Assembly (NCBI GenBank): GCA_021771755.1 | Contig: JAETOL010000014.1 | Location: 4,751-68,750 of the forward strand | Reading direction: 5' to 3' | DNA from: Lachnospiraceae bacterium | Lineage (GTDB): Bacteria > Bacillota > Clostridia > Lachnospirales > Lachnospiraceae | DNA length: 64,000 nucleotides | In this document: positions 1 through 64,000 of the stretch, in pieces | Position numbering within the stretch: position 1 is the first letter of the stretch | How the letters are laid out: the number at the start of each line of letters is the position of its first letter | Program-made: the position numbers and the translations under genes | Notes under the pieces: generated by a model | Told to the model about the DNA's origin: nothing | What the model saw: the letters and a program-made list of their open reading frames with translations, nothing else | Databases searched by the model: none

Positions 1-1
1 T

Positions 2-604
2 CAGTTCGGTCCTGACTGTGAGGTAGTCATCCATGATCTGAAAACAAATGATCCGGAAACTTCCATTGTATATATTGAAAACGGACATGTAACAAACAGA
101 GGTGTGGGAGACGGCCCATCCAATGCAGTTTTTGATGTAATCCGCCATATTCACAAAAAGCCAAACGAGATCCAGCCGGAGGATCTTAAGGATCACGCAG
201 GCTATCTGATGAAAACCTCGGATGGCAAGATCCTTAAATGCAGCACATCCTATATTCGTGATGATGACGGAAGCCTGCATTATGTATTTGGTATCAACTA
301 TGATATCTCCAGACTTACCATGATCGAAGGCGCTCTGCACGACCTGGTAACCCCTGTAAACACGGAAGAAAAGCCAAAAGAGATCACACACAATGTCAAC
401 GATCTTCTGGATCATCTGATCGAGGAATCCGTAGCCCTTGTAGGCAAGCCGGTGGCTCTCATGAACAAAGACGACAAGGTAACTGCCATTCAGTTCCTGA
501 ATGACTCCGGCGCTTTCCTTATTACCAAATCCGGCGACAAGGTTGCCAACTATTTTGGAATCTCCAAATATACTCTTTACAGCTATATTGATGTAAATAA
601 GTAA
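2..604 (+). CDS. YheO-like PAS + HTH transcriptional regulator (5' end outside window)
   Basis: The frame is open from base 2 (QFGPDCEVVIHDLKTNDPETSIVYIENGH...), typical of the YheO-like PAS domain. The C-terminal HTH is ANYFGISKYTLYSYI. The ORF-track entry 104..604 is only the part after an internal GTG. Confidence 0.7.
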   Translation, partial: QFGPDCEVVIHDLKTNDPETSIVYIENGHVTNRGVGDGPSNAVFDVIRHIHKKPNEIQPEDLKDHAGYLMKTSDGKILKCSTSYIRDDDGSLHYVFGINYDISRLTMIEGALHDLVTPVNTEEKPKEITHNVNDLLDHLIEESVALVGKPVALMNKDDKVTAIQFLNDSGAFLITKSGDKVANYFGISKYTLYSYIDVNK

Positions 605-607
605 TCA

Positions 608-635
608 GAAAACCCGGCACAGACGGCCGGGTTTT
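608..635. terminator. Bidirectional stem-loop between convergent genes
   Basis: AAAACCCGGC-ACAGACG-GCCGGGTTTT: GC-rich stem CCCGGC/GCCGGG flanked by an A-run and a T-run, between the stops at 604 (+) and 638 (-). Confidence 0.6.
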
Positions 636-637
636 CT

Positions 638-1624
638 TTATCTGCTGATCATTCTTCTGATCACATCTATGGTTTCTTTCATTCCGTAATTGGCGCTGTT
701 GATACATAGATCATAGTTCTCGGGTTTTCCCCACTTTTCTCCTGTATAAAACTCATAATACTTTCTGTGCTGCCGGTCCATTTTTTTCAGAAAACGAACC
801 GCCTGCTTCAGGTTCATATTCCGGACTTCCATAATGTGCTGTGTACGCACGGAAAAAGGCGCGCTGATAAAAAGACTGATGTGAGGGATATGATTATTTT
901 TCAGAATCATATCCGCACAGCGGCCCATAATGATACAGTCCTCTGTTTTTGCCAGATTGCAGATCAGATCACTCATGTTAAAAAATACCGCATCCTGTTT
1001 ATTCAGTCCATGATAACGGTTAAACTCACGGAATCTTTCTTTTAAAGATAATCTTTTCTTCTTGGTGTACTTATTGAACTCCACGAAGTTTTCTGCATCA
1101 TTCACCTCATCTCTGTCTGCCTCAAGGCGTTTTAAAACCTGATCAAAAATTTCCACATCATAATAATTGATCTTCAGTTCATCTGCCAGTTCAAATCCAA
1201 TATCATTTCCTGCGCTGCCCTGGGTACGGCTGATGCAGATCACCAGATGATCGTCTTTGGATATTTTTTCTTTTCCTGCAGCCAGGTTCAGAGAAAGCCG
1301 GTCCCGATCCAGAATATCCACTCTTCCAAATCCGTCCGGAAGAGCCTCTACTTCTTTGAGGATATCGTTATATTTCCGCATGAGGCGGGACTTTTCTTCC
1401 TTATCCTGAATGGTACGGGCCATGTTACTGATCAGGGCAAGCTCACTTCTCAGCAGATGACCATCCGGCTTGGTATACATCAGCATACTTAAGGTACGGA
1501 CCGTTGCCTCTCTTCCCCCGGTAAAGGTACGGCCCAGAGAAGATCCCACACATTCATAAACCTCACCGTCAAGATCATAGATCCGGTTGGCAAGTTCTTT
1601 ATATTTTTTCTGATTTTCTTCCAT
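638..1624 (-). CDS. Cytidylate kinase-like family protein with an N-terminal extension of about 125 aa
   Basis: The C-terminal 200 aa resemble the cytidylate-kinase-like (Cytidylate_kin2) family: VICISRTQGSAGNDIGFELADELKINYYD ... RCADMIL ... VFISAP. The P-loop is degenerate, as usual in this family. Confidence 0.55.
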   Translation of the reverse strand: MEENQKKYKELANRIYDLDGEVYECVGSSLGRTFTGGREATVRTLSMLMYTKPDGHLLRSELALISNMARTIQDKEEKSRLMRKYNDILKEVEALPDGFGRVDILDRDRLSLNLAAGKEKISKDDHLVICISRTQGSAGNDIGFELADELKINYYDVEIFDQVLKRLEADRDEVNDAENFVEFNKYTKKKRLSLKERFREFNRYHGLNKQDAVFFNMSDLICNLAKTEDCIIMGRCADMILKNNHIPHISLFISAPFSVRTQHIMEVRNMNLKQAVRFLKKMDRQHRKYYEFYTGEKWGKPENYDLCINSANYGMKETIDVIRRMISR

Positions 1625-1639
1625 CTCTGTCCGCCCTCC

Positions 1640-2995
1640 TTACCTAAAGAATACCAGCGTATCAATCACAAATACAGGTACAAGAAATACCAGGGACCAG
1701 AGCATATAGCCAAAAAATGACGGCATATTGACACCGTTTTCATCCGAAATGGATTTTACCATAAAGTTCGGTGCATTTCCGATATAGGTATTTGCTCCCA
1801 TAAATACGGCTCCGCAGGAAACTGCAGAAAGCACTTTTTGCGGAACGGTTCCAAGAGAGGTTGCAATGCCCTGTGTAAATCCAAGAGTCCCTGCTGTTGT
1901 CAGAAATACCAGATAGGTAGGTGTATTGTCAAGGAAGCTGGACAGCGTTCCGGTTGCCCAGAACATCTGGAAGGGTTCTGTCACTCCAAGTTCCGGTCCA
2001 ACTGCCTTCAGAAGCATCAAAGCCGGCTGCATGGTGATAAAAATGCCAATGAACAATACGGCGACTTCCTTAATCGCTCCCCAGGTAAAATGGTTTCTCC
2101 TTCGGATTTCACTTTTGGTCGTCTTAAAAGAAAACCATGCGGCAAGAAGAATCAGCACGATCTCAATCATCGCCGGGAAGGTCAGCGTTACTTCGCCAAA
2201 AATATGGATTCCCCGCACGTTACCGGCAGCATCCTGAAATGCAGACATCCCCGGAAGGACTCCGCTCAGGATCACAGCTGCTACGATCATAACCAGAAAG
2301 ACAATGTTATGTAATCCGTCAATGCTAAATTCTGTACCCGGCTTACTGATATCCGGTTTTCTTCCCCGGGCAATATCCTTTCTGTAAGCCCATTTATCCA
2401 GATGATAAAAAACAAACAAAAGGATCGCCATATTAAAGATCAGAACCGGGAACAGATGCATGCTCCAGAAAAACGGCACACCCCTCATGAATCCCATGAG
2501 AAGAGGCGGATCTCCGATAGGTGTCAGACAGCCTCCCATATTGGATACCATAAAAATAAAAAACACCATAATATGGCTTTTTCTTTTTCTCCAGGAATTC
2601 ATCTTGATCACCGGGCGCACCATCAGCATACTTGCACCGGTCGTTCCGATACAGCTTGCAAGAAGGGTTCCCAGCGCAAGCAGACCCACATTGATTCTCG
2701 GGGAGCCTGCAAAATCTCCCTCCATTGTTATATTACCGGACACGCAAAACAATCCGAACAAAAGAACAATAAATGTCAGATAATCATTTACGGTACATTC
2801 CAGCACAGTTTCTGCTGCTTTATGAGGTCCGTAAACAAAAGCAAAAGGCACGAGCATAAGCAGGATCCAGAAGCCGACCACCAGAGGCTGATGGGATTCC
2901 CACCACTCACCTTTGATCAACGGCATGACCGCAATGCTCAGTAAAAGACCTGCAAATGGTATGCATAACAACAGTTCCAATACCAACACCCCCAT
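1640..2995 (-). CDS. Polytopic anion/cation permease of the ArsB/NhaD/CitMHS superfamily (often annotated sodium:proton antiporter)
   Basis: 451 aa, hydrophobic throughout with more than 10 predicted TM segments, and the composition and length of the IT superfamily. No clear SD before the ATG at 2995, so the start is uncertain. Confidence 0.55.
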   Translation of the reverse strand: MGVLVLELLLCIPFAGLLLSIAVMPLIKGEWWESHQPLVVGFWILLMLVPFAFVYGPHKAAETVLECTVNDYLTFIVLLFGLFCVSGNITMEGDFAGSPRINVGLLALGTLLASCIGTTGASMLMVRPVIKMNSWRKRKSHIMVFFIFMVSNMGGCLTPIGDPPLLMGFMRGVPFFWSMHLFPVLIFNMAILLFVFYHLDKWAYRKDIARGRKPDISKPGTEFSIDGLHNIVFLVMIVAAVILSGVLPGMSAFQDAAGNVRGIHIFGEVTLTFPAMIEIVLILLAAWFSFKTTKSEIRRRNHFTWGAIKEVAVLFIGIFITMQPALMLLKAVGPELGVTEPFQMFWATGTLSSFLDNTPTYLVFLTTAGTLGFTQGIATSLGTVPQKVLSAVSCGAVFMGANTYIGNAPNFMVKSISDENGVNMPSFFGYMLWSLVFLVPVFVIDTLVFFR

Positions 2996-3134
2996 CTAAG
3001 ATTTTTGATATCGGAATTATAGCATACGAAGTTCAAAAATCAATGATAAAAAACATTAAAAACACTAGAATAATTGTTTTAATTTTTGTGCAAATTTGTA
3101 CAATAGCGTTTATTATCTTTTGTTATGCTTCTTA

Positions 3135-4379
3135 TCAGGTCAGCTTATGGATAAACAGACCACTTCTGAGCTTTGGTTCAAACCACGTAGACTTCGGAGG
3201 CATAAGCCTGCCCTCATCTGCAATCTGCATCAGTTCTTCCATAGAAGTCGGATACATGGCAAAGGCCACGCCTCCTGTTTCATCTGCCATTTCCTGCAAT
3301 TCTCTCAGTTTATGGCTTCCTCCCACAAACCGGATCCGTTCATCTGTTCTTGGATCTTTGATGCCCAGGATCGGATTCAGGACTTTTTCCTGAAGGAGAG
3401 AGACATCCAGCTGCTGCACAATATCCAGATCCCTGTAAATGTCCTCCCAGGTTTTCAGATGATACCACTCACCGCCCACATACATTCCCATACAGTGCTT
3501 TTCCACCGGCTTGCAGGGAAATCCCGGCATGATCATCAGTTCAAAATTATATTTCAGGCTTCCAAGAAAGGCTTTTTCCGTAAGGCCGTTCAGATCCTTC
3601 ACCACACGATTATAGGAAAGAATGGTAAGCTGATCTGCCGGGAATACAACGGACAGAAAATAATTAAACTCTTCTGCTCCGGTATAACCGGGATTCTCTG
3701 CTCTTCTCTTCTGTCCCACTTTTACTGCGGAAGCTGCACGATGATGACCGTCCGCAATATAAAGAGAAGGAATCTCCTGGAATTCTTTTTTTATTGTTCC
3801 GCACACATCTTTTTCATCGATCACCCAGACCCGGTGGCCAATCTGATCCTCTGAAACAAAATCATATACCGGACAATGGTTTTCCTTCCAGTGATCGATC
3901 AGTTCAAGAAGGCTATTGGAATATTGGCATGCCAGAAAGATCGGTCCTGTATTTGCATCACATACATCTACATGGCGGATACGATCCTGCTCCTTGTCTT
4001 CTCTGGTAAGCTCATGTCTCTTTATGGTTCCTTCCATATAATCATCAATGGAACAGCAGCCTGCAATGCCTGTCTGTGTTTTTCCTTTTCTGGTAAGTTC
4101 ATAAATATAGTAGCAGGGCTCTTCATCCTGAATCAGAGTCCCGTTCTTTTCCATATTCATCAGATTCTCTGCTGCTTTTTCATATACACGGTCATCATAG
4201 AGATCTGTTTTCTCCGGAAGATCCATCTCTGCACGGTCTACATGGAGAAAGGAATCCGGATTCTTTTTTCCGATCAGAGCGGCTTCCTCTCTGCTGACCA
4301 CATCATAGGGCAAAGCCGCTACCTGTGCTGCTTTTTCCGCAGTGGGACGCAGCGCCCGAAATGCCTGAAAAACTGCCAT
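3135..4379 (-). CDS. DUF1015 family protein
   Basis: MAVFQAFRALRPT..., IADGHHR and PPKSTWFEPKLRSGL are hallmarks of DUF1015. I placed the start at the ATG at 4379, preceded by AAAAGGAGGAAAAG, rather than at the longer ORF start 4538. Confidence 0.8.
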   Translation of the reverse strand: MAVFQAFRALRPTAEKAAQVAALPYDVVSREEAALIGKKNPDSFLHVDRAEMDLPEKTDLYDDRVYEKAAENLMNMEKNGTLIQDEEPCYYIYELTRKGKTQTGIAGCCSIDDYMEGTIKRHELTREDKEQDRIRHVDVCDANTGPIFLACQYSNSLLELIDHWKENHCPVYDFVSEDQIGHRVWVIDEKDVCGTIKKEFQEIPSLYIADGHHRAASAVKVGQKRRAENPGYTGAEEFNYFLSVVFPADQLTILSYNRVVKDLNGLTEKAFLGSLKYNFELMIMPGFPCKPVEKHCMGMYVGGEWYHLKTWEDIYRDLDIVQQLDVSLLQEKVLNPILGIKDPRTDERIRFVGGSHKLRELQEMADETGGVAFAMYPTSMEELMQIADEGRLMPPKSTWFEPKLRSGLFIHKLT

Positions 4380-4422
4380 AATATTTTCTTTTCCTCCTTT
4401 TTTATGCCACAAATATGTATTT

Positions 4423-4451
4423 ATTTTAGCATAGGCTCCGTGTCTCTTCAA
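4423..4451 (-). promoter_or_regulatory. Candidate sigma-A promoter of the DUF1015 operon
   Basis: On the minus strand: TTGAAG - 17 nt - TAAAAT, about 45 nt upstream of the ATG at 4379. Confidence 0.4.
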
Positions 4452-4498
4452 GGTCACTAAATTTTTTTTGAAAAACCTAAAAATTTTTGTATTTCCTA

Positions 4499-4526
4499 TT
4501 GCAAAATCCCGTAAGTATGGTATGAT
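4499..4526 (+). promoter_or_regulatory. Candidate extended -10 promoter of ygeX operon
   Basis: TTGCAA - 16 nt - TGgTATGAT, about 60 nt upstream of the ygeX ATG. Confidence 0.45.
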
Positions 4527-4587
4527 AGACATAAGCAAACAGGTATTAATCAGTACTAATTAAATTTTTTAAGGAGGGTTTTTTCAA

Positions 4588-5817
4588 ATGACTGAAGGAT
4601 TAAAATGGACTGTTAACCAGGTACCAAAATCCGACGACAGATTCCTGGATCTTATGTCTGAGGAAAATGTAGCAAAAGCAAATGAATTTCACAAAAGTTT
4701 CCCACAGTATACGGTAACTCCGCTTCAGAAACTTTCCGCTCTTGCTTCCTATCTTGGAGTAAAAAATATTTTCTGTAAAGATGAATCTTACCGTTTTGGC
4801 TTAAATGCGTTTAAGGTTCTGGGCGGTTCCTACGCAATGGGACGCTATATTGCAAAGGAACTTGATCGTGATATCAGCGAGCTTCCTTTCAACGTTCTTT
4901 CTTCTGAAAAATTAAGAGAAGAATTTGGTCAGGCTACTTTCTTCACTGCTACAGACGGAAACCACGGACGAGGCGTTGCATGGGCAGCAAACCGTCTTGG
5001 ACAGAAGGCTGTTGTAAGAATGCCAAAGGGAACTACCAAAACAAGATTTGACAACATCGCTAAAGAAGGCGCTACCGTTACAATCGAAGAATGTAACTAT
5101 GATGACTGTGTAAGAATGGCCGCAGCCGAGGCTGCAAAAACCGAACACGGCATCATCGTTCAGGATACCGCATGGGACGGTTATGAAGAGATTCCTTCCT
5201 GGATCATGCAGGGTTACGGCACCATGGTAAGAGAAGCTGATCAGCAGCTGAAAGAACAGGGCATTGACCGTCCGACTCATGTATTCGTTCAGGCAGGCGT
5301 TGGTTCTCTGGCAGGTGCGGTTGTAGGCTACTTTGCTAACAAATATAAAGAGAATCCTCCGGTAATGGTGGTTTGTGAAGCCGGCGCTGCTGACTGTCTC
5401 TATCGTTCCGCTATGGAAAAAACCGGTGATCTTGTAAATGTTACCGGTGATCTTCAGACAATCATGGCTGGTCTTGCATGCGGCGAAGGAAACACCATCG
5501 GATGGGATATCTTAAGAAACCACGTAACCGTATTTGCATCCTGTCCGGACTGGATGAGTGCAAAAGCAACCAGAATCTATGCAAATCCTCTGGAGAATGA
5601 TCCGCATATCGTTTCCGGCGAATCCGGTTCTGTTCCTCTCGGACTTTGCTATACCGCGCTTCATGATGCAGATGCAGCTGATCTCAAAGAAGCACTGAAA
5701 CTGGATGAAAACTCCAATGTTCTCGTAATCTCTACAGAAGGAGATACGGATCCGGTTCGCTATCGCGAAATCGTATGGGACGGACTTTACGGAACTGACA
5801 CATCATTAAGTGAATAA
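4588..5817 (+). CDS. ygeX: Diaminopropionate ammonia-lyase (PLP-dependent)
   Basis: Full-length similarity to YgeX/DpaL: FPQYTVTPLQKL, the PLP-lysine region NAFKVLGGSYA, and GVGSLAGAV. RBS is AAGGAGGG. Confidence 0.9.
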   Translation: MTEGLKWTVNQVPKSDDRFLDLMSEENVAKANEFHKSFPQYTVTPLQKLSALASYLGVKNIFCKDESYRFGLNAFKVLGGSYAMGRYIAKELDRDISELPFNVLSSEKLREEFGQATFFTATDGNHGRGVAWAANRLGQKAVVRMPKGTTKTRFDNIAKEGATVTIEECNYDDCVRMAAAEAAKTEHGIIVQDTAWDGYEEIPSWIMQGYGTMVREADQQLKEQGIDRPTHVFVQAGVGSLAGAVVGYFANKYKENPPVMVVCEAGAADCLYRSAMEKTGDLVNVTGDLQTIMAGLACGEGNTIGWDILRNHVTVFASCPDWMSAKATRIYANPLENDPHIVSGESGSVPLGLCYTALHDADAADLKEALKLDENSNVLVISTEGDTDPVRYREIVWDGLYGTDTSLSE

Positions 5818-5872
5818 CTGTAAAACAAAAACTTACTACTAATTAATCAATTTATTATGGGAGGTATTTATC

Positions 5873-7183
5873 ATGGATTACGCAAAAATTAACGAGGCCG
5901 CTCAGAATTATCTGGACGACATGGCCAGATTCTTAAGAGCAATCGTAAAAAACCCGGGAGAAAGCTGCGATGAAAAAGCACACATCGACACAATTGCAGC
6001 AGAAATGAAAAAACTGGACTTCGACGAAGTCGTAATCGATCCGCAGGGTAACGTGATCGGATACATGGGTACCGGTGATAAGATCATTGCTTATGATGCA
6101 CATATTGATACCGTTGGTATCGGAAATATCGAAAACTGGAAATTTGATCCATACGAAGGCTATGAGACAGACGAAGAAATCGGCGGACGTGGTGTGTCTG
6201 ACCAGTGCGGCGGAATCGTATCTGCTGTTTACGGCGCAAGAATCATGAAAGACCTGGACCTGATTCCGGAAGGCTGCAAGATCATGGTAGTTGGTACAGT
6301 TCAGGAAGAAGACTGTGACGGTCTCTGCTGGCAGTACATCATCAACGAAGACAAGGTTCGTCCGGAATTCGTAGTTTCCACTGAGCCTACTGACGGCGGT
6401 ATCTACAGAGGACAGCGTGGACGTATGGAAATCCGTATTGATGTCAAAGGTGTTTCCTGCCATGGTTCCGCTCCTGAGCGTGGTGACAACGCAATCTACA
6501 AAATGGCTGATATCCTTCAGGATGTTCGTGCTCTTAATGAAAATGACGACGCTGACGAGACAGAGATCAAAGGTCTTGTAAAAATGCTGAACCCGAAATA
6601 CAATCCGGACTGGGAAGAGGCAAGATTCCTTGGACGCGGTACTGTTACCTGCTCCCAGATCTTCTACACCTCCCCAAGCCGCTGTGCTGTTGCTGACTCC
6701 TGTGCAGTATCTCTTGACAGACGTATGACATTTGGTGAAACATGGGAAAGCTGTCTGGATGAGATCCGCGCTCTTCCAAGTGTTCAGAAATACGGTGATG
6801 ACGTTGTTGTTTCCATGTACAACTACGACCGTCCTTCCTACACCGGCTGCGTATATGAGATCGAGTGCTACTTCCCGACATGGGCAATTCCGAAGGATCA
6901 CAAGGTAACAAAAGCCCTTGAGGATGCTTACAAGAACCTTTACGGCGAAACAAGACTCGGAAACGCAGAGACAGAAGCTATGAGAAAGTCTCGTCCTCTT
7001 ACAGACAAATGGACCTTCTCTACTAACGGCGTTTCCATTATGGGACGTAACGGAATCCCATGTATCGGTTTCGGACCGGGTGCTGAAGCACAGGCTCATG
7101 CTCCGAACGAAAAAACATGGAAGGTTGACCTGGTAAGATGTGCTGCTGTTTACGCTGCTCTTCCGGCTTCCTACTGCAAATAA
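5873..7183 (+). CDS. ygeY: YgeY-family M20 peptidase/deacylase (selenium-metabolism-linked hydrolase)
   Basis: M20 metal-ligand motifs ([22 protein letters not shown]) and a YgeY-type N-terminus. It sits between ygeX and ygeW as in E. coli. RBS is GGGAGG. Confidence 0.88.
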
Positions 7184-7193
7184 ATCATTTTGC

Positions 7194-7217
7194 GAGGGAG
7201 CGAAGCTCCGCTCCCTC
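7194..7217 (+). terminator. Stem-loop between ygeY and ygeW (partial terminator or processing site)
   Basis: GAGGGAGCG-AAGCTC-CGCTCCCTC, a 9-bp GC-rich stem. A T-run (GATTTTTT) follows only 12 nt later. Confidence 0.4.
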
Positions 7218-7292
7218 TATGCTCTCTGATTTTTTATAAAGCTATAAGCTATTCATATTAAACTATACATTAAAAATAAAAGGAGATTTTAC

Positions 7293-8486
7293 ATGAAAAC
7301 ATTACAGGATTATATCGACAAATTAAACAGCCTGAACTTTAAGGAGATGTACAACAACGACTTCTTCTGGACATGGGACAAGACAGACGAGGAACTTGAG
7401 GCTGTATTTACTGTTGCTGACGCTCTTCGTTTCATGAGAGAAAACAACATTTCCACTAAAGTATTCGAGAGCGGTCTTGGAATCTCTATCTTCCGTGACA
7501 ACTCTACAAGAACACGTTTCTCTTTTGCTTCTGCATGTAACCTTCTTGGTCTTGAAGTTCAGGATCTGGATGAGAAAAAATCTCAGATCGCTCATGGCGA
7601 AACTGTTCGTGAAACTGCAAACATGGTTTCCTTTATGGCTGACGTAATCGGTATCCGTGACGATATGTACATCGGCAAAGGACATGCTTACCAGAAAGAA
7701 TTTATGGACGCTGTAACAGAAGGAAACAAAGACGGTATTCTTGAGCAGAGACCGACTCTTGTAAACCTTCAGTGTGACGTTGACCATCCGACACAGTGTA
7801 TGGCTGATATGCTTCACATCATCCATGAATTTGGCGGTGTTGAGAACCTGAAAGGCAAAAAACTTGCCATGACATGGGCTTACTCTCCTTCCTACGGAAA
7901 ACCACTTTCCGTTCCTCAGGGTGTAATCGGTCTTATGACACGTTTCGGTATGGACGTTGTTCTTGCTCATCCGGAAGGATATGATGTAATGCCTGAGATC
8001 GAAGAGATCGCAAAGAAAAATGCAGAAGCTACCGGCGGTTCCTTCACAAAGACAAACAGCATGGAAGAAGCATTCAAGGATGCTGATATCGTTTATCCGA
8101 AGAGCTGGGCTCCTTTCGCAGCTATGGAAAAACGTACAAACCTTTACGGCGAAGGCGACTTTGACGGAATCGACAAACTGGAGAAAGAACTTCTTGCACA
8201 GAACGCACAGCACAAAGACTGGGCTTGTACAGAAGAACTCATGAAAACAACAAAAGACGGAAAAGCACTCTATCTGCACTGCCTGCCAGCTGACATCACA
8301 GGTGTAAGCTGCGAGACAGGTGAGGTTGATGCAAGCGTATTTGACCGCTACAGAATCCCGCTTTACAAAGAAGCAAGCTTTAAACCATATGTGATCGCTG
8401 CAATGATCATGCTGTCCAAATTTGAGAAACCTCAGGATGTTCTCAAAAAACTGGAAGTAAAAGCAGCACCAAGAATCCTTAAATAA
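7293..8486 (+). CDS. ygeW: Knotted carbamoyltransferase YgeW
   Basis: Carbamoyl-phosphate motif STRTR (DNSTRTRFSF), HCLP motif (LYLHCLPA), and the YgeW-type N-terminus with FFWTWDK. Confidence 0.9.
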   Translation: MKTLQDYIDKLNSLNFKEMYNNDFFWTWDKTDEELEAVFTVADALRFMRENNISTKVFESGLGISIFRDNSTRTRFSFASACNLLGLEVQDLDEKKSQIAHGETVRETANMVSFMADVIGIRDDMYIGKGHAYQKEFMDAVTEGNKDGILEQRPTLVNLQCDVDHPTQCMADMLHIIHEFGGVENLKGKKLAMTWAYSPSYGKPLSVPQGVIGLMTRFGMDVVLAHPEGYDVMPEIEEIAKKNAEATGGSFTKTNSMEEAFKDADIVYPKSWAPFAAMEKRTNLYGEGDFDGIDKLEKELLAQNAQHKDWACTEELMKTTKDGKALYLHCLPADITGVSCETGEVDASVFDRYRIPLYKEASFKPYVIAAMIMLSKFEKPQDVLKKLEVKAAPRILK

Positions 8487-8568
8487 ATTCTTCTAAAAGA
8501 GTGACAGGGCCTGTGGAGCATTGTTCTGCAAGGTCCTTCTCTTTTCTTATCATTCAGGAGGTTTTTAC

Positions 8569-9513
8569 ATGTATAAGCGTAAACGAATCGTAATTGCACT
8601 GGGAGGAAACGCATTGGGGAACACTCTCCCGGAACAGATGGTAGCTGTAAAAACAACAGCAAAGGCTCTCTGTGACCTGATCGAAGATGGTCATCAGGTA
8701 GTAGTTGTCCACGGAAACGGACCACAGGTAGGTATGATCAACAATGCTATGGCAGCCCTTTCCCGTGAGGACGCCAATCAGCCTAACACTCCCCTCTCCG
8801 TATGCGTGGCAATGAGCCAGGCCTATATCGGATATGATCTTCAGAACGCACTCCGCGAGGAACTTCGCAAAAGAGGATTTGTGCGTACTCCGGTGGTTAC
8901 CGTAGTCACACAGGTTCGTGTAGATCCGGAAGATCCTGCTTTCCAGAATCCCAGCAAGCCTATCGGACATTTCATGACAAAAGAAGAGGCAGAACATGCA
9001 GAAAAAGCATACGGATACATCACAAAAGAAGATGCCGGCCGTGGCTACCGTCGTGTCGTTGCTTCTCCTAAGCCTGTGGAGATCGTAGAACAGGATGCCA
9101 TTAACAGCCTTGTGGATGCCAATAAGATCGTCATCTGCTGCGGAGGCGGCGGAATCCCGGTAACCCTTCAGGGAGATCACTTAAAAGGCGCTTCTGCCGT
9201 GATCGATAAAGATTTTGCCAGCTGTCTTCTTGCCAAAGAGCTGGATGCAGATATGCTGATCATCCTGACCGCAGTAGAAAAAGTTGCCATCAACTTTGGT
9301 AAAGAAAACGAAGAATGGCTCAGTGACCTTACTGTAGAGGAAGCTAAGAAATATGTAGACGAAGGACATTTCGCTGCAGGATCCATGCTTCCGAAGGTTC
9401 AGGCAGCTATGGACTTCGCTTCTTCCGGAAAAGGACGTACCGCTATGATCACACTTCTGGAAAAAGCAAAAGACGGAATCCAGGGAAAAACAGGAACCAC
9501 CATTCATCTGTAA
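8569..9513 (+). CDS. arcC: Carbamate kinase
   Basis: MYKRKRIVIALGGNALG..., VVVHGNGPQVG and CCGGGGIPV are carbamate kinase signatures. I chose the start at ATG 8569 after CAGGAGG. This is the YqeA equivalent of the E. coli cluster. Confidence 0.9.
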   Translation: MYKRKRIVIALGGNALGNTLPEQMVAVKTTAKALCDLIEDGHQVVVVHGNGPQVGMINNAMAALSREDANQPNTPLSVCVAMSQAYIGYDLQNALREELRKRGFVRTPVVTVVTQVRVDPEDPAFQNPSKPIGHFMTKEEAEHAEKAYGYITKEDAGRGYRRVVASPKPVEIVEQDAINSLVDANKIVICCGGGGIPVTLQGDHLKGASAVIDKDFASCLLAKELDADMLIILTAVEKVAINFGKENEEWLSDLTVEEAKKYVDEGHFAAGSMLPKVQAAMDFASSGKGRTAMITLLEKAKDGIQGKTGTTIHL

Positions 9514-9533
9514 AAAAAGCCAGAAATAAAAAA

Positions 9534-9590
9534 ACTCCCGGCAGATATTCCAGCAGACACATCTGCATGTCATTGGAATATGCCGGGAGT
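9534..9590. terminator. Bidirectional terminator (arcC on + strand, BMC operon on - strand)
   Basis: Long stem ACTCCCGGCAGATATTCCA / TGGAATATGCCGGGAGT with an inner GCAGA-CACA-TCTGC hairpin. An A-run lies upstream and CTTTGTTTATTT downstream. Confidence 0.65.
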
Positions 9591-9596
9591 CTTTGT

Positions 9597-9890
9597 TTAT
9601 TTGTTGAAATGATGCTTTTCTGCTTCCTCTTCTACCAGACGTACCGTCTCCTCTGAAGGATTGGAAATTACCGCTGCTGCAATCACCTCACAGGGAGGAT
9701 TGCCCTTGACACTCTCCACAGCAGCTGTCACCGCGGAAACATCACCGCTTAAAAATACAGTGGCATGACCGCCGCATTTTGTATTCCAGGTACGAAAAGC
9801 TACATCAGATGTCTTCAGCATCTGATCGATCACCAGGATGGCATTGCTGCTTCCCAGCACCTCTACCAGTCCAAATGCTCCATATCTCAT
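9597..9890 (-). CDS. BMC-H type microcompartment shell protein (single BMC domain)
   Basis: AFGLVEVLGSSNAILVIDQMLKTSDV...GGHATVFLSGDVSAVTAAVESV aligns by eye to PduA/EutM, including the D-x-x-x-K edge motif. RBS is GTGAGGAAA. Confidence 0.85.
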   Translation of the reverse strand: MRYGAFGLVEVLGSSNAILVIDQMLKTSDVAFRTWNTKCGGHATVFLSGDVSAVTAAVESVKGNPPCEVIAAAVISNPSEETVRLVEEEAEKHHFNK

Positions 9891-9915
9891 AACGATTTCC
9901 TCACTTTATCCAAAA

Positions 9916-10215
9916 TTATTTGTTAATGGTCATTGCAAGCGCAGTCTCCGTATCCTCTGTCGGAGAAGCGATGATGGTGTGACTGACGATCTTTCCAAGA
10001 GGTTTCGCTGTCTCAAGGGCCACCTCCATAGCAGCATTCACATCAGAAACAGAACCTCTTATTTTTACACAGGCACCACTTTTCAGACGGTTACGCTCCA
10101 CACTCTGGATTTTTACATTTGCTGCCTTGGATGCAGCGTCAAGAGCTACAAAGCAGGCAACCAGATTATCCAGTTCAAATACACCGACTGCCATGCCGTT
10201 ATAATTTTCAGTCAT
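9916..10215 (-). CDS. BMC-H type microcompartment shell protein (single BMC domain), paralog 2
   Basis: MAVGVFELDNLVACFVALDAASKAANV...SGACVKIRGSVSDVNAAMEVA aligns to PduA/EutM. ATG 10215 is preceded by GGGAGG; the GTG at 10227 lies inside that RBS. Confidence 0.85.
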   Translation of the reverse strand: MTENYNGMAVGVFELDNLVACFVALDAASKAANVKIQSVERNRLKSGACVKIRGSVSDVNAAMEVALETAKPLGKIVSHTIIASPTEDTETALAMTINK

Positions 10216-10268
10216 AATACCTCCCACTTTTCTTACCAGAAAATTTGTCTATTGTTGTATTTACTACC

Positions 10269-10297
10269 AGTATACCTGTTTTTTGCTAAAAACACAA
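10269..10297 (-). promoter_or_regulatory. Candidate promoter of the two-gene BMC operon
   Basis: On the minus strand: TTGTGT - 17 nt - TATACT, about 55 nt upstream of ATG 10215. Confidence 0.35.
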
Positions 10298-10463
10298 GTA
10301 AAATCAACAAAAAAAAAAGAAACATCATGTGGTTTTTATTTGTTTTTTCTTGTGGACTGGTGTGGTTATTTTTTTGTATAAATTACAAAGCTTTTTTCAG
10401 GATTCTTGTTTTTTCATTTATATGGTATATAATAAAAAGAGAGTTTAGCAGAGGTGTGAATAT

Positions 10464-11837
10464 ATGAACGTACATCAGACGGACTTTTCCAGAGGAAATG
10501 TATACCGAAACATTCTGGAGGTAGCTGTACCCATGACGCTGGCACAGCTTCTGAACCTCCTTTATAATATCGTAGACCGAATCTATATCGGACGGATTCC
10601 CCAGGCAGGTACAACAGCCCTGACCGGTGTAGGCATCTGTTTTCCCGTGATCACACTGATCACAGCATTTACCTATCTTTTCGGCAACGGAGGCAGTCCT
10701 CTCTGTTCCATGGAACGGGGACGGGGAAACAGCCGCGAGGCAGAGCGGCTTATGGGTAATACTTTTTCCATGCTCCTCCTTACCGGGATTGTTTTGATGC
10801 TTCTTGGATATCTTTTTTACCGCCCGGTTCTCTATGCTTTTGGTGCAAGTGACATTACCTACCCTTATGCAAGAGACTATATCCGCATTTATCTCCTTGG
10901 CACTCTTTTTGTGATGATCACTCTGGGAATGAATCCCTTTATCAACAGCCAGGGATTTGGAAACATGGGAATGCTGACCATCCTGATCGGAGCAGTCCTG
11001 AATATCATTCTGGATCCCCTGTTTATCTTTGTATTCCATATGGGCGTAAAGGGAGCAGCCACCGCAACCGTTCTGTCTCAGATGTGTTCTGCTCTCTGGG
11101 TTCTTAAATTCCTTACCGGAAAAAAGGCTGTCCTGCACCTGAAAAAAGAGGCCATGAAATTAAAATGGAGCCGTGTAAAAAGCATTATGTCTCTTGGAGT
11201 CTCCGGTTTTATGATGGCCTTTACCAACAGTCTGGTACAGATTTTCTGCAACGCTACCCTGCAGACCTGGGGAGGGGATCTTTATGTAGGAATCATGACC
11301 GTGCTGAATTCCATCCGTGAGATCACGACCACTCCCGTTAACGGACTTACAGGCGGCGCTTCACCGGTTATGAGCTTTAATTACGGAGAAAAAGCCTATT
11401 TCCGGGTAAAAAAAGCAATCGGTTTTGTCACCCTGCTCTGTGTTTCCTATACGTTTGCCATATGGGGAATCCTGAAATTATTCCCAGAATTTTTTATCCG
11501 GATTTTCAACAGTGAACCGGATCTGATCGCCAAAGGCACCCCTGCTCTTCATATCTACTTTTTTGGTTTTTGCTTTATGGCTTTACAGTTTGCCGGTCAA
11601 AGTGTATTCGTAGCTCTTGGAAAAGCCAGATATGCTACCTTTTTCTCTATTTTCCGCAAGGTAATCATTGTGGTCCCCCTTACCGTACTGCTGCCCCATA
11701 TTGGAAATCTGGGCGTAGACGGCGTATTCTGGGCGGAACCTGTCTCCAATCTGATCGGAGGCTGTGCCTGCTTTCTGACCATGCTGCTGACCGTTCTTCC
11801 GGAACTGAATCAGAAAAGCAGATCCAGGGCAGACTGA
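10464..11837 (+). CDS. MATE family efflux transporter
   Basis: 12-TM profile and MATE N-terminal signature (ILEVAVPMTLAQLLNLLYNIVDRIYIG). An extended -10 element TGGTATATAAT lies about 35 nt upstream. Confidence 0.85.
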   Translation: MNVHQTDFSRGNVYRNILEVAVPMTLAQLLNLLYNIVDRIYIGRIPQAGTTALTGVGICFPVITLITAFTYLFGNGGSPLCSMERGRGNSREAERLMGNTFSMLLLTGIVLMLLGYLFYRPVLYAFGASDITYPYARDYIRIYLLGTLFVMITLGMNPFINSQGFGNMGMLTILIGAVLNIILDPLFIFVFHMGVKGAATATVLSQMCSALWVLKFLTGKKAVLHLKKEAMKLKWSRVKSIMSLGVSGFMMAFTNSLVQIFCNATLQTWGGDLYVGIMTVLNSIREITTTPVNGLTGGASPVMSFNYGEKAYFRVKKAIGFVTLLCVSYTFAIWGILKLFPEFFIRIFNSEPDLIAKGTPALHIYFFGFCFMALQFAGQSVFVALGKARYATFFSIFRKVIIVVPLTVLLPHIGNLGVDGVFWAEPVSNLIGGCACFLTMLLTVLPELNQKSRSRAD

Positions 11838-11857
11838 CCCACATTAAAAAGAAGAGC

Positions 11858-13207
11858 CTACAGAGGCTGATCCACGTCTGTAAGCTCTTTTTCATTTTCA
11901 ATTTCGTATAAAACCACATCCTCCGGATGGGCATTCAGTACTCTTTTTCCACCCTTGTCCCCGGTAAGCGCCAGCAGGCTCCTGTAATATTTACGACTGA
12001 AAATACAGGGATTTCCCGGCTCACCATTTCTGGAAACGGATGCCATTCCTTTCTCACTTCCCAGAAAGCTGCAGATCAGTCCCTCCAGAGTATCCGCGCT
12101 TAACCAGGGCTGGTCCGCCACCATAAACAGGCAGGCGTCAGCCTCCGGAAGAAGTCCGAGCTTCATAGAGGAAGAAATCCCCTCTTCGGGATGAGGATTT
12201 AATACGGTTTTTATGCCGAGCTTCTCTGCCTCTTCCACAATCTCCGGATACTGGGTAACCACCACAACCGAAGAAATCTGATCCTGCATCTTTTTCCGAG
12301 CCAGAAGCGCCTTATGGAACGCCCTCTGATACATGGGGACCCCTTCAACAGGATACAGAAGCTTGTTTTTTCCGAATCTGCGGCTGTTTCCTGCCGCAAG
12401 GATCACGATTGCCAGTTTCTCCTGTGCCCTGTACTTTAAGCTTCCGCTGACAGCAGAAACCTTTTGTTTTTTCAATTCCTGAATAATCCTGTCTGCTGCT
12501 TTTGGATCCTCCAAAACATCTGCCTTATTCAAAAACACTCGAAATTCCCGGTTTTCCACATTTTTACGAAGTCCGGAAGAAGCAGCTGCGATACTTGCCA
12601 CATCCGCTTCTGTCACTTTTTCCCAAATATCCTTTCCAAGAAATTCTGACATGAATTCCGGTCTGTGGCATGTATCTGCAATCCTTTTCCCCAGACAGTC
12701 CAGACCCGTCACTCCAACAACCAGATCTGTCATTTCCGGAATCACAGGCTCCCACTCTGCAGGAAACTTTAAAGGCAGACGCTTTGCACCGTCTGCCTCA
12801 ATCAGAAGCATATCACACTCTTTTTGAAGCTCCGGAAGCCTTTCTTCAGGAAGTCCCTGTATCTTGCAACAAGAAGCTTCTTCCCCTTCCCTTCCGGTTC
12901 TGACGCCAACAGGACCCGCGTCTGCATTTTTCGTGTTTCTTCCATACCTCTGTTCTACAAAGGATCCCGCTACTGTATATCCTTCTTTTGCGAGATCTTC
13001 CCTGATCTTTTCCAGCTTTCCGTCTCTGGCAAAGGGCCGTTCCGGTTCATAAGCCATATGAGTAGTGGTAGTAACAATCACCTTTTTTCCAAGTGCGACC
13101 AGTTCCTCTGTCAGTCGGAAGATCAGGCTTGTTTTGCCTCCTCCTCCGACAACAGAGATTACCTTATTCTTTTTTATGTCAATATCCAGAAGCTCCAGGA
13201 TACTCAT
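11858..13207 (-). CDS. Fusion protein: YqeC-like selenium-dependent hydroxylase accessory domain + MocA/YgfJ-like molybdenum cofactor nucleotidyltransferase domain
   Basis: The N-terminal half carries the YqeC P-loop (VISVVGGGGKTSLIF ... VTTTTHM). The C-terminal half is MobA/MocA-like (LAIVILAAGNSRRFGKNKLL ... ADQP). ATG 13207 is preceded by GGAGG; the alternative ATG is at 13219. Confidence 0.8.
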   Translation of the reverse strand: MSILELLDIDIKKNKVISVVGGGGKTSLIFRLTEELVALGKKVIVTTTTHMAYEPERPFARDGKLEKIREDLAKEGYTVAGSFVEQRYGRNTKNADAGPVGVRTGREGEEASCCKIQGLPEERLPELQKECDMLLIEADGAKRLPLKFPAEWEPVIPEMTDLVVGVTGLDCLGKRIADTCHRPEFMSEFLGKDIWEKVTEADVASIAAASSGLRKNVENREFRVFLNKADVLEDPKAADRIIQELKKQKVSAVSGSLKYRAQEKLAIVILAAGNSRRFGKNKLLYPVEGVPMYQRAFHKALLARKKMQDQISSVVVVTQYPEIVEEAEKLGIKTVLNPHPEEGISSSMKLGLLPEADACLFMVADQPWLSADTLEGLICSFLGSEKGMASVSRNGEPGNPCIFSRKYYRSLLALTGDKGGKRVLNAHPEDVVLYEIENEKELTDVDQPL

Positions 13208-13233
13208 TTCTGCCTCCATACATCAGCTATAAT

Positions 13234-14052
13234 TCAGGGAAGAACTCCTTCTGCCAAAAGGATCTCTACTACACTCCCTGCAATACATCTCGCCTTGTCC
13301 GAAATGGTATTGCAGTTCTTTTTTTGTTCTTTTCTGGGGTCAATATCTGCGATCTTCATCCCCTGGAAAACTTCATAGCCTTCCCGGATAATACCGCGCA
13401 GCACCCCGGTCAAAGATGCTGTCACCGGGATTTCCTGTCCTTCTTCTGTCCGGATCACAGCAATTTCCTGACCCTTTTCTACCAGATCACTGATCTTTGT
13501 TTTATTATGGATCACTCCGTCTGCCGGTGAGTGGATCACTCTCTCTTTTCCATAACCACCGATTTCTCCCGGGATTCCTGTATTCGGAATCGCCCATCCT
13601 TCTTCAATGATACGTCCAAGATCGTGACCTCTTTTTGTCTCAATCACATAATCAGCATCCACACCGGCCAGAAATCCCGGTCCAAGGGCAATGGTCAATG
13701 GTGCCATATCCCGGCTGGTACCCATATTTTTTTTGGCAAGAATCCCATCGATCACAGCATCCGGCTTCAGAGCCCGGATCGCAGTTCCCTCTTCATCTAC
13801 CAGAAGAGGAATCTCCCCCTGCTTCCAGATTTCTTCGCACTGTTCCACCTGATCGATACGGTGGCTCAGGACTCCCTCTACAAAGGCTTCTCCGTCATAA
13901 ACAGCTTCACAGAAGGATACTTCTCTGCGGATGGCGCTTGGTTTCCTGCTCTCCAATATAAGAACCCGGTAGCCGCAGCGGAAAAGCCGGTGAATCACTC
14001 CACTGGCAAGATCTCCTCCGCCCCGGACAACCAGTATACTGTTCTGCGGCAT
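13234..14052 (-). CDS. yqeB: YqeB-family selenium-dependent molybdenum hydroxylase maturation protein
   Basis: ILVVRGGGDLASGVIHRLFRCGYRVLILE plus a C-terminal lipoyl-like fold region, characteristic of YqeB (EF2563 family). Confidence 0.85.
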   Translation of the reverse strand: MPQNSILVVRGGGDLASGVIHRLFRCGYRVLILESRKPSAIRREVSFCEAVYDGEAFVEGVLSHRIDQVEQCEEIWKQGEIPLLVDEEGTAIRALKPDAVIDGILAKKNMGTSRDMAPLTIALGPGFLAGVDADYVIETKRGHDLGRIIEEGWAIPNTGIPGEIGGYGKERVIHSPADGVIHNKTKISDLVEKGQEIAVIRTEEGQEIPVTASLTGVLRGIIREGYEVFQGMKIADIDPRKEQKKNCNTISDKARCIAGSVVEILLAEGVLP

Positions 14053-14055
14053 AAC

Positions 14056-14550
14056 TTAAGCTCCCTCGTTTTCTGCCGCATTTTCTTTCATAACTTTTTC
14101 TACGGCATTGACAATATTCTGATAACCGGTGCAGCGGCACAGGTTTCCTGACATATGCTTTTTGATTGCTTCTCTGGTAAGGACTTCTCCTCTTTCCAGA
14201 AGTACGGTAGCCGACATCACAAATCCCGGTGTACAAAATCCGCACTGGATGGCTCCTTCCTCAATAAAGGCCTCCTGAATACGTGTCAGATCTCCGTTTT
14301 TCTCAAGTCCTTCCAGTGTACGGATATTTTTTCCCTCTGCCCATACAGCCAGATAAATACAGGAATCTACGGTCTCACCGTCAATAATAACCGTACAGGC
14401 TCCACATTCTCCAACCTCACAGCCTTTTTTAACAGAAGTAAGGCCCAGACGGTTTCTCAGCATATCAAGAAGGGATTCTCTCGGATCTACATATTCCGCT
14501 ACTTCTTTTCCATTTACAATACATTTTACCAGTACTTTATCCCTGATCAT
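14056..14550 (-). CDS. xdhC: Xanthine dehydrogenase-family [2Fe-2S] small subunit
   Basis: Two 2Fe-2S motifs (CEVGECGACTV and CGFCTPG...CRCTGY). The start overlaps the xdhB stop (ATGA). Confidence 0.85.
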   Translation of the reverse strand: MIRDKVLVKCIVNGKEVAEYVDPRESLLDMLRNRLGLTSVKKGCEVGECGACTVIIDGETVDSCIYLAVWAEGKNIRTLEGLEKNGDLTRIQEAFIEEGAIQCGFCTPGFVMSATVLLERGEVLTREAIKKHMSGNLCRCTGYQNIVNAVEKVMKENAAENEGA

Positions 14551-15431
14551 TTTCTGTTACCTCCTGCAAGTTCTACGGTACGGATCAGCGCCCTCTTTGC
14601 AATCTCTCCGCCAATCTGAAGACGGAATTCTCTGGAAGCTCTCCAGGAATCTCTCGGGCTGATCTCCTGACGAATACTTTCTTCTATCGTCTGATACAGT
14701 TTTTCATCCACAGGCATTCCCTTTAAGGCAGCTTCTGTTTTTTCACATCGGAAAGGAACCGGAGCCGCTACGCCAAAGGTAATGCGTACATCTTCCAGAA
14801 TATTTTTTTCTGTATCCACCCTGCTTACTACAGAACAGCTCAGGGTAGCGATATCCATGGCTTTACGCATGGAATATTTAATATAATGACCGTGATATCC
14901 CTGGTATTCTTCTGCAGGAATGATCACATGGGTCAGGATCTCTCCCCGTTTCAGATCCACACGGCCCGGTCCCAGATAAAACTCTTTTACCGGAACGGTT
15001 CTTCCTCCGTTTCCATCTTCAATACGAAGAAGGGCGTTCAGAGAAAATACTGTCGGCGCACTGTCTGCACTGACTGCACCATTGCAGATGTTTCCTCCAA
15101 TCGTACCGATATTACGGATCTGAGGACCTCCAACCTGATCTACTGCTTCTCCAAGGACCGGAATACATTCCTGTATGATCGGATCATTTGTAATATGAGA
15201 AAACGTGGTGCCTGCACCGATATAAATATCTCCGTTTTCTTTTTTACTTATACCCTGGATTTCTTTAATATCACGGATACAGACAAGAGAAGTACCCGCC
15301 ATCTTTCCTTCCCGGATTTTGATCAGGACATCACTTCCTCCGGAAATGATCCTGGAATCCGGATGTTCTCTCAGAAGTGCTGCCGCCTCTTCAACAGATT
15401 TTGCATTATAGTAGTTTTCAATATCATACAT
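14547..15431 (-). CDS. xdhB: Xanthine dehydrogenase-family FAD-binding subunit
   Basis: FAD_binding_5 motifs (ISGGSDVL, GTIGGNI) plus the CO-dehydrogenase flavoprotein C-terminal domain. RBS is AAGGGGGAA. Confidence 0.85.
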   Translation of the reverse strand: MYDIENYYNAKSVEEAAALLREHPDSRIISGGSDVLIKIREGKMAGTSLVCIRDIKEIQGISKKENGDIYIGAGTTFSHITNDPIIQECIPVLGEAVDQVGGPQIRNIGTIGGNICNGAVSADSAPTVFSLNALLRIEDGNGGRTVPVKEFYLGPGRVDLKRGEILTHVIIPAEEYQGYHGHYIKYSMRKAMDIATLSCSVVSRVDTEKNILEDVRITFGVAAPVPFRCEKTEAALKGMPVDEKLYQTIEESIRQEISPRDSWRASREFRLQIGGEIAKRALIRTVELAGGNRK

Positions 15432-15447
15432 AAAACAGTTCCCCCTT

Positions 15448-17724
15448 TCAGATCAGTCCGGCTTTTTTGAATCCATCGATCAGCTTCTGAGGTGTGAGAG
15501 GATTCTCATTAAACGCCACGCCTGTTGCATGAAGAACTGCATTTCGGATGGCAGGTGCTCCCGGAATTGCAGGCGGTTCTCCAAGAGCCTTGTTTCCATA
15601 CGGTCCCTCAGGATCGTCAAGCTCCACAAAATCCGCTTTGATATCCGGTGTATCCAGAGCTGTCATAAGTTTATAGTCAAGAAGATTGCCGTTCAACATC
15701 CTTCCTGTTTTTTCATCCAGAACGATCTGTTCACTGACTCCATATCCCATACCCATGGACATACCGCCATGCACCTGCATTTCTGCCAGCTGAGGATTCA
15801 GAAGCTTTCCGCTGTCATGAACATTGATGATACGAAGGATCTTGATCGTTCCCAGTTTCATATCCACTTCCACCTCTGCAAAACAGCAGCCGGATGCAAG
15901 TGTGTTTTTCTTTACCTGGGTAGAAACTTCTGCGGTAAGTACCGAAGAATTGGAAAGGCTGTAGTAAGCCTCCTGTGCAACAGCCTCCAGAGAAATTGCT
16001 TCCTCGTCTCCGGCATAGATCCAGCCGTGATCCATGGAAAGTTCTCTGGTCTCCTGCTCCGGCAGAAGTGTTTTCGCATAAGCAAGGATTTTATCATAAA
16101 GCTGCTCTGCACACTGTTTTACTGCAGTTCCGGTAACAAAGGACTGTCTGGATGCATAGGCACCTGTATCAAATGGTGTCACGTCGGTATCCTGCACAGT
16201 CACAATATGAATGTTTTCTACATCCATGTGGAGAGTCTCTGCAGCCATCTGGGAAAATACCGTATCTGCTCCCTGACCGATCTCTGTAGCACCAATCTGC
16301 ATCTGTACACTTCCGTCCTGATTCATGGACAGACGACAGCCGGCGATCTCCAGAGAAATAGGCCATACACCTGTCTTGTAAGAAAAGACAGAAACACCGA
16401 CGCCTCTTCGGATATCTCCGGTCTGATCGGCATATTCTTTGCGTTTTTCATCCCAGTGTATATATTCAGCGCCCTTTTCCAGACACTCAAAAATACCATT
16501 TGTATTCGCAGCAATCGGTTTCAGATAAGCGTCCTCATAATATCCCTGGATCAGATTCTTTTTACGGAATTCCAGTGGATCCATATGGATTTCCTTTGCA
16601 ATATCATCCATAAAGCACTCAATGGCAAACGCGGCCTGCGGGATTCCGTAAGCACGCATAGCACCTGCTGTCGGGCTGTTTGTATAAATGGTGTATGCTT
16701 CGCCTCTGACATTCGGACAGGCATACTGCAGTCTCCATGCAGTTAATCCGTTCGCTGCAATGGCATGACCGTGGGAAGCATAAGCGCCCTGATTCGAGTA
16801 TGCATTCATCTCTTTTGCCATAAGACGGCCTTCTTTATCGACTCCTGCAACCAGATCATATTCGATGGAATGTCGGGTTCTGGTATTTCGGAAGGTCTCT
16901 TCTCTGGAAATATCCAGTTTCACCGGACGGCCTCCCACCTGCATCGTCAGAAAAGCGTTCAGAGGCTCATACAGCACATCCTGCTTGTTTCCGAAACCTC
17001 CGCCGATATAAGGTTTGATCACTCTTACCTTGCCCCAGGGAATCCCCAGTGCCTGACCGATCACACGTCTTACAATATGAGGAATCTGCGTGGAAGTAAC
17101 TACCACAACCCTTCCCTTTTCCATATAGGCAAAGGAAATCGGGTTTTCAATATGACAATGTTGAACGATCGGAGTCTTATAGCTTCTTTTTACAACTGTC
17201 TCCGATTCCTCCAGCCCTTTATCCACATCCCCGATAAAAAAGTTGGACCGTGCCAGCACGTTATCTTTTTTATCAAAGTGAATGGGAGGATTGCTTCCAT
17301 ACATGGATTTTCTCGGGTGGATCTCCACCGGATATTCTTCATACTCTACCTTGATCAGCTTCAGCGCACGGGATGCTGTCACTTCGTCCTCTGCCACTAC
17401 TGCAGCAATGTCATCACCATAATAACGAACCCGTCCTGTCAGGATATTTCTGTCTGCCACGTCCTGATGGGCAGGCTCTACAGACCACGGGTGTCCCGGT
17501 GTGGGATAGCAGTGATCCGGTACATCCTGGAAGGTAACCACCTTTACCACACCCGGAAGCGCTTCCGCTTCACTGGTATCAATGGATGTAACAATTCCAT
17601 TTCCAATGGTAGAATGAAGAACCTTGGCGACCAGACACCGGTCAGGAATCAAATCATCTGTGAACTTTGCCCTTCCTGTAACTTTTTCGTAAGCATCTAC
17701 TCTTGGAATACTCTTTCCAACCAT
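15448..17724 (-). CDS. xdhA: Xanthine dehydrogenase-family molybdopterin-binding large subunit
   Basis: IGGGFGNKQ, the catalytic-Glu region ALGEPPAIPGAPAIRNA, and the a/b hammerhead N-terminus (VTGRAKFTDD). ATG 17724 follows GAAGGTGA; the ORF-track start 17766 was rejected. Confidence 0.85.
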   Translation of the reverse strand: MVGKSIPRVDAYEKVTGRAKFTDDLIPDRCLVAKVLHSTIGNGIVTSIDTSEAEALPGVVKVVTFQDVPDHCYPTPGHPWSVEPAHQDVADRNILTGRVRYYGDDIAAVVAEDEVTASRALKLIKVEYEEYPVEIHPRKSMYGSNPPIHFDKKDNVLARSNFFIGDVDKGLEESETVVKRSYKTPIVQHCHIENPISFAYMEKGRVVVVTSTQIPHIVRRVIGQALGIPWGKVRVIKPYIGGGFGNKQDVLYEPLNAFLTMQVGGRPVKLDISREETFRNTRTRHSIEYDLVAGVDKEGRLMAKEMNAYSNQGAYASHGHAIAANGLTAWRLQYACPNVRGEAYTIYTNSPTAGAMRAYGIPQAAFAIECFMDDIAKEIHMDPLEFRKKNLIQGYYEDAYLKPIAANTNGIFECLEKGAEYIHWDEKRKEYADQTGDIRRGVGVSVFSYKTGVWPISLEIAGCRLSMNQDGSVQMQIGATEIGQGADTVFSQMAAETLHMDVENIHIVTVQDTDVTPFDTGAYASRQSFVTGTAVKQCAEQLYDKILAYAKTLLPEQETRELSMDHGWIYAGDEEAISLEAVAQEAYYSLSNSSVLTAEVSTQVKKNTLASGCCFAEVEVDMKLGTIKILRIINVHDSGKLLNPQLAEMQVHGGMSMGMGYGVSEQIVLDEKTGRMLNGNLLDYKLMTALDTPDIKADFVELDDPEGPYGNKALGEPPAIPGAPAIRNAVLHATGVAFNENPLTPQKLIDGFKKAGLI

Positions 17725-17789
17725 CTCTTCACCTTCTTTTCTTTTTTTCTGCATGGATCCTGACAAGCCATCTGAGTACAGCTTTTCTC

Positions 17790-17947
17790 CATTTGGATAT
17801 AGAAAAAGCCGGACTACATCCCAGGAGTTTGTGTTCCCCTCAGGACGATTGTCCGGCTCCGAACCATGCTACTTTCTTATAATGTGCCTCCTGAGTTTCT
17901 GTGAAAACATCAGGAACATTCGCTTTTATTTATTTTAACATATTATA
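17790..17947 (-). promoter_or_regulatory. Structured leader, possibly with an internal promoter, upstream of xdhA (candidate attenuator or riboswitch)
   Basis: On the minus strand there is a TATAAT (plus 17942..17947), then a long hairpin AAUGU-UCCUGA...UCAGGA-GGC-ACAUU. This is followed by GGAGCCGGAC...GUCCGGCUUUUU, a terminator-like stem plus U-run enclosing mutually complementary UCCUGAGGGG/CUCCUGGG segments. Confidence 0.35.
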
Positions 17948-17985
17948 AGAAATATTTCCATTGATTTTTGTGAATTTTTATTAAT

Positions 17986-18450
17986 TTATTTTGAAATAAT
18001 TCCTCTGGTATCTGCAATCACATTCCGCGGGCATTTTACTGCGCAGTTTCCGCAGGCAAGGCAAAGCTCGTCATTGATCAGCGCCACATTATCTGTGACT
18101 GCGACCGCATCTGCCGGACAGTTCTTTGCACAGATTCCACAGCCGATACAGCTGACATCACAGGCCTTTCTCGCTGCAGCCCCCTTATCCTTATTAGAAC
18201 ATTTTACAAGGAACGGGTTATCTGTAAGATGGATGTGAATAATATCCTGAGGACATGCTTTTACGCAAAGGCCGCAGCCGATGCACTTGCTTTCGTCAAT
18301 TTCAGCCACTCCATATGCATTATAGAAAATGGCGTCCTTTCTGCAGGCCTCCATACAGGAGGAACAGCTCATACAGCCATAGGAACAGCTCTGGCAGCGT
18401 TCCCCGCCGTTACATGCAACATAAGCCGTCTTTTTTGGAAATCTTGCCAT
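17986..18450 (-). CDS. Poly-ferredoxin (multiple 4Fe-4S cluster motifs, RnfB C-terminus-like)
   Basis: Three canonical CxxCxxCxxxCP motifs (CIGCGLCVKACP, CIGCGICAKNCP, CLACGNCAVKCP) plus an N-terminal Cys-rich stretch. The start lies 3 nt after the xdhD stop. Confidence 0.8.
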   Translation of the reverse strand: MARFPKKTAYVACNGGERCQSCSYGCMSCSSCMEACRKDAIFYNAYGVAEIDESKCIGCGLCVKACPQDIIHIHLTDNPFLVKCSNKDKGAAARKACDVSCIGCGICAKNCPADAVAVTDNVALINDELCLACGNCAVKCPRNVIADTRGIISK

Positions 18451-18453
18451 GGA

Positions 18454-21018
18454 TCATTCCCCCTTCTTTTTTCTTTCATATGGTGTATTTGCAAGAGGAA
18501 GACTGGTACGATACTGTCCGTCATATTTATAATAAGCTCCTGCAATTGCCGGCGCTGTAGGAATGGAGGTGATCTCACCGATTCCGATGGCGCCCTCTGC
18601 CACCTTCAGTCCAGCCTTTTCCACAATGATGCTTTCTACTTCCGGTGCCTGGTTCGCACGGAAGAGACCAAGTGTACCATATTTGTTCTGAGGCTTGCAG
18701 TCCTTCAGACCATACTCCTCTGTAAGAGCAAAGCCTGCCGACATTACCACGCCGCCCTCGATCTGTCCTTCCACAGAAAGAGGATTCACCGCACGTCCCA
18801 CATCATGGGCCGCAACAATTTTTTCAATCTTTCCGTTTTTATCCAGGATACATACCTGCGTTGCATATCCGTAAGCCACATGGGAAACCGGATTTTTCAC
18901 ATCTGATCCCATGGCATCTGTTTTTGCCAGATATTCTCCCAGATACTCTTTGCCTTCCAGCTCCTGAAGACTCTTTTCTTTCAGGTCCTCGCGAAGCTTC
19001 TCACATGCCCGGCGGCATGCCTCACCGGTAACCAGTGTCTGGCGGGAACCGGAGGTGGTACCGGAATCCGGTGCATTATAGGTATTGGAAGCATCGTAGT
19101 AGATCTGATCCCGTTTCAGTCCGAGCTGTTCTGTCACCATCTGTACCAGAACCGTTCCCAGTCCCTGACCAATACAGGAGGCTCCGGAATGGATCTCCAC
19201 TCTTCCATCGTGGACATACAGTTTACAGCGTCCCCAGTCCGGAAGACCTACGCCTACACCTGCATTTTTCATGGCGCAGGCAATACCCACATATGGATGG
19301 CTCTCGTAAGCCTCTTTTACTGCTTCCAGAGTTTCTGCAAGTCCTGTGGAATCATCTACCAGCTGACCGTTTGGAAGTTCCTGACCCGGGCGGATCGCAT
19401 TGCGATATCGGATCTCCCATGGAGAGATTCCCACCTTCTCCGCCATTTTGGTCAGCAGCATCTCTACTCCGAAGCAGGTCTGAGTCACACCAAATCCACG
19501 GAAGGCACCTGCCGGCGGATTGTTTGTATAATATGCTTTTCCGTCAATATCAAAGTTCTGATAATTGTAAGGACCGGAGGCATGTGTGCAGGCTCTCTGA
19601 AGCACAGGTCCTCCAAGAGACGCATACGCACCCGTATCTGCGATAACCGAAGCTTTCACACCCCGGATGATTCCGTTTTCATCACAGCCCATGGTAAATT
19701 CCATATCCATCGGATGACGCTTGGGATGGATCAGAATACTTTCCTCTCTGGTAAGTTTTACCTTGACCGGACGCTTGGTAAGATAAGCGATCATTCCGGC
19801 ATGATGCTGAACGGTCACGTCTTCTTTTCCGCCAAAACCGCCGCCTACCAGCTTATTGCGGACCTTTACCTTTTCTGCCGGAAGTCCCAGAAGCGCCATA
19901 CACTCATGCTGTGTATCATAAACGCCCTGGTCTGTAGAATAAATGATCACACCATCTTCGCCGTCCGGTTTCGCCACCGCACACTCCGGCTCAAGAAAAG
20001 CATGTTCTGTCCACGGAGTCTGGAATTTTTCCGTAAGAACGTATTTGGACTCTGCGATCGCTTTGTCCGCATCACCACGATGTACATGCCAGTGGGCAAG
20101 AAGATTTCCGTCTCCATGTACCAGCGGCGCATCTTCTTTCATAGCTTCATAGGGGTCACGGACCATCGGAAGCTCTTCATATTCTACCTTGATAAGCTTC
20201 TTTGCCTTTTCTACGATCTCCTGTGTCTCTGCCGCAACAAGAGCAATGGCATCTCCCAGATAATGGGTGATCTTGCCAACAGGGATCAGTCCATCCCAGT
20301 CCTGTTTCAGATGACCTACCTTTACGCTTCCCGGAATATCTTCTGCAGTAAATACACCAACCACTCCCGGAAGAGCCTTTGCCTTCTCTGTATCAATGGA
20401 TTTTACAAGTGCTCTTGGATAAGCGGAACGAAGGGCGCTTCCGTAGATCATGCCCTCTTCATAAACATCATCCGGATACTGTCCGTATCCCAGAACCTTT
20501 TCACGAACATCCACTCTGGGCACACGGTCTCCCAGCTTCCAGGTATACTCTTTTTTCTCAGGAAGCCCTTCCCGTTTATATTTTGCAGCAAGCAGGATAC
20601 CGTCGATGATCTTTTTGTATCCTGTACAGCGGCAGATATTATTTCGGATCGCGTGCGCCGCCTGAGCACGGGTAGGATCCGGATTCTGGTCAATCAGACC
20701 TTTGGCGCTGATGACCATACCCGGGATACAGAAGCCGCACTGCACTGCTCCGGCCTCTCCGAACGCACGGTCATAAATCTCTTTTTCTTCTTCTGAAAAA
20801 CCTTCCACAGTTAGTATGTGCCGGCCTTCCAGCATGGAAAGAGACGGAATACAGGCCTTTTGCGGTTTCCCGTCGATCAGTACATGACAGGTTCCGCAGG
20901 CGCCCTCGCTGCAGCCGTCTTTTACTGAGGTAAGATGGAGTCTGTCACGAAGAAAACGGAGAAGCTTCATATCATGCTCTTCCTGATATTCTTTTCCATT
21001 TACATAAAAACTGAACAT
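18454..21018 (-). CDS. xdhD: XdhD-like selenium-dependent molybdenum hydroxylase (fused 2Fe-2S + molybdopterin-binding domains)
   Basis: N-terminal 2Fe-2S motifs (CSEGACGTCHV, CGFCIPG...CRCTGY) are fused to an XDH large-subunit body (VGGGFGGKED, IGIGEITSIPTAPAIA). At 854 aa it fits the XdhD/YgfN-type fusion. Confidence 0.85.
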   Translation of the reverse strand: MFSFYVNGKEYQEEHDMKLLRFLRDRLHLTSVKDGCSEGACGTCHVLIDGKPQKACIPSLSMLEGRHILTVEGFSEEEKEIYDRAFGEAGAVQCGFCIPGMVISAKGLIDQNPDPTRAQAAHAIRNNICRCTGYKKIIDGILLAAKYKREGLPEKKEYTWKLGDRVPRVDVREKVLGYGQYPDDVYEEGMIYGSALRSAYPRALVKSIDTEKAKALPGVVGVFTAEDIPGSVKVGHLKQDWDGLIPVGKITHYLGDAIALVAAETQEIVEKAKKLIKVEYEELPMVRDPYEAMKEDAPLVHGDGNLLAHWHVHRGDADKAIAESKYVLTEKFQTPWTEHAFLEPECAVAKPDGEDGVIIYSTDQGVYDTQHECMALLGLPAEKVKVRNKLVGGGFGGKEDVTVQHHAGMIAYLTKRPVKVKLTREESILIHPKRHPMDMEFTMGCDENGIIRGVKASVIADTGAYASLGGPVLQRACTHASGPYNYQNFDIDGKAYYTNNPPAGAFRGFGVTQTCFGVEMLLTKMAEKVGISPWEIRYRNAIRPGQELPNGQLVDDSTGLAETLEAVKEAYESHPYVGIACAMKNAGVGVGLPDWGRCKLYVHDGRVEIHSGASCIGQGLGTVLVQMVTEQLGLKRDQIYYDASNTYNAPDSGTTSGSRQTLVTGEACRRACEKLREDLKEKSLQELEGKEYLGEYLAKTDAMGSDVKNPVSHVAYGYATQVCILDKNGKIEKIVAAHDVGRAVNPLSVEGQIEGGVVMSAGFALTEEYGLKDCKPQNKYGTLGLFRANQAPEVESIIVEKAGLKVAEGAIGIGEITSIPTAPAIAGAYYKYDGQYRTSLPLANTPYERKKKGE

Positions 21019-21108
21019 AGAATTCCTCCTAACATATATTCAGTATAAGCGCATCCCTGTGCAGAACACAGAGACGCGCTTACTTTTCTTTACTTTCTGA
21101 CCTGATTT

Positions 21109-24108
21109 TTATTTGTATAACAGATAGGAATAGTCATTGATCACAGCCAGAATCAGATCGCGGATTCCTGCCGGAACAGCATCTGCCGGATCGTCAGCCT
21201 TGCAGTCTGTCATATTTCCAAGGAATCTTACTTTACATTCCTTTGTTTCTGCATTCAGTACGGCAAAACCATCATTTGTACTGTCATCCATATCCTCAGC
21301 CTTTGCAAACAATGTAAATTTGTCTTTATAAGGAGCGCTTGCATAAGGACAGAAGGTCTTACAGTTGCCACATTCGTTGCACATGTAGTCTACATGGATC
21401 ACCTGTGCCATTTCCATTCCAGGAACTTTGATGGAAATATTCGCTCTGTTTGGACATACATCGACACAGTTCTCACATACCTTACTGCAGGAAAGACATC
21501 TCTGGCTTTCTTTTTCAGCTTCTTTTTCTTCCTTCAGGATACCTTTCTTTTCGTAACATTCTGTCTCTGCACCGGTAACTGCTCTGTCGGAAACGACAGT
21601 AGCTCCAAGAATTGCCTTTGCAACAAGCTGTGCATCACGAATTGCTTCAACGATGGTAGCAGCACCTTTCGCACCGTCACCTGCCAGGTATACATCTTTT
21701 ACACTGGTTTCCAGAGTTTCCTGATTCAGTTTTGCTTTTCCTCTTTCGTTTACATTGATGCCGTTTGCCTCGTAGAACTCTGTAGGAACCTTTTCTCCAA
21801 CTGCTACGATCACTGTATCTGCCGGTACTTCAACGATCTCGTCTGTCTCTGTTACACCAGCTCTTCCGGAAGCGTCCATAGCGCCAAGCTCCATCTTCTT
21901 GCAGATCAGAGTTCCGTTTTCCAGGCTTACCGGAGAAAGAAGCTCTCTGAATTCCACTCCATCTTCCAGTACCTCCAGAAGCTCTTCTTCTGCTGCAGGC
22001 ATATAACGTTTGGTTCTTCTGTATACCAGATAAACATGCTCTACGCCTTCGGTGCGTTTTGCTGCTCTTGCAGTATCCATAGCTGTATTACCGCCGCCGA
22101 TTACAACTACGTTCTTTCCAAGATCAACCTTACCGTTGTTTGCATTAAAGTCTGCCAGGAATTTCAGTGCATTTACTGTTTCTCCTTTTTCCAGTCTCAG
22201 GGTACCCGGTTTATTTGCACCTGTTGCAAGGATCACTGCATCGTATCCTTCTGCCTTGAGATCTGCTACAGAAGCTACCTCTGTATTGGTACGAATCTCC
22301 ACACCCATTTTTTCAATAAAGGAAATATCTTTGTCAATGGCATCTGTGGAAATACGGAATCCCGGGATCACATAGCGGATCACGCCGCCCAGTTTAGCCT
22401 CTTTTTCAAAAATTGTAACAGAAGCGCCTGCTCTTGCAAGGAAATAAGCTGCTGCAATACCTGCAGGGCCGCCGCCTACGATGGCAACCTTCTTACCATT
22501 GCTCTCTCCTGCATGGATCTCACCGATCACTTCATCATAGCCTTTTTCTGCTGCGAGAAGCTTGGTTCCACGAATGTTGACAGATTCTTCATAGAAGTTT
22601 CTGGTACATTTATACATACAGTTATGTGCGCAAAGAGTTCCTGTAATAAATGGAAGGGCGTTTTTGTCAAGGATCACACGAAGTGCTTCCGCATATTTCT
22701 CTTCTCCTGCAAGAGCAATATACTCCGGAATATCCTGATGGATCGGACAGCCTTCCTGACATGGAGCAAAGTAGCAGTTCAGAAGCGGAACTGTCTCATC
22801 GCTCTTTCTGTTTGGAAGCGGTTTGATATTCTTTACATGATGCGGATCTTTTTTCGCATCCTCTGCAAGTTTTTCCAGAGCCTCTACATCAATGCCTGTC
22901 CATGGCTTCACGCCGTCAGCCATAACTTTTTCTGCCATCTGGCTGAATCTCTGATATCCGCCGGTCTTGAGGATTGTTGTGGCAACTGTTACTGGCCATA
23001 CACCGCAGCCTACGATTCTGTCAATGTTATAGAAGTCTGCACCACCGGAATAAGCAATACGCAGTTTTCCGTCAAATTCTCTGGAAAGCATGGCTGCCAG
23101 AGAAATAGAAAGCGGGAACAGAGATTTTCCGGACATATACATCTCTTCGCTTGGAAGCTCATTTCTGGTCACGTCTACCGGGAAGGTGTTTGTGATCTTA
23201 ACGCCAAAGGCAAGGTTCAGCTCATCTGCCAGAGCCTGAAGACGTTTGAACATCGGAATGGCATCCTTATACTGAAGGTCATCCTTAAAGTGGAAATCAC
23301 CAAACATCATGTAATCGTAGCCCATGTCATCCATGGTCTTTCTTGCAAATTCATAGCCAAGAAGAGTCGGATTACATTTAATAAAGGTGTTCAGGTGTTT
23401 TTCTTTAAAAAGATGATTTGCAATACTCTCGATCTCATTTGGAGGACATCCATGAAGTGTAGAGATCGTAGCGGAATTACAGATTTCTGAAGGAATTGCT
23501 TCAATATCTTCTTTTGTCACCTTTTCAAATTTATCTACATGATCAAGAAGCCACTGTTTACATTCTTTGAATACTTCTGTATCTTTTGCCTCTTTCATGC
23601 TGTCGATAAAGGTGTCGATCTTTTTCTCTTTGATACCTGCAAGGTCGTATCCTACAGAAATGTTAAACTGGAATCCATCTGTTCCGCCAAGGCCGAATTC
23701 CTTTGCCATAACATGAAGGATGAACCATGCCTTGATATACTCTCCCATAGCCTGCGGAACAAAAAGTTCTGTAGACCACTCACAGTTATAACACTCGTCT
23801 TCTGCCAGGATACACGGTCTGCTGATACATGCAGCAAGCTCGTCTCCATCCATTTTCTGAACTGTTTTCAGCTCAAAGAATCTTGCTCCTGCATAATAGG
23901 AAGCAACGATATTCTGTGCCAGCTGGGTGTTCGGGCCTGCAGCAGGTCCGATCGGTGTTTCCAGATTTCTTCCAAAAATCTCCATAGCCTTGGAAGTATC
24001 TGCCTGATATGCTCTGTGCACACCAAATACAGTATTTTTTTCTTTATGTTCAGTTAAAACCCAGTCCATTAACTGTCCAAAGGACATACAGGTCATTTTT
24101 TCACTCAT
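21109..24108 (-). CDS. ygfK: YgfK-family flavin/Fe-S oxidoreductase (annotated putative selenate reductase subunit; DPD/GltD-like)
   Basis: 999 aa. N-terminal DHOD/DPD-like TIM barrel, central GltD-like dinucleotide sites (GGGPAGIAAAYFLARAG, GGGNTAMD) and C-terminal Cys clusters (CENCVDVCPNRA, CNECGNCKTFCP). Confidence 0.9.
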   Translation of the reverse strand: MSEKMTCMSFGQLMDWVLTEHKEKNTVFGVHRAYQADTSKAMEIFGRNLETPIGPAAGPNTQLAQNIVASYYAGARFFELKTVQKMDGDELAACISRPCILAEDECYNCEWSTELFVPQAMGEYIKAWFILHVMAKEFGLGGTDGFQFNISVGYDLAGIKEKKIDTFIDSMKEAKDTEVFKECKQWLLDHVDKFEKVTKEDIEAIPSEICNSATISTLHGCPPNEIESIANHLFKEKHLNTFIKCNPTLLGYEFARKTMDDMGYDYMMFGDFHFKDDLQYKDAIPMFKRLQALADELNLAFGVKITNTFPVDVTRNELPSEEMYMSGKSLFPLSISLAAMLSREFDGKLRIAYSGGADFYNIDRIVGCGVWPVTVATTILKTGGYQRFSQMAEKVMADGVKPWTGIDVEALEKLAEDAKKDPHHVKNIKPLPNRKSDETVPLLNCYFAPCQEGCPIHQDIPEYIALAGEEKYAEALRVILDKNALPFITGTLCAHNCMYKCTRNFYEESVNIRGTKLLAAEKGYDEVIGEIHAGESNGKKVAIVGGGPAGIAAAYFLARAGASVTIFEKEAKLGGVIRYVIPGFRISTDAIDKDISFIEKMGVEIRTNTEVASVADLKAEGYDAVILATGANKPGTLRLEKGETVNALKFLADFNANNGKVDLGKNVVVIGGGNTAMDTARAAKRTEGVEHVYLVYRRTKRYMPAAEEELLEVLEDGVEFRELLSPVSLENGTLICKKMELGAMDASGRAGVTETDEIVEVPADTVIVAVGEKVPTEFYEANGINVNERGKAKLNQETLETSVKDVYLAGDGAKGAATIVEAIRDAQLVAKAILGATVVSDRAVTGAETECYEKKGILKEEKEAEKESQRCLSCSKVCENCVDVCPNRANISIKVPGMEMAQVIHVDYMCNECGNCKTFCPYASAPYKDKFTLFAKAEDMDDSTNDGFAVLNAETKECKVRFLGNMTDCKADDPADAVPAGIRDLILAVINDYSYLLYK

Positions 24109-24139
24109 TTATTTTTCCTCCCGATTGATATTCTGGCAA

Positions 24140-25477
24140 TTATTTGCCTGCATTGATGTCATCAGCAAGCTCTTTTGCGGCCTGACGGCAGTCTGCCATC
24201 ATCTTCGCTTCATCACAGACAAGAACTTCACGGTCTTTCATAAGAACCTTTCCGTTACATACCGTAGTCTGTACCATTGCACCGGTAGTACCGAAAAGAA
24301 GATGTCCGTTTACGTTATCTGCACGCATTGGTGTCAGAGGATCATAATCAACAACGATCACATCTGCTGCCGCACCATTCTTCAGAACGCCCAGTTCTTT
24401 CTTGAAGTAACGGTTTGCAATTTTTGCATTTCCTTCAAACAGCATCTGCGGAACCTCGCCCCATGCAGTGTTTGGATCGCAAAGATGATGTTTGTGAAGA
24501 ACATTGGCAACCTTCCAGGACTCTGTCATATCATGGGTGTATCCGTCTGTGCCAAGGCCGGTAAGGATTCCCTTATGAACCAGTGCCATGGTCGGAGGAC
24601 ATCCGCAGGCGTTACCCATATTAGATTCCGGATTATGTACCACCATGGTATCTGTATCCTTGATCAGATCCATTTCATGTTCATTGATATAGATGCAGTG
24701 GCCAAGAAGAGTTTTTGGTCCAAGGATGTTCCAGTCATACAGACGGTCAACGATCCGTTTGCTGTGCTCTTTCAGGCACTGATGCAGATCATAGATACCT
24801 TCCGCAACATGGATGTGATAGCCTACACCTTCCGGTTTCAGCTCATTGCACAGAGCCATAGTTTCGTCAGAAATAGTAAAGGATGCATGCATACCCATCA
24901 TTCCTGCGATCATATCGCTGTCATCTGCAAGAGCATGTTTGATAAAGTTTACGTTTTCCATTACGGATTCTTTTGATTTCTCCATGCCGTCACGATCTGA
25001 GATCTCATAGCAGAGACAGGTACGGATTCCCAGATCCTTTGCAGCTTCCTCAATAGCAAACAGGGAGCCTGTGATATGTCCAAAGCTTGCATGATGGTCA
25101 AATACGGTTGTCACACCGTTTTTGATAGAGTCAATGTATGTGGCATATGCAGACAGTTTTGTCTGTTCCAGTGTCAGATGACGGTCGATGGTCCACCACT
25201 GTCCATCAAGGATATCCAGGAAGCCCTGCGGATTGTAGCCCTTGATGCTCAGTCCTCTGGCAAAAGCGCTGTAAATGTGCTCATGAGCGTTAATATACGC
25301 AGGCATGATAACTCCACCCTTAGCATCAATAAATTCCGCATCCGGGTAAGCAGCTTTTACAGCCTCAAGCTCTCCTACCATAACAATGGTGCTGCCATCC
25401 ATAGCAACTGCACCATTTTCAATAAAAGGATTGGATGCATCTCTTGTGATCATTCTGCCGTTACCAATAATAAGCAT
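24140..25477 (-). CDS. ssnA: SsnA-family amidohydrolase
   Basis: Amidohydrolase metal motif NAHEH, HASFT, GTDG, and an SsnA-type N-terminus (LIIGNGRMITRD). RBS is GGAGGG. Confidence 0.9.
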   Translation of the reverse strand: MLIIGNGRMITRDASNPFIENGAVAMDGSTIVMVGELEAVKAAYPDAEFIDAKGGVIMPAYINAHEHIYSAFARGLSIKGYNPQGFLDILDGQWWTIDRHLTLEQTKLSAYATYIDSIKNGVTTVFDHHASFGHITGSLFAIEEAAKDLGIRTCLCYEISDRDGMEKSKESVMENVNFIKHALADDSDMIAGMMGMHASFTISDETMALCNELKPEGVGYHIHVAEGIYDLHQCLKEHSKRIVDRLYDWNILGPKTLLGHCIYINEHEMDLIKDTDTMVVHNPESNMGNACGCPPTMALVHKGILTGLGTDGYTHDMTESWKVANVLHKHHLCDPNTAWGEVPQMLFEGNAKIANRYFKKELGVLKNGAAADVIVVDYDPLTPMRADNVNGHLLFGTTGAMVQTTVCNGKVLMKDREVLVCDEAKMMADCRQAAKELADDINAGK

Positions 25478-25645
25478 AATAGTACCCTCCTTAACTTGTA
25501 TAAATCTTCCAACTACTTTTTGCTATTGTCCAGTTTTTTTAGGAATTTTATACTATTAATGTATCATACTTTTCCTTTCATTTCAATAGTTAATCTTAAA
25601 AAAATTTTTTTATTCTAAAAATTTTTGTATTTATATGCCAGCCAA

Positions 25646-25701
25646 TTAAAAAAACTGTGACAGAAAACAGCTCCTGCTTTTCCTCTGTTTTCTGTACACA
25701 G
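25646..25701 (-). terminator. Rho-independent terminator after cobC
   Basis: On the minus strand: CTGTGTACAGAAAACAG...CTGTTTTCTGTCACAG, a stem of about 16 bp, followed by TTTTTTT. Confidence 0.65.
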
Positions 25702-25714
25702 TTTTTCTCTTTAC

Positions 25715-26305
25715 TCATAATTCTTTTTTCAGTTCCAGTATTTTACGGTTTCTCTGCCATAAGACCGGGTCTGCCTGTACCAGATATCCATGACCGTTTT
25801 TTACATGCCAGTCATAAAAGCTTCTTTCCGGCTGTCCATAGGCCTCCATGATATTCATAATGGTGCCTCCATGAACTACCACCGCGGCTGCGTTTATCTT
25901 TTCCCGGATACAGACTGTCACAACGCGGGAAAAACCTTCCAGTGTCCGTTTCCGGAACTGTTCCCTGCTTTCTCCCTCCGGAAAAGGCAGGGTTCCTCCA
26001 CTGTCCACCCAATCCTGATACTCCCTGTTTCCGGACAGCTCCTGATAATTTTTATTTTCAAAAATTCCAAAGTCACACTCTGTAAGCTGGTCAATGATCC
26101 GCAGTCTTTTATGGGGAAACAGAAGCTCCGCCGTTTCCCGGCAGCGAATCATGGGACTTACAAACACCTCATCCGGAACGCCGTAGGAAAGTTTTTTGAT
26201 CTCCTCTCTTCCCTCCGGACAAAGCGCCTCATCTGTCGTTCCAATATATCTCTGGTATTTATTTCCTTCTGTCATTCCATGGCGGATCAGATAAATATCA
26301 GGCAT
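25715..26305 (-). CDS. cobC: Histidine phosphatase family protein, likely alpha-ribazole phosphatase
   Basis: RHG catalytic motif (IYLIRHGMTEGN), a later HGG motif, and its position at the end of the cobT-U-S block. Confidence 0.7.
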   Translation of the reverse strand: MPDIYLIRHGMTEGNKYQRYIGTTDEALCPEGREEIKKLSYGVPDEVFVSPMIRCRETAELLFPHKRLRIIDQLTECDFGIFENKNYQELSGNREYQDWVDSGGTLPFPEGESREQFRKRTLEGFSRVVTVCIREKINAAAVVVHGGTIMNIMEAYGQPERSFYDWHVKNGHGYLVQADPVLWQRNRKILELKKEL

Positions 26306-26678
26306 CTTTGATCACCGTCCCTATGCCGCAGATCACCCGGGTCACTTTTTTGCTGCCGGCAGCCAGTTTTGTACAGACCCTTCCTACCGCTTCCCGATAA
26401 GCCCGGTCAAAAGTATCTACCGGAACAACGCCATAGCCTACCTCATCTGAAACCAGAATGACATCCGGATTGTTTCGGATCAGCTCTTCCGCCAGATCTT
26501 TTACATCCCTGCCCTCTTTCATTTCTTTTTTTATAAACCGGTGGAAGCCCAGAACCCCCTGTGCTTTCATCAGTTCCTCTTTTGTAACGTCTTCCCCTCT
26601 GACCCATCGGATCCCGGGATATGTTTTTTCTGCAAGATCCGCTTTTCCCTGAAAAGCGCCTCCAATCATCATTTCCAT
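26298..26678 (-). CDS. Truncated or degenerate CobU-like protein (cobinamide kinase/guanylyltransferase fold, no intact P-loop)
   Basis: The C-terminus VILVSDEVGYGVVPVDTFDRAYREAVGRVCTKLAAGSKKVTRVICGIGTVIK matches the CobU C-terminal consensus. The N-terminal IGGAFQGKADLAE is a degenerate version of GGxxSGKSxxAE. Confidence 0.55.
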   Translation of the reverse strand: MEMMIGGAFQGKADLAEKTYPGIRWVRGEDVTKEELMKAQGVLGFHRFIKKEMKEGRDVKDLAEELIRNNPDVILVSDEVGYGVVPVDTFDRAYREAVGRVCTKLAAGSKKVTRVICGIGTVIKDA

Positions 26679-26690
26679 AGTAAACTCCTT

Positions 26691-27464
26691 TTATACCGGA
26701 AACGCGGAAACCACCGCGATCACCAGAGCCATCCCCACCTCGCAAAGGCAGAGAAACCAGCCGGAAAGATCTCCTGTGGTACCTCCGAAATATTTCATTG
26801 CCATATGTCTGTAATAAAAAAACACAGCACAGGCGGTCAGAAATGCCGCACCGCCGATCACCGGGCTGATCCAGACCATCAGTCCGCAAAGAAGTATCAG
26901 ATAAACCACCAGCGTATTGCGCACGACCCCGTCTTCTGATTTTCTGGAAAACTCTGCAACCGTTCCCTCTTCCTTCGCCTTCGGGAGCGTGATCACACCG
27001 ATCCCGGAAAAACACCGGGACACCATAAATCCCAACGCCATGATAAGCGTCAGACGAATATCAAAGCAGATCTCGCTCCAGGCTCCCAGCCAGCAGAGAA
27101 AATACACACAGGCAGTGATTACCGCAAACGCTCCCGCATGAGAATCCTTCAGAATTTCCAGCCGTCTTTTCCGCTCCTGCCAGGAGCTTAACGCATCTGC
27201 GGTATCCAAAAGTCCGTCCACATGGATTCCTCCCGTTACCAGCACCGGGATCACTGTCAGAATCACAGACAGAAACAGAACATTCAGCCCCAGATGCCCC
27301 GCTGCCCAGGATGCCGCAAGAGTCAACGCTCCAATGGCTGTACCAATAAAAGGAAAAAAGCAGAACATATATTTCATATTTTCCTTTGTCCACTCCGCCT
27401 GAGGCATAGGAATCTTGGAAAACATGGCAAAGGCGATCTTAAAGCTGTTCCACAGGCTTTTCAC
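26691..27464 (-). CDS. cobS: Adenosylcobinamide-GDP ribazoletransferase (cobalamin synthase)
   Basis: Polytopic membrane protein with CobS motifs (FSKIPMP, GGIHVDGLLDTADAL, GGTTGD). I propose the GTG at 27464 as the start; the ORF-track start 27620 would lie deep inside cobU. Confidence 0.8.
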   Translation of the reverse strand: MKSLWNSFKIAFAMFSKIPMPQAEWTKENMKYMFCFFPFIGTAIGALTLAASWAAGHLGLNVLFLSVILTVIPVLVTGGIHVDGLLDTADALSSWQERKRRLEILKDSHAGAFAVITACVYFLCWLGAWSEICFDIRLTLIMALGFMVSRCFSGIGVITLPKAKEEGTVAEFSRKSEDGVVRNTLVVYLILLCGLMVWISPVIGGAAFLTACAVFFYYRHMAMKYFGGTTGDLSGWFLCLCEVGMALVIAVVSAFPV

Positions 27465-27990
27465 AAAAATCCTCTCCCTTCTTATGATATACAGGGATTC
27501 CGTAGACAACCTCCACCACCGTATCTGCCATCCGGGCAAGTCTCCGGTTGATATTTCCCAGTACACACTGGTAATTTTCTGTCTCTCCTTCATAGGAAGC
27601 CGCCTCAGAAAAGATCTCATTTGTTACAATGATCAGATCTCCCGCCTGTTTTTTCAGGCCTTCCACTCCCATAAGGATCTCATCCTCTGTTTTTTCTCCG
27701 GCGCCATCCTCCCGAAAGATCTCATTGGCTGCCAGATTGGACATACATTCCAGAAGAACCGTACATCCGGAGGGGACCTCTGTGTTTTTCAGTCCCACAT
27801 AACATTCCACTGTATCAAATCCCTTGCCTGCGCGCATCTCTCTGTGACGCAGGACTCTTTTTTTGCTCTCCTGATCAAACGGGTACATCGTTGCAATATA
27901 AACCCTCTTTTTTTCTCCGCAGGCAAGCACACAGTCTTCCGCAAAAGCAGACTTTCCACTTCCGCTTCCGCCGGTTACAAGAATCATCAT
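27439..27990 (-). CDS. cobU: Bifunctional adenosylcobinamide kinase / adenosylcobinamide-phosphate guanylyltransferase
   Basis: P-loop ILVTGGSGSGKSAFAE and the HR..R region (RHREMR). Confidence 0.85.
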   Translation of the reverse strand: MMILVTGGSGSGKSAFAEDCVLACGEKKRVYIATMYPFDQESKKRVLRHREMRAGKGFDTVECYVGLKNTEVPSGCTVLLECMSNLAANEIFREDGAGEKTEDEILMGVEGLKKQAGDLIIVTNEIFSEAASYEGETENYQCVLGNINRRLARMADTVVEVVYGIPVYHKKGEDFCEKPVEQL

Positions 27991-29043
27991 TTAAACAAGC
28001 TCCTCATACTGCTCTACCTTAATCTCCTCAAAGGTACTCATGGACTCATACACGGCAACTCCCATATCCATAAACGGGAACAGCGCCACTGCTCCGCTTC
28101 CCTCTCCAAGGCACAGATCGCCGTGGATCACCGCCTCTTTCTCAAGGGCTTTCAGGATCAGCGCTGCTGCCGGTTCCTTTGACACATGAGAAGCGATCAT
28201 ATAATCTCTGGTAAGAGGACAGATTCTCTGAGCTACCAGGGCTGCCACACAGGAAATAAATCCATCGATTACCACCGGAATATGCATGGCTGCACCGCCA
28301 AGAAACACACCTGCCATTCCCGCAATATCCAGTCCTCCTACTTTTGCAAGCACATCTACAGGATCCTGAGGATCCGGACAGTTCAGAGCGACTGCTTTTT
28401 TGATGGCTGCTATTTTTCTCTTCAGCCCCTCGCTGGAAAGGCCGGCTCCGCGTCCGGTCATTGCCTCTACCGGCTGATCCAGAAGAACTGACGCTACCGC
28501 GCTGCTGGTGGTAGTGTTTCCGATTCCCATTTCTCCGGTTGCGATCAGTTTATATCCCTGCTCCTTCAGCCGTTTCACCATTTCAATACCGGCTTCCATC
28601 CCCTGCACTGCTTCTTCTCTTGTCATAGCAGGCTCTTTTGCCATATTTCTGGTGCCTTTCATGACCTTCAGATCGCTAGGAACCTTCGTATCAGAAGCCA
28701 TGCCTACATCTACCGGAAACACATCCGTTCCACATTGTCTGCACATAGCACAGGCAGAAGTATCTCCCTGCAGGAAATTCTCTGCAACGATCGCTGTCAC
28801 TTCCTGTCCAGTCTGGGTCACGCCCTCTGCTACCACGCCATTATCCGCACACATCGCCACCAGAGCTCTCTTTTTGATGTCGATGTCCGGAGAACCTGTA
28901 ATCCCCGCGATCTGCATCACAAGCTCTTCCATTTTTCCAAGGGAGTGCAGAGGCTTTGCAATGCTGTCCCATCTCTTCTGCGCTGCCAAAACAGCTTCCT
29001 CACTGATCGGTCTGATCTGTTCCTTTACTTCTTCAAGTGTCAT
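27991..29043 (-). CDS. cobT: Nicotinate-nucleotide--dimethylbenzimidazole phosphoribosyltransferase
   Basis: GEMGIGNTT motif and CobT-wide similarity. ATG 29043 follows AAGGAAGGAAA; the ORF-track start 29103 was rejected. Confidence 0.9.
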   Translation of the reverse strand: MTLEEVKEQIRPISEEAVLAAQKRWDSIAKPLHSLGKMEELVMQIAGITGSPDIDIKKRALVAMCADNGVVAEGVTQTGQEVTAIVAENFLQGDTSACAMCRQCGTDVFPVDVGMASDTKVPSDLKVMKGTRNMAKEPAMTREEAVQGMEAGIEMVKRLKEQGYKLIATGEMGIGNTTTSSAVASVLLDQPVEAMTGRGAGLSSEGLKRKIAAIKKAVALNCPDPQDPVDVLAKVGGLDIAGMAGVFLGGAAMHIPVVIDGFISCVAALVAQRICPLTRDYMIASHVSKEPAAALILKALEKEAVIHGDLCLGEGSGAVALFPFMDMGVAVYESMSTFEEIKVEQYEELV

Positions 29044-29103
29044 TTTTCGTTTCCTTCCTTTCTGTGTTGTATTTGCCGCTGCCCGCTCTGTTTGCAGCCG
29101 CAT

Positions 29104-29523
29104 TTATTTTCCTGTTGTAAAAACAAAAAATTTACTGAATACATAATTTAACGCAAGAACAATGAACTGAGTCGCAAATTTCCCCAGCATATCGTTCATA
29201 TGCAGTACCTCCACCAGAAGCCAGACTCCTCCCACTTCTATGATCATGGTCACAAGACGGGCACTGATAAATTTTATAAAAGGCTGTACATGGTCCTTTA
29301 AGGTTTCACACTTATCCTGAAAAACAAATTTCGAGTTCACCACATATGCAAACAGGATCGCTGTAATGATAGATATGAGATTGGCAACGGTCAGCTGTAC
29401 ATTCAGTTTTCTCAGCACATAAAAACATACCAGATTCACCAGCGTTGTACATCCGCCAAAAAATACATATCTGATCATATCATTTCTGTAAAACCGAAGG
29501 ATCAATTGTTTCATCTTATCCAT
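29104..29523 (-). CDS. GtrA family membrane protein
   Basis: 139 aa, 4 TM segments, and GtrA-like N-terminus (RYVFFGGCTTLVNL). Confidence 0.8.
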   Translation of the reverse strand: MDKMKQLILRFYRNDMIRYVFFGGCTTLVNLVCFYVLRKLNVQLTVANLISIITAILFAYVVNSKFVFQDKCETLKDHVQPFIKFISARLVTMIIEVGGVWLLVEVLHMNDMLGKFATQFIVLALNYVFSKFFVFTTGK

Positions 29524-29613
29524 TTCCTGCTCCTGTATTTTTCTGTTTCTTCCATTTACAAGTCTCTGTATATTTACAAGCCTGAAAATCCTGTATTTTC
29601 ACAGCCGAAAATT

Positions 29614-30573
29614 TCATACAGAATCATGTCGTGCATGTTCCGATACATCCTGACTGCCTCTGATGATCCGGGAAATGATATATCGGGGACGCCGCTTTAT
29701 CTCCTCATAAATCTTGGCAATATAATAGCCAATGATCCCCAGACTCAGCATGATCGCACTTCCTATTAAAAGGAGTACCATCAGGATTGTTGTGTATCCT
29801 TCCACTGCATGACCGGTAAAATACTGGATCAATGAATATATGATCAAAATCAATGACAGAAGAAAGCAGATTCCTCCTCCCACTGTTACAAACTGCAGCG
29901 GAACCGTAGTAAATGCTACAATATTCGTAAATGCATATTTTACAAGAGACCAGGTAGACCATTTCGATTCCCCGGCTTCTCTTTCCTGAACCTCAAACTG
30001 AACAGATGTCGTTTTATATCCCACCCAGGAAGAAGTCGCACGGAAAAACATATTTCTCTCCGGCATGGAAAGAATACTGTCAACTGCCTTTCGGTCCATC
30101 AATTTAAAGTCCGAGGCATTCTGCATATTTACACTTGTGGCTTTTGACATGATCCCGTAAAAAAATCCCGCACATTTTTTGTGGATCAGGCTTTCCTTTC
30201 CTCTGGTTGTTTTAACGCCTTCTATCACCTCGTAGCCCTGCTGCCAGAGGCGATACATTTCCACCAGTGCCTGCGGCGGATGCTGAAGATCACAGTCCAT
30301 CACCGCCACTGCATCACCGGATGCCTGAGCAAGGCCTGCAAAAACAGCTGCTTCTTTTCCGAAATTCCTGGAAAATTCAACGCCCAGAATATGAGGATCC
30401 TCTGCTCCCGCTTTCTGAATCTCTTCCCAGGTCCGATCCCGGGATCCGTCGTTGACCAGTACCAGTTCGTACGCAATCTCCGCTTCTGTCAAAACCTGTT
30501 TCAGAACACGGCAGGTTTTTTTAATCATAAGTTCTTCGTTATACGCAGGAAGAACCACTGATAATAGACTCAT
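29614..30573 (-). CDS. Family 2 glycosyltransferase (polyprenyl-phosphate sugar transferase, GtrB/CsbB-like, with two C-terminal TM segments)
   Basis: LSVVLPAYNEE, NDGSRD and DCDLQHPP motifs with a C-terminal TM pair. The start overlaps the yfhO stop (ATGA). Confidence 0.85.
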   Translation of the reverse strand: MSLLSVVLPAYNEELMIKKTCRVLKQVLTEAEIAYELVLVNDGSRDRTWEEIQKAGAEDPHILGVEFSRNFGKEAAVFAGLAQASGDAVAVMDCDLQHPPQALVEMYRLWQQGYEVIEGVKTTRGKESLIHKKCAGFFYGIMSKATSVNMQNASDFKLMDRKAVDSILSMPERNMFFRATSSWVGYKTTSVQFEVQEREAGESKWSTWSLVKYAFTNIVAFTTVPLQFVTVGGGICFLLSLILIIYSLIQYFTGHAVEGYTTILMVLLLIGSAIMLSLGIIGYYIAKIYEEIKRRPRYIISRIIRGSQDVSEHARHDSV

Positions 30574-33341
30574 ATTTTCTGTACCTTCTTTTTACTTTTT
30601 CTAAAAAATACCAGACAAATGTAACATAACGCTCCTGTTAAAGTCAAGCACAGTCCCGGAATCAAAAACGGGGTACCGTACACCAGTTCAATCTCATGCG
30701 CTCCTTCTTCCAGCATCAGTCCCATATACATGGTATTTGCCTGCAGAATCTCCGTTTCTTTTCCGTCTACATATGCCCGGAATCCTTTGCTGTACGGAAG
30801 AGACAGCACCAAAGCCTTTGGTTCGGATAAAGTTATTTTTCCTGTTATCCCGTTTGTATCTATAGAAACATCTGTAAGAACTTCTTTTTTTAGATTTTCT
30901 GTCTGTTCGTTAATTTTATCCATAGGCTGACATACGATTCGAAGATCGTCAAACGTATAGATTCCCGTCTTTTCAAAAGTAAGTGTAATAGATTTTTTCC
31001 CGTTTTTCCCATACCCTGTATTACATAAAAAATCATGTTTTCCGCTGTATGCATTATATTTATCTGTAAAAATACGGATGGTTTTATCCGGAAACTGTCC
31101 CCCTACTGTAATAGACGCCTTTTGACTTTCTTTCCAGTAACGCCAATGGCTGTCTTCATGTATCACCTTATTTTTTTCATAACGGGACATTTTTTCCCAT
31201 TTTTTATCGCTGACTGTCTCGCGTGGAGAAATCCCATCGTAATCAAGGCCCTCTGCAATCAAATACGTTTCACTGTTTTCCAGACCATCAAAGAGCAGTT
31301 CCATTTCTGCGCCTTCTTTTGTCACTTTGATTTTTCCGTCCTTTAAACTGCAGCCCTTCCCTTTCTTTATCTCGTATGGAATCTCCTGATCCAGAAACTC
31401 CGGTTCTGCCTCAGGCAGCGGACATTCTTCTGCCACGATCCCCTGAAGAAGCGCCTGTTGTTTTTCTGTGACACTCATTTTATCATATTTTTCACGAGAG
31501 ATAAACGCATCATAAGTATAGCCTAGCGGAAGAACATCTTTGTTTTCAAAAGCCTCATAGATCTTTCCATTTTTCTCTGCGCTTCCGGTAAGCCAGTAAT
31601 AGCCATAGGGAAGATAACGATACTCTCCATTTTTTGTCACAAAATATTTCACAGAAGCCAGACGGTCAAGGATCGTTCTTCCATCCAGATTCTCATAATG
31701 CTGCTCCCAGGGCGTGTTCAGATACATTTCGTCAAAAAAGCTTCCAATGCTGCTGCTCGCCACACTAAAATAATAAGCTGTATTGTTCGTCCCCATCTGC
31801 ATGGAGGAATTATCATAAGAAAGCGCGTCCATCTGATCATAGCGAAAAACAGAGTTATCATCTGTATCAAGAACAGCAAGATCTGTGCCAGCCTCCAGCT
31901 TTTCCATCGCCATTCCTCTGTCCGTAAATTCAGAAAGGTAATTTTTTTCGTAGGAATACTGATAATAAATATTAAATACAATACCTGCAGTCAGAAGTAC
32001 ACTGATCATCATACAAAGATTTCTTTTTCTCACAAATATCGATCCATACAAAAGGATTACTGCTGTTGAAAAAACCAGAAGAATCATAGCAGACATATTT
32101 CTCTCTGTCCGAGCAACTTCCGGATACAAAGCCAGGCAGCAATATATCATAAGAAGAAGAAACACTCCTCTTTTTTCTGTTCTGTCCAATTGGGGAAATT
32201 CCGGGTATGTTTTCACAAAAATATAAGCAATCATCATACCATATGCCCAGATCCAACGATTAGACACATAAGAAAAACCATTTAATACATGACCTGCAAA
32301 AGGCAGGAGTAAAAATATATTCAAAAGTACAAAGCCCCATTTCAGGGCTGTATTTTTTTTTCGTTTTGAAAAAAGAACAAAAACACCTGTCATGGCCACT
32401 GCCGTATATCCGGCAACGCCCCACTGGATCATATTTTCACCAATCAGACAAGTCAGATATTTTTCGTAATATATCCTGTCATAAAGTACCGGCACGTAAT
32501 TTTCTGCCTGAAACCGTCCGGTTCCAAATACCGGAAGGATCACCGGAAGAAGAATCACCGCAGCCAAAAGTACCGCAATCACAGAATATCCGGCAAAAAC
32601 AGCCAGCCACTTTCCAATACACCGGATACTTCTCTCCTTTTTTTCCGAAAACACCACAAAATAGTCAAAAGCCGCATAAAGTACCATGAAAATTCCCAAC
32701 ATATAAAAGAAATAAAAATTCGATACTCCGGCAAGTGCTACTGACCAGATAAACACGTACGGCTTTTCTTTTCGATATATTTTGTCTATCCCCAAAAGAA
32801 TCAACGGCAAATAGATCATAGGATTCGCAAAATACGGATGTTTCATAGACGCATAGATGGTCCATCCTGCAAAAATATAAACAAGAGAGCCCAGAAGGGT
32901 GGCCTGTTTGGAATTTTTGTGATAAAAGCAATATCGGCTGAAAGCAATCCCAGCCAGATAAATTCTTAAAAATATCAGGAAAGCATATAAATACTCTGTT
33001 TTTTCTGCCGGAACAAATACGGATAGTAAAGTCAGAGGATCACCGATCACATAATAATGCAAAGTTGTCAGTATATCGGATCCATATCCAATGTGCATAT
33101 CCCACATAGGTATTTCCAGTTTATGTTCTATAAACAACCGGTGCAGGATCTCTCTCAGATAATCCCCATAATATGCCAGTGAATTCAAATGCTGAGGAAC
33201 TCCGTCATGGCTCCATATCAGCGATTTTCCATTCAGAAAAAAGTGCATATAAAGAATCAGCGCAATAGCACCAAATGCCAGAGTATAAATCAAATAATAG
33301 TCTGTTCTTCTTTTGGTAAAACACTTTTTTTTCATTTTCAT
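30570..33341 (-). CDS. YfhO family polytopic membrane glycosyltransferase
   Basis: About 920 aa, with more than 12 N-terminal TM segments, a large extracytoplasmic C-terminal domain and one terminal TM. ATG 33341 follows AGAGGAAA; the ORF-track start 33374 lies inside the nifJ terminator hairpin. Confidence 0.8.
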   Translation of the reverse strand: MKMKKKCFTKRRTDYYLIYTLAFGAIALILYMHFFLNGKSLIWSHDGVPQHLNSLAYYGDYLREILHRLFIEHKLEIPMWDMHIGYGSDILTTLHYYVIGDPLTLLSVFVPAEKTEYLYAFLIFLRIYLAGIAFSRYCFYHKNSKQATLLGSLVYIFAGWTIYASMKHPYFANPMIYLPLILLGIDKIYRKEKPYVFIWSVALAGVSNFYFFYMLGIFMVLYAAFDYFVVFSEKKERSIRCIGKWLAVFAGYSVIAVLLAAVILLPVILPVFGTGRFQAENYVPVLYDRIYYEKYLTCLIGENMIQWGVAGYTAVAMTGVFVLFSKRKKNTALKWGFVLLNIFLLLPFAGHVLNGFSYVSNRWIWAYGMMIAYIFVKTYPEFPQLDRTEKRGVFLLLMIYCCLALYPEVARTERNMSAMILLVFSTAVILLYGSIFVRKRNLCMMISVLLTAGIVFNIYYQYSYEKNYLSEFTDRGMAMEKLEAGTDLAVLDTDDNSVFRYDQMDALSYDNSSMQMGTNNTAYYFSVASSSIGSFFDEMYLNTPWEQHYENLDGRTILDRLASVKYFVTKNGEYRYLPYGYYWLTGSAEKNGKIYEAFENKDVLPLGYTYDAFISREKYDKMSVTEKQQALLQGIVAEECPLPEAEPEFLDQEIPYEIKKGKGCSLKDGKIKVTKEGAEMELLFDGLENSETYLIAEGLDYDGISPRETVSDKKWEKMSRYEKNKVIHEDSHWRYWKESQKASITVGGQFPDKTIRIFTDKYNAYSGKHDFLCNTGYGKNGKKSITLTFEKTGIYTFDDLRIVCQPMDKINEQTENLKKEVLTDVSIDTNGITGKITLSEPKALVLSLPYSKGFRAYVDGKETEILQANTMYMGLMLEEGAHEIELVYGTPFLIPGLCLTLTGALCYICLVFFRKSKKKVQKI

Positions 33342-33354
33342 AATAATATTTCCT

Positions 33355-33389
33355 CTAAAAAAGCCGCGGTACAATAAGTACCGCGGCTC
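33355..33389 (-). terminator. Rho-independent terminator after nifJ
   Basis: On the minus strand: GAGCCGCGGTAC-TTATT-GTACCGCGGCT followed by TTTTTT. Confidence 0.8.
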
Positions 33390-33400
33390 CTGATCTGAAA

Positions 33401-36400
33401 TTATTCTGCATCTGCTCCGTAAAGAGTGATGAGTTTATTCAGATATTCATATCTAGCCTTAGCCTCTGCTTCATTCTTAGCAAACAGTCTTTCAGCCTTT
33501 TCAGGATTCTGACGTTTCAGAGAGTTGTAACGAACCTCGCCGTCAAGGAATGCCTGATAGTCTTCCATATTCGGAGCTTTGGAATCAAGTGTGAACTTGT
33601 TCTCTGCTGCCGGGTTGAAGCGGAAGTTGTGCCAATATCCGCACTTAACTGCCAGTTCTTCCTCGGTCTGAGCCTTGGACATACCCTTCTTGATACCATG
33701 GTTGATACATGGAGCGTATGCAATGATCAGAGACGGTCCCGGATAAGCCTCAGCCTCAGCAATTGCTTTTACAGTCTGGTTGAAGTCAGCGCCCATAGAG
33801 ATCTGTGCTACATATACATAGCCATAGCTCATAGCGATGGAAGCCATATCTTTCTTCTTCACTTCTTTACCGCCTGCAGCGAACTGAGCGATTGCACCTG
33901 TCGGTGTAGACTTGGAGGACTGTCCGCCAGTGTTGGAATAAACCTCTGTATCGAATACCATAACGTTGATGTCACGTCCGCTTGCGAGAACATGGTCAAC
34001 ACCGCCAAATCCGATATCGTAAGCCCATCCGTCACCACCGAAGATCCACTGTGATTTCTTGGACAGATAATCTTTCTGTACAAGGATTTCCTGAGCTGCG
34101 TCACATCCGCATGCTTCCAGAGCTGCTACCAGTTTATCTGTAGCTGTTCCGTTTGTAGCGCCTACAGAGAAGGTATCCAGCCATTCCTGAGCTGCTGCTT
34201 TCACATCTTCTTTATCTGTTGCTGCAGCAAGAGCCTCAACCTTATCTTTCAGACCGTCACGGATTGCTTTCTGTGCAAGAAGCATACCATAACCAAACTC
34301 AGCGTTGTCCTCGAACAGAGAGTTGGACCATGCCGGACCCTGTCCCTTAGCATTTACTGTGTATGGTGTAGACGGTGAAGAGTTACCCCAGATAGAGGAA
34401 CATCCTGTTGCGTTTGCGATGTACATTCTGTCACCAAAGAGCTGAGTGATCAGTTTCGCATATGGTGTCTCACCACATCCTGCACAAGCTCCGGAGAACT
34501 CAAGCAACGGCTGTTTGAACTGGCTTCCCTTAACAGTTGTCTCTTTGAATTTCTCGATTACATCTTCCTTAACCGGAAGCTGTACGCCGTAATCAAAGAA
34601 TTTCTGTGCGCCTGCGTTTGCTTCCATGTTTTCCATAACAAGAGCCTTAGCACCCTTCTTACCAGGACATACATTTGCACAAGAACCGCAGCCTGTACAG
34701 TCATAAGCGGAAACAGTCATTGTAAATTTGTAATCTTTCATACCGGTCATCGGCAGAGTAGCCATACCTTCCGGTGCATTTGCAGCTTCTTCCTCGGTAA
34801 GAGCTACCGGACGGATAACAGCGTGCGGACAAACATATGCACAACGGTTACACTGGATACAGTTTTCTGGCTGCCATACCGGGATATTTACAGCGATACC
34901 ACGTTTTTCGTATGCGGAAGAACCGGATGGTGTAGTACCGTCTACATAATCCTTGAATGCAGATACAGGCAGGGAGTTACCCTCCTGAGCATTTACTTTT
35001 GCCTGGATATTGTTAACGAAATCGATAACGTCTTCTCTTCCCTCTTCTGCATGAGTCATATGAAGGCCTTCGTCCTCAGCATCTTTCCAGCTTTCCGGAA
35101 CCTGGATCTCAACAACCTGTTTTGCACCGGCATCGATAGCTGCCCAGTTCTTCTGAACAACGTCATCACCCTTACGTCCGTAAGTAGCTTTTGCTGCTGC
35201 TTTCATAAGGTCGATTGCCTGCTCCTCAGGAATAATGCCTGTAAGCTTGAAGAATGCAGACTGAAGGATTGTATTGATACGTGTCGGTCCCATGCCGGTC
35301 TCAATACCGATCTTAACACCATCGATGGTGTAGAATTTGATATCGTGATTTGCGATGAACGCTTTTACCTGTCCCGGAAGATGTTTCTCAAGTCCTTCCA
35401 TATCCCATGGGCAGTTCAGAAGGAATGTTCCTCCATCTACCAGCTCCTGAACCATGTTGTATTTATTCACATAAGAAGGATTGTGACATGCAACAAAGTT
35501 TGCTTTGTGGATCAGATATGTGGATTTGATCGGTTTTTTACCGAAACGAAGGTGAGACATGGTAACACCGCCGGACTTCTTGGAGTCATAGTCAAAGTAA
35601 GCCTGTGCGTACATATCTGTGTTATCACCGATGATCTTGATGGAGTTCTTGTTTGCACCTACAGTACCGTCAGCGCCAAGACCCCAGAATTTGCAGTTTG
35701 TGGTTCCTTCCGGAGTAGTTACGATCGGAGCGCCTGTTTCCAGGGACAGATTTGTAACATCATCCACAATACCGATTGTAAATTTCTCTTTTGTTGTGTT
35801 CTCAAATACAGCAACGATCTGTGCCGGTGTTGTATCTTTGGAACCAAGGCCGTAACGTCCGGAGAATACCGGAACATCTTTGAATTTAGAATCTCTGAGA
35901 GCTGCTACAACATCAAGGTACAGCGGCTCACCAAGAGCTCCCGGCTCTTTTGTTCTGTCAAGAACTGTGATCTGTTTTGTAGTTGCAGGGAATGCTTCGA
36001 TCAGAGCTTCTGCGCTGAATGGTCTGTAAAGACGAACTTTTACAACGCCGACTTTTTTGCCTGCTGCTGCAAGGTAGTCAATTGTCTCCTCGATAGTATC
36101 GTTTACAGAACCCATAGCTACAACTACATGCTCTGCATCCTCAGCACCATAGTAGTTGAACAGTTTGTAGTTTGTTCCGATCTTCTCGTTCACTTTGTCC
36201 ATGTATTCCTGTACAACTGCCGGAAGAGCATCATAGTACGGGTTACATGCTTCTCTCGCCTGGAAGAAGATATCCGGGTTCTGTGCAGAACCTCTCTGGC
36301 ATGGATGGTTCGGGTTCAGAGCATGTTTACGGAACTCTGCGATAGCATCCATATCAGCCATATCTTTCAGATCTTCATAGTCCCATGTCTCGATCTTCTG

Positions 36401-36940
36401 GATCTCATGGGAGGTACGGAATCCGTCAAAGAAGTTGATAAACGGAACTTTTCCCTTGATTGCTGCAAGATGAGCAACCGGTGTCAGGTCCATTACTTCC
36501 TGTACAGAAGATTCACAAAGCATTGCGCATCCTGTCTGGCGGCATGCCATAACATCGGAATGATCTCCGAAGATAGAAAGTGCATGAGAAGCAAGTGCAC
36601 GAGCAGATACGTTGATAACGCCCGGAAGCTGCTCTCCTGCGATCTTATAAAGGTTCGGGATCATCAGAAGAAGACCCTGGGATGCTGTGTAAGTAGTAGT
36701 AAGGGCACCAGCTGCCAGAGATCCGTGAACTGCACCTGCAGCACCTGCCTCAGACTGCATCTCTGTAACCTGTACTTCCTGTCCGAAGATGTTCTTTCTT
36801 CCCTGGGTAGCCCACTCGTCTGTAGCTTCAGCCATAACAGATGAAGGGGTGATCGGGTAAATAGCAGCTACATCAGAATAAGCATATGATGCATGAGCGG
36901 CTGCATGGTTACCATCCATGGTTTTCATCTTTCTTGCCAT
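33401..36940 (-). CDS. nifJ: Pyruvate:ferredoxin (flavodoxin) oxidoreductase
   Basis: 1179 aa. MDGNHAAAHASYAYSDVAAIYPITPSS, the two ferredoxin motifs CIQCNRCAYVCPH / CTGCGSCANVCP, and the TPP domain GGDGWAYDIG. ATG 36940 follows AAGGAGGAAAAG. Confidence 0.95.
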   Translation of the reverse strand: MARKMKTMDGNHAAAHASYAYSDVAAIYPITPSSVMAEATDEWATQGRKNIFGQEVQVTEMQSEAGAAGAVHGSLAAGALTTTYTASQGLLLMIPNLYKIAGEQLPGVINVSARALASHALSIFGDHSDVMACRQTGCAMLCESSVQEVMDLTPVAHLAAIKGKVPFINFFDGFRTSHEIQKIETWDYEDLKDMADMDAIAEFRKHALNPNHPCQRGSAQNPDIFFQAREACNPYYDALPAVVQEYMDKVNEKIGTNYKLFNYYGAEDAEHVVVAMGSVNDTIEETIDYLAAAGKKVGVVKVRLYRPFSAEALIEAFPATTKQITVLDRTKEPGALGEPLYLDVVAALRDSKFKDVPVFSGRYGLGSKDTTPAQIVAVFENTTKEKFTIGIVDDVTNLSLETGAPIVTTPEGTTNCKFWGLGADGTVGANKNSIKIIGDNTDMYAQAYFDYDSKKSGGVTMSHLRFGKKPIKSTYLIHKANFVACHNPSYVNKYNMVQELVDGGTFLLNCPWDMEGLEKHLPGQVKAFIANHDIKFYTIDGVKIGIETGMGPTRINTILQSAFFKLTGIIPEEQAIDLMKAAAKATYGRKGDDVVQKNWAAIDAGAKQVVEIQVPESWKDAEDEGLHMTHAEEGREDVIDFVNNIQAKVNAQEGNSLPVSAFKDYVDGTTPSGSSAYEKRGIAVNIPVWQPENCIQCNRCAYVCPHAVIRPVALTEEEAANAPEGMATLPMTGMKDYKFTMTVSAYDCTGCGSCANVCPGKKGAKALVMENMEANAGAQKFFDYGVQLPVKEDVIEKFKETTVKGSQFKQPLLEFSGACAGCGETPYAKLITQLFGDRMYIANATGCSSIWGNSSPSTPYTVNAKGQGPAWSNSLFEDNAEFGYGMLLAQKAIRDGLKDKVEALAAATDKEDVKAAAQEWLDTFSVGATNGTATDKLVAALEACGCDAAQEILVQKDYLSKKSQWIFGGDGWAYDIGFGGVDHVLASGRDINVMVFDTEVYSNTGGQSSKSTPTGAIAQFAAGGKEVKKKDMASIAMSYGYVYVAQISMGADFNQTVKAIAEAEAYPGPSLIIAYAPCINHGIKKGMSKAQTEEELAVKCGYWHNFRFNPAAENKFTLDSKAPNMEDYQAFLDGEVRYNSLKRQNPEKAERLFAKNEAEAKARYEYLNKLITLYGADAE

Positions 36941-37015
36941 AGTTTTCTTTTCCTCCTTAAAGGTATGATGAAAAATTATTTCTAGACCGTTAAGCGATCT
37001 AAAATTCCGTATTTG

Positions 37016-37045
37016 ATTATACCATATAATAGCTTTATTGTCCAA
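37016..37045 (-). promoter_or_regulatory. Candidate strong promoter of nifJ
   Basis: On the minus strand: TTGGAC - 18 nt - TGgTATAAT (extended -10). Confidence 0.5.
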
Positions 37046-37143
37046 CCGGATTCTGGTTTTTTTTGCATACACAACAAAAGAGAGCGCTGTCCTTTCTGCA
37101 CGGAAATACGCCAGATACCGTTACGCTCTCTTCGTTCATCTTA

Positions 37144-37551
37144 TCATATATCATCAAAAAGTTCCTGGAGTGATTTACGTTTCAGCAGTTTCCAAAGTTC
37201 CTGCTGAATATCCTCCAGTTCTCTGTGCACGATACAGGGCGTCTTATCCCTGTCATCCCTGACACACTGATAATGAGGCTCCATACACTCAATAATCATA
37301 AGTTCCGGGTCAATAGCGGTATACACATCAAACAGTGTGATCTCTCCTGTTTTTTTATTAAGGGAATATCCCCCATGAACTCCTCTGAAGCCTTTTACAA
37401 GCTTTGCCTTCTGAAGCTTCTTCAGTATCTTATAGGCAAAGGGAGCCGTAATCTGTTCTTTTTCGCAGATATCTCCGACACTGAGTCTCTCTTCTCCTGC
37501 CAAAGCACGGATAACCCTCACTGCATAATCACATTCCCTTGTAATCAACAT
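37144..37551 (-). CDS. Rrf2 family transcriptional regulator (three-Cys, probable Fe-S sensing type)
   Basis: MLITRECDYAVRVIRALA winged-helix N-terminus and a C-terminal Cys triad (ECMEPHYQCVRDDRDKTPC). Confidence 0.85.
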   Translation of the reverse strand: MLITRECDYAVRVIRALAGEERLSVGDICEKEQITAPFAYKILKKLQKAKLVKGFRGVHGGYSLNKKTGEITLFDVYTAIDPELMIIECMEPHYQCVRDDRDKTPCIVHRELEDIQQELWKLLKRKSLQELFDDI

Positions 37552-37643
37552 ATCTCTGTCCTCTCTAATGTTTCTTATGTCCTGCCAGTTTTTTTACATA
37601 CAAACTGCATATTTTGTCCGTACCGTTTTCATTTATATGGCAT

Positions 37644-37658
37644 TTGGTATTTTACCAA
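37644..37658. promoter_or_regulatory. Perfect palindrome TTGGTA-ttt-TACCAA at the Rrf2 gene transcription start region (candidate operator)
   Basis: TTGGTATTTTACCAA lies immediately downstream of a minus-strand TTGTAT-17-TATAAT promoter (the -10 is at plus 37664..37669). Confidence 0.35.
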
Positions 37659-37713
37659 CTTTTATTATAACAACAGCATTGTAAAAATACAACATTTTTT
37701 TAAAGAATTTCTA

Positions 37714-38403
37714 TCATTTTTCTGCAAATATCAACAAAAAGCCAAAAAGAAGGATCAAAATACCCAGAATTCTTCTGATCCACACACCAACTGATGCATA
37801 TCTCGGGTTTCTGATCAGGCGGTCCACATAACTGTAACCAATCCCTGTTCCTACCAAAAGCACGCTGTGCCCCAGTGCATACAGAACCATCAGAAGCACG
37901 CCCCACCATGCATTTCTTCCCAATTCAGCAACCAGCGCCAACAGCGCCACCATAACCGGTATCGCACAGTGGGAAGCGAACACTCCGCCGAGTGCTCCTG
38001 TCAGAAACGCACCAATATAACCTTTTTTTGTCATATGTTCTGACATATGGATATGAGGAATGATATTTACGATCCCCAAAACCTGAAGCGCCATAAAGAT
38101 CATCAGGACTCCCATCAGGAATGTCCACCAATGGCCAGCCTCATGGAACAGATGACCGATAAACGATGCCACAGAACCAAAAACACCAAAAGTAACTGCC
38201 ATGCCTGCTGCCATGGAAACAGAAAGACGCACTGCTTTTTTACGGTCCGCATCCACTGCTCCTACACATGCCAAAAGCATAGGAACGGAAGCCAGCGAGC
38301 ACGGTGTAAAGGAAGTGATGATCCCTGCTGCCAGGCTCAACAGAGGAGCCGCCCACAGATTTTCTGTCATCAGCTTTGTAAGTGCAGTTATAATTTCCGT
38401 CAT
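37714..38403 (-). CDS. ccdA: CcdA/DsbD-family thiol:disulfide electron transporter
   Basis: 6-TM protein with the two conserved Cys motifs (SFTPCSLASVP and ASHCAIPV). ATG 38403 follows AAGGGAG. Confidence 0.7.
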   Translation of the reverse strand: MTEIITALTKLMTENLWAAPLLSLAAGIITSFTPCSLASVPMLLACVGAVDADRKKAVRLSVSMAAGMAVTFGVFGSVASFIGHLFHEAGHWWTFLMGVLMIFMALQVLGIVNIIPHIHMSEHMTKKGYIGAFLTGALGGVFASHCAIPVMVALLALVAELGRNAWWGVLLMVLYALGHSVLLVGTGIGYSYVDRLIRNPRYASVGVWIRRILGILILLFGFLLIFAEK

Positions 38404-38613
38404 ATACAACAAACTCCCTTCTTTATATAAATGTTACATCCATATTTTTCCTGTTCATTTCCTTTTGAAAAATGATTATAGCAGTATCTCTTTTATTTTT
38501 CAAGAAAATAAGTCTTGCAAAATCCAGACTTTAAGGTACAATGGGAATGAGCTGCAAAAACAGCGTTATATAAAAAACGACAACGAAACCATAATGAAGA
38601 AAAGAGGTACCTT

Positions 38614-40254
38614 ATGATTTCAGCAAATAACATCACATTAAGAGTTGGCAAAAAAGCTCTGTTTGAAGATGTAAACATCAAGTTCACCGAAGGAAACTGC
38701 TATGGTCTTATCGGTGCAAACGGCGCCGGAAAATCCACTTTCCTGAAAATTCTTTCCGGTCAGCTTGAACCTACGAACGGAGATATTGTCATCACTCCCG
38801 GCCAGAGACTTTCTTTCCTGCAGCAGGATCATTTCAAATATGATACTTATCCTGTTCTGGATACTGTCATCATGGGAAATACAAGACTGTATGACATTAT
38901 GAAAGAAAAAGAAGCTATTTATGCAAAAGAAGACTTTACAGATGAAGACGGCATCCGCGCAAGCGAGCTGGAGGGCGAATTTGCAGAAATGAACGGATGG
39001 GAGGCAGAATCTGATGCTGCCACTCTTCTCAATGGTCTTGGCATTGAAACCGAACTTCACTACACTATAATGTCAGAACTTACCGGAAGCCAAAAGGTGA
39101 AAGTGCTGCTTGCACAGGCTCTTTTTGGAAATCCGGACATCCTTCTTCTGGATGAGCCTACCAACCATCTTGACCTTCCTGCAATCGAATGGCTTGAGGA
39201 ATTCCTGATCAACTTTGATAACACGATCATTGTAGTATCACATGACCGTTATTTTCTTAACAAAGTATGTACTCACACAGCAGACATCGACTATGGAAAA
39301 ATCCAGCTTTATGCAGGTAACTATGACTTCTGGTTTGAGTCCAGCCAGCTTCTGATCAAGCAGATGAAAGAAGCCAACAAGAAAAAAGAAGAAAAAATCA
39401 AAGAGCTCCAGGAATTTATCTCACGTTTCAGCGCCAACGCCTCCAAATCCAAACAGGCAACTTCCCGTAAACGTGCACTGGAAAAAATCCAGCTGGACGA
39501 CATGCGTCCTTCCAGCCGTAAATATCCTTATATTGACTTTCGTCCCAACCGTGAAATCGGAAACGAAGTCCTTATGGTGGAAAATCTTTCCAAGACTATT
39601 GACGGAGTAAAAGTCCTTGACAATATCTCCTTTACTCTTGGACATGATGATAAGGTTGCCTTTGTAGGAGCTAATGAGCAGGCTATCACAACATTCTTCA
39701 AAATCCTTATGGGTGAAATGGAACCAGACGAAGGAAATTACAAATGGGGTGTCACAACTTCTCAGGCATATTTTCCAAAGGATAATACCGCCGAGTTTGA
39801 TAACGATTTAACGATTACAGACTGGCTCACTCAGTATTCTGAGATTAAAGATGCCACTTATGTTCGCGGATTCCTTGGTCGTATGCTCTTCCCGGGAGAA
39901 GACGGGGTAAAACGCGTCAGAGTTCTTTCCGGTGGAGAGAAAGTCCGCTGCCTCCTTTCCAAGATGATGATTTCCGGAGCAAACATCCTTCTTCTGGATG
40001 AACCTACCAACCATCTTGACATGGAGTCTATCACTGCTCTGAACAATGGCCTGATCAAATTCCCGGGAGTTATTCTTTTTACTTCTCACGATCACCAGTT
40101 TGTTCAGACAACTGCTAACCGCATCATGGAAATTCTTCCTGACGGTAAACTGATCGATAAGATCACTACTTATGATGAATATCTGGCAAGTGATGAAATG
40201 GCTAAGAAACGCCACGTATATACAATGAACGAAGAGGACGAAAACGATAACTAA
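38614..40254 (+). CDS. ABC-F family ATPase (YbiT-like translation factor type; no TM domain)
   Basis: Two ABC cassettes (GANGAGKST ... LLLDEPTNHLD, repeated) joined by a charged linker. The N-terminus resembles E. coli YbiT. Confidence 0.9.
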   Translation: MISANNITLRVGKKALFEDVNIKFTEGNCYGLIGANGAGKSTFLKILSGQLEPTNGDIVITPGQRLSFLQQDHFKYDTYPVLDTVIMGNTRLYDIMKEKEAIYAKEDFTDEDGIRASELEGEFAEMNGWEAESDAATLLNGLGIETELHYTIMSELTGSQKVKVLLAQALFGNPDILLLDEPTNHLDLPAIEWLEEFLINFDNTIIVVSHDRYFLNKVCTHTADIDYGKIQLYAGNYDFWFESSQLLIKQMKEANKKKEEKIKELQEFISRFSANASKSKQATSRKRALEKIQLDDMRPSSRKYPYIDFRPNREIGNEVLMVENLSKTIDGVKVLDNISFTLGHDDKVAFVGANEQAITTFFKILMGEMEPDEGNYKWGVTTSQAYFPKDNTAEFDNDLTITDWLTQYSEIKDATYVRGFLGRMLFPGEDGVKRVRVLSGGEKVRCLLSKMMISGANILLLDEPTNHLDMESITALNNGLIKFPGVILFTSHDHQFVQTTANRIMEILPDGKLIDKITTYDEYLASDEMAKKRHVYTMNEEDENDN

Positions 40255-40279
40255 TGTAAGTAAAAACAGCAGGCACCAC

Positions 40280-40756
40280 TTATACTGTGATGTCTGCTGT
40301 TTTTCCATTTGTAACTTCCAGAAGTTTTTCCAGAGGTACTTTCAGCGTCAGACCGATACGTCCTCCGCTGATATATATTTCCTGAAACCGTTCCGCCGAT
40401 GAATCAAATACCACCGGATATTGCTTTTTCATTCCCAGGGGGCTGCACCCTCCTCTTACATATCCTGTAATCTTAAGAATATCTTTTACGTGTATCATAT
40501 CGACCGCCTTCTCCCCTACAGCCCGGGCAGCCGCTTTTCTGTCCACCTCTTTTTCAATAGGCACAACAAACACATAATAGCCGCCGCTTTTGCCTTCCAT
40601 TACAAGCGTTTTAAAAGACTGTTCATAAGGTGCGCCAATAAGGTCTGCACTGTGAAGCCCATCAATAAATTCATCACACTCATACGGAAAAGCCTTATAC
40701 TTCACTTTTTTCCGATCCAGCATCCTCATTGCATTTGTTTTAACTTCTTTTGCCAT
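40280..40756 (-). CDS. ybaK: Cys-tRNA(Pro)/Cys-tRNA(Cys) deacylase
   Basis: TNAMRMLDRKKVKY, FKTLV and GGCSPLG are YbaK signatures. The ATG at 40756 overlaps the upstream gene's end by 17 nt. Confidence 0.85.
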   Translation of the reverse strand: MAKEVKTNAMRMLDRKKVKYKAFPYECDEFIDGLHSADLIGAPYEQSFKTLVMEGKSGGYYVFVVPIEKEVDRKAAARAVGEKAVDMIHVKDILKITGYVRGGCSPLGMKKQYPVVFDSSAERFQEIYISGGRIGLTLKVPLEKLLEVTNGKTADITV

Positions 40757-42035
40757 TACGTCCTTCTTTCCGGGAATACTTCTCTCCATGTTTTTTCCAT
40801 GGAAGGATGCTTTCCCTATCTTCCTCCTCCATCATTTCTCTAAGGATTTCTTCATCCAGTTCTTCTTCGTCTATTGAGTCCAGATCATCATAATCATACA
40901 GGTCATCATCGTCATAAAGATCCTCCTCATAAAGGTCTGCATAAAAAGCCTTTTCCCTCTGCTCTTTTGAAGGATAGACAGAGCGTCTTCCTCTCCACTC
41001 TTCATCTGAAGCATCCGGATGCTCCACTCTCACCGTATATGTTTTTTTCTTCGAAGAGTTTTTTGGATACGGTCTTCTTCCATAAGAATCACCATACGCA
41101 TAAGAATCCAGCGGAAGATCAAATTCTGGTTCTGACTTTTTACGTGGACGATAAATGATCGTCTTATCTGAATCAAGTCCATGAAATTCATGGTATTTCT
41201 CGCCTTTCCTGTCAAGCTGGATATCCACCGGCACATCTCTGCGGGAAGGATTCACTCTGGAACGCGGCTGTGATTCATAATAAACTTCCCTATACTCTTT
41301 TTCTTTGACATGTTCTCTCGGAACCGGCCTCCTTGTATTCTTCTTTGGAGTTTTTCTTACAGGCTCCCTCAGTTCTTCCTCATAGTCTTCCTCGTCATCT
41401 TCCTGATCATCGTCTATGTATTTTTTCCGGTTTGTGGCAAACTGAATCAACATTCCAAGAGCCGCAAAAGCTGCACTCAAGCCAATTCCATAAGGAAAAT
41501 CTGCAAGTCCTCCCAGTTTTGCCAGAGACATACCTGCCATAGCTCCGCCCAAAAGGCTGGTTCCTGTAATGATCACTTCTCTCGCCCATTTCATGGCAAG
41601 ACTTCCAAGCCCCACTCCTGCCAGCAGACACACAAAAAACATCAAAGACGTAGTCGGATGCAGCACATATATAGCAATTCCCAGTCCCAAGCCTGCGCCC
41701 ATTACAAAAATACCAGCTTTGTAACTGATGAATACGATCACTGCAAGAACAACACCCACTCCGGCTGCCACTGCAAGCTGTATCATCGTATCCCCTATTC
41801 CCATCAAAAATGAAGCTCCAAATCCCAGTCCGGCTCCCGCAATAAACCCAAAAAGCATCATCCAGAACCGCAGCAGGCGGTATCCCAAAACACAATTTAT
41901 CACTCCAAATACCAGAAGGACTCCAAAAATGATCATTTGTATGTCCGTCACAGCAGATGCTGTCCGAAGTCTTTCTATGATATCCATACCCTGAAGCAGT
42001 ATATCCAGGATAGCATTCATACTCTTTTCCTCCAT
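40740..42035 (-). CDS. Membrane protein: N-terminal multi-TM DUF4203-like domain + long highly charged disordered C-terminal tail
   Basis: About 6 Gly/Ala-rich TM helices in the first 200 aa. These are followed by 230 aa rich in D/E/K/R/Y (DDDQEDDEEDYEEE ... DDDDLYDYDDLDSIDEEELDEE). Confidence 0.55.
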   Translation of the reverse strand: MEEKSMNAILDILLQGMDIIERLRTASAVTDIQMIIFGVLLVFGVINCVLGYRLLRFWMMLFGFIAGAGLGFGASFLMGIGDTMIQLAVAAGVGVVLAVIVFISYKAGIFVMGAGLGLGIAIYVLHPTTSLMFFVCLLAGVGLGSLAMKWAREVIITGTSLLGGAMAGMSLAKLGGLADFPYGIGLSAAFAALGMLIQFATNRKKYIDDDQEDDEEDYEEELREPVRKTPKKNTRRPVPREHVKEKEYREVYYESQPRSRVNPSRRDVPVDIQLDRKGEKYHEFHGLDSDKTIIYRPRKKSEPEFDLPLDSYAYGDSYGRRPYPKNSSKKKTYTVRVEHPDASDEEWRGRRSVYPSKEQREKAFYADLYEEDLYDDDDLYDYDDLDSIDEEELDEEILREMMEEEDRESILPWKKHGEKYSRKEGRNGKRS

Positions 42036-42046
42036 TATATATAAAG

Positions 42047-43282
42047 TTAAAACATAAAATACATGGTCTTCATATTTTCAAGCAGACCATAATGATATTC
42101 CACCGAATCCATCCCATACATTTGAAGGTAATATTCGGCTACATAATTAATATAACTTTCTTCTATCCACTCCCTGTAAGCTTCATTATACGCTTCCTGG
42201 GTGCTGAATTTAAAACGTATTACCGCAGCTCCATTATTCAAACGCATCTGACAGTACTCGTACAATTCCTGTCTGTCGTAAGTATCAAAGCAGCCCTGGT
42301 TCAACACATAAAAATTTCTGTCTGCCGCTGTACACTCCGGCAGCGGAAACTCCGTCGACGCTGTGTAGATCCGATCATACTCTTCCGGAAAAGGACAGAG
42401 ATAATCATACATGATCGTCTTATGTTCTACCAGTTCAACCGCATCGCCCTCCAAAAATTCTGTCTGATCCCCATTTGTCGCATCCACATAATAATACTGT
42501 CCATCGATCGTCACAATATTCCACGCATGTCCCTCATCACTGCCCGCAGTATCTCCCTCTACATAGATACAGGGAATACCAAGCCTTTCCAGCAAATACT
42601 GTACTGCCCTGGCATATCCGGCACAAACAGCCTCTTTTTTCCAAAACACTCCTGCAATATTCTGATCATCCTCTGTGGAAACATATTCTGTTGTATCAAT
42701 CAGATACGTATATACCGTCTTGATCTTTTCATAATCATTGACCGCATCTGCATTCATAGAAGAAACTTCCTGAAATGCAAGCTCCATCGATTGTTGAATT
42801 TCCTGCATCTGCTGCTCTGTATAAGTATATCCCGGTGAAAAACTACAGTAATTTTTCCCTGGATATGACGTTCTGTAAACCGGCTGTCGATTGTGTATCC
42901 AGAAAAGCTCCGGATGATCTTTCAAAATTCCATGATAGGCTTTATCAATCGTATTTTCATTTGCCGTTGTAAGATAAAATTCTTCTTTTCTCTGACGGAT
43001 ACCCTGAAGCATTTCTCTATATACTCTTTTTTCTTCTTCTGTCAGAAAAGAAAAATAATATTCCTGATGGCCTTCATCGAACTGAACAACCTCCTGCTCC
43101 CTGAGCTGCTGAACCTCTTTTGGTTCCGGATCCAGAAATGATTCTGCCATATCCACCAGAGAACTCTGAGGTTCCTCTCCCGTCTGATTCTTCAAAAACA
43201 GCGTATAGGACAGAGCGCATAGGATTCCGAGCAGAAACAGAAGGAACAGAAAGCCTTTTCCCGGAAATCGTTTTCTTTTCAT
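42047..43282 (-). CDS. Transglutaminase-like cysteine protease superfamily protein, N-terminally membrane-anchored or secreted
   Basis: Cys-His-Asp triad context (AVCAGYARAV ... EGHAWNIV ... YYVDATNGD) and an N-terminal hydrophobic anchor. Confidence 0.75.
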   Translation of the reverse strand: MKRKRFPGKGFLFLLFLLGILCALSYTLFLKNQTGEEPQSSLVDMAESFLDPEPKEVQQLREQEVVQFDEGHQEYYFSFLTEEEKRVYREMLQGIRQRKEEFYLTTANENTIDKAYHGILKDHPELFWIHNRQPVYRTSYPGKNYCSFSPGYTYTEQQMQEIQQSMELAFQEVSSMNADAVNDYEKIKTVYTYLIDTTEYVSTEDDQNIAGVFWKKEAVCAGYARAVQYLLERLGIPCIYVEGDTAGSDEGHAWNIVTIDGQYYYVDATNGDQTEFLEGDAVELVEHKTIMYDYLCPFPEEYDRIYTASTEFPLPECTAADRNFYVLNQGCFDTYDRQELYEYCQMRLNNGAAVIRFKFSTQEAYNEAYREWIEESYINYVAEYYLQMYGMDSVEYHYGLLENMKTMYFMF

Positions 43283-43368
43283 CTGATTCTCCTTTTTGAA
43301 AAATCATGCCCATGCGGCCTTATTCCGATCCGCATGGGCATATTTTTAATCTCTATAGACACATTCGA

Positions 43369-45504
43369 TCAGTCACTGAACACAATTTCAATATCTTCGA
43401 TTTCCGGTCTGCCCGGAAGAATCTCCGGAACTCCATAAACAGATACATTCTGGTCAAGAATTGCCTGCAGTGTATCTGTCACCTCTACATTCCCATTGTC
43501 TCCGCTGCCATCAGAAAGCACGATATCTCCACTGTCTTCTGTCTCCTCAAAGGTAACAACAACGTCATCCTCGCCGTCACCGGAAACGAAAATTTCCTCG
43601 TTTTCAATATCTTCTGTGTCTGTTGTATTTTCCTGAGATGTACCGGAAGTAAAGTCTGTATCTGCCGCCTGATCTACGGTAAGCCCCTCTGGAATCTCCG
43701 CATTATCTGCTGCAGCTCCGTCGCTGATCATCTGTTCCAGTTCCTCTTTTGTCGGATAAAAGTCAGGCTGACGGATATAACGGAAGCTTGCACCATATGC
43801 TTCTCCTACAGTAACTCCATTTTTGCTGGAAGAGCAATGAACTGCAATCCAGTCCCCGGCATCTGTCTGTCCGCAAATGATTCCTACATGATTATTGCTT
43901 CCTGCCTCCGGACCACTCTGAAACACCAGATCTCCAGGCTGGGCGTCCTGCTCACTTACTACATTTGCATTCAGCCATTGAGCAGAAGTTCCATCTCCGA
44001 TTGTTTCCTGCATATCCTGATCCAAATAACCATTAATCACTGCCCAGGTAACAAATCCGCTGCAGTCCAGTCCATAAGCCCTTACGGTTCCCGTACTCGG
44101 GCTTCCTTCTGCAGACACTTTTTCTGCATTTCCCCAAGTAGAATCTTTTCCGATCACTGTTGATTTTCCTCCCCAGAAATAACCAACTTCTCCTACCAGG
44201 GAATAAGCTGCAGTAATCACATTGACGCGTTCCTCGGATACATTTTCTCCAACACTCTGGCGTACAAAGCCTTTCGCATCTGTAACAATCGCGCACAAAA
44301 GTTTACAGTCTGTCTCTACATATTTTTTCAGAACAGCTCTGTCTTCCTGTCCAATCTTATTTTCTTTGATATAATGATTGATGTGATAATTTCCATAGGA
44401 AACATGTGAAAGCTGTTTTTCATCTCTTATAACCGGATTCATTTCAGCAAAGATTGCTGCAAGATCACCTTTGGCCGTACTGTCCAGCTTAAATTCTGTC
44501 ACACCTTCCTGGCTTTTTTCATATACATACACGGCAAGAATATCCTGCCAGTTTCTTACAAGAAGAGAATCTGAAGACGCAGTCAGATTATTGCTTCTCG
44601 AATCGCTGGAATCAGTCAGTCCGTTTTTTTCTTTATATTCTTTTTCAATCTCATCCATTACAGAGGAAAAATCATCAGAAAAAGAAAGCTGATAATTATT
44701 TTTCAGACTGTCCAGATAAAACTCGCGTCCCGCATGAAGATTCGCCACCATACTGCTATAATACACTGGTGTTCCTTCTCTTCCCGGTTCTGTTCCATCA
44801 GAAATATCTGTCGAATCGCTATCTGTACTATTATTTTCCTCTTCTTTCAACTCAGCGATCCGCTTTTCCATTTCCTCGAGCTTCTCATAATTTGTTACCA
44901 GTTTCTTCTGTTCTTCTGTGAGCTTATCATATGCTGCCCGAAGGGCTTTTACTTTTGGCTCATGCTTCAAAGTCAGTTTTTCCTTTGACAGCTGTTCAAT
45001 TTCATAAATAAGCTTTTTTACTGTCTGATCATCCGGTGTTGGCGTTGGCGTCGGCGTTCCGGTGGGTCCGGGTGTCACACTTGGCTCAGGTGTCACGCTT
45101 GGCTCAGGTGTAATACTTGGTTCCGGTGTCACGCTTGGCTCAGGCATTACACTTGGTTCCGGCGTCACACTTGGAATCGGTGTCACATCCGGGTCAGGTG
45201 TAATACTTGGTTCCGGTGCCTGCGTCGGCTCTGGCGCCTGCGTTGGTATCGGCGCTTCCGTGGGTACCGGTGCTTCTGTCGGTACCGGTGCTTCCGTCGG
45301 CGCCGGAGCAACTGTCGGTGCCGGTGCTGCTGTTGGTTCCGGCTGCACCGTCTCCTGAGAAACCCCATCATCCGAATCTGAAACAGATGCCGTGCCATCC
45401 CCATTTGCCATTACAGACGCAGGTGTAGACAGCACGGTAGCTGATATTAACGTGATACATAAATATTTTGTAAGATATTCCGGCGGTTTTAGCACAAAAT
45501 TCAT
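43369..45504 (-). CDS. Secreted NlpC/P60 (C40) cell-wall hydrolase with Pro/Thr-rich repeat linker and coiled-coil region
   Basis: Signal-like N-terminus from ATG 45504. The NlpC/P60 Cys/His context is YGLDCSGFVTWAV ... NHVGII. Confidence 0.8.
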   Translation of the reverse strand: MNFVLKPPEYLTKYLCITLISATVLSTPASVMANGDGTASVSDSDDGVSQETVQPEPTAAPAPTVAPAPTEAPVPTEAPVPTEAPIPTQAPEPTQAPEPSITPDPDVTPIPSVTPEPSVMPEPSVTPEPSITPEPSVTPEPSVTPGPTGTPTPTPTPDDQTVKKLIYEIEQLSKEKLTLKHEPKVKALRAAYDKLTEEQKKLVTNYEKLEEMEKRIAELKEEENNSTDSDSTDISDGTEPGREGTPVYYSSMVANLHAGREFYLDSLKNNYQLSFSDDFSSVMDEIEKEYKEKNGLTDSSDSRSNNLTASSDSLLVRNWQDILAVYVYEKSQEGVTEFKLDSTAKGDLAAIFAEMNPVIRDEKQLSHVSYGNYHINHYIKENKIGQEDRAVLKKYVETDCKLLCAIVTDAKGFVRQSVGENVSEERVNVITAAYSLVGEVGYFWGGKSTVIGKDSTWGNAEKVSAEGSPSTGTVRAYGLDCSGFVTWAVINGYLDQDMQETIGDGTSAQWLNANVVSEQDAQPGDLVFQSGPEAGSNNHVGIICGQTDAGDWIAVHCSSSKNGVTVGEAYGASFRYIRQPDFYPTKEELEQMISDGAAADNAEIPEGLTVDQAADTDFTSGTSQENTTDTEDIENEEIFVSGDGEDDVVVTFEETEDSGDIVLSDGSGDNGNVEVTDTLQAILDQNVSVYGVPEILPGRPEIEDIEIVFSD
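45034..45345 (-). repeat. Tandem 18-bp (6-codon) repeats encoding [PEPSVT]n and [APVPTE]n inside the NlpC/P60 gene
   Basis: Plus strand shows GGTGTCACxCTTGGCTCA-type units about 9 times, then GGTGCTTCCGTxGGTACC-type units about 5 times. Translation: APVPTEAPVPTEAPIPTQAPEPTQAPEPSITPDPDVTPIPSVTPEPSVMPEPSVTPEPSITPEPSVTPEPSVTPGPTGTPTPTPTP. Confidence 0.85.
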
Positions 45505-45526
45505 ATTTTTTTCATATTTATCCCGT

Positions 45527-46153
45527 TTAAAATGCCGGGATCCGAGCCGGCATCGAACCGGTACTAAGATGACACACTCCCTGAAATACCTGACAGCAAA
45601 CATTTAAAATATATCCGATATCATCGGTAATATTTCTTTCTTTTTTCAGATAAATCTCATGCTGTGTTTTAATATATTCGATAATCTGTCCAAAATCACC
45701 AAAATGGATCGCCGGACCTGCATATTTATCCGCTTCTCCATTTCTGATATAGCTTTTTAATCTGTTTTTCAACTCTTTTTCATAACTGTTATGCTGTACC
45801 AAAGAACCTGTAAACGTCCTATTGTGTGGAAATGTAAAATAATCCGCAATATAATGGAAGATTTCTCCAAGTCTTCGCCAGAATACTCTTTCCTTATACT
45901 GTTCAGTTCCATATTCTACCAGAAGTTTCAGTTTTTCCTGAACCTCATCAAAAGTTCCAAAAAACTCATGTCTTTTTGTTACAAAAGAAGGTCTGATATC
46001 CGGAAGAATACTTCCAAGACAAAATGCTTTTCTATGTGACTGTAAACTTTCGGAAGCTGTCATCTGGTCAGCCAGATATCTTGCCAGCAATATATGTGAT
46101 TTTTTTCTCAAATCTTTTCTCTCTTTCTTAAAGAAACCGTTTATCGCAGCCAA
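45527..46153 (-). CDS. Zinc-dependent phospholipase C-like family protein (tentative)
   Basis: His-rich motifs spaced as in small PLC-like proteins (SHILLARYLA, LGSILPD, FHYIADYFTFPHN). Only a TTG start is available at 46153. Confidence 0.4.
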   Translation of the reverse strand: MAAINGFFKKERKDLRKKSHILLARYLADQMTASESLQSHRKAFCLGSILPDIRPSFVTKRHEFFGTFDEVQEKLKLLVEYGTEQYKERVFWRRLGEIFHYIADYFTFPHNRTFTGSLVQHNSYEKELKNRLKSYIRNGEADKYAGPAIHFGDFGQIIEYIKTQHEIYLKKERNITDDIGYILNVCCQVFQGVCHLSTGSMPARIPAF

Positions 46154-46244
46154 AATATACTATACCAGAAACATCATATTTTTACAAATAAAATTTTTGT
46201 AAAATATGATGAAATCCTATTTTTCCATTCACAACTACTGCATT

Positions 46245-47174
46245 CTAAGGATTACAGTTTTTACACGGAGTATAGCCCTGACTGATCAGTTCATCTCTGC
46301 TGCCTGTATATTCCAGTTTGTTTTTCTCTTTCATGCGTTTTACACTCGAACATTCTGGTTTGTGAAAAATTTCTGTATTAATATTGACCACATATGCAGC
46401 CTGACTGATCGCATTGTCTTCTGACTGATTCGCCATATTTTCGCCATCCGAAAGCGCTTCGGCTTCCTCCGTCACATATTCTGAATCTTCCCAGCTATCC
46501 CCTGTACGGTAATCAATTTTCACTCCTGGCTGAACGTTATAGCAATACACATTAAAGAGAATTCCCTCGCCCTCGTCTTCTACAGATCTCGCCTCCATCT
46601 GCACGCCGGAAGCCACCAGGTCATCGCCCTGATATAAAGGTGTCACTCTGTAAAGCACATGATTTCCCGTCTCATGGATATAATCTGCCGTCATATTTTC
46701 AAAAGGCAGCATTCCATCCACATTCATATATCTGGTACCCGTTATCAGATTTTGTTTATTTGCATTTTCTGCCGTAAGCTGATATCCAATGAGGTGACAT
46801 CTGTTATATAAATACTTTCCATCTACAAAATCATACTTTACTGTCTGCCATCCGGAAGGACGAACCTGTCCTATTTTTTCTCTCTCTTTTTGCGGCATCA
46901 GATCCGGTCCGATATTGGCATATGCCACTCCACACCTGCCAAGCGCATCCAGTTCACTATAGCTTTCAAAAGATTCTTCCGTAAATTCCTCCTGTGAAAA
47001 CTCTGGAACATTATCATTCAGCACCGTATATGGATTTCCCGTATAAGAAGGTATTTCTGCCAGGTCCGCGGCTGCATAAACCACCGTGCTTTCCACGTAC
47101 GAACCGCCACTTCCCCAAATCAGTATCCCCGCAGCTGCAGCCGAAACCAAAAACCGTTTCAAACTTTTCAACAT
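46245..47174 (-). CDS. Secreted DNA/RNA non-specific endonuclease (EndA/DNA-entry-nuclease-like) with C-terminal Cys-rich Zn-binding module
   Basis: Signal peptide, nuclease core (LDALGRCG, NRCHLIGYQL, GTRYMN), and a C-terminal FHKPECSSV...GYTPCKNCNP motif. Confidence 0.75.
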   Translation of the reverse strand: MLKSLKRFLVSAAAAGILIWGSGGSYVESTVVYAAADLAEIPSYTGNPYTVLNDNVPEFSQEEFTEESFESYSELDALGRCGVAYANIGPDLMPQKEREKIGQVRPSGWQTVKYDFVDGKYLYNRCHLIGYQLTAENANKQNLITGTRYMNVDGMLPFENMTADYIHETGNHVLYRVTPLYQGDDLVASGVQMEARSVEDEGEGILFNVYCYNVQPGVKIDYRTGDSWEDSEYVTEEAEALSDGENMANQSEDNAISQAAYVVNINTEIFHKPECSSVKRMKEKNKLEYTGSRDELISQGYTPCKNCNP

Positions 47175-47363
47175 ATCCGCTCCTCTCTACACAGTTCTCT
47201 GTCTTTCGACATTTTTCCTATGAGAATCCTATCACAGAAAGGAGCTTTTTTCAATCTTCTACAGAAAAGCTTCCGAAATCTATTCGGAAGCAGGCTGCTG
47301 TTCGCTTCGTTTACAGCAATGAAACGATTATAAAAAACAAGGTACGGAAACCGTACCTTGTTT

Positions 47364-48275
47364 TTACTCTAACAGACCGCTGTATACATAACCCGTCTGT
47401 CCTTCATATTCAATTTGGATCCAATCGCCTTCCTGACCCAGCTTTTCAACTTCTGTGCCTTCATCCAGGCCTCCAATGATGTCTGCATCACCGTCTGCTT
47501 CTGCTCTGACATTACAACCTTCTGTAACCGTCAAAACAGTTCCGTTTTCAGCATTTCCAGAAGCACTGGCATCTTCGCCAAGCCCATTCAGAAATTCTGC
47601 AAGATCTGGATCGTTCTTCTGTGCAGCATCATATTCCGCCTGTACTTTCGTTCGTAACTGCTGAACATCTGCATCATTCAAAAGATTTTCCATATATGTG
47701 GAAATTTTTGTATTTTGATCTGCTGCACCCAGGATTTTATAAATGTTCTTACTGTCTTTTACAACATACGCATATCCTAATGAAGGTACCGGCGTATCAA
47801 TTCCTGTGCAGATATAACTGTAACAAGTATATACTACATAAGAATTATCATCCAACCCCTTTTTTGTATAGACATTGCCTGGTGAATAAGCTTCAATATA
47901 ATCTTTGGCATTTGTGATTCTTGACTCATCAGATGCAGTCAGATCACTGACCAAAGTTCTTAATGCCGCAATATCTCTTTCCCCTAAAGCTCTGTAATAG
48001 CTGTGCATAAACGCAGAAATATCTGCGCTGCCTTCTTCCAAGGGATTCGCATCTTCTTTCTTCCCGTCGTTTGTCTCCCCATCATCTTCCGGAGAAGAAG
48101 GATCATTTCCCTGGCTGTTGTCCTGAACTGTTTTTTGATCTTCATCAGAAGCACCCTTCCCGCTTCCTACACAGGCACGTATGCCGAAGAACAAAACAGC
48201 TACGATCACCAGAATAGCACCGCCAAGCATAAAATAGCGGAGGTTATCTGATAACCATTCTTTGAAATTCTCCAA
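47364..48275 (-). CDS. Membrane-anchored protein with C-terminal bacterial SH3 domain
   Basis: One N-terminal TM segment, an acidic linker, and a C-terminal SH3b pattern (NVRAEADGDADIIGGLDEGTEVEKLGQEGDWIQIEYEGQTGYVYSGLL). Confidence 0.65.
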   Translation of the reverse strand: MENFKEWLSDNLRYFMLGGAILVIVAVLFFGIRACVGSGKGASDEDQKTVQDNSQGNDPSSPEDDGETNDGKKEDANPLEEGSADISAFMHSYYRALGERDIAALRTLVSDLTASDESRITNAKDYIEAYSPGNVYTKKGLDDNSYVVYTCYSYICTGIDTPVPSLGYAYVVKDSKNIYKILGAADQNTKISTYMENLLNDADVQQLRTKVQAEYDAAQKNDPDLAEFLNGLGEDASASGNAENGTVLTVTEGCNVRAEADGDADIIGGLDEGTEVEKLGQEGDWIQIEYEGQTGYVYSGLLE

Positions 48276-48331
48276 GTTCTTGTCCTCCTTAAATTACAAC
48301 GCGCCGGAACCTCCCAATTGTCCTGCGCAAA

Positions 48332-48403
48332 CACACCTGAAGGGAATCGAACCCCCGCACATGGTACCGGAAACCACTGCTCTATCCACTGAGCTACAGG
48401 TGC
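48332..48403 (-). tRNA. tRNA-Arg (anticodon CCG)
   Basis: Hand-folded cloverleaf: GCACCUG UA GCUC-AGUGGAUA-GAGC A GUGGU-UUCCGGU-ACCAU GUGC GGGGG-UUCGAUU-CCCUU CAGGUGU G. No CCA is encoded, and positions 1-72 form a G-U pair. Confidence 0.8.
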
Positions 48404-48604
48404 ATAAATACATTTCATTGAAATATATAATATCACATTAATTTATAAAAGTAAAGATTTTTCTTTTCTATGCACAATTAAGGAAATTTGTAGTATATCT
48501 AGTGTATGATAAAGATTTTGCATATTTCCCTACAAACGTTATCCTGCTGACAACATCTCAACAAAAAACAGAGGCCTGGATTTTTCCGGCCTCGTATGCT
48601 TTCT

Positions 48605-49831
48605 TTAAGATGTTTTCTGCAAGTCGCTGTAGGTTGTCCCTGTCTGCAGCTGGACTCCATTGATTTCTGCAAGCTTATGAACAGTTACAAACTGATAACC
48701 TTCTTTGATCATTTCCGGAATAAAAATTTCTGCCGCATCTACAGAGGTACTAAAAATATCATGCATAAGAATAATCGAACCATCTTTGGCCTGAGAACGA
48801 ACAATTTCTGCGATCTGCTGAGGATTCTGACTTTCCCAGTCCAGAGTATCGACAGACCAAAGTACCATTGGTGTTCCAACAACCGATTTTACAGAGGAAT
48901 TCACAGATCCATAAGGTGGTCGTACCACAGTAGCTCCCTGCCCGGTAAGCTTTACAAGAAGTTCGTCTACAGCACCTATCTCCGCGGATATATCCTCCGG
49001 TGATAAATTGGTAAGATCTGCATGAGAATATGAATGATTTCCCAATTCGCAGCCCAATTCTTTCATTCTCTTTACTTCATCAGAAAAATATTCAATTTCT
49101 TTTCCTACCATAAAAAAAGTAGCTTTTGCTTTGTTTTTTTCCAGACAGTCCAAAAGTCTGTCTGTAAAAGAGCTTGGACCATCATCAAAGGTCAGAGCCA
49201 CATATTTTTTTTCCTTTTTTTCAGGAACTTTGGTGGGCTCTGCCTTTGGTGCTTCTGTCTGTTCAGGGACGTCGGTCTGTTTAGGAGCTTCTGACTTCTT
49301 TTCTGAAGAGTAATCTTTCAGAGAGCCATCCGCCTGAAGTTCATAGCTTTTTCCGCCGGTTGTAATAAAACCAGTCTGCATAATTCCGTCCAGATCCATA
49401 AAATAACGTTTTCCGCCATCGTCTACCCAACCAGTCTGCATGATTCCATCCTGATTGAAAAAGTATCTTTTTCCATCTGTATCAGTAAGCCATCCTTTGT
49501 AAGGAGCCCCATTGACCATAAACATCCAGTTGCTTCCGCTGGATGTCCAGACACCTGTGGAGGCTTCTGGGGATATCTCATATATAGCAGGTGACACTGT
49601 AGGAGCTGCTGTTGGTGAAGGTGATGTCTGTACAACAGGCGTTTCTTCTGGCGTTTCTTTTTTATGAGACGGTTCTTCGTCATTTTCCTTTGCCGCAAAC
49701 AATTGGATGGTATCATTTTGAAGCTTTGAAGGAATCGCTGTTGACTGACGAAACAGATATCCGCATCCAAAACAGAGTAGTATAGAAATCAGAAGCAGAA
49801 AAATATTTGTCCGCTTATTGCCGCCTGGCAT
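48605..49831 (-). CDS. Polysaccharide (peptidoglycan GlcNAc-type) deacetylase with N-terminal cell-wall-binding repeats
   Basis: NodB-domain motifs (ALTFDDGP, HSYSH, RPPYG) are preceded by three choline/glucan-binding-type repeats (GWLTDTDGKRYFFNQDGIMQTGWVDDGGKRYFMDLDGIMQTGF). Confidence 0.85.
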   Translation of the reverse strand: MPGGNKRTNIFLLLISILLCFGCGYLFRQSTAIPSKLQNDTIQLFAAKENDEEPSHKKETPEETPVVQTSPSPTAAPTVSPAIYEISPEASTGVWTSSGSNWMFMVNGAPYKGWLTDTDGKRYFFNQDGIMQTGWVDDGGKRYFMDLDGIMQTGFITTGGKSYELQADGSLKDYSSEKKSEAPKQTDVPEQTEAPKAEPTKVPEKKEKKYVALTFDDGPSSFTDRLLDCLEKNKAKATFFMVGKEIEYFSDEVKRMKELGCELGNHSYSHADLTNLSPEDISAEIGAVDELLVKLTGQGATVVRPPYGSVNSSVKSVVGTPMVLWSVDTLDWESQNPQQIAEIVRSQAKDGSIILMHDIFSTSVDAAEIFIPEMIKEGYQFVTVHKLAEINGVQLQTGTTYSDLQKTS

Positions 49832-49959
49832 TTTCTTTCCTCCTCATATTTTTTCACATCATCGTGTCTGCTCCTATCATACAATAATCGACAAAAAAAT
49901 ACAACCCTGCCATGTATTTGCTTGTTGATAATAAACCAGAAAGATTATATAATGGAAAA

Positions 49960-50901
49960 ATGGAAAAAATAACAAACGAAACTACTATCCGAATAAATAA
50001 GTATCTCAGCAGTGCCGGAGTGTGCTCCAGGCGTGAGGCCGACCAATATACAGACGCCGGACGAATCACCATAAACGGAAGACCGGTCTCTACTGGAGAA
50101 CATGTTTCTCCTAATGCAGAAATCTGTCTGGACGGAAAACTCATCCAACCGGAAAGCCGTCAGGTCCTGCTCCTTTTTTACAAACCCAGAGGGATTGTCT
50201 GCAGTACAAAAAAGCAGCGACAGGAAACCACCGTCACAGAATTTTTGGATTATCCGGTACGCATTTATCCTATCGGACGTCTTGATAAAGAATCGGAAGG
50301 ACTACTCCTTCTGACGAATCAGGGAGATTTGGTAAATCGGATCATGCGAGCAGGAAATTATCACGAAAAAGAATATCTGGTTACGGTAAATAAAGAAGTT
50401 ACCCCGGAATTTATCCGGCATATGGCTTCGGGAGTTCCGATTCTGGACACTATTACACGTAAATGCTTTGTAGAAAAAACAGGCAAAAATGCCTTTCGCA
50501 TTATCCTGACTCAGGGATTAAACAGGCAGATCCGGCGTATGTGCTCCTATTTGGGCTATGAAGTTGTTTCTTTAAAAAGAATACGGATTATGAATCTGAC
50601 ATTAAGCGGCCTGAAATCCGGAGAATACAGAGAAATCCAGCCTGATGAAATGAAACGGCTGGAGCAAATGCTGAAAAATTCATCAAGCAAGACAATTACA
50701 GGAGGAAATTATGGAAACAGCCCTGCAGCAAATGAAAGAGCTGGTCAAAACATTAAACAAAGCGGCAAAAGCTTATTATCAGGAAGATCGAGAGATCATG
50801 GACAATCGGGAGTACGACGCTCTGTACGATCAGCTGGAAAAACTGGAGAAGGAAACAGGAATCACACTGGCAGACAGCCCCACAGTAAACGTAGGCTATG
50901 A
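49960..50901 (+). CDS. RluF/RsuA-family 23S/16S rRNA pseudouridine synthase with basic C-terminal tail
   Basis: S4 domain (RINKYLSSAGVCSRREAD) and catalytic motif (YPIGRLDKESEGLLLLTNQGD). The ORF has no stop until 50901, so its last 191 nt overlap ligA. Confidence 0.75.
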   Translation: MEKITNETTIRINKYLSSAGVCSRREADQYTDAGRITINGRPVSTGEHVSPNAEICLDGKLIQPESRQVLLLFYKPRGIVCSTKKQRQETTVTEFLDYPVRIYPIGRLDKESEGLLLLTNQGDLVNRIMRAGNYHEKEYLVTVNKEVTPEFIRHMASGVPILDTITRKCFVEKTGKNAFRIILTQGLNRQIRRMCSYLGYEVVSLKRIRIMNLTLSGLKSGEYREIQPDEMKRLEQMLKNSSSKTITGGNYGNSPAANERAGQNIKQSGKSLLSGRSRDHGQSGVRRSVRSAGKTGEGNRNHTGRQPHSKRRL

Positions 50902-52681
50902 GGCTGTTGATGTTCTTCCAAAAGAAACTCACGAAAGCCCCATGCTTTCTCTTGACAAAACAAAAGACAGAGAAACGCTTCGGCAATTTGTCGGGAACCA
51001 TAAAACTCTTTTGTCCTGGAAAATGGACGGCTTGACCATTGTTCTTACCTATGAAAACGGAGAACTTCAAAAAGCAGTTACAAGGGGGAATGGAACTGTA
51101 GGGGAAGTTATTACCAACAATGCCCGGGTTTTCCGGAATATCCCATTAAAGATTGCTTATCAGGGTCGTCTGGTACTGCGTGGAGAGGCTGTCATAACTT
51201 ATTCTGAGTTTGAGCGTATCAATAAATCAATTGAAGATGTAGAAGCAAGATACAAAAATCCGCGAAATCTATGCAGCGGTTCTGTGCGGCAGCTGAACAA
51301 TCAGATCACAGCTGAAAGAAACGTACGGTTTTATGCATTTGCTCTTGTATCTGCTTCTGGAACAGATATGCATAACTCCAGAGAATATCAGATGGAATGG
51401 CTGAAAGATCAAGGGTTCGAGGTTGTGGAATATCGCGTTGTCACAGCAGATAATCTGGATAATGCTATGGATTATTTTGCAGCCACTATCGAAAAAAATG
51501 ATTTTCCTTCCGATGGGCTTGTCGCTCTTTATGACGATATTGCCTATGGAGATTCTCTTGGATCTACAGCAAAATTCCCAAGAAATGCTTTTGCCTTTAA
51601 GTGGGCAGATGAAATACGTGAAACAACATTGCGCAGCATTGAATGGAGTCCTTCCCGAACCGGTTTGATTAACCCTATTGCTGTGTTTGATCCGGTGGAA
51701 CTGGAAGGAACTACCGTCAGCCGTGCCAGTGTCCATAATGTCAGTATCCTAAAAGAGCTGGAATTGGGAATCGGAGACACAATACAGGTATATAAAGCAA
51801 ATATGATCATCCCACAAATTGCGGAAAATCTTACAAGAAGCAGTAATCTTCCTATTCCGGATATCTGTCCCGCCTGCGGGCAGGAGGCAAAAGTCATCAG
51901 GGAAAATGAAGTAGAAGCACTTTACTGTATGAATCCTGAATGCGCCGCAAAAAAAATCAAAGCTTTCACACTTTTTGTCAGCAGAGATGCAATGAATATT
52001 GACGGTCTTTCAGAAGCCACTCTGGAAAAATTTATTGCCCGAGGATTCATCCATAATTTTGGAGATATTTTTGAAATCGGTCGTTACCGGAAGGAAATTA
52101 TAGAAATGGAGGGCTTTGGCCAGAAGTCTTTTGATAATCTTATGGAAAGCCTGGAAAAAGCAAAAGAAACCACTCTTGCCAAAGTAATCTACAGTCTTGG
52201 AATTGCCAATATAGGTCTGTCTAACGCCAAGGTGATCTGCCGTCACTTTGACAATGATCTGGAAGCAATCCGAAAAGCTGATCTTGAAGAAGTCAGTGCC
52301 ATCGACGGAATCGGTCCGGTTATTGCCCGCAATCTGGTAGAATATTTTCAGAAAGCAGAAAACAACCAAAAGCTGGACCAGCTTATGCAGCATCTTCACA
52401 TACAAAAAGACGTGCTCCAAAAAGAACAGATTTTCACAGGGATGAATTTTGTGATTACAGGAAGCCTGGAGCACTTTTCGAATAGAAGCGAAGCAAAAAA
52501 TCTTATTGAGTCCCTCGGCGGAAAAGTAACCGGCTCTGTGACTGGAAAAACCACTTATTTGATCAATAATGATACTGCTTCTAATTCATCAAAAAACAAA
52601 AAAGCCAGGGAACTGGGAGTCCCTATCCTTTCAGAGGAAGACTTTATAAAGCTTACTCAGGCGGAAGGCCAGACAGAATGA
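50711..52681 (+). CDS. ligA: NAD-dependent DNA ligase
   Basis: Adenylation motif KMDGL, Zn-finger CPACG...C..C, HhH and BRCT regions. Strong RBS CAGGAGGAAATT precedes the ATG. Confidence 0.95.
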   Translation: METALQQMKELVKTLNKAAKAYYQEDREIMDNREYDALYDQLEKLEKETGITLADSPTVNVGYEAVDVLPKETHESPMLSLDKTKDRETLRQFVGNHKTLLSWKMDGLTIVLTYENGELQKAVTRGNGTVGEVITNNARVFRNIPLKIAYQGRLVLRGEAVITYSEFERINKSIEDVEARYKNPRNLCSGSVRQLNNQITAERNVRFYAFALVSASGTDMHNSREYQMEWLKDQGFEVVEYRVVTADNLDNAMDYFAATIEKNDFPSDGLVALYDDIAYGDSLGSTAKFPRNAFAFKWADEIRETTLRSIEWSPSRTGLINPIAVFDPVELEGTTVSRASVHNVSILKELELGIGDTIQVYKANMIIPQIAENLTRSSNLPIPDICPACGQEAKVIRENEVEALYCMNPECAAKKIKAFTLFVSRDAMNIDGLSEATLEKFIARGFIHNFGDIFEIGRYRKEIIEMEGFGQKSFDNLMESLEKAKETTLAKVIYSLGIANIGLSNAKVICRHFDNDLEAIRKADLEEVSAIDGIGPVIARNLVEYFQKAENNQKLDQLMQHLHIQKDVLQKEQIFTGMNFVITGSLEHFSNRSEAKNLIESLGGKVTGSVTGKTTYLINNDTASNSSKNKKARELGVPILSEEDFIKLTQAEGQTE

Positions 52682-52702
52682 TATACCAGGAGGAAAAATA
52701 AA

Positions 52703-53635
52703 ATGCCAATTAAAATACAGAGTGATCTGCCCGTAAAAGAGATTTTGGAAAAAGAAAACATCTTTGTCATGGACGAGGGAAGAGCCGTCCATCAGGATAT
52801 TCGTCCGATCCAGATCCTGATTCTGAATCTGATGCCTTTAAAGGAAGAAACCGAACTTCAGCTTCTGAGATCACTTTCCAATACTCCTCTGCAGGTAGAT
52901 GTTACCTTTATGGCAGTAGAAAGCCATGTTGCTAAAAACACCTCAAAAAGTCATTTAAATAAATTTTATCAGACATTTTCTGAACTGAAGCATCTGCGTT
53001 TTGACGGAATGATCATCACAGGTGCTCCTGTGGAACAGATGGAGTTTGAGGAGGTTGATTACTGGAATGAGCTGACGGAAATTATGGACTGGACAGAATC
53101 TCATGTTACCTCTACCATTTTCCTTTGTTGGGCAGCTCAGGCGAGCCTTTATCATTTCTATGGTCTCCAAAAGAAAATGTTGGATAAAAAAATGTTTGGA
53201 CTTTTCTGGCATAAGGTTTTAAACCGCAAGGTTCCTCTCGTAAGAGGGTTTGACGATATGTTCCTTGCGCCTCATTCCAGACATACAGAAGTTCCAATTG
53301 ATGATATCCATGCCTGTAAAGAACTGACTGTCCTTGCAGAATCAAAAGAAGCCGGACTATTCCTTGCCATGGCAGAAGATGGCCGGAGAATCTTTGTTAT
53401 GGGACATCCTGAATATGATCGGATTACGCTTGATGGCGAATATAAACGAGACTCTGACAAAGGGCTTGCCATTGATATCCCGGAAAATTATTATCAGGAT
53501 AATGATCCACAAAACAAGCCGTTGCTTATGTGGCGCGCTCATGCAAACAACCTGTACACCAACTGGCTGAACTATTACGTTTACCAGAGCACCCCGTATG
53601 ACCTGATGGGGACTCCGGATTTTCGTTGTATTTAA
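52703..53635 (+). CDS. metA: Homoserine O-acyltransferase (MetA family; O-acetyl type expected in Clostridia)
   Basis: MPIKIQSDLP, ILILNLMP, the active-site region LCWAAQA, and GHPEYD. Confidence 0.9.
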   Translation: MPIKIQSDLPVKEILEKENIFVMDEGRAVHQDIRPIQILILNLMPLKEETELQLLRSLSNTPLQVDVTFMAVESHVAKNTSKSHLNKFYQTFSELKHLRFDGMIITGAPVEQMEFEEVDYWNELTEIMDWTESHVTSTIFLCWAAQASLYHFYGLQKKMLDKKMFGLFWHKVLNRKVPLVRGFDDMFLAPHSRHTEVPIDDIHACKELTVLAESKEAGLFLAMAEDGRRIFVMGHPEYDRITLDGEYKRDSDKGLAIDIPENYYQDNDPQNKPLLMWRAHANNLYTNWLNYYVYQSTPYDLMGTPDFRCI

Positions 53636-53853
53636 GATCCTATGGAATTCAAAACTTTGAACGTTTCCGTACCAGGATCTTACATAGTACAAACTAAATA
53701 AAAACTTATAAACAAGACTGGCACGAAGGTTTATTTTTCATACCCTAATATCAGTATAGAACTTAAAAACGTAAAAAAGGCTCCAAACGTAATAACGGGG
53801 CAGGATTTCTAAGAATCCCACCCCAAAACTTGACATAGAGCCTTTTTATATTT

Positions 53854-53900
53854 GGAGGCTACTGTGAAATAGATTACCCATCTATTTCACAGTAGTCTCC
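53854..53900. terminator. 47-nt near-perfect hairpin abutting the stop of the minus-strand gene
   Basis: GGAGGCTACTGTGAAATAGAT-TACCC-ATCTATTTCACAGTAGTCTCC, a 21-bp stem with one mismatch. No clean U-run on either side. Confidence 0.45.
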
Positions 53901-54722
53901 TTATTTAACTCCCCACTCCCAACGATCCAATAATGGGCTTCTGACTGCGTCTGCAGACACTCCTAAACGGTACAGACTGTAATTTCCCGCCGTTCCTACT
54001 TCCTGATATCCCTGGTTTTCCAGTTCTTTCTTCTGCTGCTCATTAGGAATTTTCACTACAAGATAATTACACAGGATTCTTTTTCCCACTGCCCCAATGT
54101 TCGTATAATTAAATACCGGTGCATTAATTTCCAAATACAGACGTCTCGCCCCTGCTCCAGCGTTTCCACGGCCTTCTCTGTTAAACATCATACAGATTGA
54201 GGGGTCATACACGCGAACATAAGGTCCTATATAATTGTCTGCTGCCAGAAGAAATTCCGAATCACCTGCATCTTTTTTTACCATTTCACAAATAGCAGCC
54301 ACTTCATCCGGTACCTGCTGATAATTATTTACCAGCTTATAGTTCCCGGCTGCATAAATTCCTCTTCCAGAATATGCAATCGCAGCTATTGCCAGCAGGA
54401 CAAGCCCAAACTGAATTCCTTTGTTTTTCCGTTCTTTCAAAAATTCTGTCATAGCAGCAGCAATTACCGGAATTGCCGGAAGAAGCCATAAGACACGCCA
54501 ATATACCGTTTTTCCAATACACTTCTGAATGAATTTTGCACTTATTGGGCAAAAAAACAGGATCAATACGACTGCAGTGTAGGGAATCAGATATTTTGTA
54601 CTTTTTTTATGCCTGCGAAATATCAAAAGATACAAAATAGAAAACACAAGCAGCCACATGACCAGACTTTTTCCCCAGTAATTATCCCAGAAGATTTTTG
54701 TCTGTTGAAAAATTTCTTTCAT
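53901..54722 (-). CDS. Hypothetical membrane protein (4 TM segments + extracytoplasmic C-terminal domain of about 150 aa)
   Basis: Hydrophobic N-terminal half and a soluble C-terminal half. It has its own RBS (CAGGAGGA), 13 nt after the upstream gene's stop. I recognised no family. Confidence 0.5.
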   Translation of the reverse strand: MKEIFQQTKIFWDNYWGKSLVMWLLVFSILYLLIFRRHKKSTKYLIPYTAVVLILFFCPISAKFIQKCIGKTVYWRVLWLLPAIPVIAAAMTEFLKERKNKGIQFGLVLLAIAAIAYSGRGIYAAGNYKLVNNYQQVPDEVAAICEMVKKDAGDSEFLLAADNYIGPYVRVYDPSICMMFNREGRGNAGAGARRLYLEINAPVFNYTNIGAVGKRILCNYLVVKIPNEQQKKELENQGYQEVGTAGNYSLYRLGVSADAVRSPLLDRWEWGVK

Positions 54723-54735
54723 TTTTGTCCTCCTG

Positions 54736-55764
54736 TCAGCCTATTAAAATATATGCAATGCCTAAAACAAAGGACGGCAGACAGCACAAAAGTCCTTTTC
54801 CCACTCTCTTCCAGTCTTTTCGCATCACTAGAGATACTGCCAGAAAACATCCCGTCATAATTGGAGCCAGAATAATGCCCATAGAGGACAAAAGGCAGCA
54901 GCTGATATTAGCCAGAAGAAGCGCAGTCCATGAATTTTTTCTTTGCTTCTCCAGAAGCATTGATATGCAAAGGCAAATCAGATAAGGAAGCAAAACAGAT
55001 GCAAGAACTGCCTTCCCCTGCCAGATTCGAACCATTTGAAAATTCCCTGCATTATATACGGAATATCCCGAAAAGCTACATATACAAGCTGCCAAAAGGA
55101 GATAAATATCTTTTGCTTTCTTTTCTCCGGAAAACCATTTTTCTCCAAGACAATACTGCACCATATATGCCATCGGAAGAAAGATCACAGGAAAAATCAT
55201 ATGAGCCATAATTGCCGGATGCAGTCCCCCGCTAAGCTGACTAACCACTGCCAGAAAAACAGGAAACGGAGAAAGTACATATCGTCTGGGCAGAATTCTA
55301 TACTCACATCCTGTATAAGGATCCACTGCAAAAATAGAATCCGTGTGTACATCGGTTGTTGCTGCCGCCACATAAAAACAATCATCCGCATCCATATGTG
55401 CCATAGCCGCACACATGAGTACTTGAAGGAGGATTACCACAACAGCCATCCAAAAATATATGGATGGCCGTTCCATTTTTTTTCGCAGATTTTTATTTCT
55501 GTTCTTTTTTTTCCATAACAATAAACCGGCCACTGCAAAGCCTGCTGCCAGACTCCCATACACTGCAGTCAGAACATGCAGCGGCATTTTCAGTAAGATC
55601 ATAGGAAGAACCAGAATTTCCATCATTGCAAAAAGTAGCAAATATCCATGAAGAAAAATTTCAGCAAATTTCAGCTGCCTTTTGCCTGTAAAAAGGATTC
55701 CTGCTGCAGCGGGAACTACTGCCAGCCACACCAGAGCCAGAACCCCTTTCATCACCATATCCAT
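54736..55764 (-). CDS. Hypothetical polytopic membrane protein (about 10 TM segments)
   Basis: 342 aa and strongly hydrophobic, with an acidic HMDADD loop after TM4. The ATG lies 1 nt after the stop of the XDH-family large-subunit gene. Confidence 0.5.
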   Translation of the reverse strand: MDMVMKGVLALVWLAVVPAAAGILFTGKRQLKFAEIFLHGYLLLFAMMEILVLPMILLKMPLHVLTAVYGSLAAGFAVAGLLLWKKKNRNKNLRKKMERPSIYFWMAVVVILLQVLMCAAMAHMDADDCFYVAAATTDVHTDSIFAVDPYTGCEYRILPRRYVLSPFPVFLAVVSQLSGGLHPAIMAHMIFPVIFLPMAYMVQYCLGEKWFSGEKKAKDIYLLLAACICSFSGYSVYNAGNFQMVRIWQGKAVLASVLLPYLICLCISMLLEKQRKNSWTALLLANISCCLLSSMGIILAPIMTGCFLAVSLVMRKDWKRVGKGLLCCLPSFVLGIAYILIG

Positions 55765-55765
55765 C

Positions 55766-58054
55766 TTACTTCTCCAGTTTCTGCTTCAGAATTCCCATAG
55801 CAACTTTTTCCGGAGTGATCGGAAGTTCCCTCACTCTTACTCCGGTTGCATTGTAGACTGCATCTGCAATTGCCGGACACGGAGTGTTGATAACCAGCTC
55901 TCCTATGGATTTTGCGCCAAATGGACCACTAGGTTCATAGCTTCCACGGATTTCCACCCGCACATCACCGATATCAAGACGAGAAGGAATCTTATACTGC
56001 ATAAAAGAATTGTTACGAATCTTTCCTTTTTCCGTGTATTGAACATCTTCATGAAGCGCCATACCAATACCCTGAACAATTCCACCTTCCGTCTGTACCC
56101 GTACAAGGTTTGGATTGATCGGTGTACCACAGTCTACTACCGCTGCATAGTCAATGACTTTGACGCTTCCTGTTTCTTTATCAACTTCTACTTCTGCCAT
56201 ACCTACCATAAACGGCGGCGGTGAAATCGGAGAACAATGGGTTCTGGTAACCTGAAGTTCCTGTGTATTTCCACAGGTTCCTTTTATCGCAACTTCTTTT
56301 AGTGAAACCTTATGTTCTTCATCTGTGAATACAAATTCCCCATCAAAATTTACTTCTTCCGGATTCACTTCCAGCATTTTTGCTCCCAGAGCACATATTT
56401 TTTTCCTCAGCTCCTGACATGCCTGAAAAACAGCCATTCCTGTTGTATAAGTAGTCGCTGATGCATAAGAACCTGAATCATAAGGAGAAATATCGGTATC
56501 TACACCAAATACCACAATATTTTCAATAGAAGTTTCCAGGCAATCTGCTGCTATCTGAGAAAGGATTGTATCACATCCGGTACCCATGTCTGTACATCCA
56601 AGGCCCAGGGTATAAGATCCGTCCTCATTCAGCTTCATATCTGCCCCGCCAACATCAATACCGGCAATTGAGGAACCCTGCATAGCCATAGCAACGCCTA
56701 CTCCTCTGACTTTTCCGTTTCCCATATCTTTATATGGATATTTTTCGTCCCAGTTCATCATTTCTTTGGCACGCTGCATACACTGATCCATCGTACAGCT
56801 AGGAGCTGTGATGCAATCCTGATATGCCGGAAGCGGTTCCCCTTCCATTGGCATATTCAGTTCACGCAATTTCACCGGATCCATCTTCATCATATGTGCA
56901 AGTTCATTTATCGCAGATTCCACTGCATAGATTCCCTGAGTAGCACCATATCCTCGGTATGCTCCTGCTGCCTGCACATTGGTGTAGACTACATCATATG
57001 CAAAACGATGCGCCTCCGTATGACGATAAAGGGCAATGGATTTATGTCCGCTTAAACCTACAGTTGTCGGACTATGCTCCCCATATGCCCCGGCATTGGA
57101 AAGAGTATAAACATCCAGGGCACGGACGATTCCATTCTCATCAGCACCAGCTCTTACGCGAATTTCCATTTCATGACGTGGAGAGGCACAGATCTGTGAT
57201 TCATAACGTGAATACAAAATTTTTGATGGGCGGCCTGTCATCCAGGTAACAAACGCAGGATAGATTTCTGTTACCGCTGTCTGTTTCGCTCCAAATCCGC
57301 CGCCGATTCTAGGTTTGATCACACGAATTTTCGAGGAAGGAATGTCCAGTGCATTCCCAAGAATTCTTCTTACATGAAATGGTACCTGTGTAGAAGAAAC
57401 CACATTCAATCGTCCAAAATAATCCTTATAACAATACGTACGGAAAGTTTCCATCATTGCCTGCTGATTTGCTTTTGTATGATAGGTACGATCTACCGTA
57501 TATTTACACTCTCCAAGAATTTTTTCCACATCACCGGATTCTTCCACTCCAGATGCACAAAGGTTTCTTTTGTTGTCTGCTCCTACCGGAATCTTTGCCT
57601 CCCAGTCCTCTTCTGGATGTACAAGGATTTTCCCATCCTTTGCCTTATGCATGTCAAGAACAGGCTCATCCACACGGTATTTTACCTTGATTCTTTTCAG
57701 AGCTTTTTCTGCGGCTGCCTCTGTTTCCGCTGCTACGATTGCAACTGCATCTCCAACAAATCTCAGTCTCTGATCCAGAATATAATGATCATAAGGACTC
57801 AATTCCGGATAGGTCTGACCCGCCAGAGTAAAACGTTTACGAGGCACATCCTTATATGTATAAACAGCCACAACACCGTTGACCTGCTTCGCTGTTCCTG
57901 TTTTAATTTCTTCGATCCAGGCATTTGCGTGAGGGCTTCGCAAAATTTTAACGATCAGACAATCTTTCGACGCCAGATCATTGGTAAATACCGGTTTTCC
58001 AGTTACCAGTGCCATCGCGTCTTTTTTTCTTACTGGCTTACTGACATAACTCAT
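55766..58054 (-). CDS. Xanthine dehydrogenase/aldehyde oxidase-family molybdopterin-binding subunit (second copy, substrate unknown)
   Basis: IGGGFGAKQ, the catalytic-Glu region SIGELVINTPCPAIADA, and N-terminal hammerhead (VTGKPVFTND). Confidence 0.85.
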   Translation of the reverse strand: MSYVSKPVRKKDAMALVTGKPVFTNDLASKDCLIVKILRSPHANAWIEEIKTGTAKQVNGVVAVYTYKDVPRKRFTLAGQTYPELSPYDHYILDQRLRFVGDAVAIVAAETEAAAEKALKRIKVKYRVDEPVLDMHKAKDGKILVHPEEDWEAKIPVGADNKRNLCASGVEESGDVEKILGECKYTVDRTYHTKANQQAMMETFRTYCYKDYFGRLNVVSSTQVPFHVRRILGNALDIPSSKIRVIKPRIGGGFGAKQTAVTEIYPAFVTWMTGRPSKILYSRYESQICASPRHEMEIRVRAGADENGIVRALDVYTLSNAGAYGEHSPTTVGLSGHKSIALYRHTEAHRFAYDVVYTNVQAAGAYRGYGATQGIYAVESAINELAHMMKMDPVKLRELNMPMEGEPLPAYQDCITAPSCTMDQCMQRAKEMMNWDEKYPYKDMGNGKVRGVGVAMAMQGSSIAGIDVGGADMKLNEDGSYTLGLGCTDMGTGCDTILSQIAADCLETSIENIVVFGVDTDISPYDSGSYASATTYTTGMAVFQACQELRKKICALGAKMLEVNPEEVNFDGEFVFTDEEHKVSLKEVAIKGTCGNTQELQVTRTHCSPISPPPFMVGMAEVEVDKETGSVKVIDYAAVVDCGTPINPNLVRVQTEGGIVQGIGMALHEDVQYTEKGKIRNNSFMQYKIPSRLDIGDVRVEIRGSYEPSGPFGAKSIGELVINTPCPAIADAVYNATGVRVRELPITPEKVAMGILKQKLEK

Positions 58055-58530
58055 TCTTCTGCCTCCTCCCTCTTCTTTGTTTTTTTATACTCGAGATATT
58101 TCAGGATACTCCTTGTTTGTCCCACAAATCCGGAACATCTGCAAAGATTTCCCGCAAGATACTCTTTGATTTCTTCTTCCGTCGGATCCTCCAGTTCATT
58201 TTCCATAGCAAAAATATTCATGATAAATCCCGGGTTACAAAATCCGCACTGTTCTGCACCTTCATCCGCCAGAAACGCCCCAAATTCCTCTGCTTCTTTC
58301 TGCATTCCTTCCATTGTCACAATTTTCTTGCCCTCTGCGCGAAGAGCAAGCATACTGCAGGAAAGAACCGGTTTGCCATCCATCAGTACTGTACACAGTC
58401 CGCAGTTAGAAGTTTCACAACCACACTTAACACTGTAACAGCCTTTTTCTCTCAAAAAGTCCAGAAGCATCGTATCTGGTTCTACTTCTTCATGACGATA
58501 AACCCCATTCAGCCAAAAACTCAGATTCAT
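58051..58530 (-). CDS. [2Fe-2S]-binding small subunit of the second XDH-family enzyme
   Basis: CETSNCGLCTV and CGFCNPG...CRCSGF. It overlaps both neighbours by 4 nt. Confidence 0.85.
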   Translation of the reverse strand: MNLSFWLNGVYRHEEVEPDTMLLDFLREKGCYSVKCGCETSNCGLCTVLMDGKPVLSCSMLALRAEGKKIVTMEGMQKEAEEFGAFLADEGAEQCGFCNPGFIMNIFAMENELEDPTEEEIKEYLAGNLCRCSGFVGQTRSILKYLEYKKTKKREEAEE

Positions 58531-59339
58531 TTTTCTATCCCTCCTAATGTTTCCCAGGCTCTTCTGGTCAATACTTCGGTAAGGAGCCTGCGATATTCTC
58601 CGGATCCACGCATATTACTGCCAACCGGTACATTTTCTGCTGCATATTCAGAAAATCTGCGCGCAGCCTCTGTTTTTTCTTTTTTCGACATTTCTGTGAA
58701 TCCATAAAGAAAATCTTCCTTATCTTCTACCACCATAGCACAGCCAGGTCTTGCGCCGATCACCGTTCGTGGCTGTTCTCCGATCAGGGACACTGCACAG
58801 GTCAGAACAGGAAAATCTGTCTCTGTGTTTCTCTGACTGAGATAAATCGTTTTCAACGGTGTTTTCTTTACGATCACAGCCTGCAGTATATCTCTGTCTT
58901 TTTTCATTTTGACAAATTCAGCAAGAGGAACTCTCCCTGCCTGATAGAGGTCTACCCAGGTGTCCATAGCAAGGAACAAAGTCAGGACATCAGAAAATCC
59001 ATATCTTCCAAAAATACTGCCTCCAACTGTGGCGCAATTACGAAACTGTACTCCAACAATGTGACGAAGGCTTTCCCGGAGAGCCCCCTGGGTAAATGCA
59101 TCCAGAGATTTATTAATTTCCAGGTCGTGAAGCGTTGTCATACATCCGATCACATATTCATCCTCCAGTTCCTGAACGGTATCCAGCCCCAGACCCGAAA
59201 GATCGATCGCTGTGGAAACATTTCGATTTCCCATTTTCAGCCATATCATTCCTCCCAGAACACAGGCACTTTTTTTCTGATTCAGCTCGTAGGCTTCAGC
59301 AATACTGTTCACCTTCACATAGCTTTTAATCTTTAGCAT
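58527..59339 (-). CDS. FAD-binding subunit (CoxM/XdhB-like) of the second XDH-family enzyme
   Basis: FAD_binding_5-like (VLGGMIWL, ATVGGSIF) plus the CO-dehydrogenase flavoprotein C-terminal domain. Gene order is FAD-FeS-Mo. Confidence 0.8.
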   Translation of the reverse strand: MLKIKSYVKVNSIAEAYELNQKKSACVLGGMIWLKMGNRNVSTAIDLSGLGLDTVQELEDEYVIGCMTTLHDLEINKSLDAFTQGALRESLRHIVGVQFRNCATVGGSIFGRYGFSDVLTLFLAMDTWVDLYQAGRVPLAEFVKMKKDRDILQAVIVKKTPLKTIYLSQRNTETDFPVLTCAVSLIGEQPRTVIGARPGCAMVVEDKEDFLYGFTEMSKKEKTEAARRFSEYAAENVPVGSNMRGSGEYRRLLTEVLTRRAWETLGGIEK

Positions 59340-59537
59340 ATGAACTTCCTTTCTTTTATAAAACTATCTAAATAACAGATATACAGTTCTGCCCTGTTAA
59401 ATGGGCATACTTAATTTTAGTCTAACAGGTATTTTTTAAAAAAGCTATATTTTTTTTAAATATACGATTATAATATTCACCTAATATTCTTATTACGTAA
59501 AAGCCAGTCCGCTTCGTAGCGGATGCTGGTTTCCTCA

Positions 59538-59572
59538 TAAAAAAGACAGCTTATTCCTAAGCCGTCCTTTTT
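59538..59572 (-). terminator. Rho-independent terminator after leuA
   Basis: On the minus strand: GACGGCTTA-GGAA-TAAGCTGTC followed by TTTTTT. A second hairpin lies just downstream (plus 59504..59529). Confidence 0.65.
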
Positions 59573-59601
59573 AATATGATTTCTATAGAAAACTTTTTGA
59601 T

Positions 59602-61257
59602 CTAACGGTTATTGATTGCTGTAACAAGCGCATCAATAGAAGCACGGATAATATCCGGGTCCACTCCGGCTCCCCAGGAAAGACTTCCATCTGGTTTCTG
59701 GATACCAACATATGCAATCGCTTTGGAACTGGAGCTTTTTTCTAAAGCATGTTCCTGATAAGTAACCAGATTAAACTTCAATTCGTAGGCTTTTTTCAAA
59801 GCATTGCTGACTGCATTAAGACGTCCATTTCCAACCGCTTCCGTGGTAATCGTTTTTCCATTAAAGCAGGAAGTTACCTGTGTCACAATTCCATCATCTT
59901 TCTGCTGGAAATGCACTTCTTTAATGCTATATGGTTCCTTCACATTCTCAAAGGTCTGTTTAAAGAGACTGAAGATTTCTTCCGGACGCAGTTCTTTATG
60001 ACTGTGGTCAGAAACTGCCTTAGCCACATAACCCATAGCCTCCCGCATTTTTGCCGGAAGATTTAAGCCAAATTTTGTTTCCAGTATATAACCAACACCG
60101 CCTTTTCCGGACTGGCTGTTAATGCGGATCACATCTGCATCGTAATTTCTTCCCACATCGGTAGGATCGATTGGAAGATAAGGCACCGTCCAGCGACCAG
60201 GATCTTTTTCTTCTCTCCAATGCATTCCTTTTGCAATAGCATCCTGATGTGAACCAGAAAAAGCGGCAAATACAAGAGCTCCACTGTACGGACTTCTTTC
60301 GTCCACCTTCATACCGGTACATTCTTCATATACTTCGCAGATATACGGCATATCAGAGAAATCAAGCTCCGGATCCACTCCCTGAGAATACATGTTCATT
60401 GCAAGTGTTACGATATCTACGTTTCCTGTACGTTCTCCATTTCCAAAAAGTGTTCCTTCTACCCTGTCTGCTCCTGCCAGAAGTCCCATTTCAGAATCCG
60501 CCACGCCACAGCCACGGTCATTATGAGGATGCTGAGAAAGAATTACATTTTCTCTGTATTTCATATTTTCACTCATGTATTCTATCTGACTGGCATAAAC
60601 ATGAGGCATGGAAAGCTGTACCGTTACAGGAAGATTGATGATGCATTTATTCTCCGGTGTCGGCTGCCAAACATCAAGTACCGCATTGCATACTTCCAGT
60701 GCATATTCCGGTTCGGTTCCTGTAAAACTTTCAGGACTGTACTCAAACTGGAAATTCCCTTCTGTCTCCTCTGCCAGTTCTTTCAAAAGTTTTGCACCTT
60801 CTACTGCAATCTGAATAATTTCTTCTTTTGATTTTTTAAATACCTGCTCTCTCTGCGCTACCGAAGTAGAATTATATACATGAATAATAGCTTTCGGTGC
60901 ACCCTTTACTGCTTCGAAAGTTTTGCGAATGATATGCTCTCTCGCTTGCGTCAGCACCTGTATCGTTACATCTTCCGGAATCAGATCCTGCTCGATCAAA
61001 GTTCTAAGAAATGTATACTCCGTTTCAGACGCCGCAGGAAAACCTACCTCAATCTCCTTAAAACCAATTTTTACAAGAAGTTTAAAAAACTCAACTTTTT
61101 GTTCCAGACTCATAGGAATCACCAAAGCCTGATTTCCATCTCGAAGATCCACACTGCACCATATCGGCGCTTTGTCTACATACTCCTTTTCTGTCCATTT
61201 CATACATTTGACAGGCGGCATATAATATTGTTTCTGATACTTTGTTACGTTTTTCAT
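59602..61257 (-). CDS. leuA: 2-isopropylmalate synthase (long, LeuA type 2 form)
   Basis: PIWCSVDLRDGNQA, HPHNDRGCGVA, and the C-terminal regulatory domain. ATG 61257 follows GGAGGGAAAGAA; the ORF-track start 61401 was rejected. Confidence 0.9.
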   Translation of the reverse strand: MKNVTKYQKQYYMPPVKCMKWTEKEYVDKAPIWCSVDLRDGNQALVIPMSLEQKVEFFKLLVKIGFKEIEVGFPAASETEYTFLRTLIEQDLIPEDVTIQVLTQAREHIIRKTFEAVKGAPKAIIHVYNSTSVAQREQVFKKSKEEIIQIAVEGAKLLKELAEETEGNFQFEYSPESFTGTEPEYALEVCNAVLDVWQPTPENKCIINLPVTVQLSMPHVYASQIEYMSENMKYRENVILSQHPHNDRGCGVADSEMGLLAGADRVEGTLFGNGERTGNVDIVTLAMNMYSQGVDPELDFSDMPYICEVYEECTGMKVDERSPYSGALVFAAFSGSHQDAIAKGMHWREEKDPGRWTVPYLPIDPTDVGRNYDADVIRINSQSGKGGVGYILETKFGLNLPAKMREAMGYVAKAVSDHSHKELRPEEIFSLFKQTFENVKEPYSIKEVHFQQKDDGIVTQVTSCFNGKTITTEAVGNGRLNAVSNALKKAYELKFNLVTYQEHALEKSSSSKAIAYVGIQKPDGSLSWGAGVDPDIIRASIDALVTAINNR

Positions 61258-61444
61258 TTCTTTCCCTCCGATTTCTGTATGATATGTCTGATTACCTTCC
61301 CACTGTTTTATATACCAGCAATTATCGTTTTTCTGTTTCACAGATTTTTTCTGATATAGAACAAAAAGGATCCTTCCGCTTCCTCGCGAAGCGTTTTTCA
61401 TTCACCAGAAAAGTCACTGCAAAATATACTACTTTTCGAATGAA

Positions 61445-61742
61445 TAAAAAATCTTCCGTCTCTTAAAATTTTTTAATTTAAGAGACGAAAGATCTATTTC
61501 CTCGCGGTACCACTCTTTTTTATGAATAAATTCATACACTCAGCGGATACGGAACACCTGCAAGCCACTGCAGCTCATTCTTATATCCTTTCCATATAAC
61601 GGTGGATCCCGTCTGTGCCTACTTTTCACCAGGAAGTTCAGACAGATGCTCCAAGGGGAGTTCCATAATTTCTTTCCGCTGTCTCTCACCAACCGACAGT
61701 TCTCTGTGCTCCAGTCCTTATGTACTGTTCCTTATCAACGCA
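61445..61742 (-). promoter_or_regulatory. T-box riboswitch leader (presumably Leu-specific) with terminator
   Basis: On the minus strand: AGAGA and GGUGAGA stem-I elements, then the conserved T-box sequence AGAGUGGUACCGCGAGG (plus 61501..61517). The terminator CCGTCTCTTAAA...TTTAAGAGACGG-AAGATTTTTT follows. A TTGACA-17-TAGTCT promoter sits upstream (plus 61772..61800). Confidence 0.7.
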
Positions 61743-61845
61743 TTTATGTATTAAATTGGTTGTTGGATATAGACTAACACGATACCAGCACTTTGTCAAG
61801 AAAAAATAGAGACATATTTTCACAACAGATCCTTTAAAAAATTGT

Positions 61846-61874
61846 TGCAAAATCATACACATTTTGATATAATA
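61846..61874 (+). promoter_or_regulatory. Promoter of tRNA-Pro
   Basis: TTGCAA - 17 nt - TATAAT, ending 8 nt before the mature tRNA 5' end. Confidence 0.6.
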
Positions 61875-61882
61875 ATTTTTAT

Positions 61883-61956
61883 CGGGGTATGGCGTAGCTT
61901 GGTAGCGCGCGCGGCTGGGGGCCGCGAGGTCGCAGGTTCAAATCCTGTTGCCCCGA
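61883..61956 (+). tRNA. tRNA-Pro (anticodon GGG)
   Basis: Hand-folded cloverleaf: CGGGGUA UG GCGU-AGCUUGGUA-GCGC G CGCGG-CUGGGGG-CCGCG AGGUC GCAGG-UUCAAAU-CCUGU UGCCCCG A. Confidence 0.9.
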
Positions 61957-61976
61957 TTTTTCCTTTAAAATCAAGG

Positions 61977-62005
61977 GTTTCCGTAATAACGGAGACTCTT
62001 TTTTT
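61977..62005 (+). terminator. Rho-independent terminator after tRNA-Pro
   Basis: GTTTCCGT-AATA-ACGGAGAC followed by TCTTTTTTT. Confidence 0.7.
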
Positions 62006-62022
62006 GATTACTCTTGATTACA

Positions 62023-64000
62023 TTATCTTATCGTATCTAATGTCTCATTATTTTTTATAATTGGAACAATATTTTCTACAAAACTATTATGAGAATATCC
62101 ATCGTAACGTTTTTTACGATTGTAAAATGTAAGAGAGGCATTTTTGTATTCCTGGCTGAGATCTGCTGTTCCATAAGCAATATCCTGAGGTCTGTTTCCA
62201 TACTGCGGGGTTCCCATATTTATGATATTTACATTGGATGTACCGGCTTCTGCTCTTTCCAGATAATAGCGAAGAACCTGTTTTTCGTATATTTTATAAT
62301 TTCCCAATGGAATTCCGGTTACCGTTACCGCCAGAACAGCATTTCCATTTCCATCCCTGGTATATCCGCCCGGAGTATAGACGACCGTTTCTTCATATTC
62401 TCTTTTCATTCCGTAACTATCTGTTCCTGTTATAACAAAAGAAAACGTAGGATTGCCATGTGCCCAGGTGATCTCTTCTTCTTTTATCTTTTTTATCACC
62501 GTAATCTGTCCCATCGGAAGCTGTTCCGGCTCATTTACTGCTTCCAGCTCCAAAATCTGACCATCTTTTTCAAGAACGATTTCCTTTTCCCAATTTCCAT
62601 GATAACCTTCCGGAGCTTTTCTTTCTCTGATCAGAAATTTACCTTTGTTATCCTTAGTGATCTCCAGATTTGAACAAATATAAAGCTTCCTGTCTCTATG
62701 GAATATAAAATCCTGTTTTTCTGCAGTTTCTGCATAATTTCCGTTTTTTTCACTCCATGCATACGCTTTAAATTCTGCTCCTGAAAGAATTTCTCCTGTT
62801 ATGGAATCCCTTTTTGTAATAAACACAGAGCCATATTTTCCCGGTATCGGATCATTTTTTACGTAAAACTGCAGCTGCACATTCGAATCGGAAAGGTTGA
62901 TTTCCTGACTCCATTCCCCCTGATATCCTTCTGGATTTTTCGTTTCCAAAATCTTGTATTTGCCAAGATTCTGATCTGTGATGAAAAGTTGTTCACTTCT
63001 GTACACACCGGAATTCATATCATATTCCAGAATTTTTCCTTTCGGACTGTAGTCATATATGGACTGATCCCATTCATAAATACAAAATTCTGCTCCCTGA
63101 AGGAAGGTCCCTGTCATAGAATCTATCTTTCGAATCTCCACTCGTTGTTCCTTCACCGGTGTATTTTCTACACGATAAAAGAAACTTCGATTTGTTCCAT
63201 TGTCCGTTAACACAAATTCCTGACTCCAGCTCCCGGTATATCCTGCCGGATTCTTTGTTTCTATGATCTTATATTTTCCCTGATTATTTTCACTATAGAT
63301 CAGACCGTCGGCTATATAACGCTTCTGATCTGCATGATAAATCAGCTGGCGTCCGTTTTCATACCTTCCCAATGTTTTATTCCATGTAAAAAGTGTAAAT
63401 TCTGCATCCGAAAGATGAACTTCTGTTCCCTCTGCCACTTTCTCTACAGATACCGCCCCTTGTATATCCGGGTCATTAGTCACATACACCGGTGTTGTTT
63501 TTCCTGCAGCAGCTGTACATGGAACAGTCACTGATGATATAAGATATCCCGGGGCTGCTGTTTTTTCTTTTATATAATAAGTTCCGGGTATCAGATCATT
63601 AAAAGTAATCTGTCCGTTTTCATTTGTAACAGCTTCTGCAACTATTGTATCTTTTTTGTACATCAGAACGCCTCCGCTGTATAAATCCTGCGCAGCATAT
63701 AAGGAGTATACCGCATCTTTTACCGGATTTCCTGTCTGCGAACAGGTTTTCTTTACAGTGATAACTCCCATTGGCTGGAAAGCCAGGTTTAATTTCAAAA
63801 GTCCTCTGTCTCCCTGATACACGCAGGCACCAAAATCCTGAATATCCATTCCTGTCTGAACAGATCCATCTACCAGAATATATTTAACTGGTCTAAGCAG
63901 CATTTTCCAGGAAAAATATTTGACACCTGAAGATTTCTTTGGATATACCACTCGAAAACAGTATCCATTTTTTAACTGCACACCTTTTCCCTTTTGCAGT
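62023..64000 (-). CDS. Large surface protein with tandem SpaA/Cna-B-type (prealbumin-fold) repeat domains; 5' end outside window
   Basis: At least four divergent modules of about 100 aa end in the G(K/T)Y.I.E.K(A/N)P.GY pattern. The frame is still open at base 64000. No LPXTG motif at the C-terminus. Confidence 0.7.
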   Translation of the reverse strand, partial: LQKGKGVQLKNGYCFRVVYPKKSSGVKYFSWKMLLRPVKYILVDGSVQTGMDIQDFGACVYQGDRGLLKLNLAFQPMGVITVKKTCSQTGNPVKDAVYSLYAAQDLYSGGVLMYKKDTIVAEAVTNENGQITFNDLIPGTYYIKEKTAAPGYLISSVTVPCTAAAGKTTPVYVTNDPDIQGAVSVEKVAEGTEVHLSDAEFTLFTWNKTLGRYENGRQLIYHADQKRYIADGLIYSENNQGKYKIIETKNPAGYTGSWSQEFVLTDNGTNRSFFYRVENTPVKEQRVEIRKIDSMTGTFLQGAEFCIYEWDQSIYDYSPKGKILEYDMNSGVYRSEQLFITDQNLGKYKILETKNPEGYQGEWSQEINLSDSNVQLQFYVKNDPIPGKYGSVFITKRDSITGEILSGAEFKAYAWSEKNGNYAETAEKQDFIFHRDRKLYICSNLEITKDNKGKFLIRERKAPEGYHGNWEKEIVLEKDGQILELEAVNEPEQLPMGQITVIKKIKEEEITWAHGNPTFSFVITGTDSYGMKREYEETVVYTPGGYTRDGNGNAVLAVTVTGIPLGNYKIYEKQVLRYYLERAEAGTSNVNIINMGTPQYGNRPQDIAYGTADLSQEYKNASLTFYNRKKRYDGYSHNSFVENIVPIIKNNETLDTIR

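Follow-up and report, generated by a model that had tools for sequence, protein, structure and literature searches.

A Blautia gene island probably encoding the 2,8-dioxopurine pathway of anaerobic uric acid breakdown, with an adjoining polyferredoxin gene and a structured xdhA leader

The ~21-kb island described here very probably (we put the probability at roughly 85%, judging from gene families and their arrangement) represents the Blautia form of the 2,8-dioxopurine, or reductive uricolytic, pathway, together with a classical xanthine dehydrogenase and genes for the maturation of a Se-Mo cofactor. The system itself, which converts uric acid to pyruvate, ammonia and ATP without oxygen, is already known and was recently solved elsewhere. 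What is new in the Blautia copy is a polyferredoxin gene and a leader upstream of xdhA, both previously undescribed; in addition, one expected enzyme is missing.

The pathway has been assigned enzyme by enzyme in E. coli and Clostridium sporogenes (bioRxiv 10.1101/2025.05.19.654654; 10.1101/2025.04.24.650524). In the same studies it was found to be reductive, to yield ATP via YgeW and carbamate kinase, to end with the conversion of 2,3-diaminopropionate to pyruvate and ammonia by YgeX, and to require selenium, SelD and YqeB, the selenium cofactor trait comprising YqeB, YqeC and SelD. The original prediction for this DNA had proposed a reductive, ATP-yielding purine breakdown with just this end step and a dependence on selenium, and all three points are now experimentally established in those two organisms; its remark that most steps were not firmly assigned has been superseded by these two 2025 studies.

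Genes of the island and their predicted roles

The island genes are real and intact. All those named in the original prediction are present in the window (the whole 64-kb stretch of DNA that was analysed) where it had placed them. Gene identity was judged with curated family models, by comparing the bit score with the curated cut-off (the two values are given in this order below); the matches span nearly the entire model in each case, and their E-values (~1e-60 to 0) put them far beyond chance. YgeX, YgeY, YgeW, carbamate kinase, SsnA, YgfK, XdhABC, YqeB and YqeC all score above cut-off, whereas the MocA domain does not. Identity to the E. coli orthologues, where aligned by tblastn, is 32–66%. 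The enzyme roles given here are transferred by family membership from the studies on E. coli and C. sporogenes, and are to be read as predictions.

The left-hand operon lies on the forward strand. Its promoter region (4440–4587) contains an AT-rich 16-mer, CTAAAAATTTTTGTAT (4477–4492), a promoter-like site, TTGCAA-16-TATGAT (4499–4526), and an AAGGAGG ribosome-binding site. It is followed by ygeX (4588–5817; TIGR03528, 611 vs 532 bits; 49% identical to E. coli YgeX), for the PLP-dependent 2,3-diaminopropionate ammonia-lyase of the last step; ygeY (5873–7183; TIGR03526, 657 vs 321 bits; 62% identity), for an M20 hydrolase cleaving one ureido group; ygeW (7293–8486; TIGR03316, 801 vs 500 bits; 66% identity), for a knotted carbamoyltransferase that turns a ureido group into carbamoyl phosphate; and the carbamate kinase gene yqeA/arcC (8521–9513; TIGR00746, 390 vs 358 bits; 63% identical to YqeA), whose product makes ATP from carbamoyl phosphate and ADP. 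The true start of the kinase is probably the ATG at 8569, given that the family match begins at residue 21 and that gene calls in relatives are 314 aa long. Beyond arcC, hairpins at 9519–9594 (17-nt arms at 9530–9546 and 9578–9594) separate it from convergent BMC-domain genes and, by pattern match, likely form a bidirectional terminator.

At the other end, on the reverse strand, ssnA (24140–25477; NF005540, 671 vs 444 bits; 32% identical to E. coli SsnA) encodes the amidohydrolase opening the six-membered ring, and ygfK (21109–24108; TIGR03315, 1402 vs 835 bits, full length; 43% identity) encodes a flavo-Fe-S NADPH:2,8-dioxopurine oxidoreductase (DOPOR), responsible for dearomatisation. The ssnA promoter region (25478–25714, reverse strand) harbors the second copy of CTAAAAATTTTTGTAT, at 25615–25630, as well as the terminator of the upstream cob operon (25660–25695 plus a T run). 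The 16-mer occurs just twice in the 64 kb and is found upstream of ygeX, with 0–1 mismatch, in six Blautia species; we infer that it is an AT-rich promoter element common to both outer operons.

The central, reverse-strand genes comprise xdhA (15448–17724; NF043082, 1226 vs 780 bits; 47% identical to E. coli XdhA), xdhB (14547–15431; NF043083, 443 vs 310 bits) and xdhC (14056–14550; NF043084, 249 vs 217 bits), for the Mo, FAD and 2Fe-2S subunits of a xanthine dehydrogenase converting hypoxanthine and xanthine to urate. The start of xdhA at 17724 follows the gene calls (758 aa), the open reading frame itself reaching 17766. Next come yqeB (13234–14052; TIGR03309, 354 vs 220 bits), a short form of the Se-dependent Mo-cofactor maturation gene whose product aligns to residues 268–524 of the 541-aa E. 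coli YqeB (tblastn), and yqeC::mocA (11858–13219), in which the Se-cofactor marker YqeC (TIGR03172, 200 vs 73 bits) is joined to a MocA-like Moco cytidylyltransferase domain (TIGR03310, 132 vs 186 bits; Pfam NTP_transf_3, 124 bits). The two parts form a single gene in the window and at locus L008, and separate genes at loci L014, L025 and L026.

According to this scheme, XdhABC would convert hypoxanthine and xanthine to urate, from which an FAD-less 2Fe-2S::Mo fusion enzyme (18454–21018), matured by YqeB and YqeC::MocA plus a SelD encoded elsewhere, would take off the C6 oxygen to give 2,8-dioxopurine. YgfK would reduce this product with NADPH as the reductant, and SsnA would open the six-membered ring, yielding ureidomethyl-hydantoin. 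To reach 2,3-diureidopropionate, the five-membered ring would then have to be opened by a hydantoinase encoded outside the window. YgeW would phosphorolyse one ureido group, carbamate kinase turning the carbamoyl phosphate into ATP, YgeY would hydrolyse the second, and YgeX would release pyruvate and 2 NH3. The earlier idea that YgfK and XdhD both reduce the ring needs adjustment: in the solved pathway, YgfK alone dearomatises 2,8-dioxopurine, while the Mo fusion instead removes the C6 oxygen of urate.

The source genome belongs to a Blautia species (99% to UMGS412) that is common in the human gut. Gene order around yqeB is identical in six Blautia species, and the order around the fusion gene is retained in two more distant genomes as well; all compared islands occupy the same chromosomal site, adjoining cob genes. 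An identical SsnA occurs in 436 indexed blocks of the assembly collection, the places shown being ENA metagenome assemblies. In a published screen, urate was fully consumed by Blautia producta and B. obeum.

The 2Fe-2S::Mo fusion and its putative electron donor

The fusion gene (18454–21018, reverse strand; TIGR03311, 1327 vs 830 bits) encodes neither an FAD domain nor an FAD subunit, an architecture matching that of the D. gigas aldehyde oxidoreductase. Its length and its place beside ygfK and ssnA agree with those described for the 2,8-dioxopurine dehydrogenase (DOPDH) of C. sporogenes. By this analogy, the protein would be a DOPDH of the XdhAC type, catalyzing the two-electron reduction of urate to 2,8-dioxopurine. 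The name xdhD given to it in the original prediction is not tenable: the protein reaches just 240 bits against TIGR03313, the family of the E. coli enzyme (cut-off 1102), shares 26.5% identity with E. coli XdhD, is devoid of the E606-bearing loop and has no YgfM partner.

Could the fusion be, instead, a true second Se-dependent xanthine dehydrogenase, oxidizing xanthine, hypoxanthine or thiopurines rather than reducing urate? The NCBIfam model is indeed named 'selenium-dependent xanthine dehydrogenase' and has equivalog status, and a study on Blautia wexlerae credits this gene, annotated there as 'sd-XDH', with the conversion of 6-mercaptopurine to 6-thioxanthine, on correlation and inhibitor data only. 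We deem this improbable, however, as a full XdhABC, FAD subunit included, is encoded alongside and the fusion gene adjoins ygfK and ssnA, for enzymes whose substrate is 2,8-dioxopurine. Moreover, the purified C. sporogenes enzyme, of the same architecture and neighborhood, interconverts urate and 2,8-dioxopurine, and in that organism genetics make a separate XDH the xanthine dehydrogenase.

A candidate electron donor for the fusion enzyme is encoded next to it. Starting 3 nt past the stop of the fusion gene, a reverse-strand gene (17986–18450) specifies a 154-aa polyferredoxin with four CxxCxxCxxxC ([4Fe-4S]) motifs, similar to the C-terminal part of RnfB. The two genes remain neighbors even in lineages in which the fusion is only 61–70% and the ferredoxin 52–66% identical. 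NAD(P)H does not serve as electron donor for the C. sporogenes XdhAC, and a review lists the donor of that enzyme among the open questions. The polyferredoxin may supply low-potential electrons to the fusion enzyme, and pyruvate:ferredoxin oxidoreductase, whose gene lies 8 kb away (33401–37072), could recharge it using the pathway's own product, pyruvate. Three island variants (L014, L025 and L026) that are identical in other respects lack the ferredoxin gene, which is therefore not indispensable.

Comparison with known loci and the missing hydantoinase

The island resembles the C. sporogenes locus, as far as families, architecture and gene order as described for that locus allow, in that an FAD-less 2Fe-2S::Mo fusion adjoins ygfK and ssnA, in the presence of the YgeW/carbamate kinase, YgeY and YgeX families and of the YqeB/YqeC selenium cofactor trait, and in having a separate XDH that converts other purines to urate. 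Unlike its counterpart, the Blautia cluster has XdhABC and yqeB/yqeC/mocA embedded in it, a polyferredoxin coupled to the fusion, an internal pair of BMC-domain genes with a MATE gene, and a structured xdhA leader, and it has no hyuA or pbuX permease gene in or near it.

The E. coli K-12 ygeV–uacT region (b2866–b2888) shares counterparts of xdhABC, ygeW, ygeX, ygeY, yqeA, yqeB, yqeC, mocA, ygfK and ssnA, that of mocA being matched by family models only. However, ten genes of the E. coli neighborhood lack a counterpart in the 64 kb (tblastn, E ≤ 1e-3): hyuA, ygeV (a sigma-54 regulator), xanQ, guaD, ghxQ, uacT and ygfS gave zero hits, while ygfM, ygfT and xdhD have no orthologues, their matches being paralogous XDH-family subunits, YgfK and the ferredoxin. 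The urate-reducing enzymes also differ, that of Blautia falling in TIGR03311 and that of E. coli in TIGR03313, and the former lacks both the YgfM FAD subunit and the E606-bearing insertion. Furthermore, the Blautia YqeB is without the N-terminal half, and YqeC and MocA are fused. In contrast to E. coli, the electron supply in Blautia is probably ferredoxin rather than NADH.

The island had been called complete, which it is not: no HyuA homologue was detected in the 64 kb (tblastn, E ≤ 1e-3), in another ~10 kb to the left or across 146 related loci (1.39 Mb), and the window holds no purine/urate permease, regulator or selD. HyuA is genetically required in both C. sporogenes and E. coli (bioRxiv 10.1101/2025.05.19.654654; 10.1101/2025.04.24.650524); hence the pathway has a gap here, unless another part of the genome supplies hyuA or an analogue. 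One may ask, then, whether the island takes urate only to ureidomethyl-hydantoin or earlier, serving mainly as an electron sink, with the intermediate excreted (possibly via the MATE pump) and ygeX-ygeY-ygeW-arcC acting on a different ureido or diamino compound. Besides the absence of hyuA at every locus examined and the efflux gene within the island, this would fit with the C. sporogenes mutants that excreted intermediates yet went on consuming much urate, and with the co-localisation of SsnA and HyuA in many organisms reported by Li et al., although many is not all. We nevertheless consider such a truncation unlikely. In every Blautia variant, the four downstream genes have stayed intact and in close linkage with the upstream ones, which argues for flux between them; the MATE gene is missing from two variants; and Liu et al. 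took 4/7 genes as enough for a urate-consuming phenotype. With ~84 kb of a multi-megabase genome covered, hyuA may simply sit elsewhere.

The xdhA leader and the BMC-domain genes

Between the ferredoxin gene and xdhA, the reverse-strand segment 17725–17985 appears once in the window and comprises a promoter-like site, an upstream hairpin, a conserved single-stranded block (GRAARUAGCAUGGUUC, invariant), a long irregular hairpin (core 17794–17880; about −30 kcal/mol) and a U-rich tract. Its fold has a z-score of −5.85, and covariation is seen in the middle stem. The leader is retained in all Blautia-type islands, ferredoxin-less ones included, and each of the 108 true metagenomic copies is followed directly by xdhA. 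We regard it as a candidate attenuator or riboswitch, whose terminator would gate read-through from the ferredoxin gene into xdhABC-yqeB-yqeC::mocA.

Leader-terminator attenuators and riboswitches of catabolic operons, such as purine riboswitches or those of the PyrR type, have the same order of promoter, leader hairpin, single-stranded block, terminator hairpin and ribosome-binding site, and the xdhA leader likewise always precedes one and the same gene. The apical motif GUCCUGAGGGG resembles the PyrR loop consensus, UCCAGAGAGG. Unlike those systems, the xdhA leader shows no aptamer-like multi-stem junction, and the 300-nt region matches no Rfam family, including PyrR, Moco, purine and NMT1, even at E ≤ 10.

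A real, if somewhat less favored, possibility is that the element has no sensing role and is a mere intrinsic terminator of the ssnA-ygfK-fusion(-ferredoxin) unit, to which the strong hairpin with its U-rich tract and the lack of an Rfam match would be suited; stem covariation, too, is expected of any terminator. Yet neither the 16 nt preceding the hairpin nor the 5′ side of the upper stem (GUYCWGAGGGGAACA) varies between lineages, even though the intergenic sequence around them has diverged, and several lineages carry upstream segments complementary to the hairpin's 5′ half. Furthermore, no promoter-like site separates the hairpin from the start of xdhA, so that transcription of this gene must traverse the hairpin.

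The original prediction had missed this leader and the ferredoxin, as well as a pair of reverse-strand BMC-domain genes. Protein a (97 aa; 9597–9890; Pfam PF00936, 63.4 vs 24.5 bits) is divergent, single-domain and BMC-H-like, is 86–100% conserved in Blautia loci, and scores far under the cut-offs of the named shell-protein families; its Cys (TKCGGH) presumably occupies the position of the PduA pore motif. Protein b (103 aa, 99 aa being called in most assemblies; 9916–10227; PF00936, 63.6 bits) is 88–99% conserved in Blautia loci. The window has no room for a pentamer gene. The Xau/BUF microcompartment loci, predicted to serve anaerobic xanthine utilisation (Ravcheev et al. 2019, PMC6620236), likewise combine BMC-domain genes with anaerobic purine catabolism in Firmicutes. 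They encode another enzyme set (a xanthinase/formiminoglycine-type route), however, whereas the Blautia island has none of the Xau enzymes and just two divergent BMC-H-like genes.

A 209-aa forward-strand ORF (9838–10467) was dismissed as spurious: it has no family match and an odd composition, is only 52–89% conserved in relatives, where its frame breaks, and overlaps the two BMC-domain ORFs, which are 86–100% conserved. Divergent from the pair is a forward-strand gene for a MATE-family efflux transporter (10464–11837; TIGR00797, 195 vs 147 bits). It is accessory: two island variants lack it, and a third has the BMC-MATE block in inverted orientation. In a B. wexlerae-like genome, the BMC pair lies directly 3′ of mocA, in the same orientation.

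Gene content and pathway steps of the island

The genes were checked by a six-frame ORF listing and by curated family models, whose bit scores were read against each curated cut-off. All the genes named in the original prediction were found where it had placed them, and each scored above its family cut-off; the only shortfall was the MocA domain (132 bits against 186), though it gave 124 bits with the Pfam model NTP_transf_3. Matches cover nearly the whole of the family models, so the island genes look intact.

Four genes form a single operon on the + strand, with all four products above cut-off: ygeX (4588-5817; TIGR03528, 611 bits against 532), ygeY (5873-7183; 657 against 321), ygeW (7293-8486; 801 against 500) and the carbamate kinase gene (8521-9513; 390 against 358). 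The remaining genes lie on the - strand. There, ssnA (24140-25477; NF005540, 671 bits against 444) and ygfK (21109-24108; TIGR03315, 1402 against 835) are adjacent, 31 nt apart, and are followed by a gene for a 2Fe-2S::Mo fusion protein (18454-21018; TIGR03311, 1327 against 830). Further on come xdhA (15448-17766; NF043082, 1226 against 780), xdhB (14547-15431; NF043083, 443 against 310) and xdhC (14056-14550; NF043084, 249 against 217), so that the Mo, FAD and 2Fe-2S subunits of XdhABC all exceed their equivalog cut-offs. Immediately 3' of this trio are the selenium-cofactor markers yqeB (13234-14052; TIGR03309, 354 against 220) and yqeC, the latter fused to mocA (11858-13219; YqeC part TIGR03172, 200 against 73). 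YqeC and MocA make up one 453-aa protein in the window and in the uncultured Blautia sp. UMGS412; three related species encode the two separately, so the fusion is a recent one.

The pathway to which these families belong was worked out by two studies in 2025 (bioRxiv 10.1101/2025.05.19.654654 and 10.1101/2025.04.24.650524). According to these, a separate xanthine dehydrogenase (XDH) converts hypoxanthine and xanthine to urate. Urate is reduced to 2,8-dioxopurine by XdhD-YgfM with NADH in E. coli and, in C. sporogenes, by the FAD-less XdhAC (2,8-dioxopurine dehydrogenase, DOPDH), which is selenium- and SelD-dependent and does not use NAD(P)H. YgfK (DOPOR) then reduces 2,8-dioxopurine with NADPH, HyuA opens ureidomethyl-hydantoin to give 2,3-diureidopropionate, YgeW and carbamate kinase turn one ureido group into ATP, YgeY hydrolyzes the other, and YgeX carries out the last step, yielding pyruvate and ammonia.

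The general logic originally proposed, a reductive and ATP-yielding breakdown of the purine ring, agrees with these enzyme steps. The accompanying statement that most steps lacked a firm assignment has been overtaken by the same two studies, in which the role given to XdhD, joining YgfK in reduction of the ring, is not the one found. The island belongs to a known, recently characterized system, which is reported to occur widely among gut bacteria. Urate was consumed by other Blautia strains, B. producta and B. obeum, and the genus was already represented among the consumers in a 2022-2023 screen. The published work that we found does not mention four features: the lack of hyuA within the cluster or close to it, a polyferredoxin gene coupled to the fusion gene, a pair of BMC-domain genes with or without a MATE gene, and a conserved structured leader upstream of xdhA. 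The Blautia-type island may constitute a variant of the pathway in its own right, set apart by three linked features: its leader RNA, its ferredoxin and its hydantoin step.

The description of the island as complete finds no support in the window, where hyuA is missing. Searches with E. coli HyuA (tblastn) gave no match in the 64-kb window (E≤1e-3) or in 146 related loci totalling 1.39 Mb, and there was no amidohydrolase call in about 10 kb further to the left of the window. SsnA was the sole amidohydrolase-family match among the large and mid-sized window ORFs scanned. Another part of the genome may carry hyuA; the hydantoin could also be opened by a non-HyuA enzyme, or the step bypassed. The DUF1015 protein encoded beside ygeX (3135-4538) was considered as a stand-in hydantoinase and set aside, having no PDB relative by sequence and, in its favor, only synteny in close relatives. 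Also missing are a nucleobase permease, a YgeV-type regulator and GuaD, none of which was found in the window by tblastn and family scans, and SelD, which was not among the NCBIfam or Pfam matches of the window ORFs scanned. Given the absence of hyuA in and around Blautia-type islands, surveys that count genes to estimate urate capacity should check whether the pathway runs to completion or an intermediate is excreted.

The YqeB protein of the window shares 99% identity with its counterpart in the uncultured Blautia sp. UMGS412, and the figure is 80-82% for B. glucerasea and B. caecimuris; judged from sequence, the window is from a Blautia species. In the assembly collection, 436 blocks index exactly this SsnA protein, the places listed being ENA metagenome assemblies, and human-gut contigs predominate among the listed matches of a metagenome scan for the xdhA leader. 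Together, these occurrences point to a common human-gut commensal as the host. Gut bacteria remove about one-third of human urate, which makes the pathway medically topical and, with the exact SsnA found in so many blocks, this Blautia may account for a sizeable share of urate removal in people.

Six Blautia genomes have an identical gene order around yqeB, and the order of the island genes hardly differs in two others that are more distant, with fusion proteins 85% and 78% identical to that of the window. In all these islands the chromosomal position is the same, just downstream of cobalamin lower-ligand genes. In the window, genes for a cobC-like phosphatase, a split cobU, cobS and cobT (25715-29103, - strand) lie immediately upstream of ssnA, separated from it by a terminator hairpin (25660-25695).

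The fusion enzyme and its candidate electron donor

The interest of the locus lies mainly in a candidate electron donor and a leader RNA. The fusion protein had been called XdhD, but it is not an XdhD orthologue. On the XdhD model TIGR03313 it scored 240 bits against a cut-off of 1102, and its identity to E. coli XdhD (26.5%) was lower than that of both other Mo subunits in the window. No orthologue of YgfM was found in the island (tblastn with the E. coli protein, E≤1e-3), and the 11-residue insertion carrying E606 was absent from all three Mo subunits of the window. We did not use E606 as a marker of DOPDH, because only the E. coli type has the insertion that holds this residue, which is hence uninformative for the clostridial type.

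Like the aldehyde oxidoreductase of D. gigas, the fusion protein consists of two 2Fe-2S domains and Mo domains, with no FAD. Compared by description, it also resembles C. sporogenes XdhAC/DOPDH, whose Mo domains span residues 307-839, in architecture, in length and in its place beside ygfK and ssnA. By this analogy we infer that the protein is a putative DOPDH that would convert urate to 2,8-dioxopurine. A database search with the fusion protein returned only close relatives, mostly named Blautia, at identities of at least 77% among the matches listed.

The assignment bears on a 2023 study (PMC10439275), in which a gene annotated "selenium-dependent XDH" in B. wexlerae was blamed for inactivation of 6-mercaptopurine and failure of thiopurine drugs. 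The "selenium-dependent xanthine dehydrogenase" of a B. wexlerae-like genome (GCA_964240875.1) is the orthologue of the window fusion, and the NCBI name of that protein refers to Ruminococcus sp. 5_1_39BFAA. By analogy with the 2025 enzymology, the annotated enzyme is more likely a urate/2,8-dioxopurine enzyme and the neighboring XdhABC the likelier 6-mercaptopurine oxidase. If the fusion is indeed a urate reductase and XdhABC the true XDH, the thiopurine interpretation needs revisiting.

Starting only 3 nt past the stop codon of the fusion gene is a gene for a 154-aa polyferredoxin (17986-18450, - strand) with four CxxCxxCxxxC motifs, similar to the polyferredoxin portion at the C terminus of RnfB. 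The gap between the two genes is still within about 25 nt in metagenomic loci whose fusion proteins and ferredoxins are only 61-70% and 52-66% identical, respectively, so that the adjacency is kept across diverged lineages. The ferredoxin gene is absent from three variants of the island.

According to a recent review, the physiological donor of XdhAC, "and possibly an accessory protein", had yet to be discovered; reduced ferredoxin was suggested as the donor by Li et al. The polyferredoxin gene therefore provides a concrete candidate for the donor to this first enzyme of the pathway. We put the probability that the polyferredoxin is the physiological reductant of DOPDH at about 50%. A pyruvate:ferredoxin oxidoreductase is encoded 8 kb from the island (33401-37072, - strand; TIGR02176, 1804 bits) and could use the pathway's own pyruvate to supply the reduced ferredoxin that the first step would need.

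The leader of xdhA

The region of 261 nt that separates the ferredoxin gene from xdhA (17725-17985, - strand; gene calls start xdhA at 17724, inside an ORF that extends to 17766) folds far better than shuffled controls (z = -5.85). The core of this leader reads AAGAAAGUAGCAUGGUUC-GGAGCCGGAC-AAUC-GUCCUGAGGGGAACA...GUCCGGCUUUUUCUAUAU, an invariant single-stranded block followed by a long irregular hairpin (about -30 kcal/mol) and then by a U-rich tract. It is kept in every Blautia-type island, including those devoid of the ferredoxin gene, in which the leader lies between the fusion gene and xdhA.

When 19 nt of the invariant block were used as the probe in a metagenome scan, at least 120 loci were returned. 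Among the matches listed, the full element was present in 108 of 120 loci, invariably directly upstream of xdhA (108 of 108), and occurred in about 25 distinct variants. The middle stem covaries, with A-U, G-C and C-G pairs all seen at single positions; the 5' side of the upper stem and the 5' flank are invariant across variants. A covariance-model search detected no second copy in the window. Against Rfam 15, the leader gave no match at the gathering thresholds, nor was there any at E≤1 over 22 kb, and a search at E≤10 over the 300-nt leader region returned only noise.

There is no promoter-like site between the hairpin and the start of xdhA; expression of xdhABC-yqeB-yqeC::mocA must therefore read through the hairpin. 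We read the element as a candidate conditional terminator, either an attenuator or a riboswitch. A serious rival is that the hairpin and its U-rich tract are a plain terminator. As for the candidate conditional terminator, that it would sense a ligand, as a hitherto undescribed riboswitch for a purine, urate/2,8-dioxopurine or a cofactor, seems rather unlikely. A leader peptide was considered, as an AUG starts the invariant block, and rejected: the length of the ORF ranges between 6 and over 30 codons, there are no synonymous changes, and one lineage has no AUG. As a possible new regulatory RNA, the leader is a clean candidate.

Outer promoters, BMC-domain proteins and neighboring genes

The 16-mer CTAAAAATTTTTGTAT occurs exactly twice in the 64 kb, both times in promoter regions of the outer operons: upstream of ygeX (4477-4492) and upstream of ssnA (25615-25630). 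The two promoters also have in common the boxes CTATTG(C/A)AA and TATGAT(A). Upstream of ygeX, the 16-mer is present with 0-1 mismatch in six species; upstream of ssnA, it was not found at up to 2 mismatches in the two more distant genomes, which have in common with the window an AT-rich ACAAAAATTT block in that region. The 16-mer could act either as an UP element or as an operator. We did not adopt a shared operator as the settled reading, given that an UP element would account equally well for the A/T-tract nature of the sequence and for its location immediately 5' of the -35 site. In both cases, the 16-mer suggests that the two outer operons would be expressed together.

A 209-aa ORF on the + strand (9838-10467) was dismissed as spurious, having no family, an implausible composition, poor conservation and frame breaks. 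The - strand at this place encodes two BMC-domain proteins of 97 and 103 aa (9597-10227), each scoring 63 bits on PF00936. They are 86-100% conserved and occur in most Blautia variants. In the B. wexlerae-like genome the pair lies directly 3' of mocA, in the same orientation and with no MATE gene; Ca. B. intestinavium has the BMC-MATE block in inverted orientation, still inside the island; a third variant lacks the pair.

Both proteins score far below every named shell-protein family. In one of them (BMC-a), a cysteine presumably occupies the position of the PduA pore motif. A database search with the other (BMC-b) returned only close relatives, mostly named Blautia, at identities of at least 86% among the matches listed. 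Searches of the window with both proteins (tblastn) revealed no further BMC paralogues, and no unassigned gap in the window is big enough for a pentamer gene except 37073-37713, whose ORF has no Pfam match. Hence the combination that defines a bacterial-microcompartment locus, BMC-H and BMC-P with encapsulated signature enzymes, is not what the island holds. A microcompartment of the Xau/BUF type was rejected, as its enzyme set differs (PMC6620236).

Some further genes of the window deserve mention. A second Mo-hydroxylase trio lies on the - strand in the 53901-59339 region, with FAD (58527-59339), 2Fe-2S (58051-58530) and Mo (55766-58054) subunits, all below every equivalog cut-off; the Mo subunit scored 626 bits against 780 on the XdhA model and is the window's best match to E. 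coli XdhD (33.5%). It is followed by a gene for a DUF6077 protein (54736-55764) and then by one for a 273-aa protein belonging to no family.

Divergent from ygeX is an operon (638-4538, - strand) encoding the DUF1015 protein, a CitMHS_2 transporter and a cytidylate-kinase-like protein, and beyond it is a gene for a YheO-like PAS/HTH regulator (104-604, + strand). The DUF1015 gene adjoins ygeX also in close Blautia relatives. Finally, a T-box leader (61478-61747, - strand; 130 bits, gathering score 93) precedes a 2-isopropylmalate synthase gene (59602-61401), and tRNA genes are located at 48332-48403 and 61883-61956.

Follow-up and report, generated by a model that had tools for sequence, protein, structure and literature searches.

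Why should two genes for microcompartment (BMC) shell proteins lie in the middle of a purine-catabolic gene island, apart from any other component of a shell? The question is raised by a 64-kb stretch of Blautia DNA, from the family Lachnospiraceae (the window), in which the two genes, here called BMC-A and BMC-B, sit between a carbamate kinase gene and the genes encoding YqeC and YqeB. The island can be identified at the level of NCBIfam equivalogs and includes YgeX, YgeY, YgeW, ArcC, YqeC together with MocA, YqeB, XdhA, a selenium-dependent XDH, YgfK and SsnA. This agrees with a preliminary description of the locus, which had placed the pair between carbamate kinase and the maturation genes for selenium-dependent hydroxylases. 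The pair is self-contained and is found beside unrelated genes in dozens of related gut bacteria, and is therefore most likely a satellite module and not a purine compartment. More specifically, we consider it moderately probable that the pair constitutes an autonomous, bicistronic satellite shell-protein module made of two specialized BMC-H paralogues, and that it is not part of a purine-handling organelle.

Both proteins consist of one non-permuted PF00936 domain that extends across their full length (model positions 1–75 of 75 in each case), with scores of 63.7 bits for BMC-A and 63.4 bits for BMC-B against a gathering score of 24.5 (E ~1e-17 for each). They are thus BMC-H proteins, as had been claimed. 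The length of 97 residues given earlier for BMC-B also stands, but BMC-A has 99 residues, not 100, when counted from the ATG at 10215, which has a GGGAGG sequence upstream; an alternative GTG at 10227 would yield 103 residues. No NCBIfam equivalog matched either protein at cut-off, and the NCBI and UniParc entries that were looked up carry generic names such as “BMC domain-containing protein” or “EutM”. The nearest solved structure to BMC-A by sequence is 6qn1 (E 6e-13). The positions of the genes and their associated signals are listed in Table 1.

Table 1. Features of the BMC-A/BMC-B unit, in window coordinates.
Feature	Position	Strand	Description	Basis
BMC-A	9916..10215	-	99-aa single-domain BMC-H shell protein, upstream gene	PF00936
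BMC-B	9597..9890	-	97-aa single-domain BMC-H shell protein, downstream gene	PF00936
BMC-A/BMC-B spacer, 25 nt	9891..9915	-	contains the BMC-B ribosome-binding site (GTGAGGAAA)	sequence
BMC-A ribosome-binding site GGGAGG	10220..10225	-	4 nt before the ATG at 10215	sequence
Candidate sigma-70-type promoter	10269..10297	-	-35 TTGTGT 10297-10292, 17-nt spacer, -10 TATACT 10274-10269	sequence
Bidirectional intrinsic terminator	9524..9591	both	common to the BMC operon (-) and the carbamate kinase gene (+)	RNA fold

The rest of a shell is absent from the window. Six-frame translation of all 64 kb revealed no further BMC-domain reading frame and none resembling BMC-P, and BMC-T, pentamer and metabolosome core genes are likewise absent, as first reported. 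The BMC-P queries were EutN and CcmL sequences, and they detect the Pfam-confirmed BMC-P genes of a set of control loci, L071–L080.

The description of the unit as a self-contained operon is also supported. Each gene has its own ribosome-binding site, and the candidate promoter TTGTGT-17-TATACT was found as described, although it falls below the threshold of a simple scan because its -35 element scores only 3/6. Inspection by eye of 17 orthologous loci showed that an arrangement of the type TTGTnn-17-(G)TATAmT recurs some 60–90 nt 5' of the BMC-A start in most of them, despite their different neighbors, and GGAGG-type ribosome-binding sites are present upstream of BMC-A in orthologous loci as well. 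This putative promoter looks constitutive. The strong terminator that had been proposed corresponds to a hairpin at ~9531–9591 with a folding energy of -39 kcal/mol (z = -7.1; none of 200 shuffled sequences folded as well), followed by a U run, and terminator-like hairpins are seen 3' of the pair in most of the 17 loci, in unrelated contexts. An Rfam search near the pair identified no riboswitch and no leader.

Orthologous loci were gathered by scanning a genome collection with an alignment of close BMC-B relatives. The family was found to be confined to the Lachnospiraceae, where it forms a well-defined and strongly conserved two-gene shell module in at least 70 species. Wherever both genes are present (69 of 69 species loci), they are adjacent and on one strand, in the order A then B, with intact reading frames and spacers of 12–111 nt. 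A scan of viral contigs returned no relative of the pair, so the module is not evidently phage-borne.

What surrounds the module is far more variable. Gene context was scored within 10 kb at the 48 loci with at least 5 kb of sequence on both sides. Purine-catabolic genes were present at 13 of these, only the YqeB/YqeC maturation genes at another 10, and neither at the remaining 25. Purine or maturation genes were seen only at loci of the Blautia clade, in which BMC-B is at least 77% identical to that of the window; below this level of identity, not one locus has such a gene, and the 25 well-flanked loci without them are all from more distant Lachnospiraceae. There, the pair adjoins unrelated housekeeping or sugar genes; among its neighbors away from the purine context are an ECF sigma factor, CoaBC, ABC transporters, rhamnosidases, MatE, LysR, SbcC and EPSP synthase. 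Even the commonest cluster of neighboring genes appears in at most 24 of the 80 loci fetched. The pair is tied to no single enzyme set, and its location between carbamate kinase and YqeC/YqeB probably reflects synteny in the Blautia lineage rather than a function in purine metabolism. Nor was BMC-P detected within 10 kb of the pair at any of 70 orthologous loci, using the same queries that detect it in the controls; physical linkage to a shell core was thus never seen.

Satellite BMC loci were defined by Sutter et al. 2021 (PMC8217296) as loci that contain shell genes but no BMC-P, with a main locus elsewhere in the genome; a main locus in the same catalogue requires BMC-H plus BMC-P. The window and the 70 orthologous loci all have shell genes without BMC-P, and the catalogue's own definition would place the pair among satellite or incomplete loci. 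The closest parallel is the CcmK3/CcmK4 pair of β-carboxysomes (PMC5853843, PMC6788708). Like BMC-A and BMC-B, these are adjacent BMC-H paralogues encoded away from BMC-P and the core enzymes, apparently under their own regulation, with pore and edge residues that diverge from those of the major shell protein. Constant co-encoding is expected of a pair of this kind, and BMC-A and BMC-B show it at all 69 loci that have both. Both hetero-hexamer formation and permeability tuning have been documented or proposed for CcmK3/CcmK4 (PMC5853843, PMC6788708). However, the host structure for the Lachnospiraceae pair would be a catabolic metabolosome of the glycyl-radical (GRM) type, not a carboxysome, and the pore motifs, K-C-G-G-H and R-N-R-L-K-S-G-A-C, differ from those of CcmK3/CcmK4.

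The nearest relatives outside the family point to such a metabolosome. They are two minor shell paralogues found in complete fucose/rhamnose metabolosome loci of the GRM5 type, L071–L080: BMC-A best matches a paralogue of ~105 residues (37–42% identity), and BMC-B matches one with the sequence KLGGRLVT (42–47%). In L071, a Pfam scan identified EutN, PduS-like and PduT-like genes and a Zn-dependent alcohol dehydrogenase (Zn-ADH), while ORF sizes and gene order indicate a glycyl-radical enzyme, an aldolase, an aldehyde dehydrogenase and PduL. As in the window, the A-like gene precedes the B-like gene, and these loci also come from Lachnospiraceae. The pair thus appears to have descended from metabolosome shell paralogues. 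The pore loops of the GRM5 proteins are different, with a long insertion and a K-L-G-G-R sequence that lacks the Cys and His, and their genes sit among those for a PduA-like protein, EutN, PduS, PduT and enzymes, whereas the pair in the window stands apart, with a promoter-like site of its own.

A main locus is survey-listed for at least one species that carries the pair. Ruminococcus sp. 5_1_39BFAA has the pair next to purine genes in the same layout as the window (locus L036; BMC-B homologue P0426), and two surveys list it with a GRM5 locus, also given as a Pdu+Pvm BMC, elsewhere in the genome. B. wexlerae and B. obeum are likewise survey-listed as GRM5. The co-occurrence of the pair with a main locus is based on this one sister species plus genus-level listings in two surveys, and the alternative that the preliminary description had set against its own proposal, namely that the genes are satellites of a canonical BMC locus elsewhere and show no co-regulation with purine genes, is to that extent partly borne out. 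A further connection is provided by three Blautia species (L018, L019 and L028), in which the convergent neighbor of the pair encodes a Zn-ADH. Its N-terminus, MDIKIDEIVKQVLSEI..., resembles an encapsulation peptide and matches the N-terminus of the main-locus Zn-ADH. In L019, this gene lies beside those for a dehydratase, a DHDPS-type aldolase, a GntP permease and an IclR regulator, a set that is compatible with lactaldehyde production.

The residues that are conserved in the two proteins are consistent with specialized tiles. The lysine of the D-x-x-x-K edge motif makes hexamer–hexamer contacts in shells. The motif is kept in both proteins, as had been noted (DAASK and DQMLK, one in each), and its lysine, K30 in BMC-A and K26 in BMC-B, is invariant among 56 and 64 unique orthologues, respectively. 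A second edge residue, the arginine of the (I/V)PRPH motif, is known from mutagenesis of PduA to interlock neighboring hexamers in major shell proteins. In this family, the position is occupied by Ser or Ala in BMC-A and by Asn, Ala or Gly in BMC-B, with Arg in no orthologue. Asn is also present in the B-like GRM5 paralogues, and some of the A-like ones have lost the Arg (Ser in L079, Asn in L075), although L071 retains IPRP. Since the tiling arginine is also absent from some minor and BMC-T-type tiles, its loss argues against a major facet protein but not against the fold.

The atypical pore loops described earlier, KSGACV in BMC-A and KCGGHA in BMC-B, are both present and turn out to be strongly conserved. 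That of BMC-A, E-R-N-R-L-K-S-G-A-C-V-K-x-R-G, is basic and nearly invariant: K30, R41, R43, C49 and R53 are found in all 56 unique orthologues, and position 51 is Lys in 55 of them. In BMC-B, C39 of the K-C-G-G-H loop is conserved in 63 of 64 unique orthologues, while K26, G40, G41 and H42 are conserved in all 64. On the satellite reading, BMC-A and BMC-B would serve as minor accessory tiles in a shell whose PduA-type hexamers and BMC-P pentamers come from genes located elsewhere in the genome; there, they would change what passes through the shell, much as is envisaged for the CcmK3/CcmK4 satellite pair in carboxysomes. More tentatively, the two proteins might form a mixed hexamer in which a metal or Fe–S centre could be bound by the three cysteines of BMC-B. 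With its invariant Cys/His and Arg/Lys pore loops, the pair offers a compact candidate for studying, in bacteria that are abundant in the human gut, how accessory tiles adjust the permeability of metabolosomes or electron transfer.

It is also possible, though less probable, that the pair functions with neither pentamer nor main locus, as a free-standing hexamer, stacked hexamers or a filament with a role outside any organelle, for example in binding or buffering metals or small anions or as a general scaffold. The lack of BMC-P near all 70 loci fits this idea, as does an operon that looks autonomous and possibly constitutive and that has been kept in many genera amid varied neighbors; loops with invariant Cys/His and Arg/Lys residues would be appropriate for binding a ligand. 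However, the family occurs only in Lachnospiraceae, where GRM5-type loci with the closest paralogues are also found, a full GRM5 locus is survey-listed for at least one species that has the pair, and in three species the gene next to the pair encodes an alcohol dehydrogenase whose N-terminus resembles an encapsulation peptide. The invariant edge lysines, which are used in hexamer–hexamer contacts in shells, likewise argue for a place in a shell.

The mixed hexamer envisaged above would resemble a split PduT. PduT (PDB 3pac and 3n79) is a tandem-domain BMC-T protein with a [4Fe-4S] site ligated by Cys38. C39 of BMC-B aligns without gaps to the Cys in the TVCPGK/TICPGK sequence of PduT, which places it on Cys38, at the tip of the β2–β3 pore hairpin, and in comparisons with four PduT homologues, BMC-B scores higher against domain 1 and BMC-A against domain 2. 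Edge motifs are similar as well, with xSNPS in BMC-B compared to GNPH in PduT and IASPT in BMC-A compared to IASPD. BMC-A and BMC-B might then be obligate partners in one oligomer that acts as a redox or anion gate, an idea that we regard as doubtful. Three BMC-B subunits would place Cys39, and with it His42, around the pore to bind an Fe–S cluster or metal, with a basic half supplied by three subunits of BMC-A; a threefold arrangement of cysteines would need an A3B3 hexamer. The metabolosome shells of Lachnospiraceae would thereby gain a redox or anion gate that is expressed independently of them; in genomes without pentamers, the complex could perhaps be a free-standing redox or metal-binding hexamer.

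There are differences as well. PduT is a tandem fusion, whereas BMC-A and BMC-B are separate single-domain proteins, and three residues beyond the Cys, BMC-B has a His where PduT has Lys. In some alignments, the register of the A, B and PduT loops is ambiguous by one residue, and in a HMMER alignment to a PduT-derived design, in which the loop has S-R in place of C-P, C39 is shifted by one. Two natural in-frame A–B fusions, which hint at a mixed hexamer, were found, each on a single metagenome contig and possibly due to sequencing error. An AlphaFold model of such a fusion, made with a balanced alignment set, had a pTM of 0.49. Both halves have the order β-α-β-β-α-β-α, with BMC-B residues 38–41 corresponding to the loop that joins strands two and three in the B half, and the single domains superimpose on CmcA/B/C, CcmK4 and 6qn1 with target-normalized TM scores of 0.77–0.90 (rmsd 1.2–1.5 Å). 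However, the packing of the two domains matches no BMC-T structure to which it was compared (TM ~0.44, rmsd 13–16 Å). A single-sequence model of BMC-B alone was too poor for use (pLDDT 54.6).

A role in purine metabolism, whether as a purine-linked compartment or as tubes or sheets giving support or protection to the adjacent selenium-dependent molybdenum hydroxylases, had been the original proposal and now seems improbable. Its basis is the position of the pair, between ygeW/arcC and yqeC/yqeB/xdh in the window and the 13 well-flanked loci, with YqeB/YqeC still adjacent at another 10 Blautia loci that have no xdh within 10 kb, and electron transfer to redox enzymes through a Cys/His pore is conceivable. 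A xanthine/uracil permease gene is also found two genes from the pair in L025–L027. However, the linkage is limited to the Blautia clade and is not conserved with selenium-dependent hydroxylase clusters in other genomes, with 25 distant loci lacking all such genes; this is one of the outcomes that the preliminary description had named as counting against its proposal. The pair comes with a promoter-like site and terminator of its own, and it has no detectable operator motif in common with the purine promoters: a k-mer comparison of the intergenic regions of the island gave only ribosome-binding sites and AT-rich matches, and a GTACTAATTAA-like motif seen 5' of ygeX and ygeY is absent 5' of the pair. 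No encapsulation-peptide-like extension was seen on the enzymes of the island, and the missing tiling arginine argues against self-sufficient sheets. Moreover, the 2,8-dioxopurine pathway, which is the one encoded here, has been rebuilt in vitro with enzymes purified from E. coli and C. sporogenes; the words shell, compartment and BMC do not occur in the paper describing that work, and the word microcompartment is absent from the published descriptions of the uric-acid gene cluster that were searched. The position of the pair in the uric-acid island thus indicates Blautia-lineage gene order and not a purine organelle, and those who annotate purine clusters from the gut should not read a compartment into it.

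The xanthine-utilization class of loci (BUF1 or Xau), which had been mentioned as a possible home for the pair, does not fit either. These loci are similar to the window in that they have shell genes near xanthine dehydrogenase in anaerobic Firmicutes, but BUF loci are described as encoding the structural proteins for a complete shell (Axen 2014; Ravcheev 2019, PMC6620236), compared to two BMC-H genes alone in the window. Their enzymes are ring-opening hydrolases, amidohydrolases, a decarboxylase and a formimidoyltransferase (PMC6620236), whereas the window encodes the YgeW/YgeY/YgeX/SsnA/YgfK pathway, with a linkage to shell genes that is not conserved, being present in 13 of 48 well-flanked loci, all from the Blautia clade.

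That the genes are decaying, functionless remnants of a lost microcompartment locus might be imagined from the presence of just two shell genes, without core enzymes, in an unrelated island, but this is refuted by purifying selection and conservation across genera: the reading frames are intact in 69 loci, the pore loops are invariant, most of the inspected loci retain the promoter, ribosome-binding site and terminator, and dN/dS is 0.03–0.12 for BMC-A (where dS is measurable) and 0.04–0.17 for BMC-B. BMC-A and BMC-B are real BMC-domain genes under strong purifying selection.

BMC-A and BMC-B, the two minus-strand shell genes in the purine-degradation island of the window, each cover the BMC domain (PF00936) end to end in Pfam, at about 63 bits and an E-value of about 1e-17. 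The matches and the ORF coordinates (see the table) bear out the preliminary description of two divergent BMC-H genes at this place. The two proteins are very divergent from each other in sequence, with no alignment in BLASTP and an E-value of 0.0015 in phmmer, and neither reaches the cut-off of an NCBIfam equivalog (EutM, PduA-type, CsoS1, CcmO, PduT and others). Translated in all six frames, the 64 kb window shows no BMC domain beyond these two and no ORF resembling EutN/CcmL; the pentamer queries did detect the Pfam-confirmed PF03319 genes of control loci, so the claim that the window holds no pentamer gene stands.

The hairpin after BMC-B folds at -39 kcal/mol (z = -7.1) and is followed by a U run. 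A simple promoter scan missed the candidate promoter, the -35 element being too weak. A promoter-like site of the form TTGTnn-17-(G)TATAmT lies about 60-90 nt before the BMC-A start in most of 17 upstream regions, and a hairpin followed by T residues is seen in most of the downstream regions printed for pair loci, both judged by eye and unscored. No RNA element was found near the pair. Since most printed loci carry their own promoter-like site and hairpin, the pair appears to behave as a self-contained unit, as had been proposed for the window.

Shell genes, their signals and related features in the window and in other loci
Feature	Location	Strand	Remarks
BMC-A	9916-10215	-	99 aa; ATG preceded by GGGAGG; PF00936 match
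BMC-B	9597-9890	-	97 aa; PF00936 match
Spacer between BMC-A and BMC-B	25 nt	-	carries the second ribosome-binding site
Candidate promoter TTGTGT-17-TATACT	10297-10269	-	upstream of BMC-A; proposed in the preliminary description
Bidirectional terminator hairpin	9524-9591	both	T runs on each side; ends the BMC operon and the convergent carbamate kinase gene
In-frame A-B fusion, 243 aa	L081:2617-3348		metagenome contig, seen once
In-frame A-B fusion, 190 aa	L082:26-598		metagenome contig, seen once
Zn-ADH and DUF386 region	L018:10593-12256; L028:493-2156		convergent to the pair
Zn-ADH, DUF386 and following genes	L019:3041-9197		convergent to the pair

Scanning a single genome for each GTDB species yielded 80 loci, 70 of which carry close BMC-B orthologues (58-100% identity). 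All are Lachnospiraceae or bins with such contigs, including Blautia, Oliverpabstia, Diplocloster, Hespellia, Lachnoclostridium and unnamed lineages. Wherever both genes were recovered (69/69 loci), BMC-A immediately precedes BMC-B in the same orientation, with 12-111 nt between them. The BMC-B family is small, since a search against 1.84 billion representative proteins at E below 1e-10 returned only 82 clusters, many of them fragments. It is marked by a K-C-G-G-H loop, the next relatives having K-Y-G-G-L or K-L-G-G-R. Both genes are under strong purifying selection, with a dN/dS of 0.03-0.17 wherever dS is unsaturated.

The ten most distant loci of the scan (L071-L080, 41-49% identity) are complete GRM5-like metabolosome loci. 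In L071, Pfam confirms a Zn-type alcohol dehydrogenase that is extended at its N-terminus, three of the four BMC-H genes of the locus, EutN (PF03319), and PduS-like and PduT-like (BMC-T) proteins; ORF size and gene order point to a glycyl-radical enzyme and its activase, together with a class II aldolase, PduL and an aldehyde dehydrogenase. BMC-A is closest to a paralogue of about 105 aa in these loci (37-42% identity) and BMC-B to a "KLGGRLVT" paralogue (42-47%), and the A-like gene precedes the B-like one there as well. From these matches and the common gene order, the pair seems to have split off from a GRM5-like metabolosome locus as a diverged copy of two of its minor shell paralogues.

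In the Sutter catalogue (PMC8217296), a main locus needs BMC-H plus BMC-P, and other shell loci are satellites; by this definition, the pair is a satellite-type locus. The best-supported explanation, to which we give a little better than an even chance, is that it is an autonomous satellite shell module of a Lachnospiraceae GRM-type metabolosome. The closest analogy is CcmK3/CcmK4 of beta-carboxysomes, paralogues that are encoded together away from the main operon, can form hetero-hexamers and are thought to tune permeability (PMC5853843, PMC6788708). No paper on the Lachnospiraceae pair was found, and in the sources consulted the proteins are named only "BMC domain-containing protein", "EutM" or, wrongly, "CcmL/EutN".

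A pair-bearing species and other Blautia are listed with such compartments. Ruminococcus sp. 5_1_39BFAA (L036; BMC-B homologue P0426) has the pair in a purine island as in the window. Asija et al. 2021 list a GRM5 locus for it, and Ravcheev et al. 2019 (PMC6620236), by our reading of the table columns, give it Pdu and Pvm microcompartments, in an entry that includes four adjacent genes, taken as shell genes. B. wexlerae and B. obeum are listed as GRM5, and the Sutter catalogue assigns one Blautia entry to PDU1D_GRM5.

In three uncultured Blautia species (L018, L019 and L028), a Zn-ADH gene lies next to the pair in convergent orientation. The N-terminus of its product, MDIKIDEIVKQVLSEIDAPSRP, agrees with that of the Zn-ADH encoded in the main loci (e.g., MDSANIEQIVKQVLKEM), with the ADH domain starting at about residue 65 in both; this N-terminus (MDIKIDEIVKQVLSEI...) looks like an encapsulation peptide. 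In L019, the Zn-ADH gene is followed by genes for DUF386, a DHDPS-family aldolase, IclR, a GntP permease and an MR/MLE-type dehydratase. The set would make up a deoxy-sugar-acid route yielding lactaldehyde, a metabolite that such compartments process. It has the appearance of a satellite cargo module that supplies a microcompartment with lactaldehyde. In Diplocloster (L039, L042 and L068), the pair is immediately followed by genes for GH106-like and GH78 alpha-L-rhamnosidases, which may fit a rhamnose-linked microcompartment or may be coincidence.

Conservation within the two proteins is strong. K30, E40, R41, R43, L44, G47, A48, C49, R53 and G54 are invariant in 56 unique BMC-A orthologues, with N42, V50 and K51 each in 55/56 and K45 in 49/56; among 64 unique BMC-B orthologues, K26, G40, G41 and H42 are invariant and C39 is present in 63. 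The PRPH-motif Arg is never present in the orthologues, being Ser or Ala in BMC-A and Asn, Ala or Gly in BMC-B. In major shell proteins, this Arg and the edge Lys lock neighbouring hexamers together, as mutagenesis of PduA revealed. Its loss, seen also in some minor paralogues and PduT-like domains of the control loci, argues that BMC-A and BMC-B would be accessory tiles relying on PduA-type neighbours, and probably not facet builders able to form sheets or tubes alone. A role independent of any pentamer is somewhat unlikely.

The two proteins may also act together. Cys39 of BMC-B is at the tip of the pore hairpin and aligns without gaps onto the PduT cysteine (TVCPGK/TICPGK), although loop alignments may shift by one residue; in the B half of a modelled natural fusion, residues 38-41 form the loop that joins strands two and three. 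Against four PduT homologues, BMC-B scores higher with domain 1 (129, 118, 121 and 82) than with domain 2 (93, 82, 83 and 59), and BMC-A higher with domain 2 (100, 80, 91 and 115) than with domain 1 (62, 57, 41 and 49). PduT itself is deposited as a 4Fe-4S-binding BMC-T, of which a C38S mutant was crystallised, according to the entry titles. The fusions on L081 and L082, one with the stop codon replaced and the spacer read through, the other with the spacer deleted, may be genuine BMC-T-like tandem proteins or may stem from sequencing errors. Together, the Cys39 alignment, the domain-wise scores and the fusions suggest that BMC-A and BMC-B may assemble into a joint A3B3 oligomer, a "split PduT" in which three cysteines would be presented; a metal-binding mixed hexamer of this PduT-like kind is nonetheless judged unlikely. 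The fusion model (pLDDT 75) has halves that match BMC-H structures (target-normalised TM 0.77-0.90, rmsd 1.2-1.5 Å), but its pTM of 0.49 and poor overall match to BMC-T structures (TM only about 0.44, rmsd 13-16 Å) make the domain packing uninformative.

The purine-catabolic surroundings described before are confirmed at the level of NCBIfam equivalogs, with YgeX (diaminopropionate ammonia-lyase), YgeY, YgeW, carbamate kinase, a YqeC+MocA fusion, YqeB, XdhA with its FAD and 2Fe-2S subunits, a Se-dependent XDH, YgfK and SsnA. Beyond the pair, however, no neighbour gene cluster occurs in more than 24/80 loci. In 48 loci the flanks reach at least 5 kb on each side of the pair; of these, 13 have at least two purine-catabolic genes, ten have only YqeB/YqeC (plus MATE and DUF1015 genes), and 25 have neither purine nor maturation genes. 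Every locus with purine or maturation genes falls in the Blautia clade, where BMC-B is at least 77% identical to that of the window, and linkage to Se-hydroxylase or purine clusters is not conserved beyond it. Neighbours elsewhere include an ECF sigma factor, acylphosphatase, xanthine/uracil permease, CoaBC, DUF2298, ABC transporters, 5-formyl-THF cyclo-ligase, GH78/GH106 rhamnosidases, another MatE, LysR, SbcC, an HMGL-like enzyme and EPSP synthase. The B. luti/schinkii group (L008-L017 and L040) has the same site as the window, with DUF1015, MATE, the pair, MocA/YqeC/YqeB and a histidine-phosphatase family gene resembling that found ahead of the cobalamin genes in the window, but around position 10000 of these loci ygeX/Y/W, arcC, xdh, ygfK and ssnA are absent within 10 kb. 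The purine genes thus vary around a stable chromosomal site.

No operator-like motif common to the pair's promoter region and the other intergenic regions of the island was found. The pathway of the island, the 2,8-dioxopurine route, has been rebuilt in vitro with enzymes purified from E. coli and C. sporogenes; the paper lacks the words shell, compartment and BMC, and the word microcompartment is likewise absent from the literature examined on the uric-acid gene cluster. A purine-linked role, as a compartment or a scaffold for the Se-hydroxylases, is therefore not supported and unlikely, with neighbours of this kind confined to the Blautia clade, no shared motif, and findings that are largely those the preliminary description had itself named as counting against it. 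A xanthine-utilisation class had also been raised as a possible place for the pair, but BUF1/Xau is described as encoding the structural proteins for a complete shell and has a different enzyme set, while the window has only two BMC-H genes, and membership was rejected.

Several minor observations concern the neighbouring genes. In the B. luti/schinkii group, the Se/Mo cofactor maturation genes YqeB, YqeC and MocA are parted from their presumed client enzymes. L025-L027 have an ECF sigma factor and a putative anti-sigma gene upstream of the pair and acylphosphatase and xanthine/uracil permease genes about 0.4-1.7 kb downstream, purine genes being otherwise absent within 10 kb. YqeC and the MocA-like cytidylyltransferase form one 453-aa protein in the window (11858-13219, minus strand) and are separate genes in several other Blautia loci (e.g., L003, L008-L017 and L081). 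Window positions 1-26000 hold YgeX, YgeY, YgeW, ArcC, two XDH-type enzymes, YgfK and SsnA, the single amidohydrolase-family ORF seen; no HyuA-like hydantoinase, a step of the published 2,8-dioxopurine pathway, was seen there.

A MatE-family transporter gene (10464-11837, plus strand) is the divergent neighbour of the pair in Blautia, and a MatE gene lies upstream on the same strand in a distant Lachnospiraceae group (L054-L056, L060 and L063). The two share only about 23% identity, and the recurrence is probably chance, because MatE genes are so common. The remaining genes of the window have cobalamin, cell-wall and housekeeping functions, and Blautia is the source of the close homologues. A T-box leader (130 bits; 61478-61747, minus strand) lies upstream of a 599-aa ORF at 59602-61401, and tRNA genes are located at 48332-48403 (minus strand) and 61883-61956 (plus strand).

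Follow-up and report, generated by a model that had tools for sequence, protein, structure and literature searches.

The window, that is, the whole stretch of 64,000 nucleotides of Lachnospiraceae DNA that was analysed, carries on its minus strand a set of five genes in which, according to ORF coordinates and Pfam matches, a FAD-FeS-Mo trio of the XDH family is followed by a membrane protein of 342 aa and a second one of 273 aa, here called P0001 and P0002. The features of the locus are:

59340..59601, minus strand: upstream intergenic region with hairpins resembling terminators, belonging to the leuA-like gene that precedes it
58527..59339, minus strand: XDH-family FAD-binding subunit (CoxM-like), 270 aa; PF00941 (FAD_binding_5) 2.3e-21, PF03450 (CO_deh_flav_C) 4.5e-06
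58051..58530, minus strand: XDH-family [2Fe-2S] subunit (CoxS-like), 159 aa; PF01799 (Fer2_2) 1.4e-20, PF00111 (Fer2)
55766..58054, minus strand: XDH-family molybdopterin subunit (CoxL-like), 762 aa; PF01315 (Ald_Xan_dh_C), PF02738 (MoCoBD_1), PF20256 (MoCoBD_2)
54736..55764, minus strand: DUF6077 protein P0001, 342 aa; PF19554 3e-110, GT-C-like fold
55381..55398, minus strand: codons of H123-M-D125-A-D127-D128, an acidic loop where the first outer helix begins
53901..54722, minus strand: 273-aa partner P0002, four membrane helices and an extracytoplasmic alpha/beta domain
53854..53900, no strand assigned: hairpin with a 20-bp stem, 3' of the 273-aa gene, between the convergent 273-aa gene and metA

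From the coordinates, the FAD/FeS and the FeS/Mo gene pairs overlap by 4 nt each, the FeS gene overlapping both of its neighbours, and reading of the sequence places a single nucleotide between the Mo and DUF6077 genes (TAA-G-ATG). The 273-aa gene follows a spacer of 13 nt containing AGGAGG, in keeping with the ribosome binding site of its own that a preliminary description of this DNA had assigned to it, and the five-gene architecture of that description, with its overlaps and gaps, is present throughout. Scanning of the Mo/DUF6077 junction for promoter-like and terminator-like sites returned neither, so no such site was seen to split the trio from the membrane genes. The operon promoter is probably sited in the upstream intergenic region, which also holds a terminator-like site at 59523-59508 of the minus strand, and the hairpin at the other end of the set is a probable two-way terminator. 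Four RNA runs were available and, because all of them are kept as contigs, transcript ends and expression levels are not readable from them. Contigs of runs X3 (record 3) and X4 (record 8) bridge positions 55764/55766, where a check at the RNA level had been proposed, and the Mo and DUF6077 genes are thus probably expressed together; likewise, the membrane pair is probably co-transcribed with the trio. A single 13.6-kb contig of run X1 spans the whole locus and may be DNA. Contigs of X3 and X4 end at 59392 and 59336, near the upstream edge of the operon, and X4 contig 7 ends at 53843, near the hairpin, both being weak hints from one study; one X4 contig omits 56010-56567.

In its Pfam domains the trio conforms to the wider XDH/CoxMSL family. 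It shares the three-subunit make-up of FAD, 2Fe-2S and Mo-pterin proteins with XdhABC, HcrABC and CoxMSL, and its gene order is that of coxMSL. All three subunits stay under every NCBIfam equivalog cut-off, which places the trio outside the XdhABC equivalogs: the Mo subunit, for which XdhA is the top match, reaches 626 bits against a cut-off of 780, the FeS subunit 129.5 bits against 217 and the FAD subunit 42.3 bits against 310. The best PDB match of the Mo subunit is the alpha subunit of 4-hydroxybenzoyl-CoA reductase (1rm6_A, 1.4e-89). The true xdhABC genes of the window, which lie in the order Mo-FAD-FeS and score above the equivalog cut-offs (1226 bits), are found with yqeB and a yqeC-mocA fusion at 11858-17766, away from the trio; the earlier statements that the two sets differ in gene order and that neither yqeB nor yqeC sits beside the trio are thereby borne out. 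Hydropathy analysis found neither a membrane segment nor a signal-like N-terminus in the three subunits. The trio would be a separate, soluble, cytoplasmic molybdenum hydroxylase. It is still an orphan hydroxylase, with orthologues in about one quarter of the Lachnospiraceae genera sampled, and the urolithin dehydroxylase ucdCFO of Enterocloster may be related to it, a lead that was set aside.

What are the two membrane proteins? Residues 3-341 of P0001 align to positions 1-353 of the 354-position model PF19554 (368.8 bits, cut-off 27), the DUF6077 family, for which a full-text literature search found no paper. P0002 has no Pfam match, and neither protein has a match in NCBIfam. The AlphaFold model of P0001 (pLDDT 95.4) contains about 10 membrane helices, as had been predicted, laid out as three additional N-terminal helices followed by the conserved catalytic module of GT-C enzymes. 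In VIA-align comparisons residues from about 94 to 342 align to the N-terminal 230-310 or so residues of GT-C enzymes, which fill 19 of the 21 top rows (Z 10.9-6.2, 195-236 aa aligned), where rows within 1 Z unit count as tied and Z values of 9-11 lie below about 13, a level that helical bundles can reach by chance. STT3B aligns with Z 10.9 over 229 aa (rmsd 3.8), and further GT-C matches are AftA, AglB, PglB, ALG6, ALG3 and ArnT. A Foldseek search of the PDB with the same model gave nothing at E<=0.001; its GT-C rows had probabilities of only 0.8-0.96 with TMq of about 0.4. The rows ranked highest by E-value were transporters with a TM score of about 0.17 and were discarded as noise. The family profile (A2) gave 0 matches at E<=10 among PDB sequences.

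For P0002 the AlphaFold model (pLDDT 90.4) shows four membrane helices and an alpha/beta C-terminal domain, in agreement with the four membrane segments and extracytoplasmic domain described earlier. Foldseek matched it to STT3 (6ezn_F, 7.4e-05), then to DPY19 and AftA (AftA 4.4e-04), and in VIA-align the best alignments were to residues 271-488 of ALG12 (Z 9.3) and 374-778 of AglB (Z 7.6), with DPY19 404-684 and STT3B 409-774 also found. By both methods the matched parts are the C-terminal halves or C-terminal globular domains of GT-C enzymes. In the ESM Atlas P0002 falls into unnamed clusters only, and the AftA and DUF6541 rows at 0.87 are leads only.

Several observations point to a single enzyme divided between two chains. 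A homologue of the 273-aa protein lies immediately downstream of DUF6077 in 28 of 29 loci, and the 29th ends at a contig edge. Single-chain fused forms also occur, at two loci (648 aa at L090, 613 aa at L091) and in five database proteins of 614-649 aa, with N-halves that match P0001 (2e-21) and C-halves that match P0002 (8e-07, 2e-09). Moreover, hhalign places P0002 on residues 386-633 of a fused 636-aa DUF6077 protein with 96.6% probability over 229 columns. A frame of 736 aa in another genome (G162, locus L098) had been considered as a further fusion and was rejected, as it consists of an N-terminal extension followed by a separate gene for a P0002-like protein. Prediction of a P0001-P0002 complex scored 0.90 against 0.00 for the best control, by a mark that 116 of 157 solved complexes and 2 of 215 mismatched pairs attain and that the halves of split proteins tend to pass through their likeness to solved single-chain structures. 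The runs share at least 94% of contacts, the pLDDT of the partners is at least 86, and the predicted interface involves the DD loop, the R246-K251 region, and the conserved YWR, N133, P138 and Y168-S175 of P0002.

The preliminary description had likened the pair to a split polytopic enzyme of either YfhO or GT-C type. The GT-C half of this proposal is supported by the complementary fold halves, the fused homologues and the complex score. The YfhO half is not, since neither protein matches the YfhO profile PF09586 at E<=0.01; the real YfhO of the window lies at 30570-33374 and scores 2e-106. That the structural models would match an unrelated housekeeping family, as they do with the GT-C fold, had been named in the same description as speaking against its proposals. 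In terms of the GT-C_A class, the seven-helix N-terminal conserved module is found by VIA-align, Foldseek alone not being significant, and the C-terminal variable module is found as well, carried on the separate 273-aa chain.

The third GT-C_A feature, a conserved DxD-type acidic residue at the first helix of the first extracytoplasmic loop, is provided by the HMDADD loop, which in the model of P0001 lies between the membrane helix 102-120 and the helix 127-141. All 89 sequences compared in the DUF6077 family share D127 and D128, and D125 is conserved at 90% or more; a copy of 31% identity in one genome of the same genus (G039) is without D128. A strongly basic loop precedes helix 102-120, and by the positive-inside rule the HMDADD loop would therefore face outward, so that the earlier placement of this motif on the outer face behind a positive loop is consistent with the model, with conservation of the motif added. 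HMDADD, which is also part of the predicted interface with the 273-aa chain, is a candidate catalytic base and a candidate site for metal or phosphate. The pair is most likely, as judged from the models, two halves of one outward-facing GT-C sugar transferase of the cell envelope.

How does the pair compare with characterised enzymes? According to one source, GT-C_A enzymes have their catalytic base in the first luminal loop of a conserved module of seven helices, and in ALG9 and ALG12 the variable module consists of four helices and is accompanied by a luminal domain (PMC13503287). The pair has the same acidic residue at the first outer-loop helix and the same module order as ALG12/ALG9 (GT22), ALG3, ALG6, PIG-M and PimE, with Z values of 9.8-7.9 for P0001 against ALG6, ALG3 and ALG12; it differs from the GT-C_A enzymes in having its modules on separate polypeptides, in the three added N-terminal helices of chain 1, in being bacterial and in showing no detectable sequence similarity. 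The best overall folds for both halves are AftA (GT85, PDB 8IF8) and STT3/AglB/PglB (GT66), with Z values for P0001 of 10.8 (AftA, 236 aa), 10.6 (AglB) and 10.5 (PglB), but these are single chains of 600-870 aa with 8-13% sequence identity to the pair. A two-protein organisation is known from GPI mannosyltransferase I, Gpi14/PIG-M with Pbn1/PIG-X (Z 9.9 for P0001 against the PIG-M-type 9wno_A), although Pbn1/PIG-X is reported to be an accessory subunit (PMC12653191) and not the variable module of the enzyme. A review of 2021 states that Gram-positive GT-C enzymes have a DxD-type motif in an outer loop, that outward-facing GT-C enzymes of Gram-positive multi-component systems decorate wall polymers from C55-P-sugars, and, as a speculation, that small GT-C enzymes depend on a partner protein to bind the acceptor (PMC8035078).

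Against such multi-component systems (CsbB/GtcA/YfhO, GtlA/GtlB, Gtr-type) the pair stands out by its split into two chains, by being neither YfhO nor PMT_2 nor GtrII by Pfam, and by its neighbours here, an XDH-family operon and no GT2 or GtrA; DUF6077 loci elsewhere do adjoin GT2, GtrA and sugar-nucleotide genes. Of 120 other genera sampled, 40 contain DUF6077, and 1.84 billion representative proteins searched for the family yielded 1832 matches. Among 32 Lachnospiraceae DUF6077 loci, 20 have envelope-glycan genes within 1.5 kb, counting rhamnose or NDP-sugar genes, GT2 or GT1, Bac_transf, GtrA, TagF-like, Wzt and acyltransferase-3. No glycan-synthesis genes flank the pair in this window or at the 12 stand-alone loci with scanned neighbours. 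In the neighbourhood scans ORFs were taken crudely as the longest non-overlapping frames, and their starts may be wrong. The window does contain a YfhO-GT2-GtrA set at 29104-33374, from which it follows that the genome can make and flip lipid-linked sugars. The GT-C fold could also serve another chemistry, that of a lipid-linked oligosaccharide polymerase or ligase (Wzy, WaaL or oligosaccharyltransferase-like) or of a protein glycosyltransferase, as oligosaccharyltransferases (STT3, AglB, PglB) and protein mannosyltransferases (Pmt, DPY19) are among the top folds, and as some DUF6077 loci adjoin Bac_transf priming enzymes and Wzt ABC exporters. However, these fold rows are tied within 1 Z unit and the GT2 and GtrA neighbours at L066 and L091 fit a monosaccharide-donor route, and we regard the other chemistry as unlikely.

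Does the pair belong functionally to the hydroxylase behind which it lies? The preliminary description had considered a membrane-tethered hydroxylase complex and a transporter or modifier of the hydroxylase substrate, and had suggested a synteny check. Within the genus the adjacency is indeed kept, in 46 of 51 genomes carrying the Mo orthologue, and G039 retains the 1-nt junction despite its 31% identical DUF6077. Elsewhere it is not: of 120 other genera sampled, 29 have trio orthologues, and the only case with DUF6077 downstream of them is G039, a member of the same genus; outside the genus none of 28 trio loci has the pair within 1.5 kb. Both modules are present in 7 genomes, against 9.7 expected under independence, and lie apart in 6 of the 7; in the other-genus genomes with both they are apart in 6 of 6. 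At 12 of 29 pair loci the upstream flank searched (720 nt to 8 kb per locus) contains nothing that matches Mo, FAD or FeS at E<=1e-3, six genomes of the genus have DUF6077 without the Mo orthologue, and in three with a 61-63% identical Mo copy the linkage is broken. The linkage or co-occurrence across independent lineages that marks a functional cluster was not found. Since the adjacency is restricted to this Blautia genus, the pair is probably not part of the hydroxylase, and as the modules are widespread without each other and never adjacent outside the genus in the genomes searched, neither the complex proposal nor that of a transporter or modifier is supported.

Anchoring of the FAD-FeS-Mo enzyme to the membrane, or passage of its electrons to a membrane acceptor, would fit the tight and probably translationally coupled junction, its conservation in the genus and the RNA contigs across it. 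It is nevertheless extremely unlikely, as the pair matches no cofactor-binding family, its conserved residues would face outward and fit a GT-C catalytic geometry, the XDH subunits lack membrane and export signals, and each module is found without the other, the trio in 28 other genera and the pair at the 12 loci and in the six genomes mentioned. Just as improbable, in our view, is import, export or chemical modification of the hydroxylase substrate or product by the pair, for which operon membership alone speaks; the fold is that of a glycosyltransferase and not of a transporter, the modules do not co-occur beyond expectation, and at L056, in another genus, a xanthine/uracil permease lies downstream of the trio instead.

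The adjacency and the kept junction could also reflect selection for co-expression rather than inertia. Envelope glycosylation would then be switched on with the hydroxylase, the coupling being regulatory and neither physical nor metabolic. The junction persists at 72-96% identity of Mo and with DUF6077 diverged to about 31% (31-87% identity at the fixed locus), but descent alone predicts synteny at the level of a genus, and the link is broken in the three genomes with the divergent Mo copy and absent from the six with the pair and without the trio, so that this reading too is very unlikely. A further proposal is that the 1-nt-coupled fusion was selected for across the genus and ties envelope glycosylation, by regulation or metabolism, to the hydroxylase substrate; we hold it to be quite unlikely. 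If true, a host- or diet-derived heterocycle or phenol, for example, could signal a niche needing a different surface coat. More probably, and separately from this, the DUF6077 pair would be a natural two-chain GT-C enzyme.

We consider it probable that a split GT-C envelope glycosyltransferase has been joined to an unrelated soluble XDH-family operon. In solved GT-C enzymes the acceptor pocket lies where the two modules meet and is formed by the variable module. DUF6077 and the 273-aa protein would be two chains of one GT-C_A-type membrane glycosyltransferase, with chain 1 supplying three extra helices, the seven-helix conserved module and, in its first outer loop, D127-D128 to serve as the catalytic base and to bind the donor phosphate or a metal, and chain 2 the variable module of four helices and outer globular domain. 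The enzyme might take its sugar from a flipped polyprenyl-phosphate sugar at the outer face of the membrane and attach it to a glycopolymer of the cell wall, for example a teichoic acid or secondary wall polysaccharide. In the Blautia genus the pair may have come to sit behind the trio in a slot that is filled elsewhere in Lachnospiraceae by MocA or YqeC (MocA and/or YqeC follow Mo at 11 of the 24 other-genus trio loci scanned, out of 27 full-length ones), which would explain the arrangement without mechanistic coupling.

Read in this way, the analysis removes the idea of a membrane-bound XDH complex and proposes a fold and a probable role for two uncharacterised proteins whose pairing is common among gut Lachnospiraceae. 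The pair would be a case of a small GT-C enzyme relying on a second protein to bind its acceptor, and with catalytic and acceptor modules encoded as separate genes the two could be exchanged independently. In commensals that are abundant in the gut, surface glycans shape both the sensitivity to phages and the recognition by the host. Diverging fast at a fixed locus, the pair would be a candidate source of surface-glycan variation.

The five genes of the operon lie on the minus strand, and are listed here in the order of transcription.

58527-59339, minus strand: FAD subunit of an XDH-family enzyme, 270 aa, Pfam FAD_binding_5 and CO_deh_flav_C
58051-58530, minus strand: FeS subunit of the same enzyme, 159 aa, Pfam Fer2 and Fer2_2
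55766-58054, minus strand: molybdopterin (Mo) subunit, 762 aa, Pfam Ald_Xan_dh_C, MoCoBD_1 and MoCoBD_2
54736-55764, minus strand: P0001, membrane protein, 342 aa, Pfam DUF6077
53901-54722, minus strand: P0002, partner of P0001, 273 aa, without Pfam or NCBIfam match

The coordinates give 4-nt overlaps between the FAD and FeS genes and between the FeS and Mo genes, which together with the Pfam assignments bears out the FAD-FeS-Mo trio of the preliminary description. Its reading of the Mo/DUF6077 junction as a TAA stop, a single G and the next ATG, and of a 13-nt gap before P0002 with its own ribosome binding site (AGGAGG), is likewise found in the sequence; indeed, it was accurate for this locus at each point that could be checked. 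A site scan of the Mo/DUF6077 junction revealed no promoter-like or terminator-like site, and the terminator-like site at 59523-59508 belongs to the preceding leuA-like gene. Between the last operon gene and the convergent metA (52703-53635) lies a near-perfect hairpin with a 20-bp stem (53854-53900), reported by the terminator scan on the plus strand only, where a T-rich tract follows the stem; the tract behind it on the minus strand is A-rich. The operon probably uses this hairpin. The wider region is flanked by a polysaccharide deacetylase with choline-binding repeats and a SpaA-type surface protein (prealbumin-fold repeat), at 48605-49831 and 62023-63981, and a homologue of the deacetylase is found near the DUF6077 pair of another genome locus, L018.

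Are the five genes transcribed together? Among the RNA-library runs kept as contigs, record 3 of X3 (54382-56187) spans both the Mo/DUF6077 and the DUF6077/P0002 junctions and record 8 of X4 (54760-56216) the former alone, with X3 and X4 coming from one study and contigs being unable to prove a single transcript. In these two runs the cover stops at about 59392/59336 and 53843, not far from where the operon is predicted to begin and end, and a single 13.6-kb contig of X1, which may be DNA, covers everything. Trio and pair are likely co-transcribed.

The trio is the third XDH-family enzyme of the window. It scores below all NCBIfam equivalog cut-offs and is closest to XdhA among the NCBIfam families and to 4-hydroxybenzoyl-CoA reductase among solved structures. 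The other two enzymes are found in one cluster.

11858-21018, minus strand: purine-hydroxylase cluster with yqeC-mocA fusion, yqeB, xdhC, xdhB, xdhA, small Fe-S protein and selenium-dependent XDH

The true xdhABC genes in this cluster reach 1226, 443 and 249 bits, all above the equivalog cut-offs, and the selenium-dependent XDH 1327 bits. yqeB and the yqeC-mocA fusion sit here and not next to the trio, in line with the preliminary description.

What are the two membrane proteins? P0001 belongs to Pfam DUF6077 (3e-110); among 1.84 billion representative proteins it has 1832 matches at E<=0.001, the best 150 of which are all at most 369 aa long. Residues D127, D128, R246, G250, K251 and P260 do not vary among 89 aligned relatives, and conservation of D125 is 90% or more. 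In the AlphaFold model (pLDDT 95.4, pTM 0.93) the DD pair opens helix 127-141, which follows membrane helix 102-120. The loop WKKKNRNKNLRKKMER precedes this membrane helix and by the positive-inside rule would place the DD motif on the outside, in agreement with the earlier prediction of an acidic HMDADD loop on the outer face after a strongly positive loop. Foldseek found nothing for this model at E<=0.001, GT-C rows (AglB, EmbA/B) appearing only at probability 0.80-0.96 and TMq ~0.4. In VIA-align, which is independent of Foldseek, GT-C enzymes occupy 19 of the 21 top rows, the best being STT3B (Z 10.9, 229 aa, rmsd 3.8), followed by AftA (10.8), AglB (10.6), PglB (10.5), a PIG-M type enzyme (9.9), ALG6 (9.8) and ArnT (9.1), all of them, like the values for P0002, below the Z of ~13 that helical bundles can reach by chance. 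It is therefore the way in which the matches agree with and complement one another, and no single score, that carries the argument. Further GT-C rows are ALG3, Pmt4, Pmt1/2, PimE, ALG12, PIG-U, DPY19, AftB, ALG9, AftD and EmbA/B. In each of these alignments the first ~230-310 residues of the target pair with model residues ~94-342.

For P0002, the AlphaFold model (pLDDT 90.4) retrieved STT3 (7.4e-05), then DPY19 and AftA with Foldseek. VIA-align matched it to ALG12 residues 271-488 (Z 9.3) and AglB 374-778 (Z 7.6), with further rows for DPY19 404-684, STT3B 409-774, PglB 325-711 and ALG9 300-600. What its globular domain (~135-255) matches is the C-terminal domain in AglB, PglB and STT3, and the periplasmic domain in ArnT. 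Invariant in 56 relatives are W12, W16, P59, V73-Y74-W75-R76, W79, N133, P138, Y168 and V171.

Between them, the models of P0001 and P0002 thus cover the two complementary halves of one set of GT-C enzymes, in accord with the published GT-C_A architecture. As outlined in PMC13503287, a conserved module of seven helices, the first luminal loop of which opens with a helix carrying the catalytic base, is followed by a variable module, in ALG9 and ALG12 consisting of four helices and a luminal domain. By likeness to these enzymes, P0001 would be the conserved-module half and P0002 the variable-module half. The two travel together: a P0002 relative is found directly downstream of the P0001 relative in 28 of 29 genome loci, the 29th (L028) stopping at a contig edge, and a gene for 246-297 aa without Pfam match recurs after DUF6077 in most Lachnospiraceae DUF6077 loci examined. 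Moreover, single-chain forms exist in loci L090 (648 aa) and L091 (613 aa), with N-terminal halves matching P0001 (2e-21) and C-terminal halves matching P0002 (8e-07, 2e-09). A search for longer proteins yielded five more fused forms of 614-649 aa, all PF19554, and the P0002 family profile aligns with residues 386-633 of one of them (hhalign 96.6%, E 6e-10, 229 columns). Complex prediction for P0001 and P0002 scored 0.90, against 0.00 for the best of three controls; 116 of 157 solved complexes attain this mark, as do 2 of 215 mismatched pairs. Since halves of split proteins tend to pass through their likeness to solved single chains, the score backs the fold analogy more than binding. The runs agree in at least 94% of contacts (partner pLDDT at least 86), and the predicted interface comprises the DD loop (121-129) and residues 227-260 of P0001 and the conserved stretches 73-80, 118-138 and 163-188 of P0002. 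Complementary fold matches, fused homologues and complex prediction therefore uphold the proposal of a large GT-C-type enzyme split into two chains.

Does this enzyme work together with the hydroxylase, as tether or as transporter or modifier of its substrate, as had been proposed? Within the window's Blautia-like genus the linkage is strong. Among 60 other genomes, 56 have DUF6077 and 51 a Mo orthologue (E<=1e-200). Of those 51, 46 carry DUF6077 directly behind Mo: 43 at no more than ~60 nt, the other three (G122, G139, G167) up to 700 nt from a partial Mo match. In G130, G141 and G162 the Mo copy is just 61-63% identical and DUF6077 lies elsewhere; in G159 and G177 contig breaks leave adjacency not judgeable. 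Six genomes (G124, G126, G133, G134, G140, G179) have DUF6077 without Mo orthologue. In G179 (L019/L094) and L018 (6907-8013), lacZ and a DUF362 gene precede the pair, the DUF362 gene ending within the start of DUF6077, and an AraC regulator is found upstream; the pair here has a second operon fusion, distinct from that with the trio. In G039, another genome of the genus, DUF6077 (L032, 420-1478) is 31% identical to the window's copy, keeping D127, R246, G250 and K251 with Ala in place of D128, and the Mo subunit is 75% identical. Five further genus genomes (G127, G131, G144, G147, G152) carry similarly low-scoring copies behind the trio. These copies, like that of G039, reflect either fast in-place divergence or allele replacement. 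As the 1-nt junction is kept in G039 despite this divergence and nearly all genus members have the fusion, the arrangement may be maintained by selection for co-expression.

Beyond the genus the five-gene synteny is absent from the genomes searched. Among 120 genomes, 119 from other genera plus G039, 29 have the whole trio (Mo 56-75% identical), followed by DUF6077 only in G039. DUF6077 scores above cut-off in 40, and both modules occur in 7 versus 9.7 expected if independent, in six of these on different contigs or 360 kb apart. Conversely, in 12 of 29 pair loci nothing matches the Mo, FAD or FeS subunit at E<=1e-3 over the stretch searched upstream (8 kb in eight loci, 4.1 kb in L020, 3.9 kb in L021, 1.4 kb in L029, 0.7 kb in L022), their neighbours being DUF2284, HtrA, truA and maf, or lacZ and DUF362. 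Functional coupling of hydroxylase and pair is thus not supported. The XDH subunits have no hydrophobic segment (maximal 19-residue hydropathy 1.38) and no signal-like N-terminus; their chemistry is therefore cytoplasmic, and the GT-C active site would lie on the outer face. On this evidence, trio and pair are independent modules that came to lie side by side in an ancestor shared by most genus members. In 24 other-genus trio loci scanned, of 27 full-length ones, Mo is followed by a MobA-like NTP transferase (MocA type) and/or YqeC in 11 (including L034, L037, L040, L042, L044, L045, L051, L057, L058 and L059), by a phosphoribosyltransferase in two and by a xanthine/uracil permease in one (L056). 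The putative glycosyltransferase pair fills the slot where relatives keep cofactor-maturation genes, and these neighbours are a weak pointer to a purine-like substrate and a selenium-dependent cofactor of the trio.

Which reaction could the pair catalyze? A scan covered 32 further DUF6077 loci of Lachnospiraceae, 28 of them the best-scoring ones once the window's own and that of G039 were set aside, and four chosen for long frames. Of these, 20 have at least one envelope-glycan family within 1.5 kb, counting RmlA/C/D, NDP-sugar epimerase/dehydratase, UDP-glucose dehydrogenase, GT2, GT1, Bac_transf, GtrA, TagF-like Glyphos_transf, Wzt_C and Acyl_transf_3. Some others adjoin further GT-C-like DUFs or a choline-binding amidase, the gene upstream of the fused form in L091 encodes a GT2-GtrA fusion, and two pairs stand in tandem in L071, L087 and L096 (G019, G041, G124). 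At the window locus no glycan gene flanks the pair, which counts against the reading as an envelope glycosyltransferase. Elsewhere in the window, with cobalamin-salvage genes (CobT, CobU, CobS) on one side and a PFOR gene on the other, lies the following set.

30570-33374, minus strand: YfhO, 934 aa, PF09586 (2e-106)
29614-30573, minus strand: GT2, 319 aa
29104-29523, minus strand: GtrA, 139 aa

YfhO, GT2 and GtrA are described in PMC8035078 as a canonical three-component glycosylation system. Together with the sugar and glycan neighbours of DUF6077 elsewhere, this set points to C55-P-sugar transfer as the likeliest mechanism, in which the putative enzyme would move a sugar from flipped C55-P-sugar to a wall polymer at the outer face of the membrane. 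A full-text literature search for 'DUF6077' found no paper. New here are the assignment of DUF6077 together with a partner that had no name, and a split that occurs naturally where the conserved module meets the variable one; fold and likely role are of an already known kind, that of the GT-C enzymes of multi-component envelope glycosylation.
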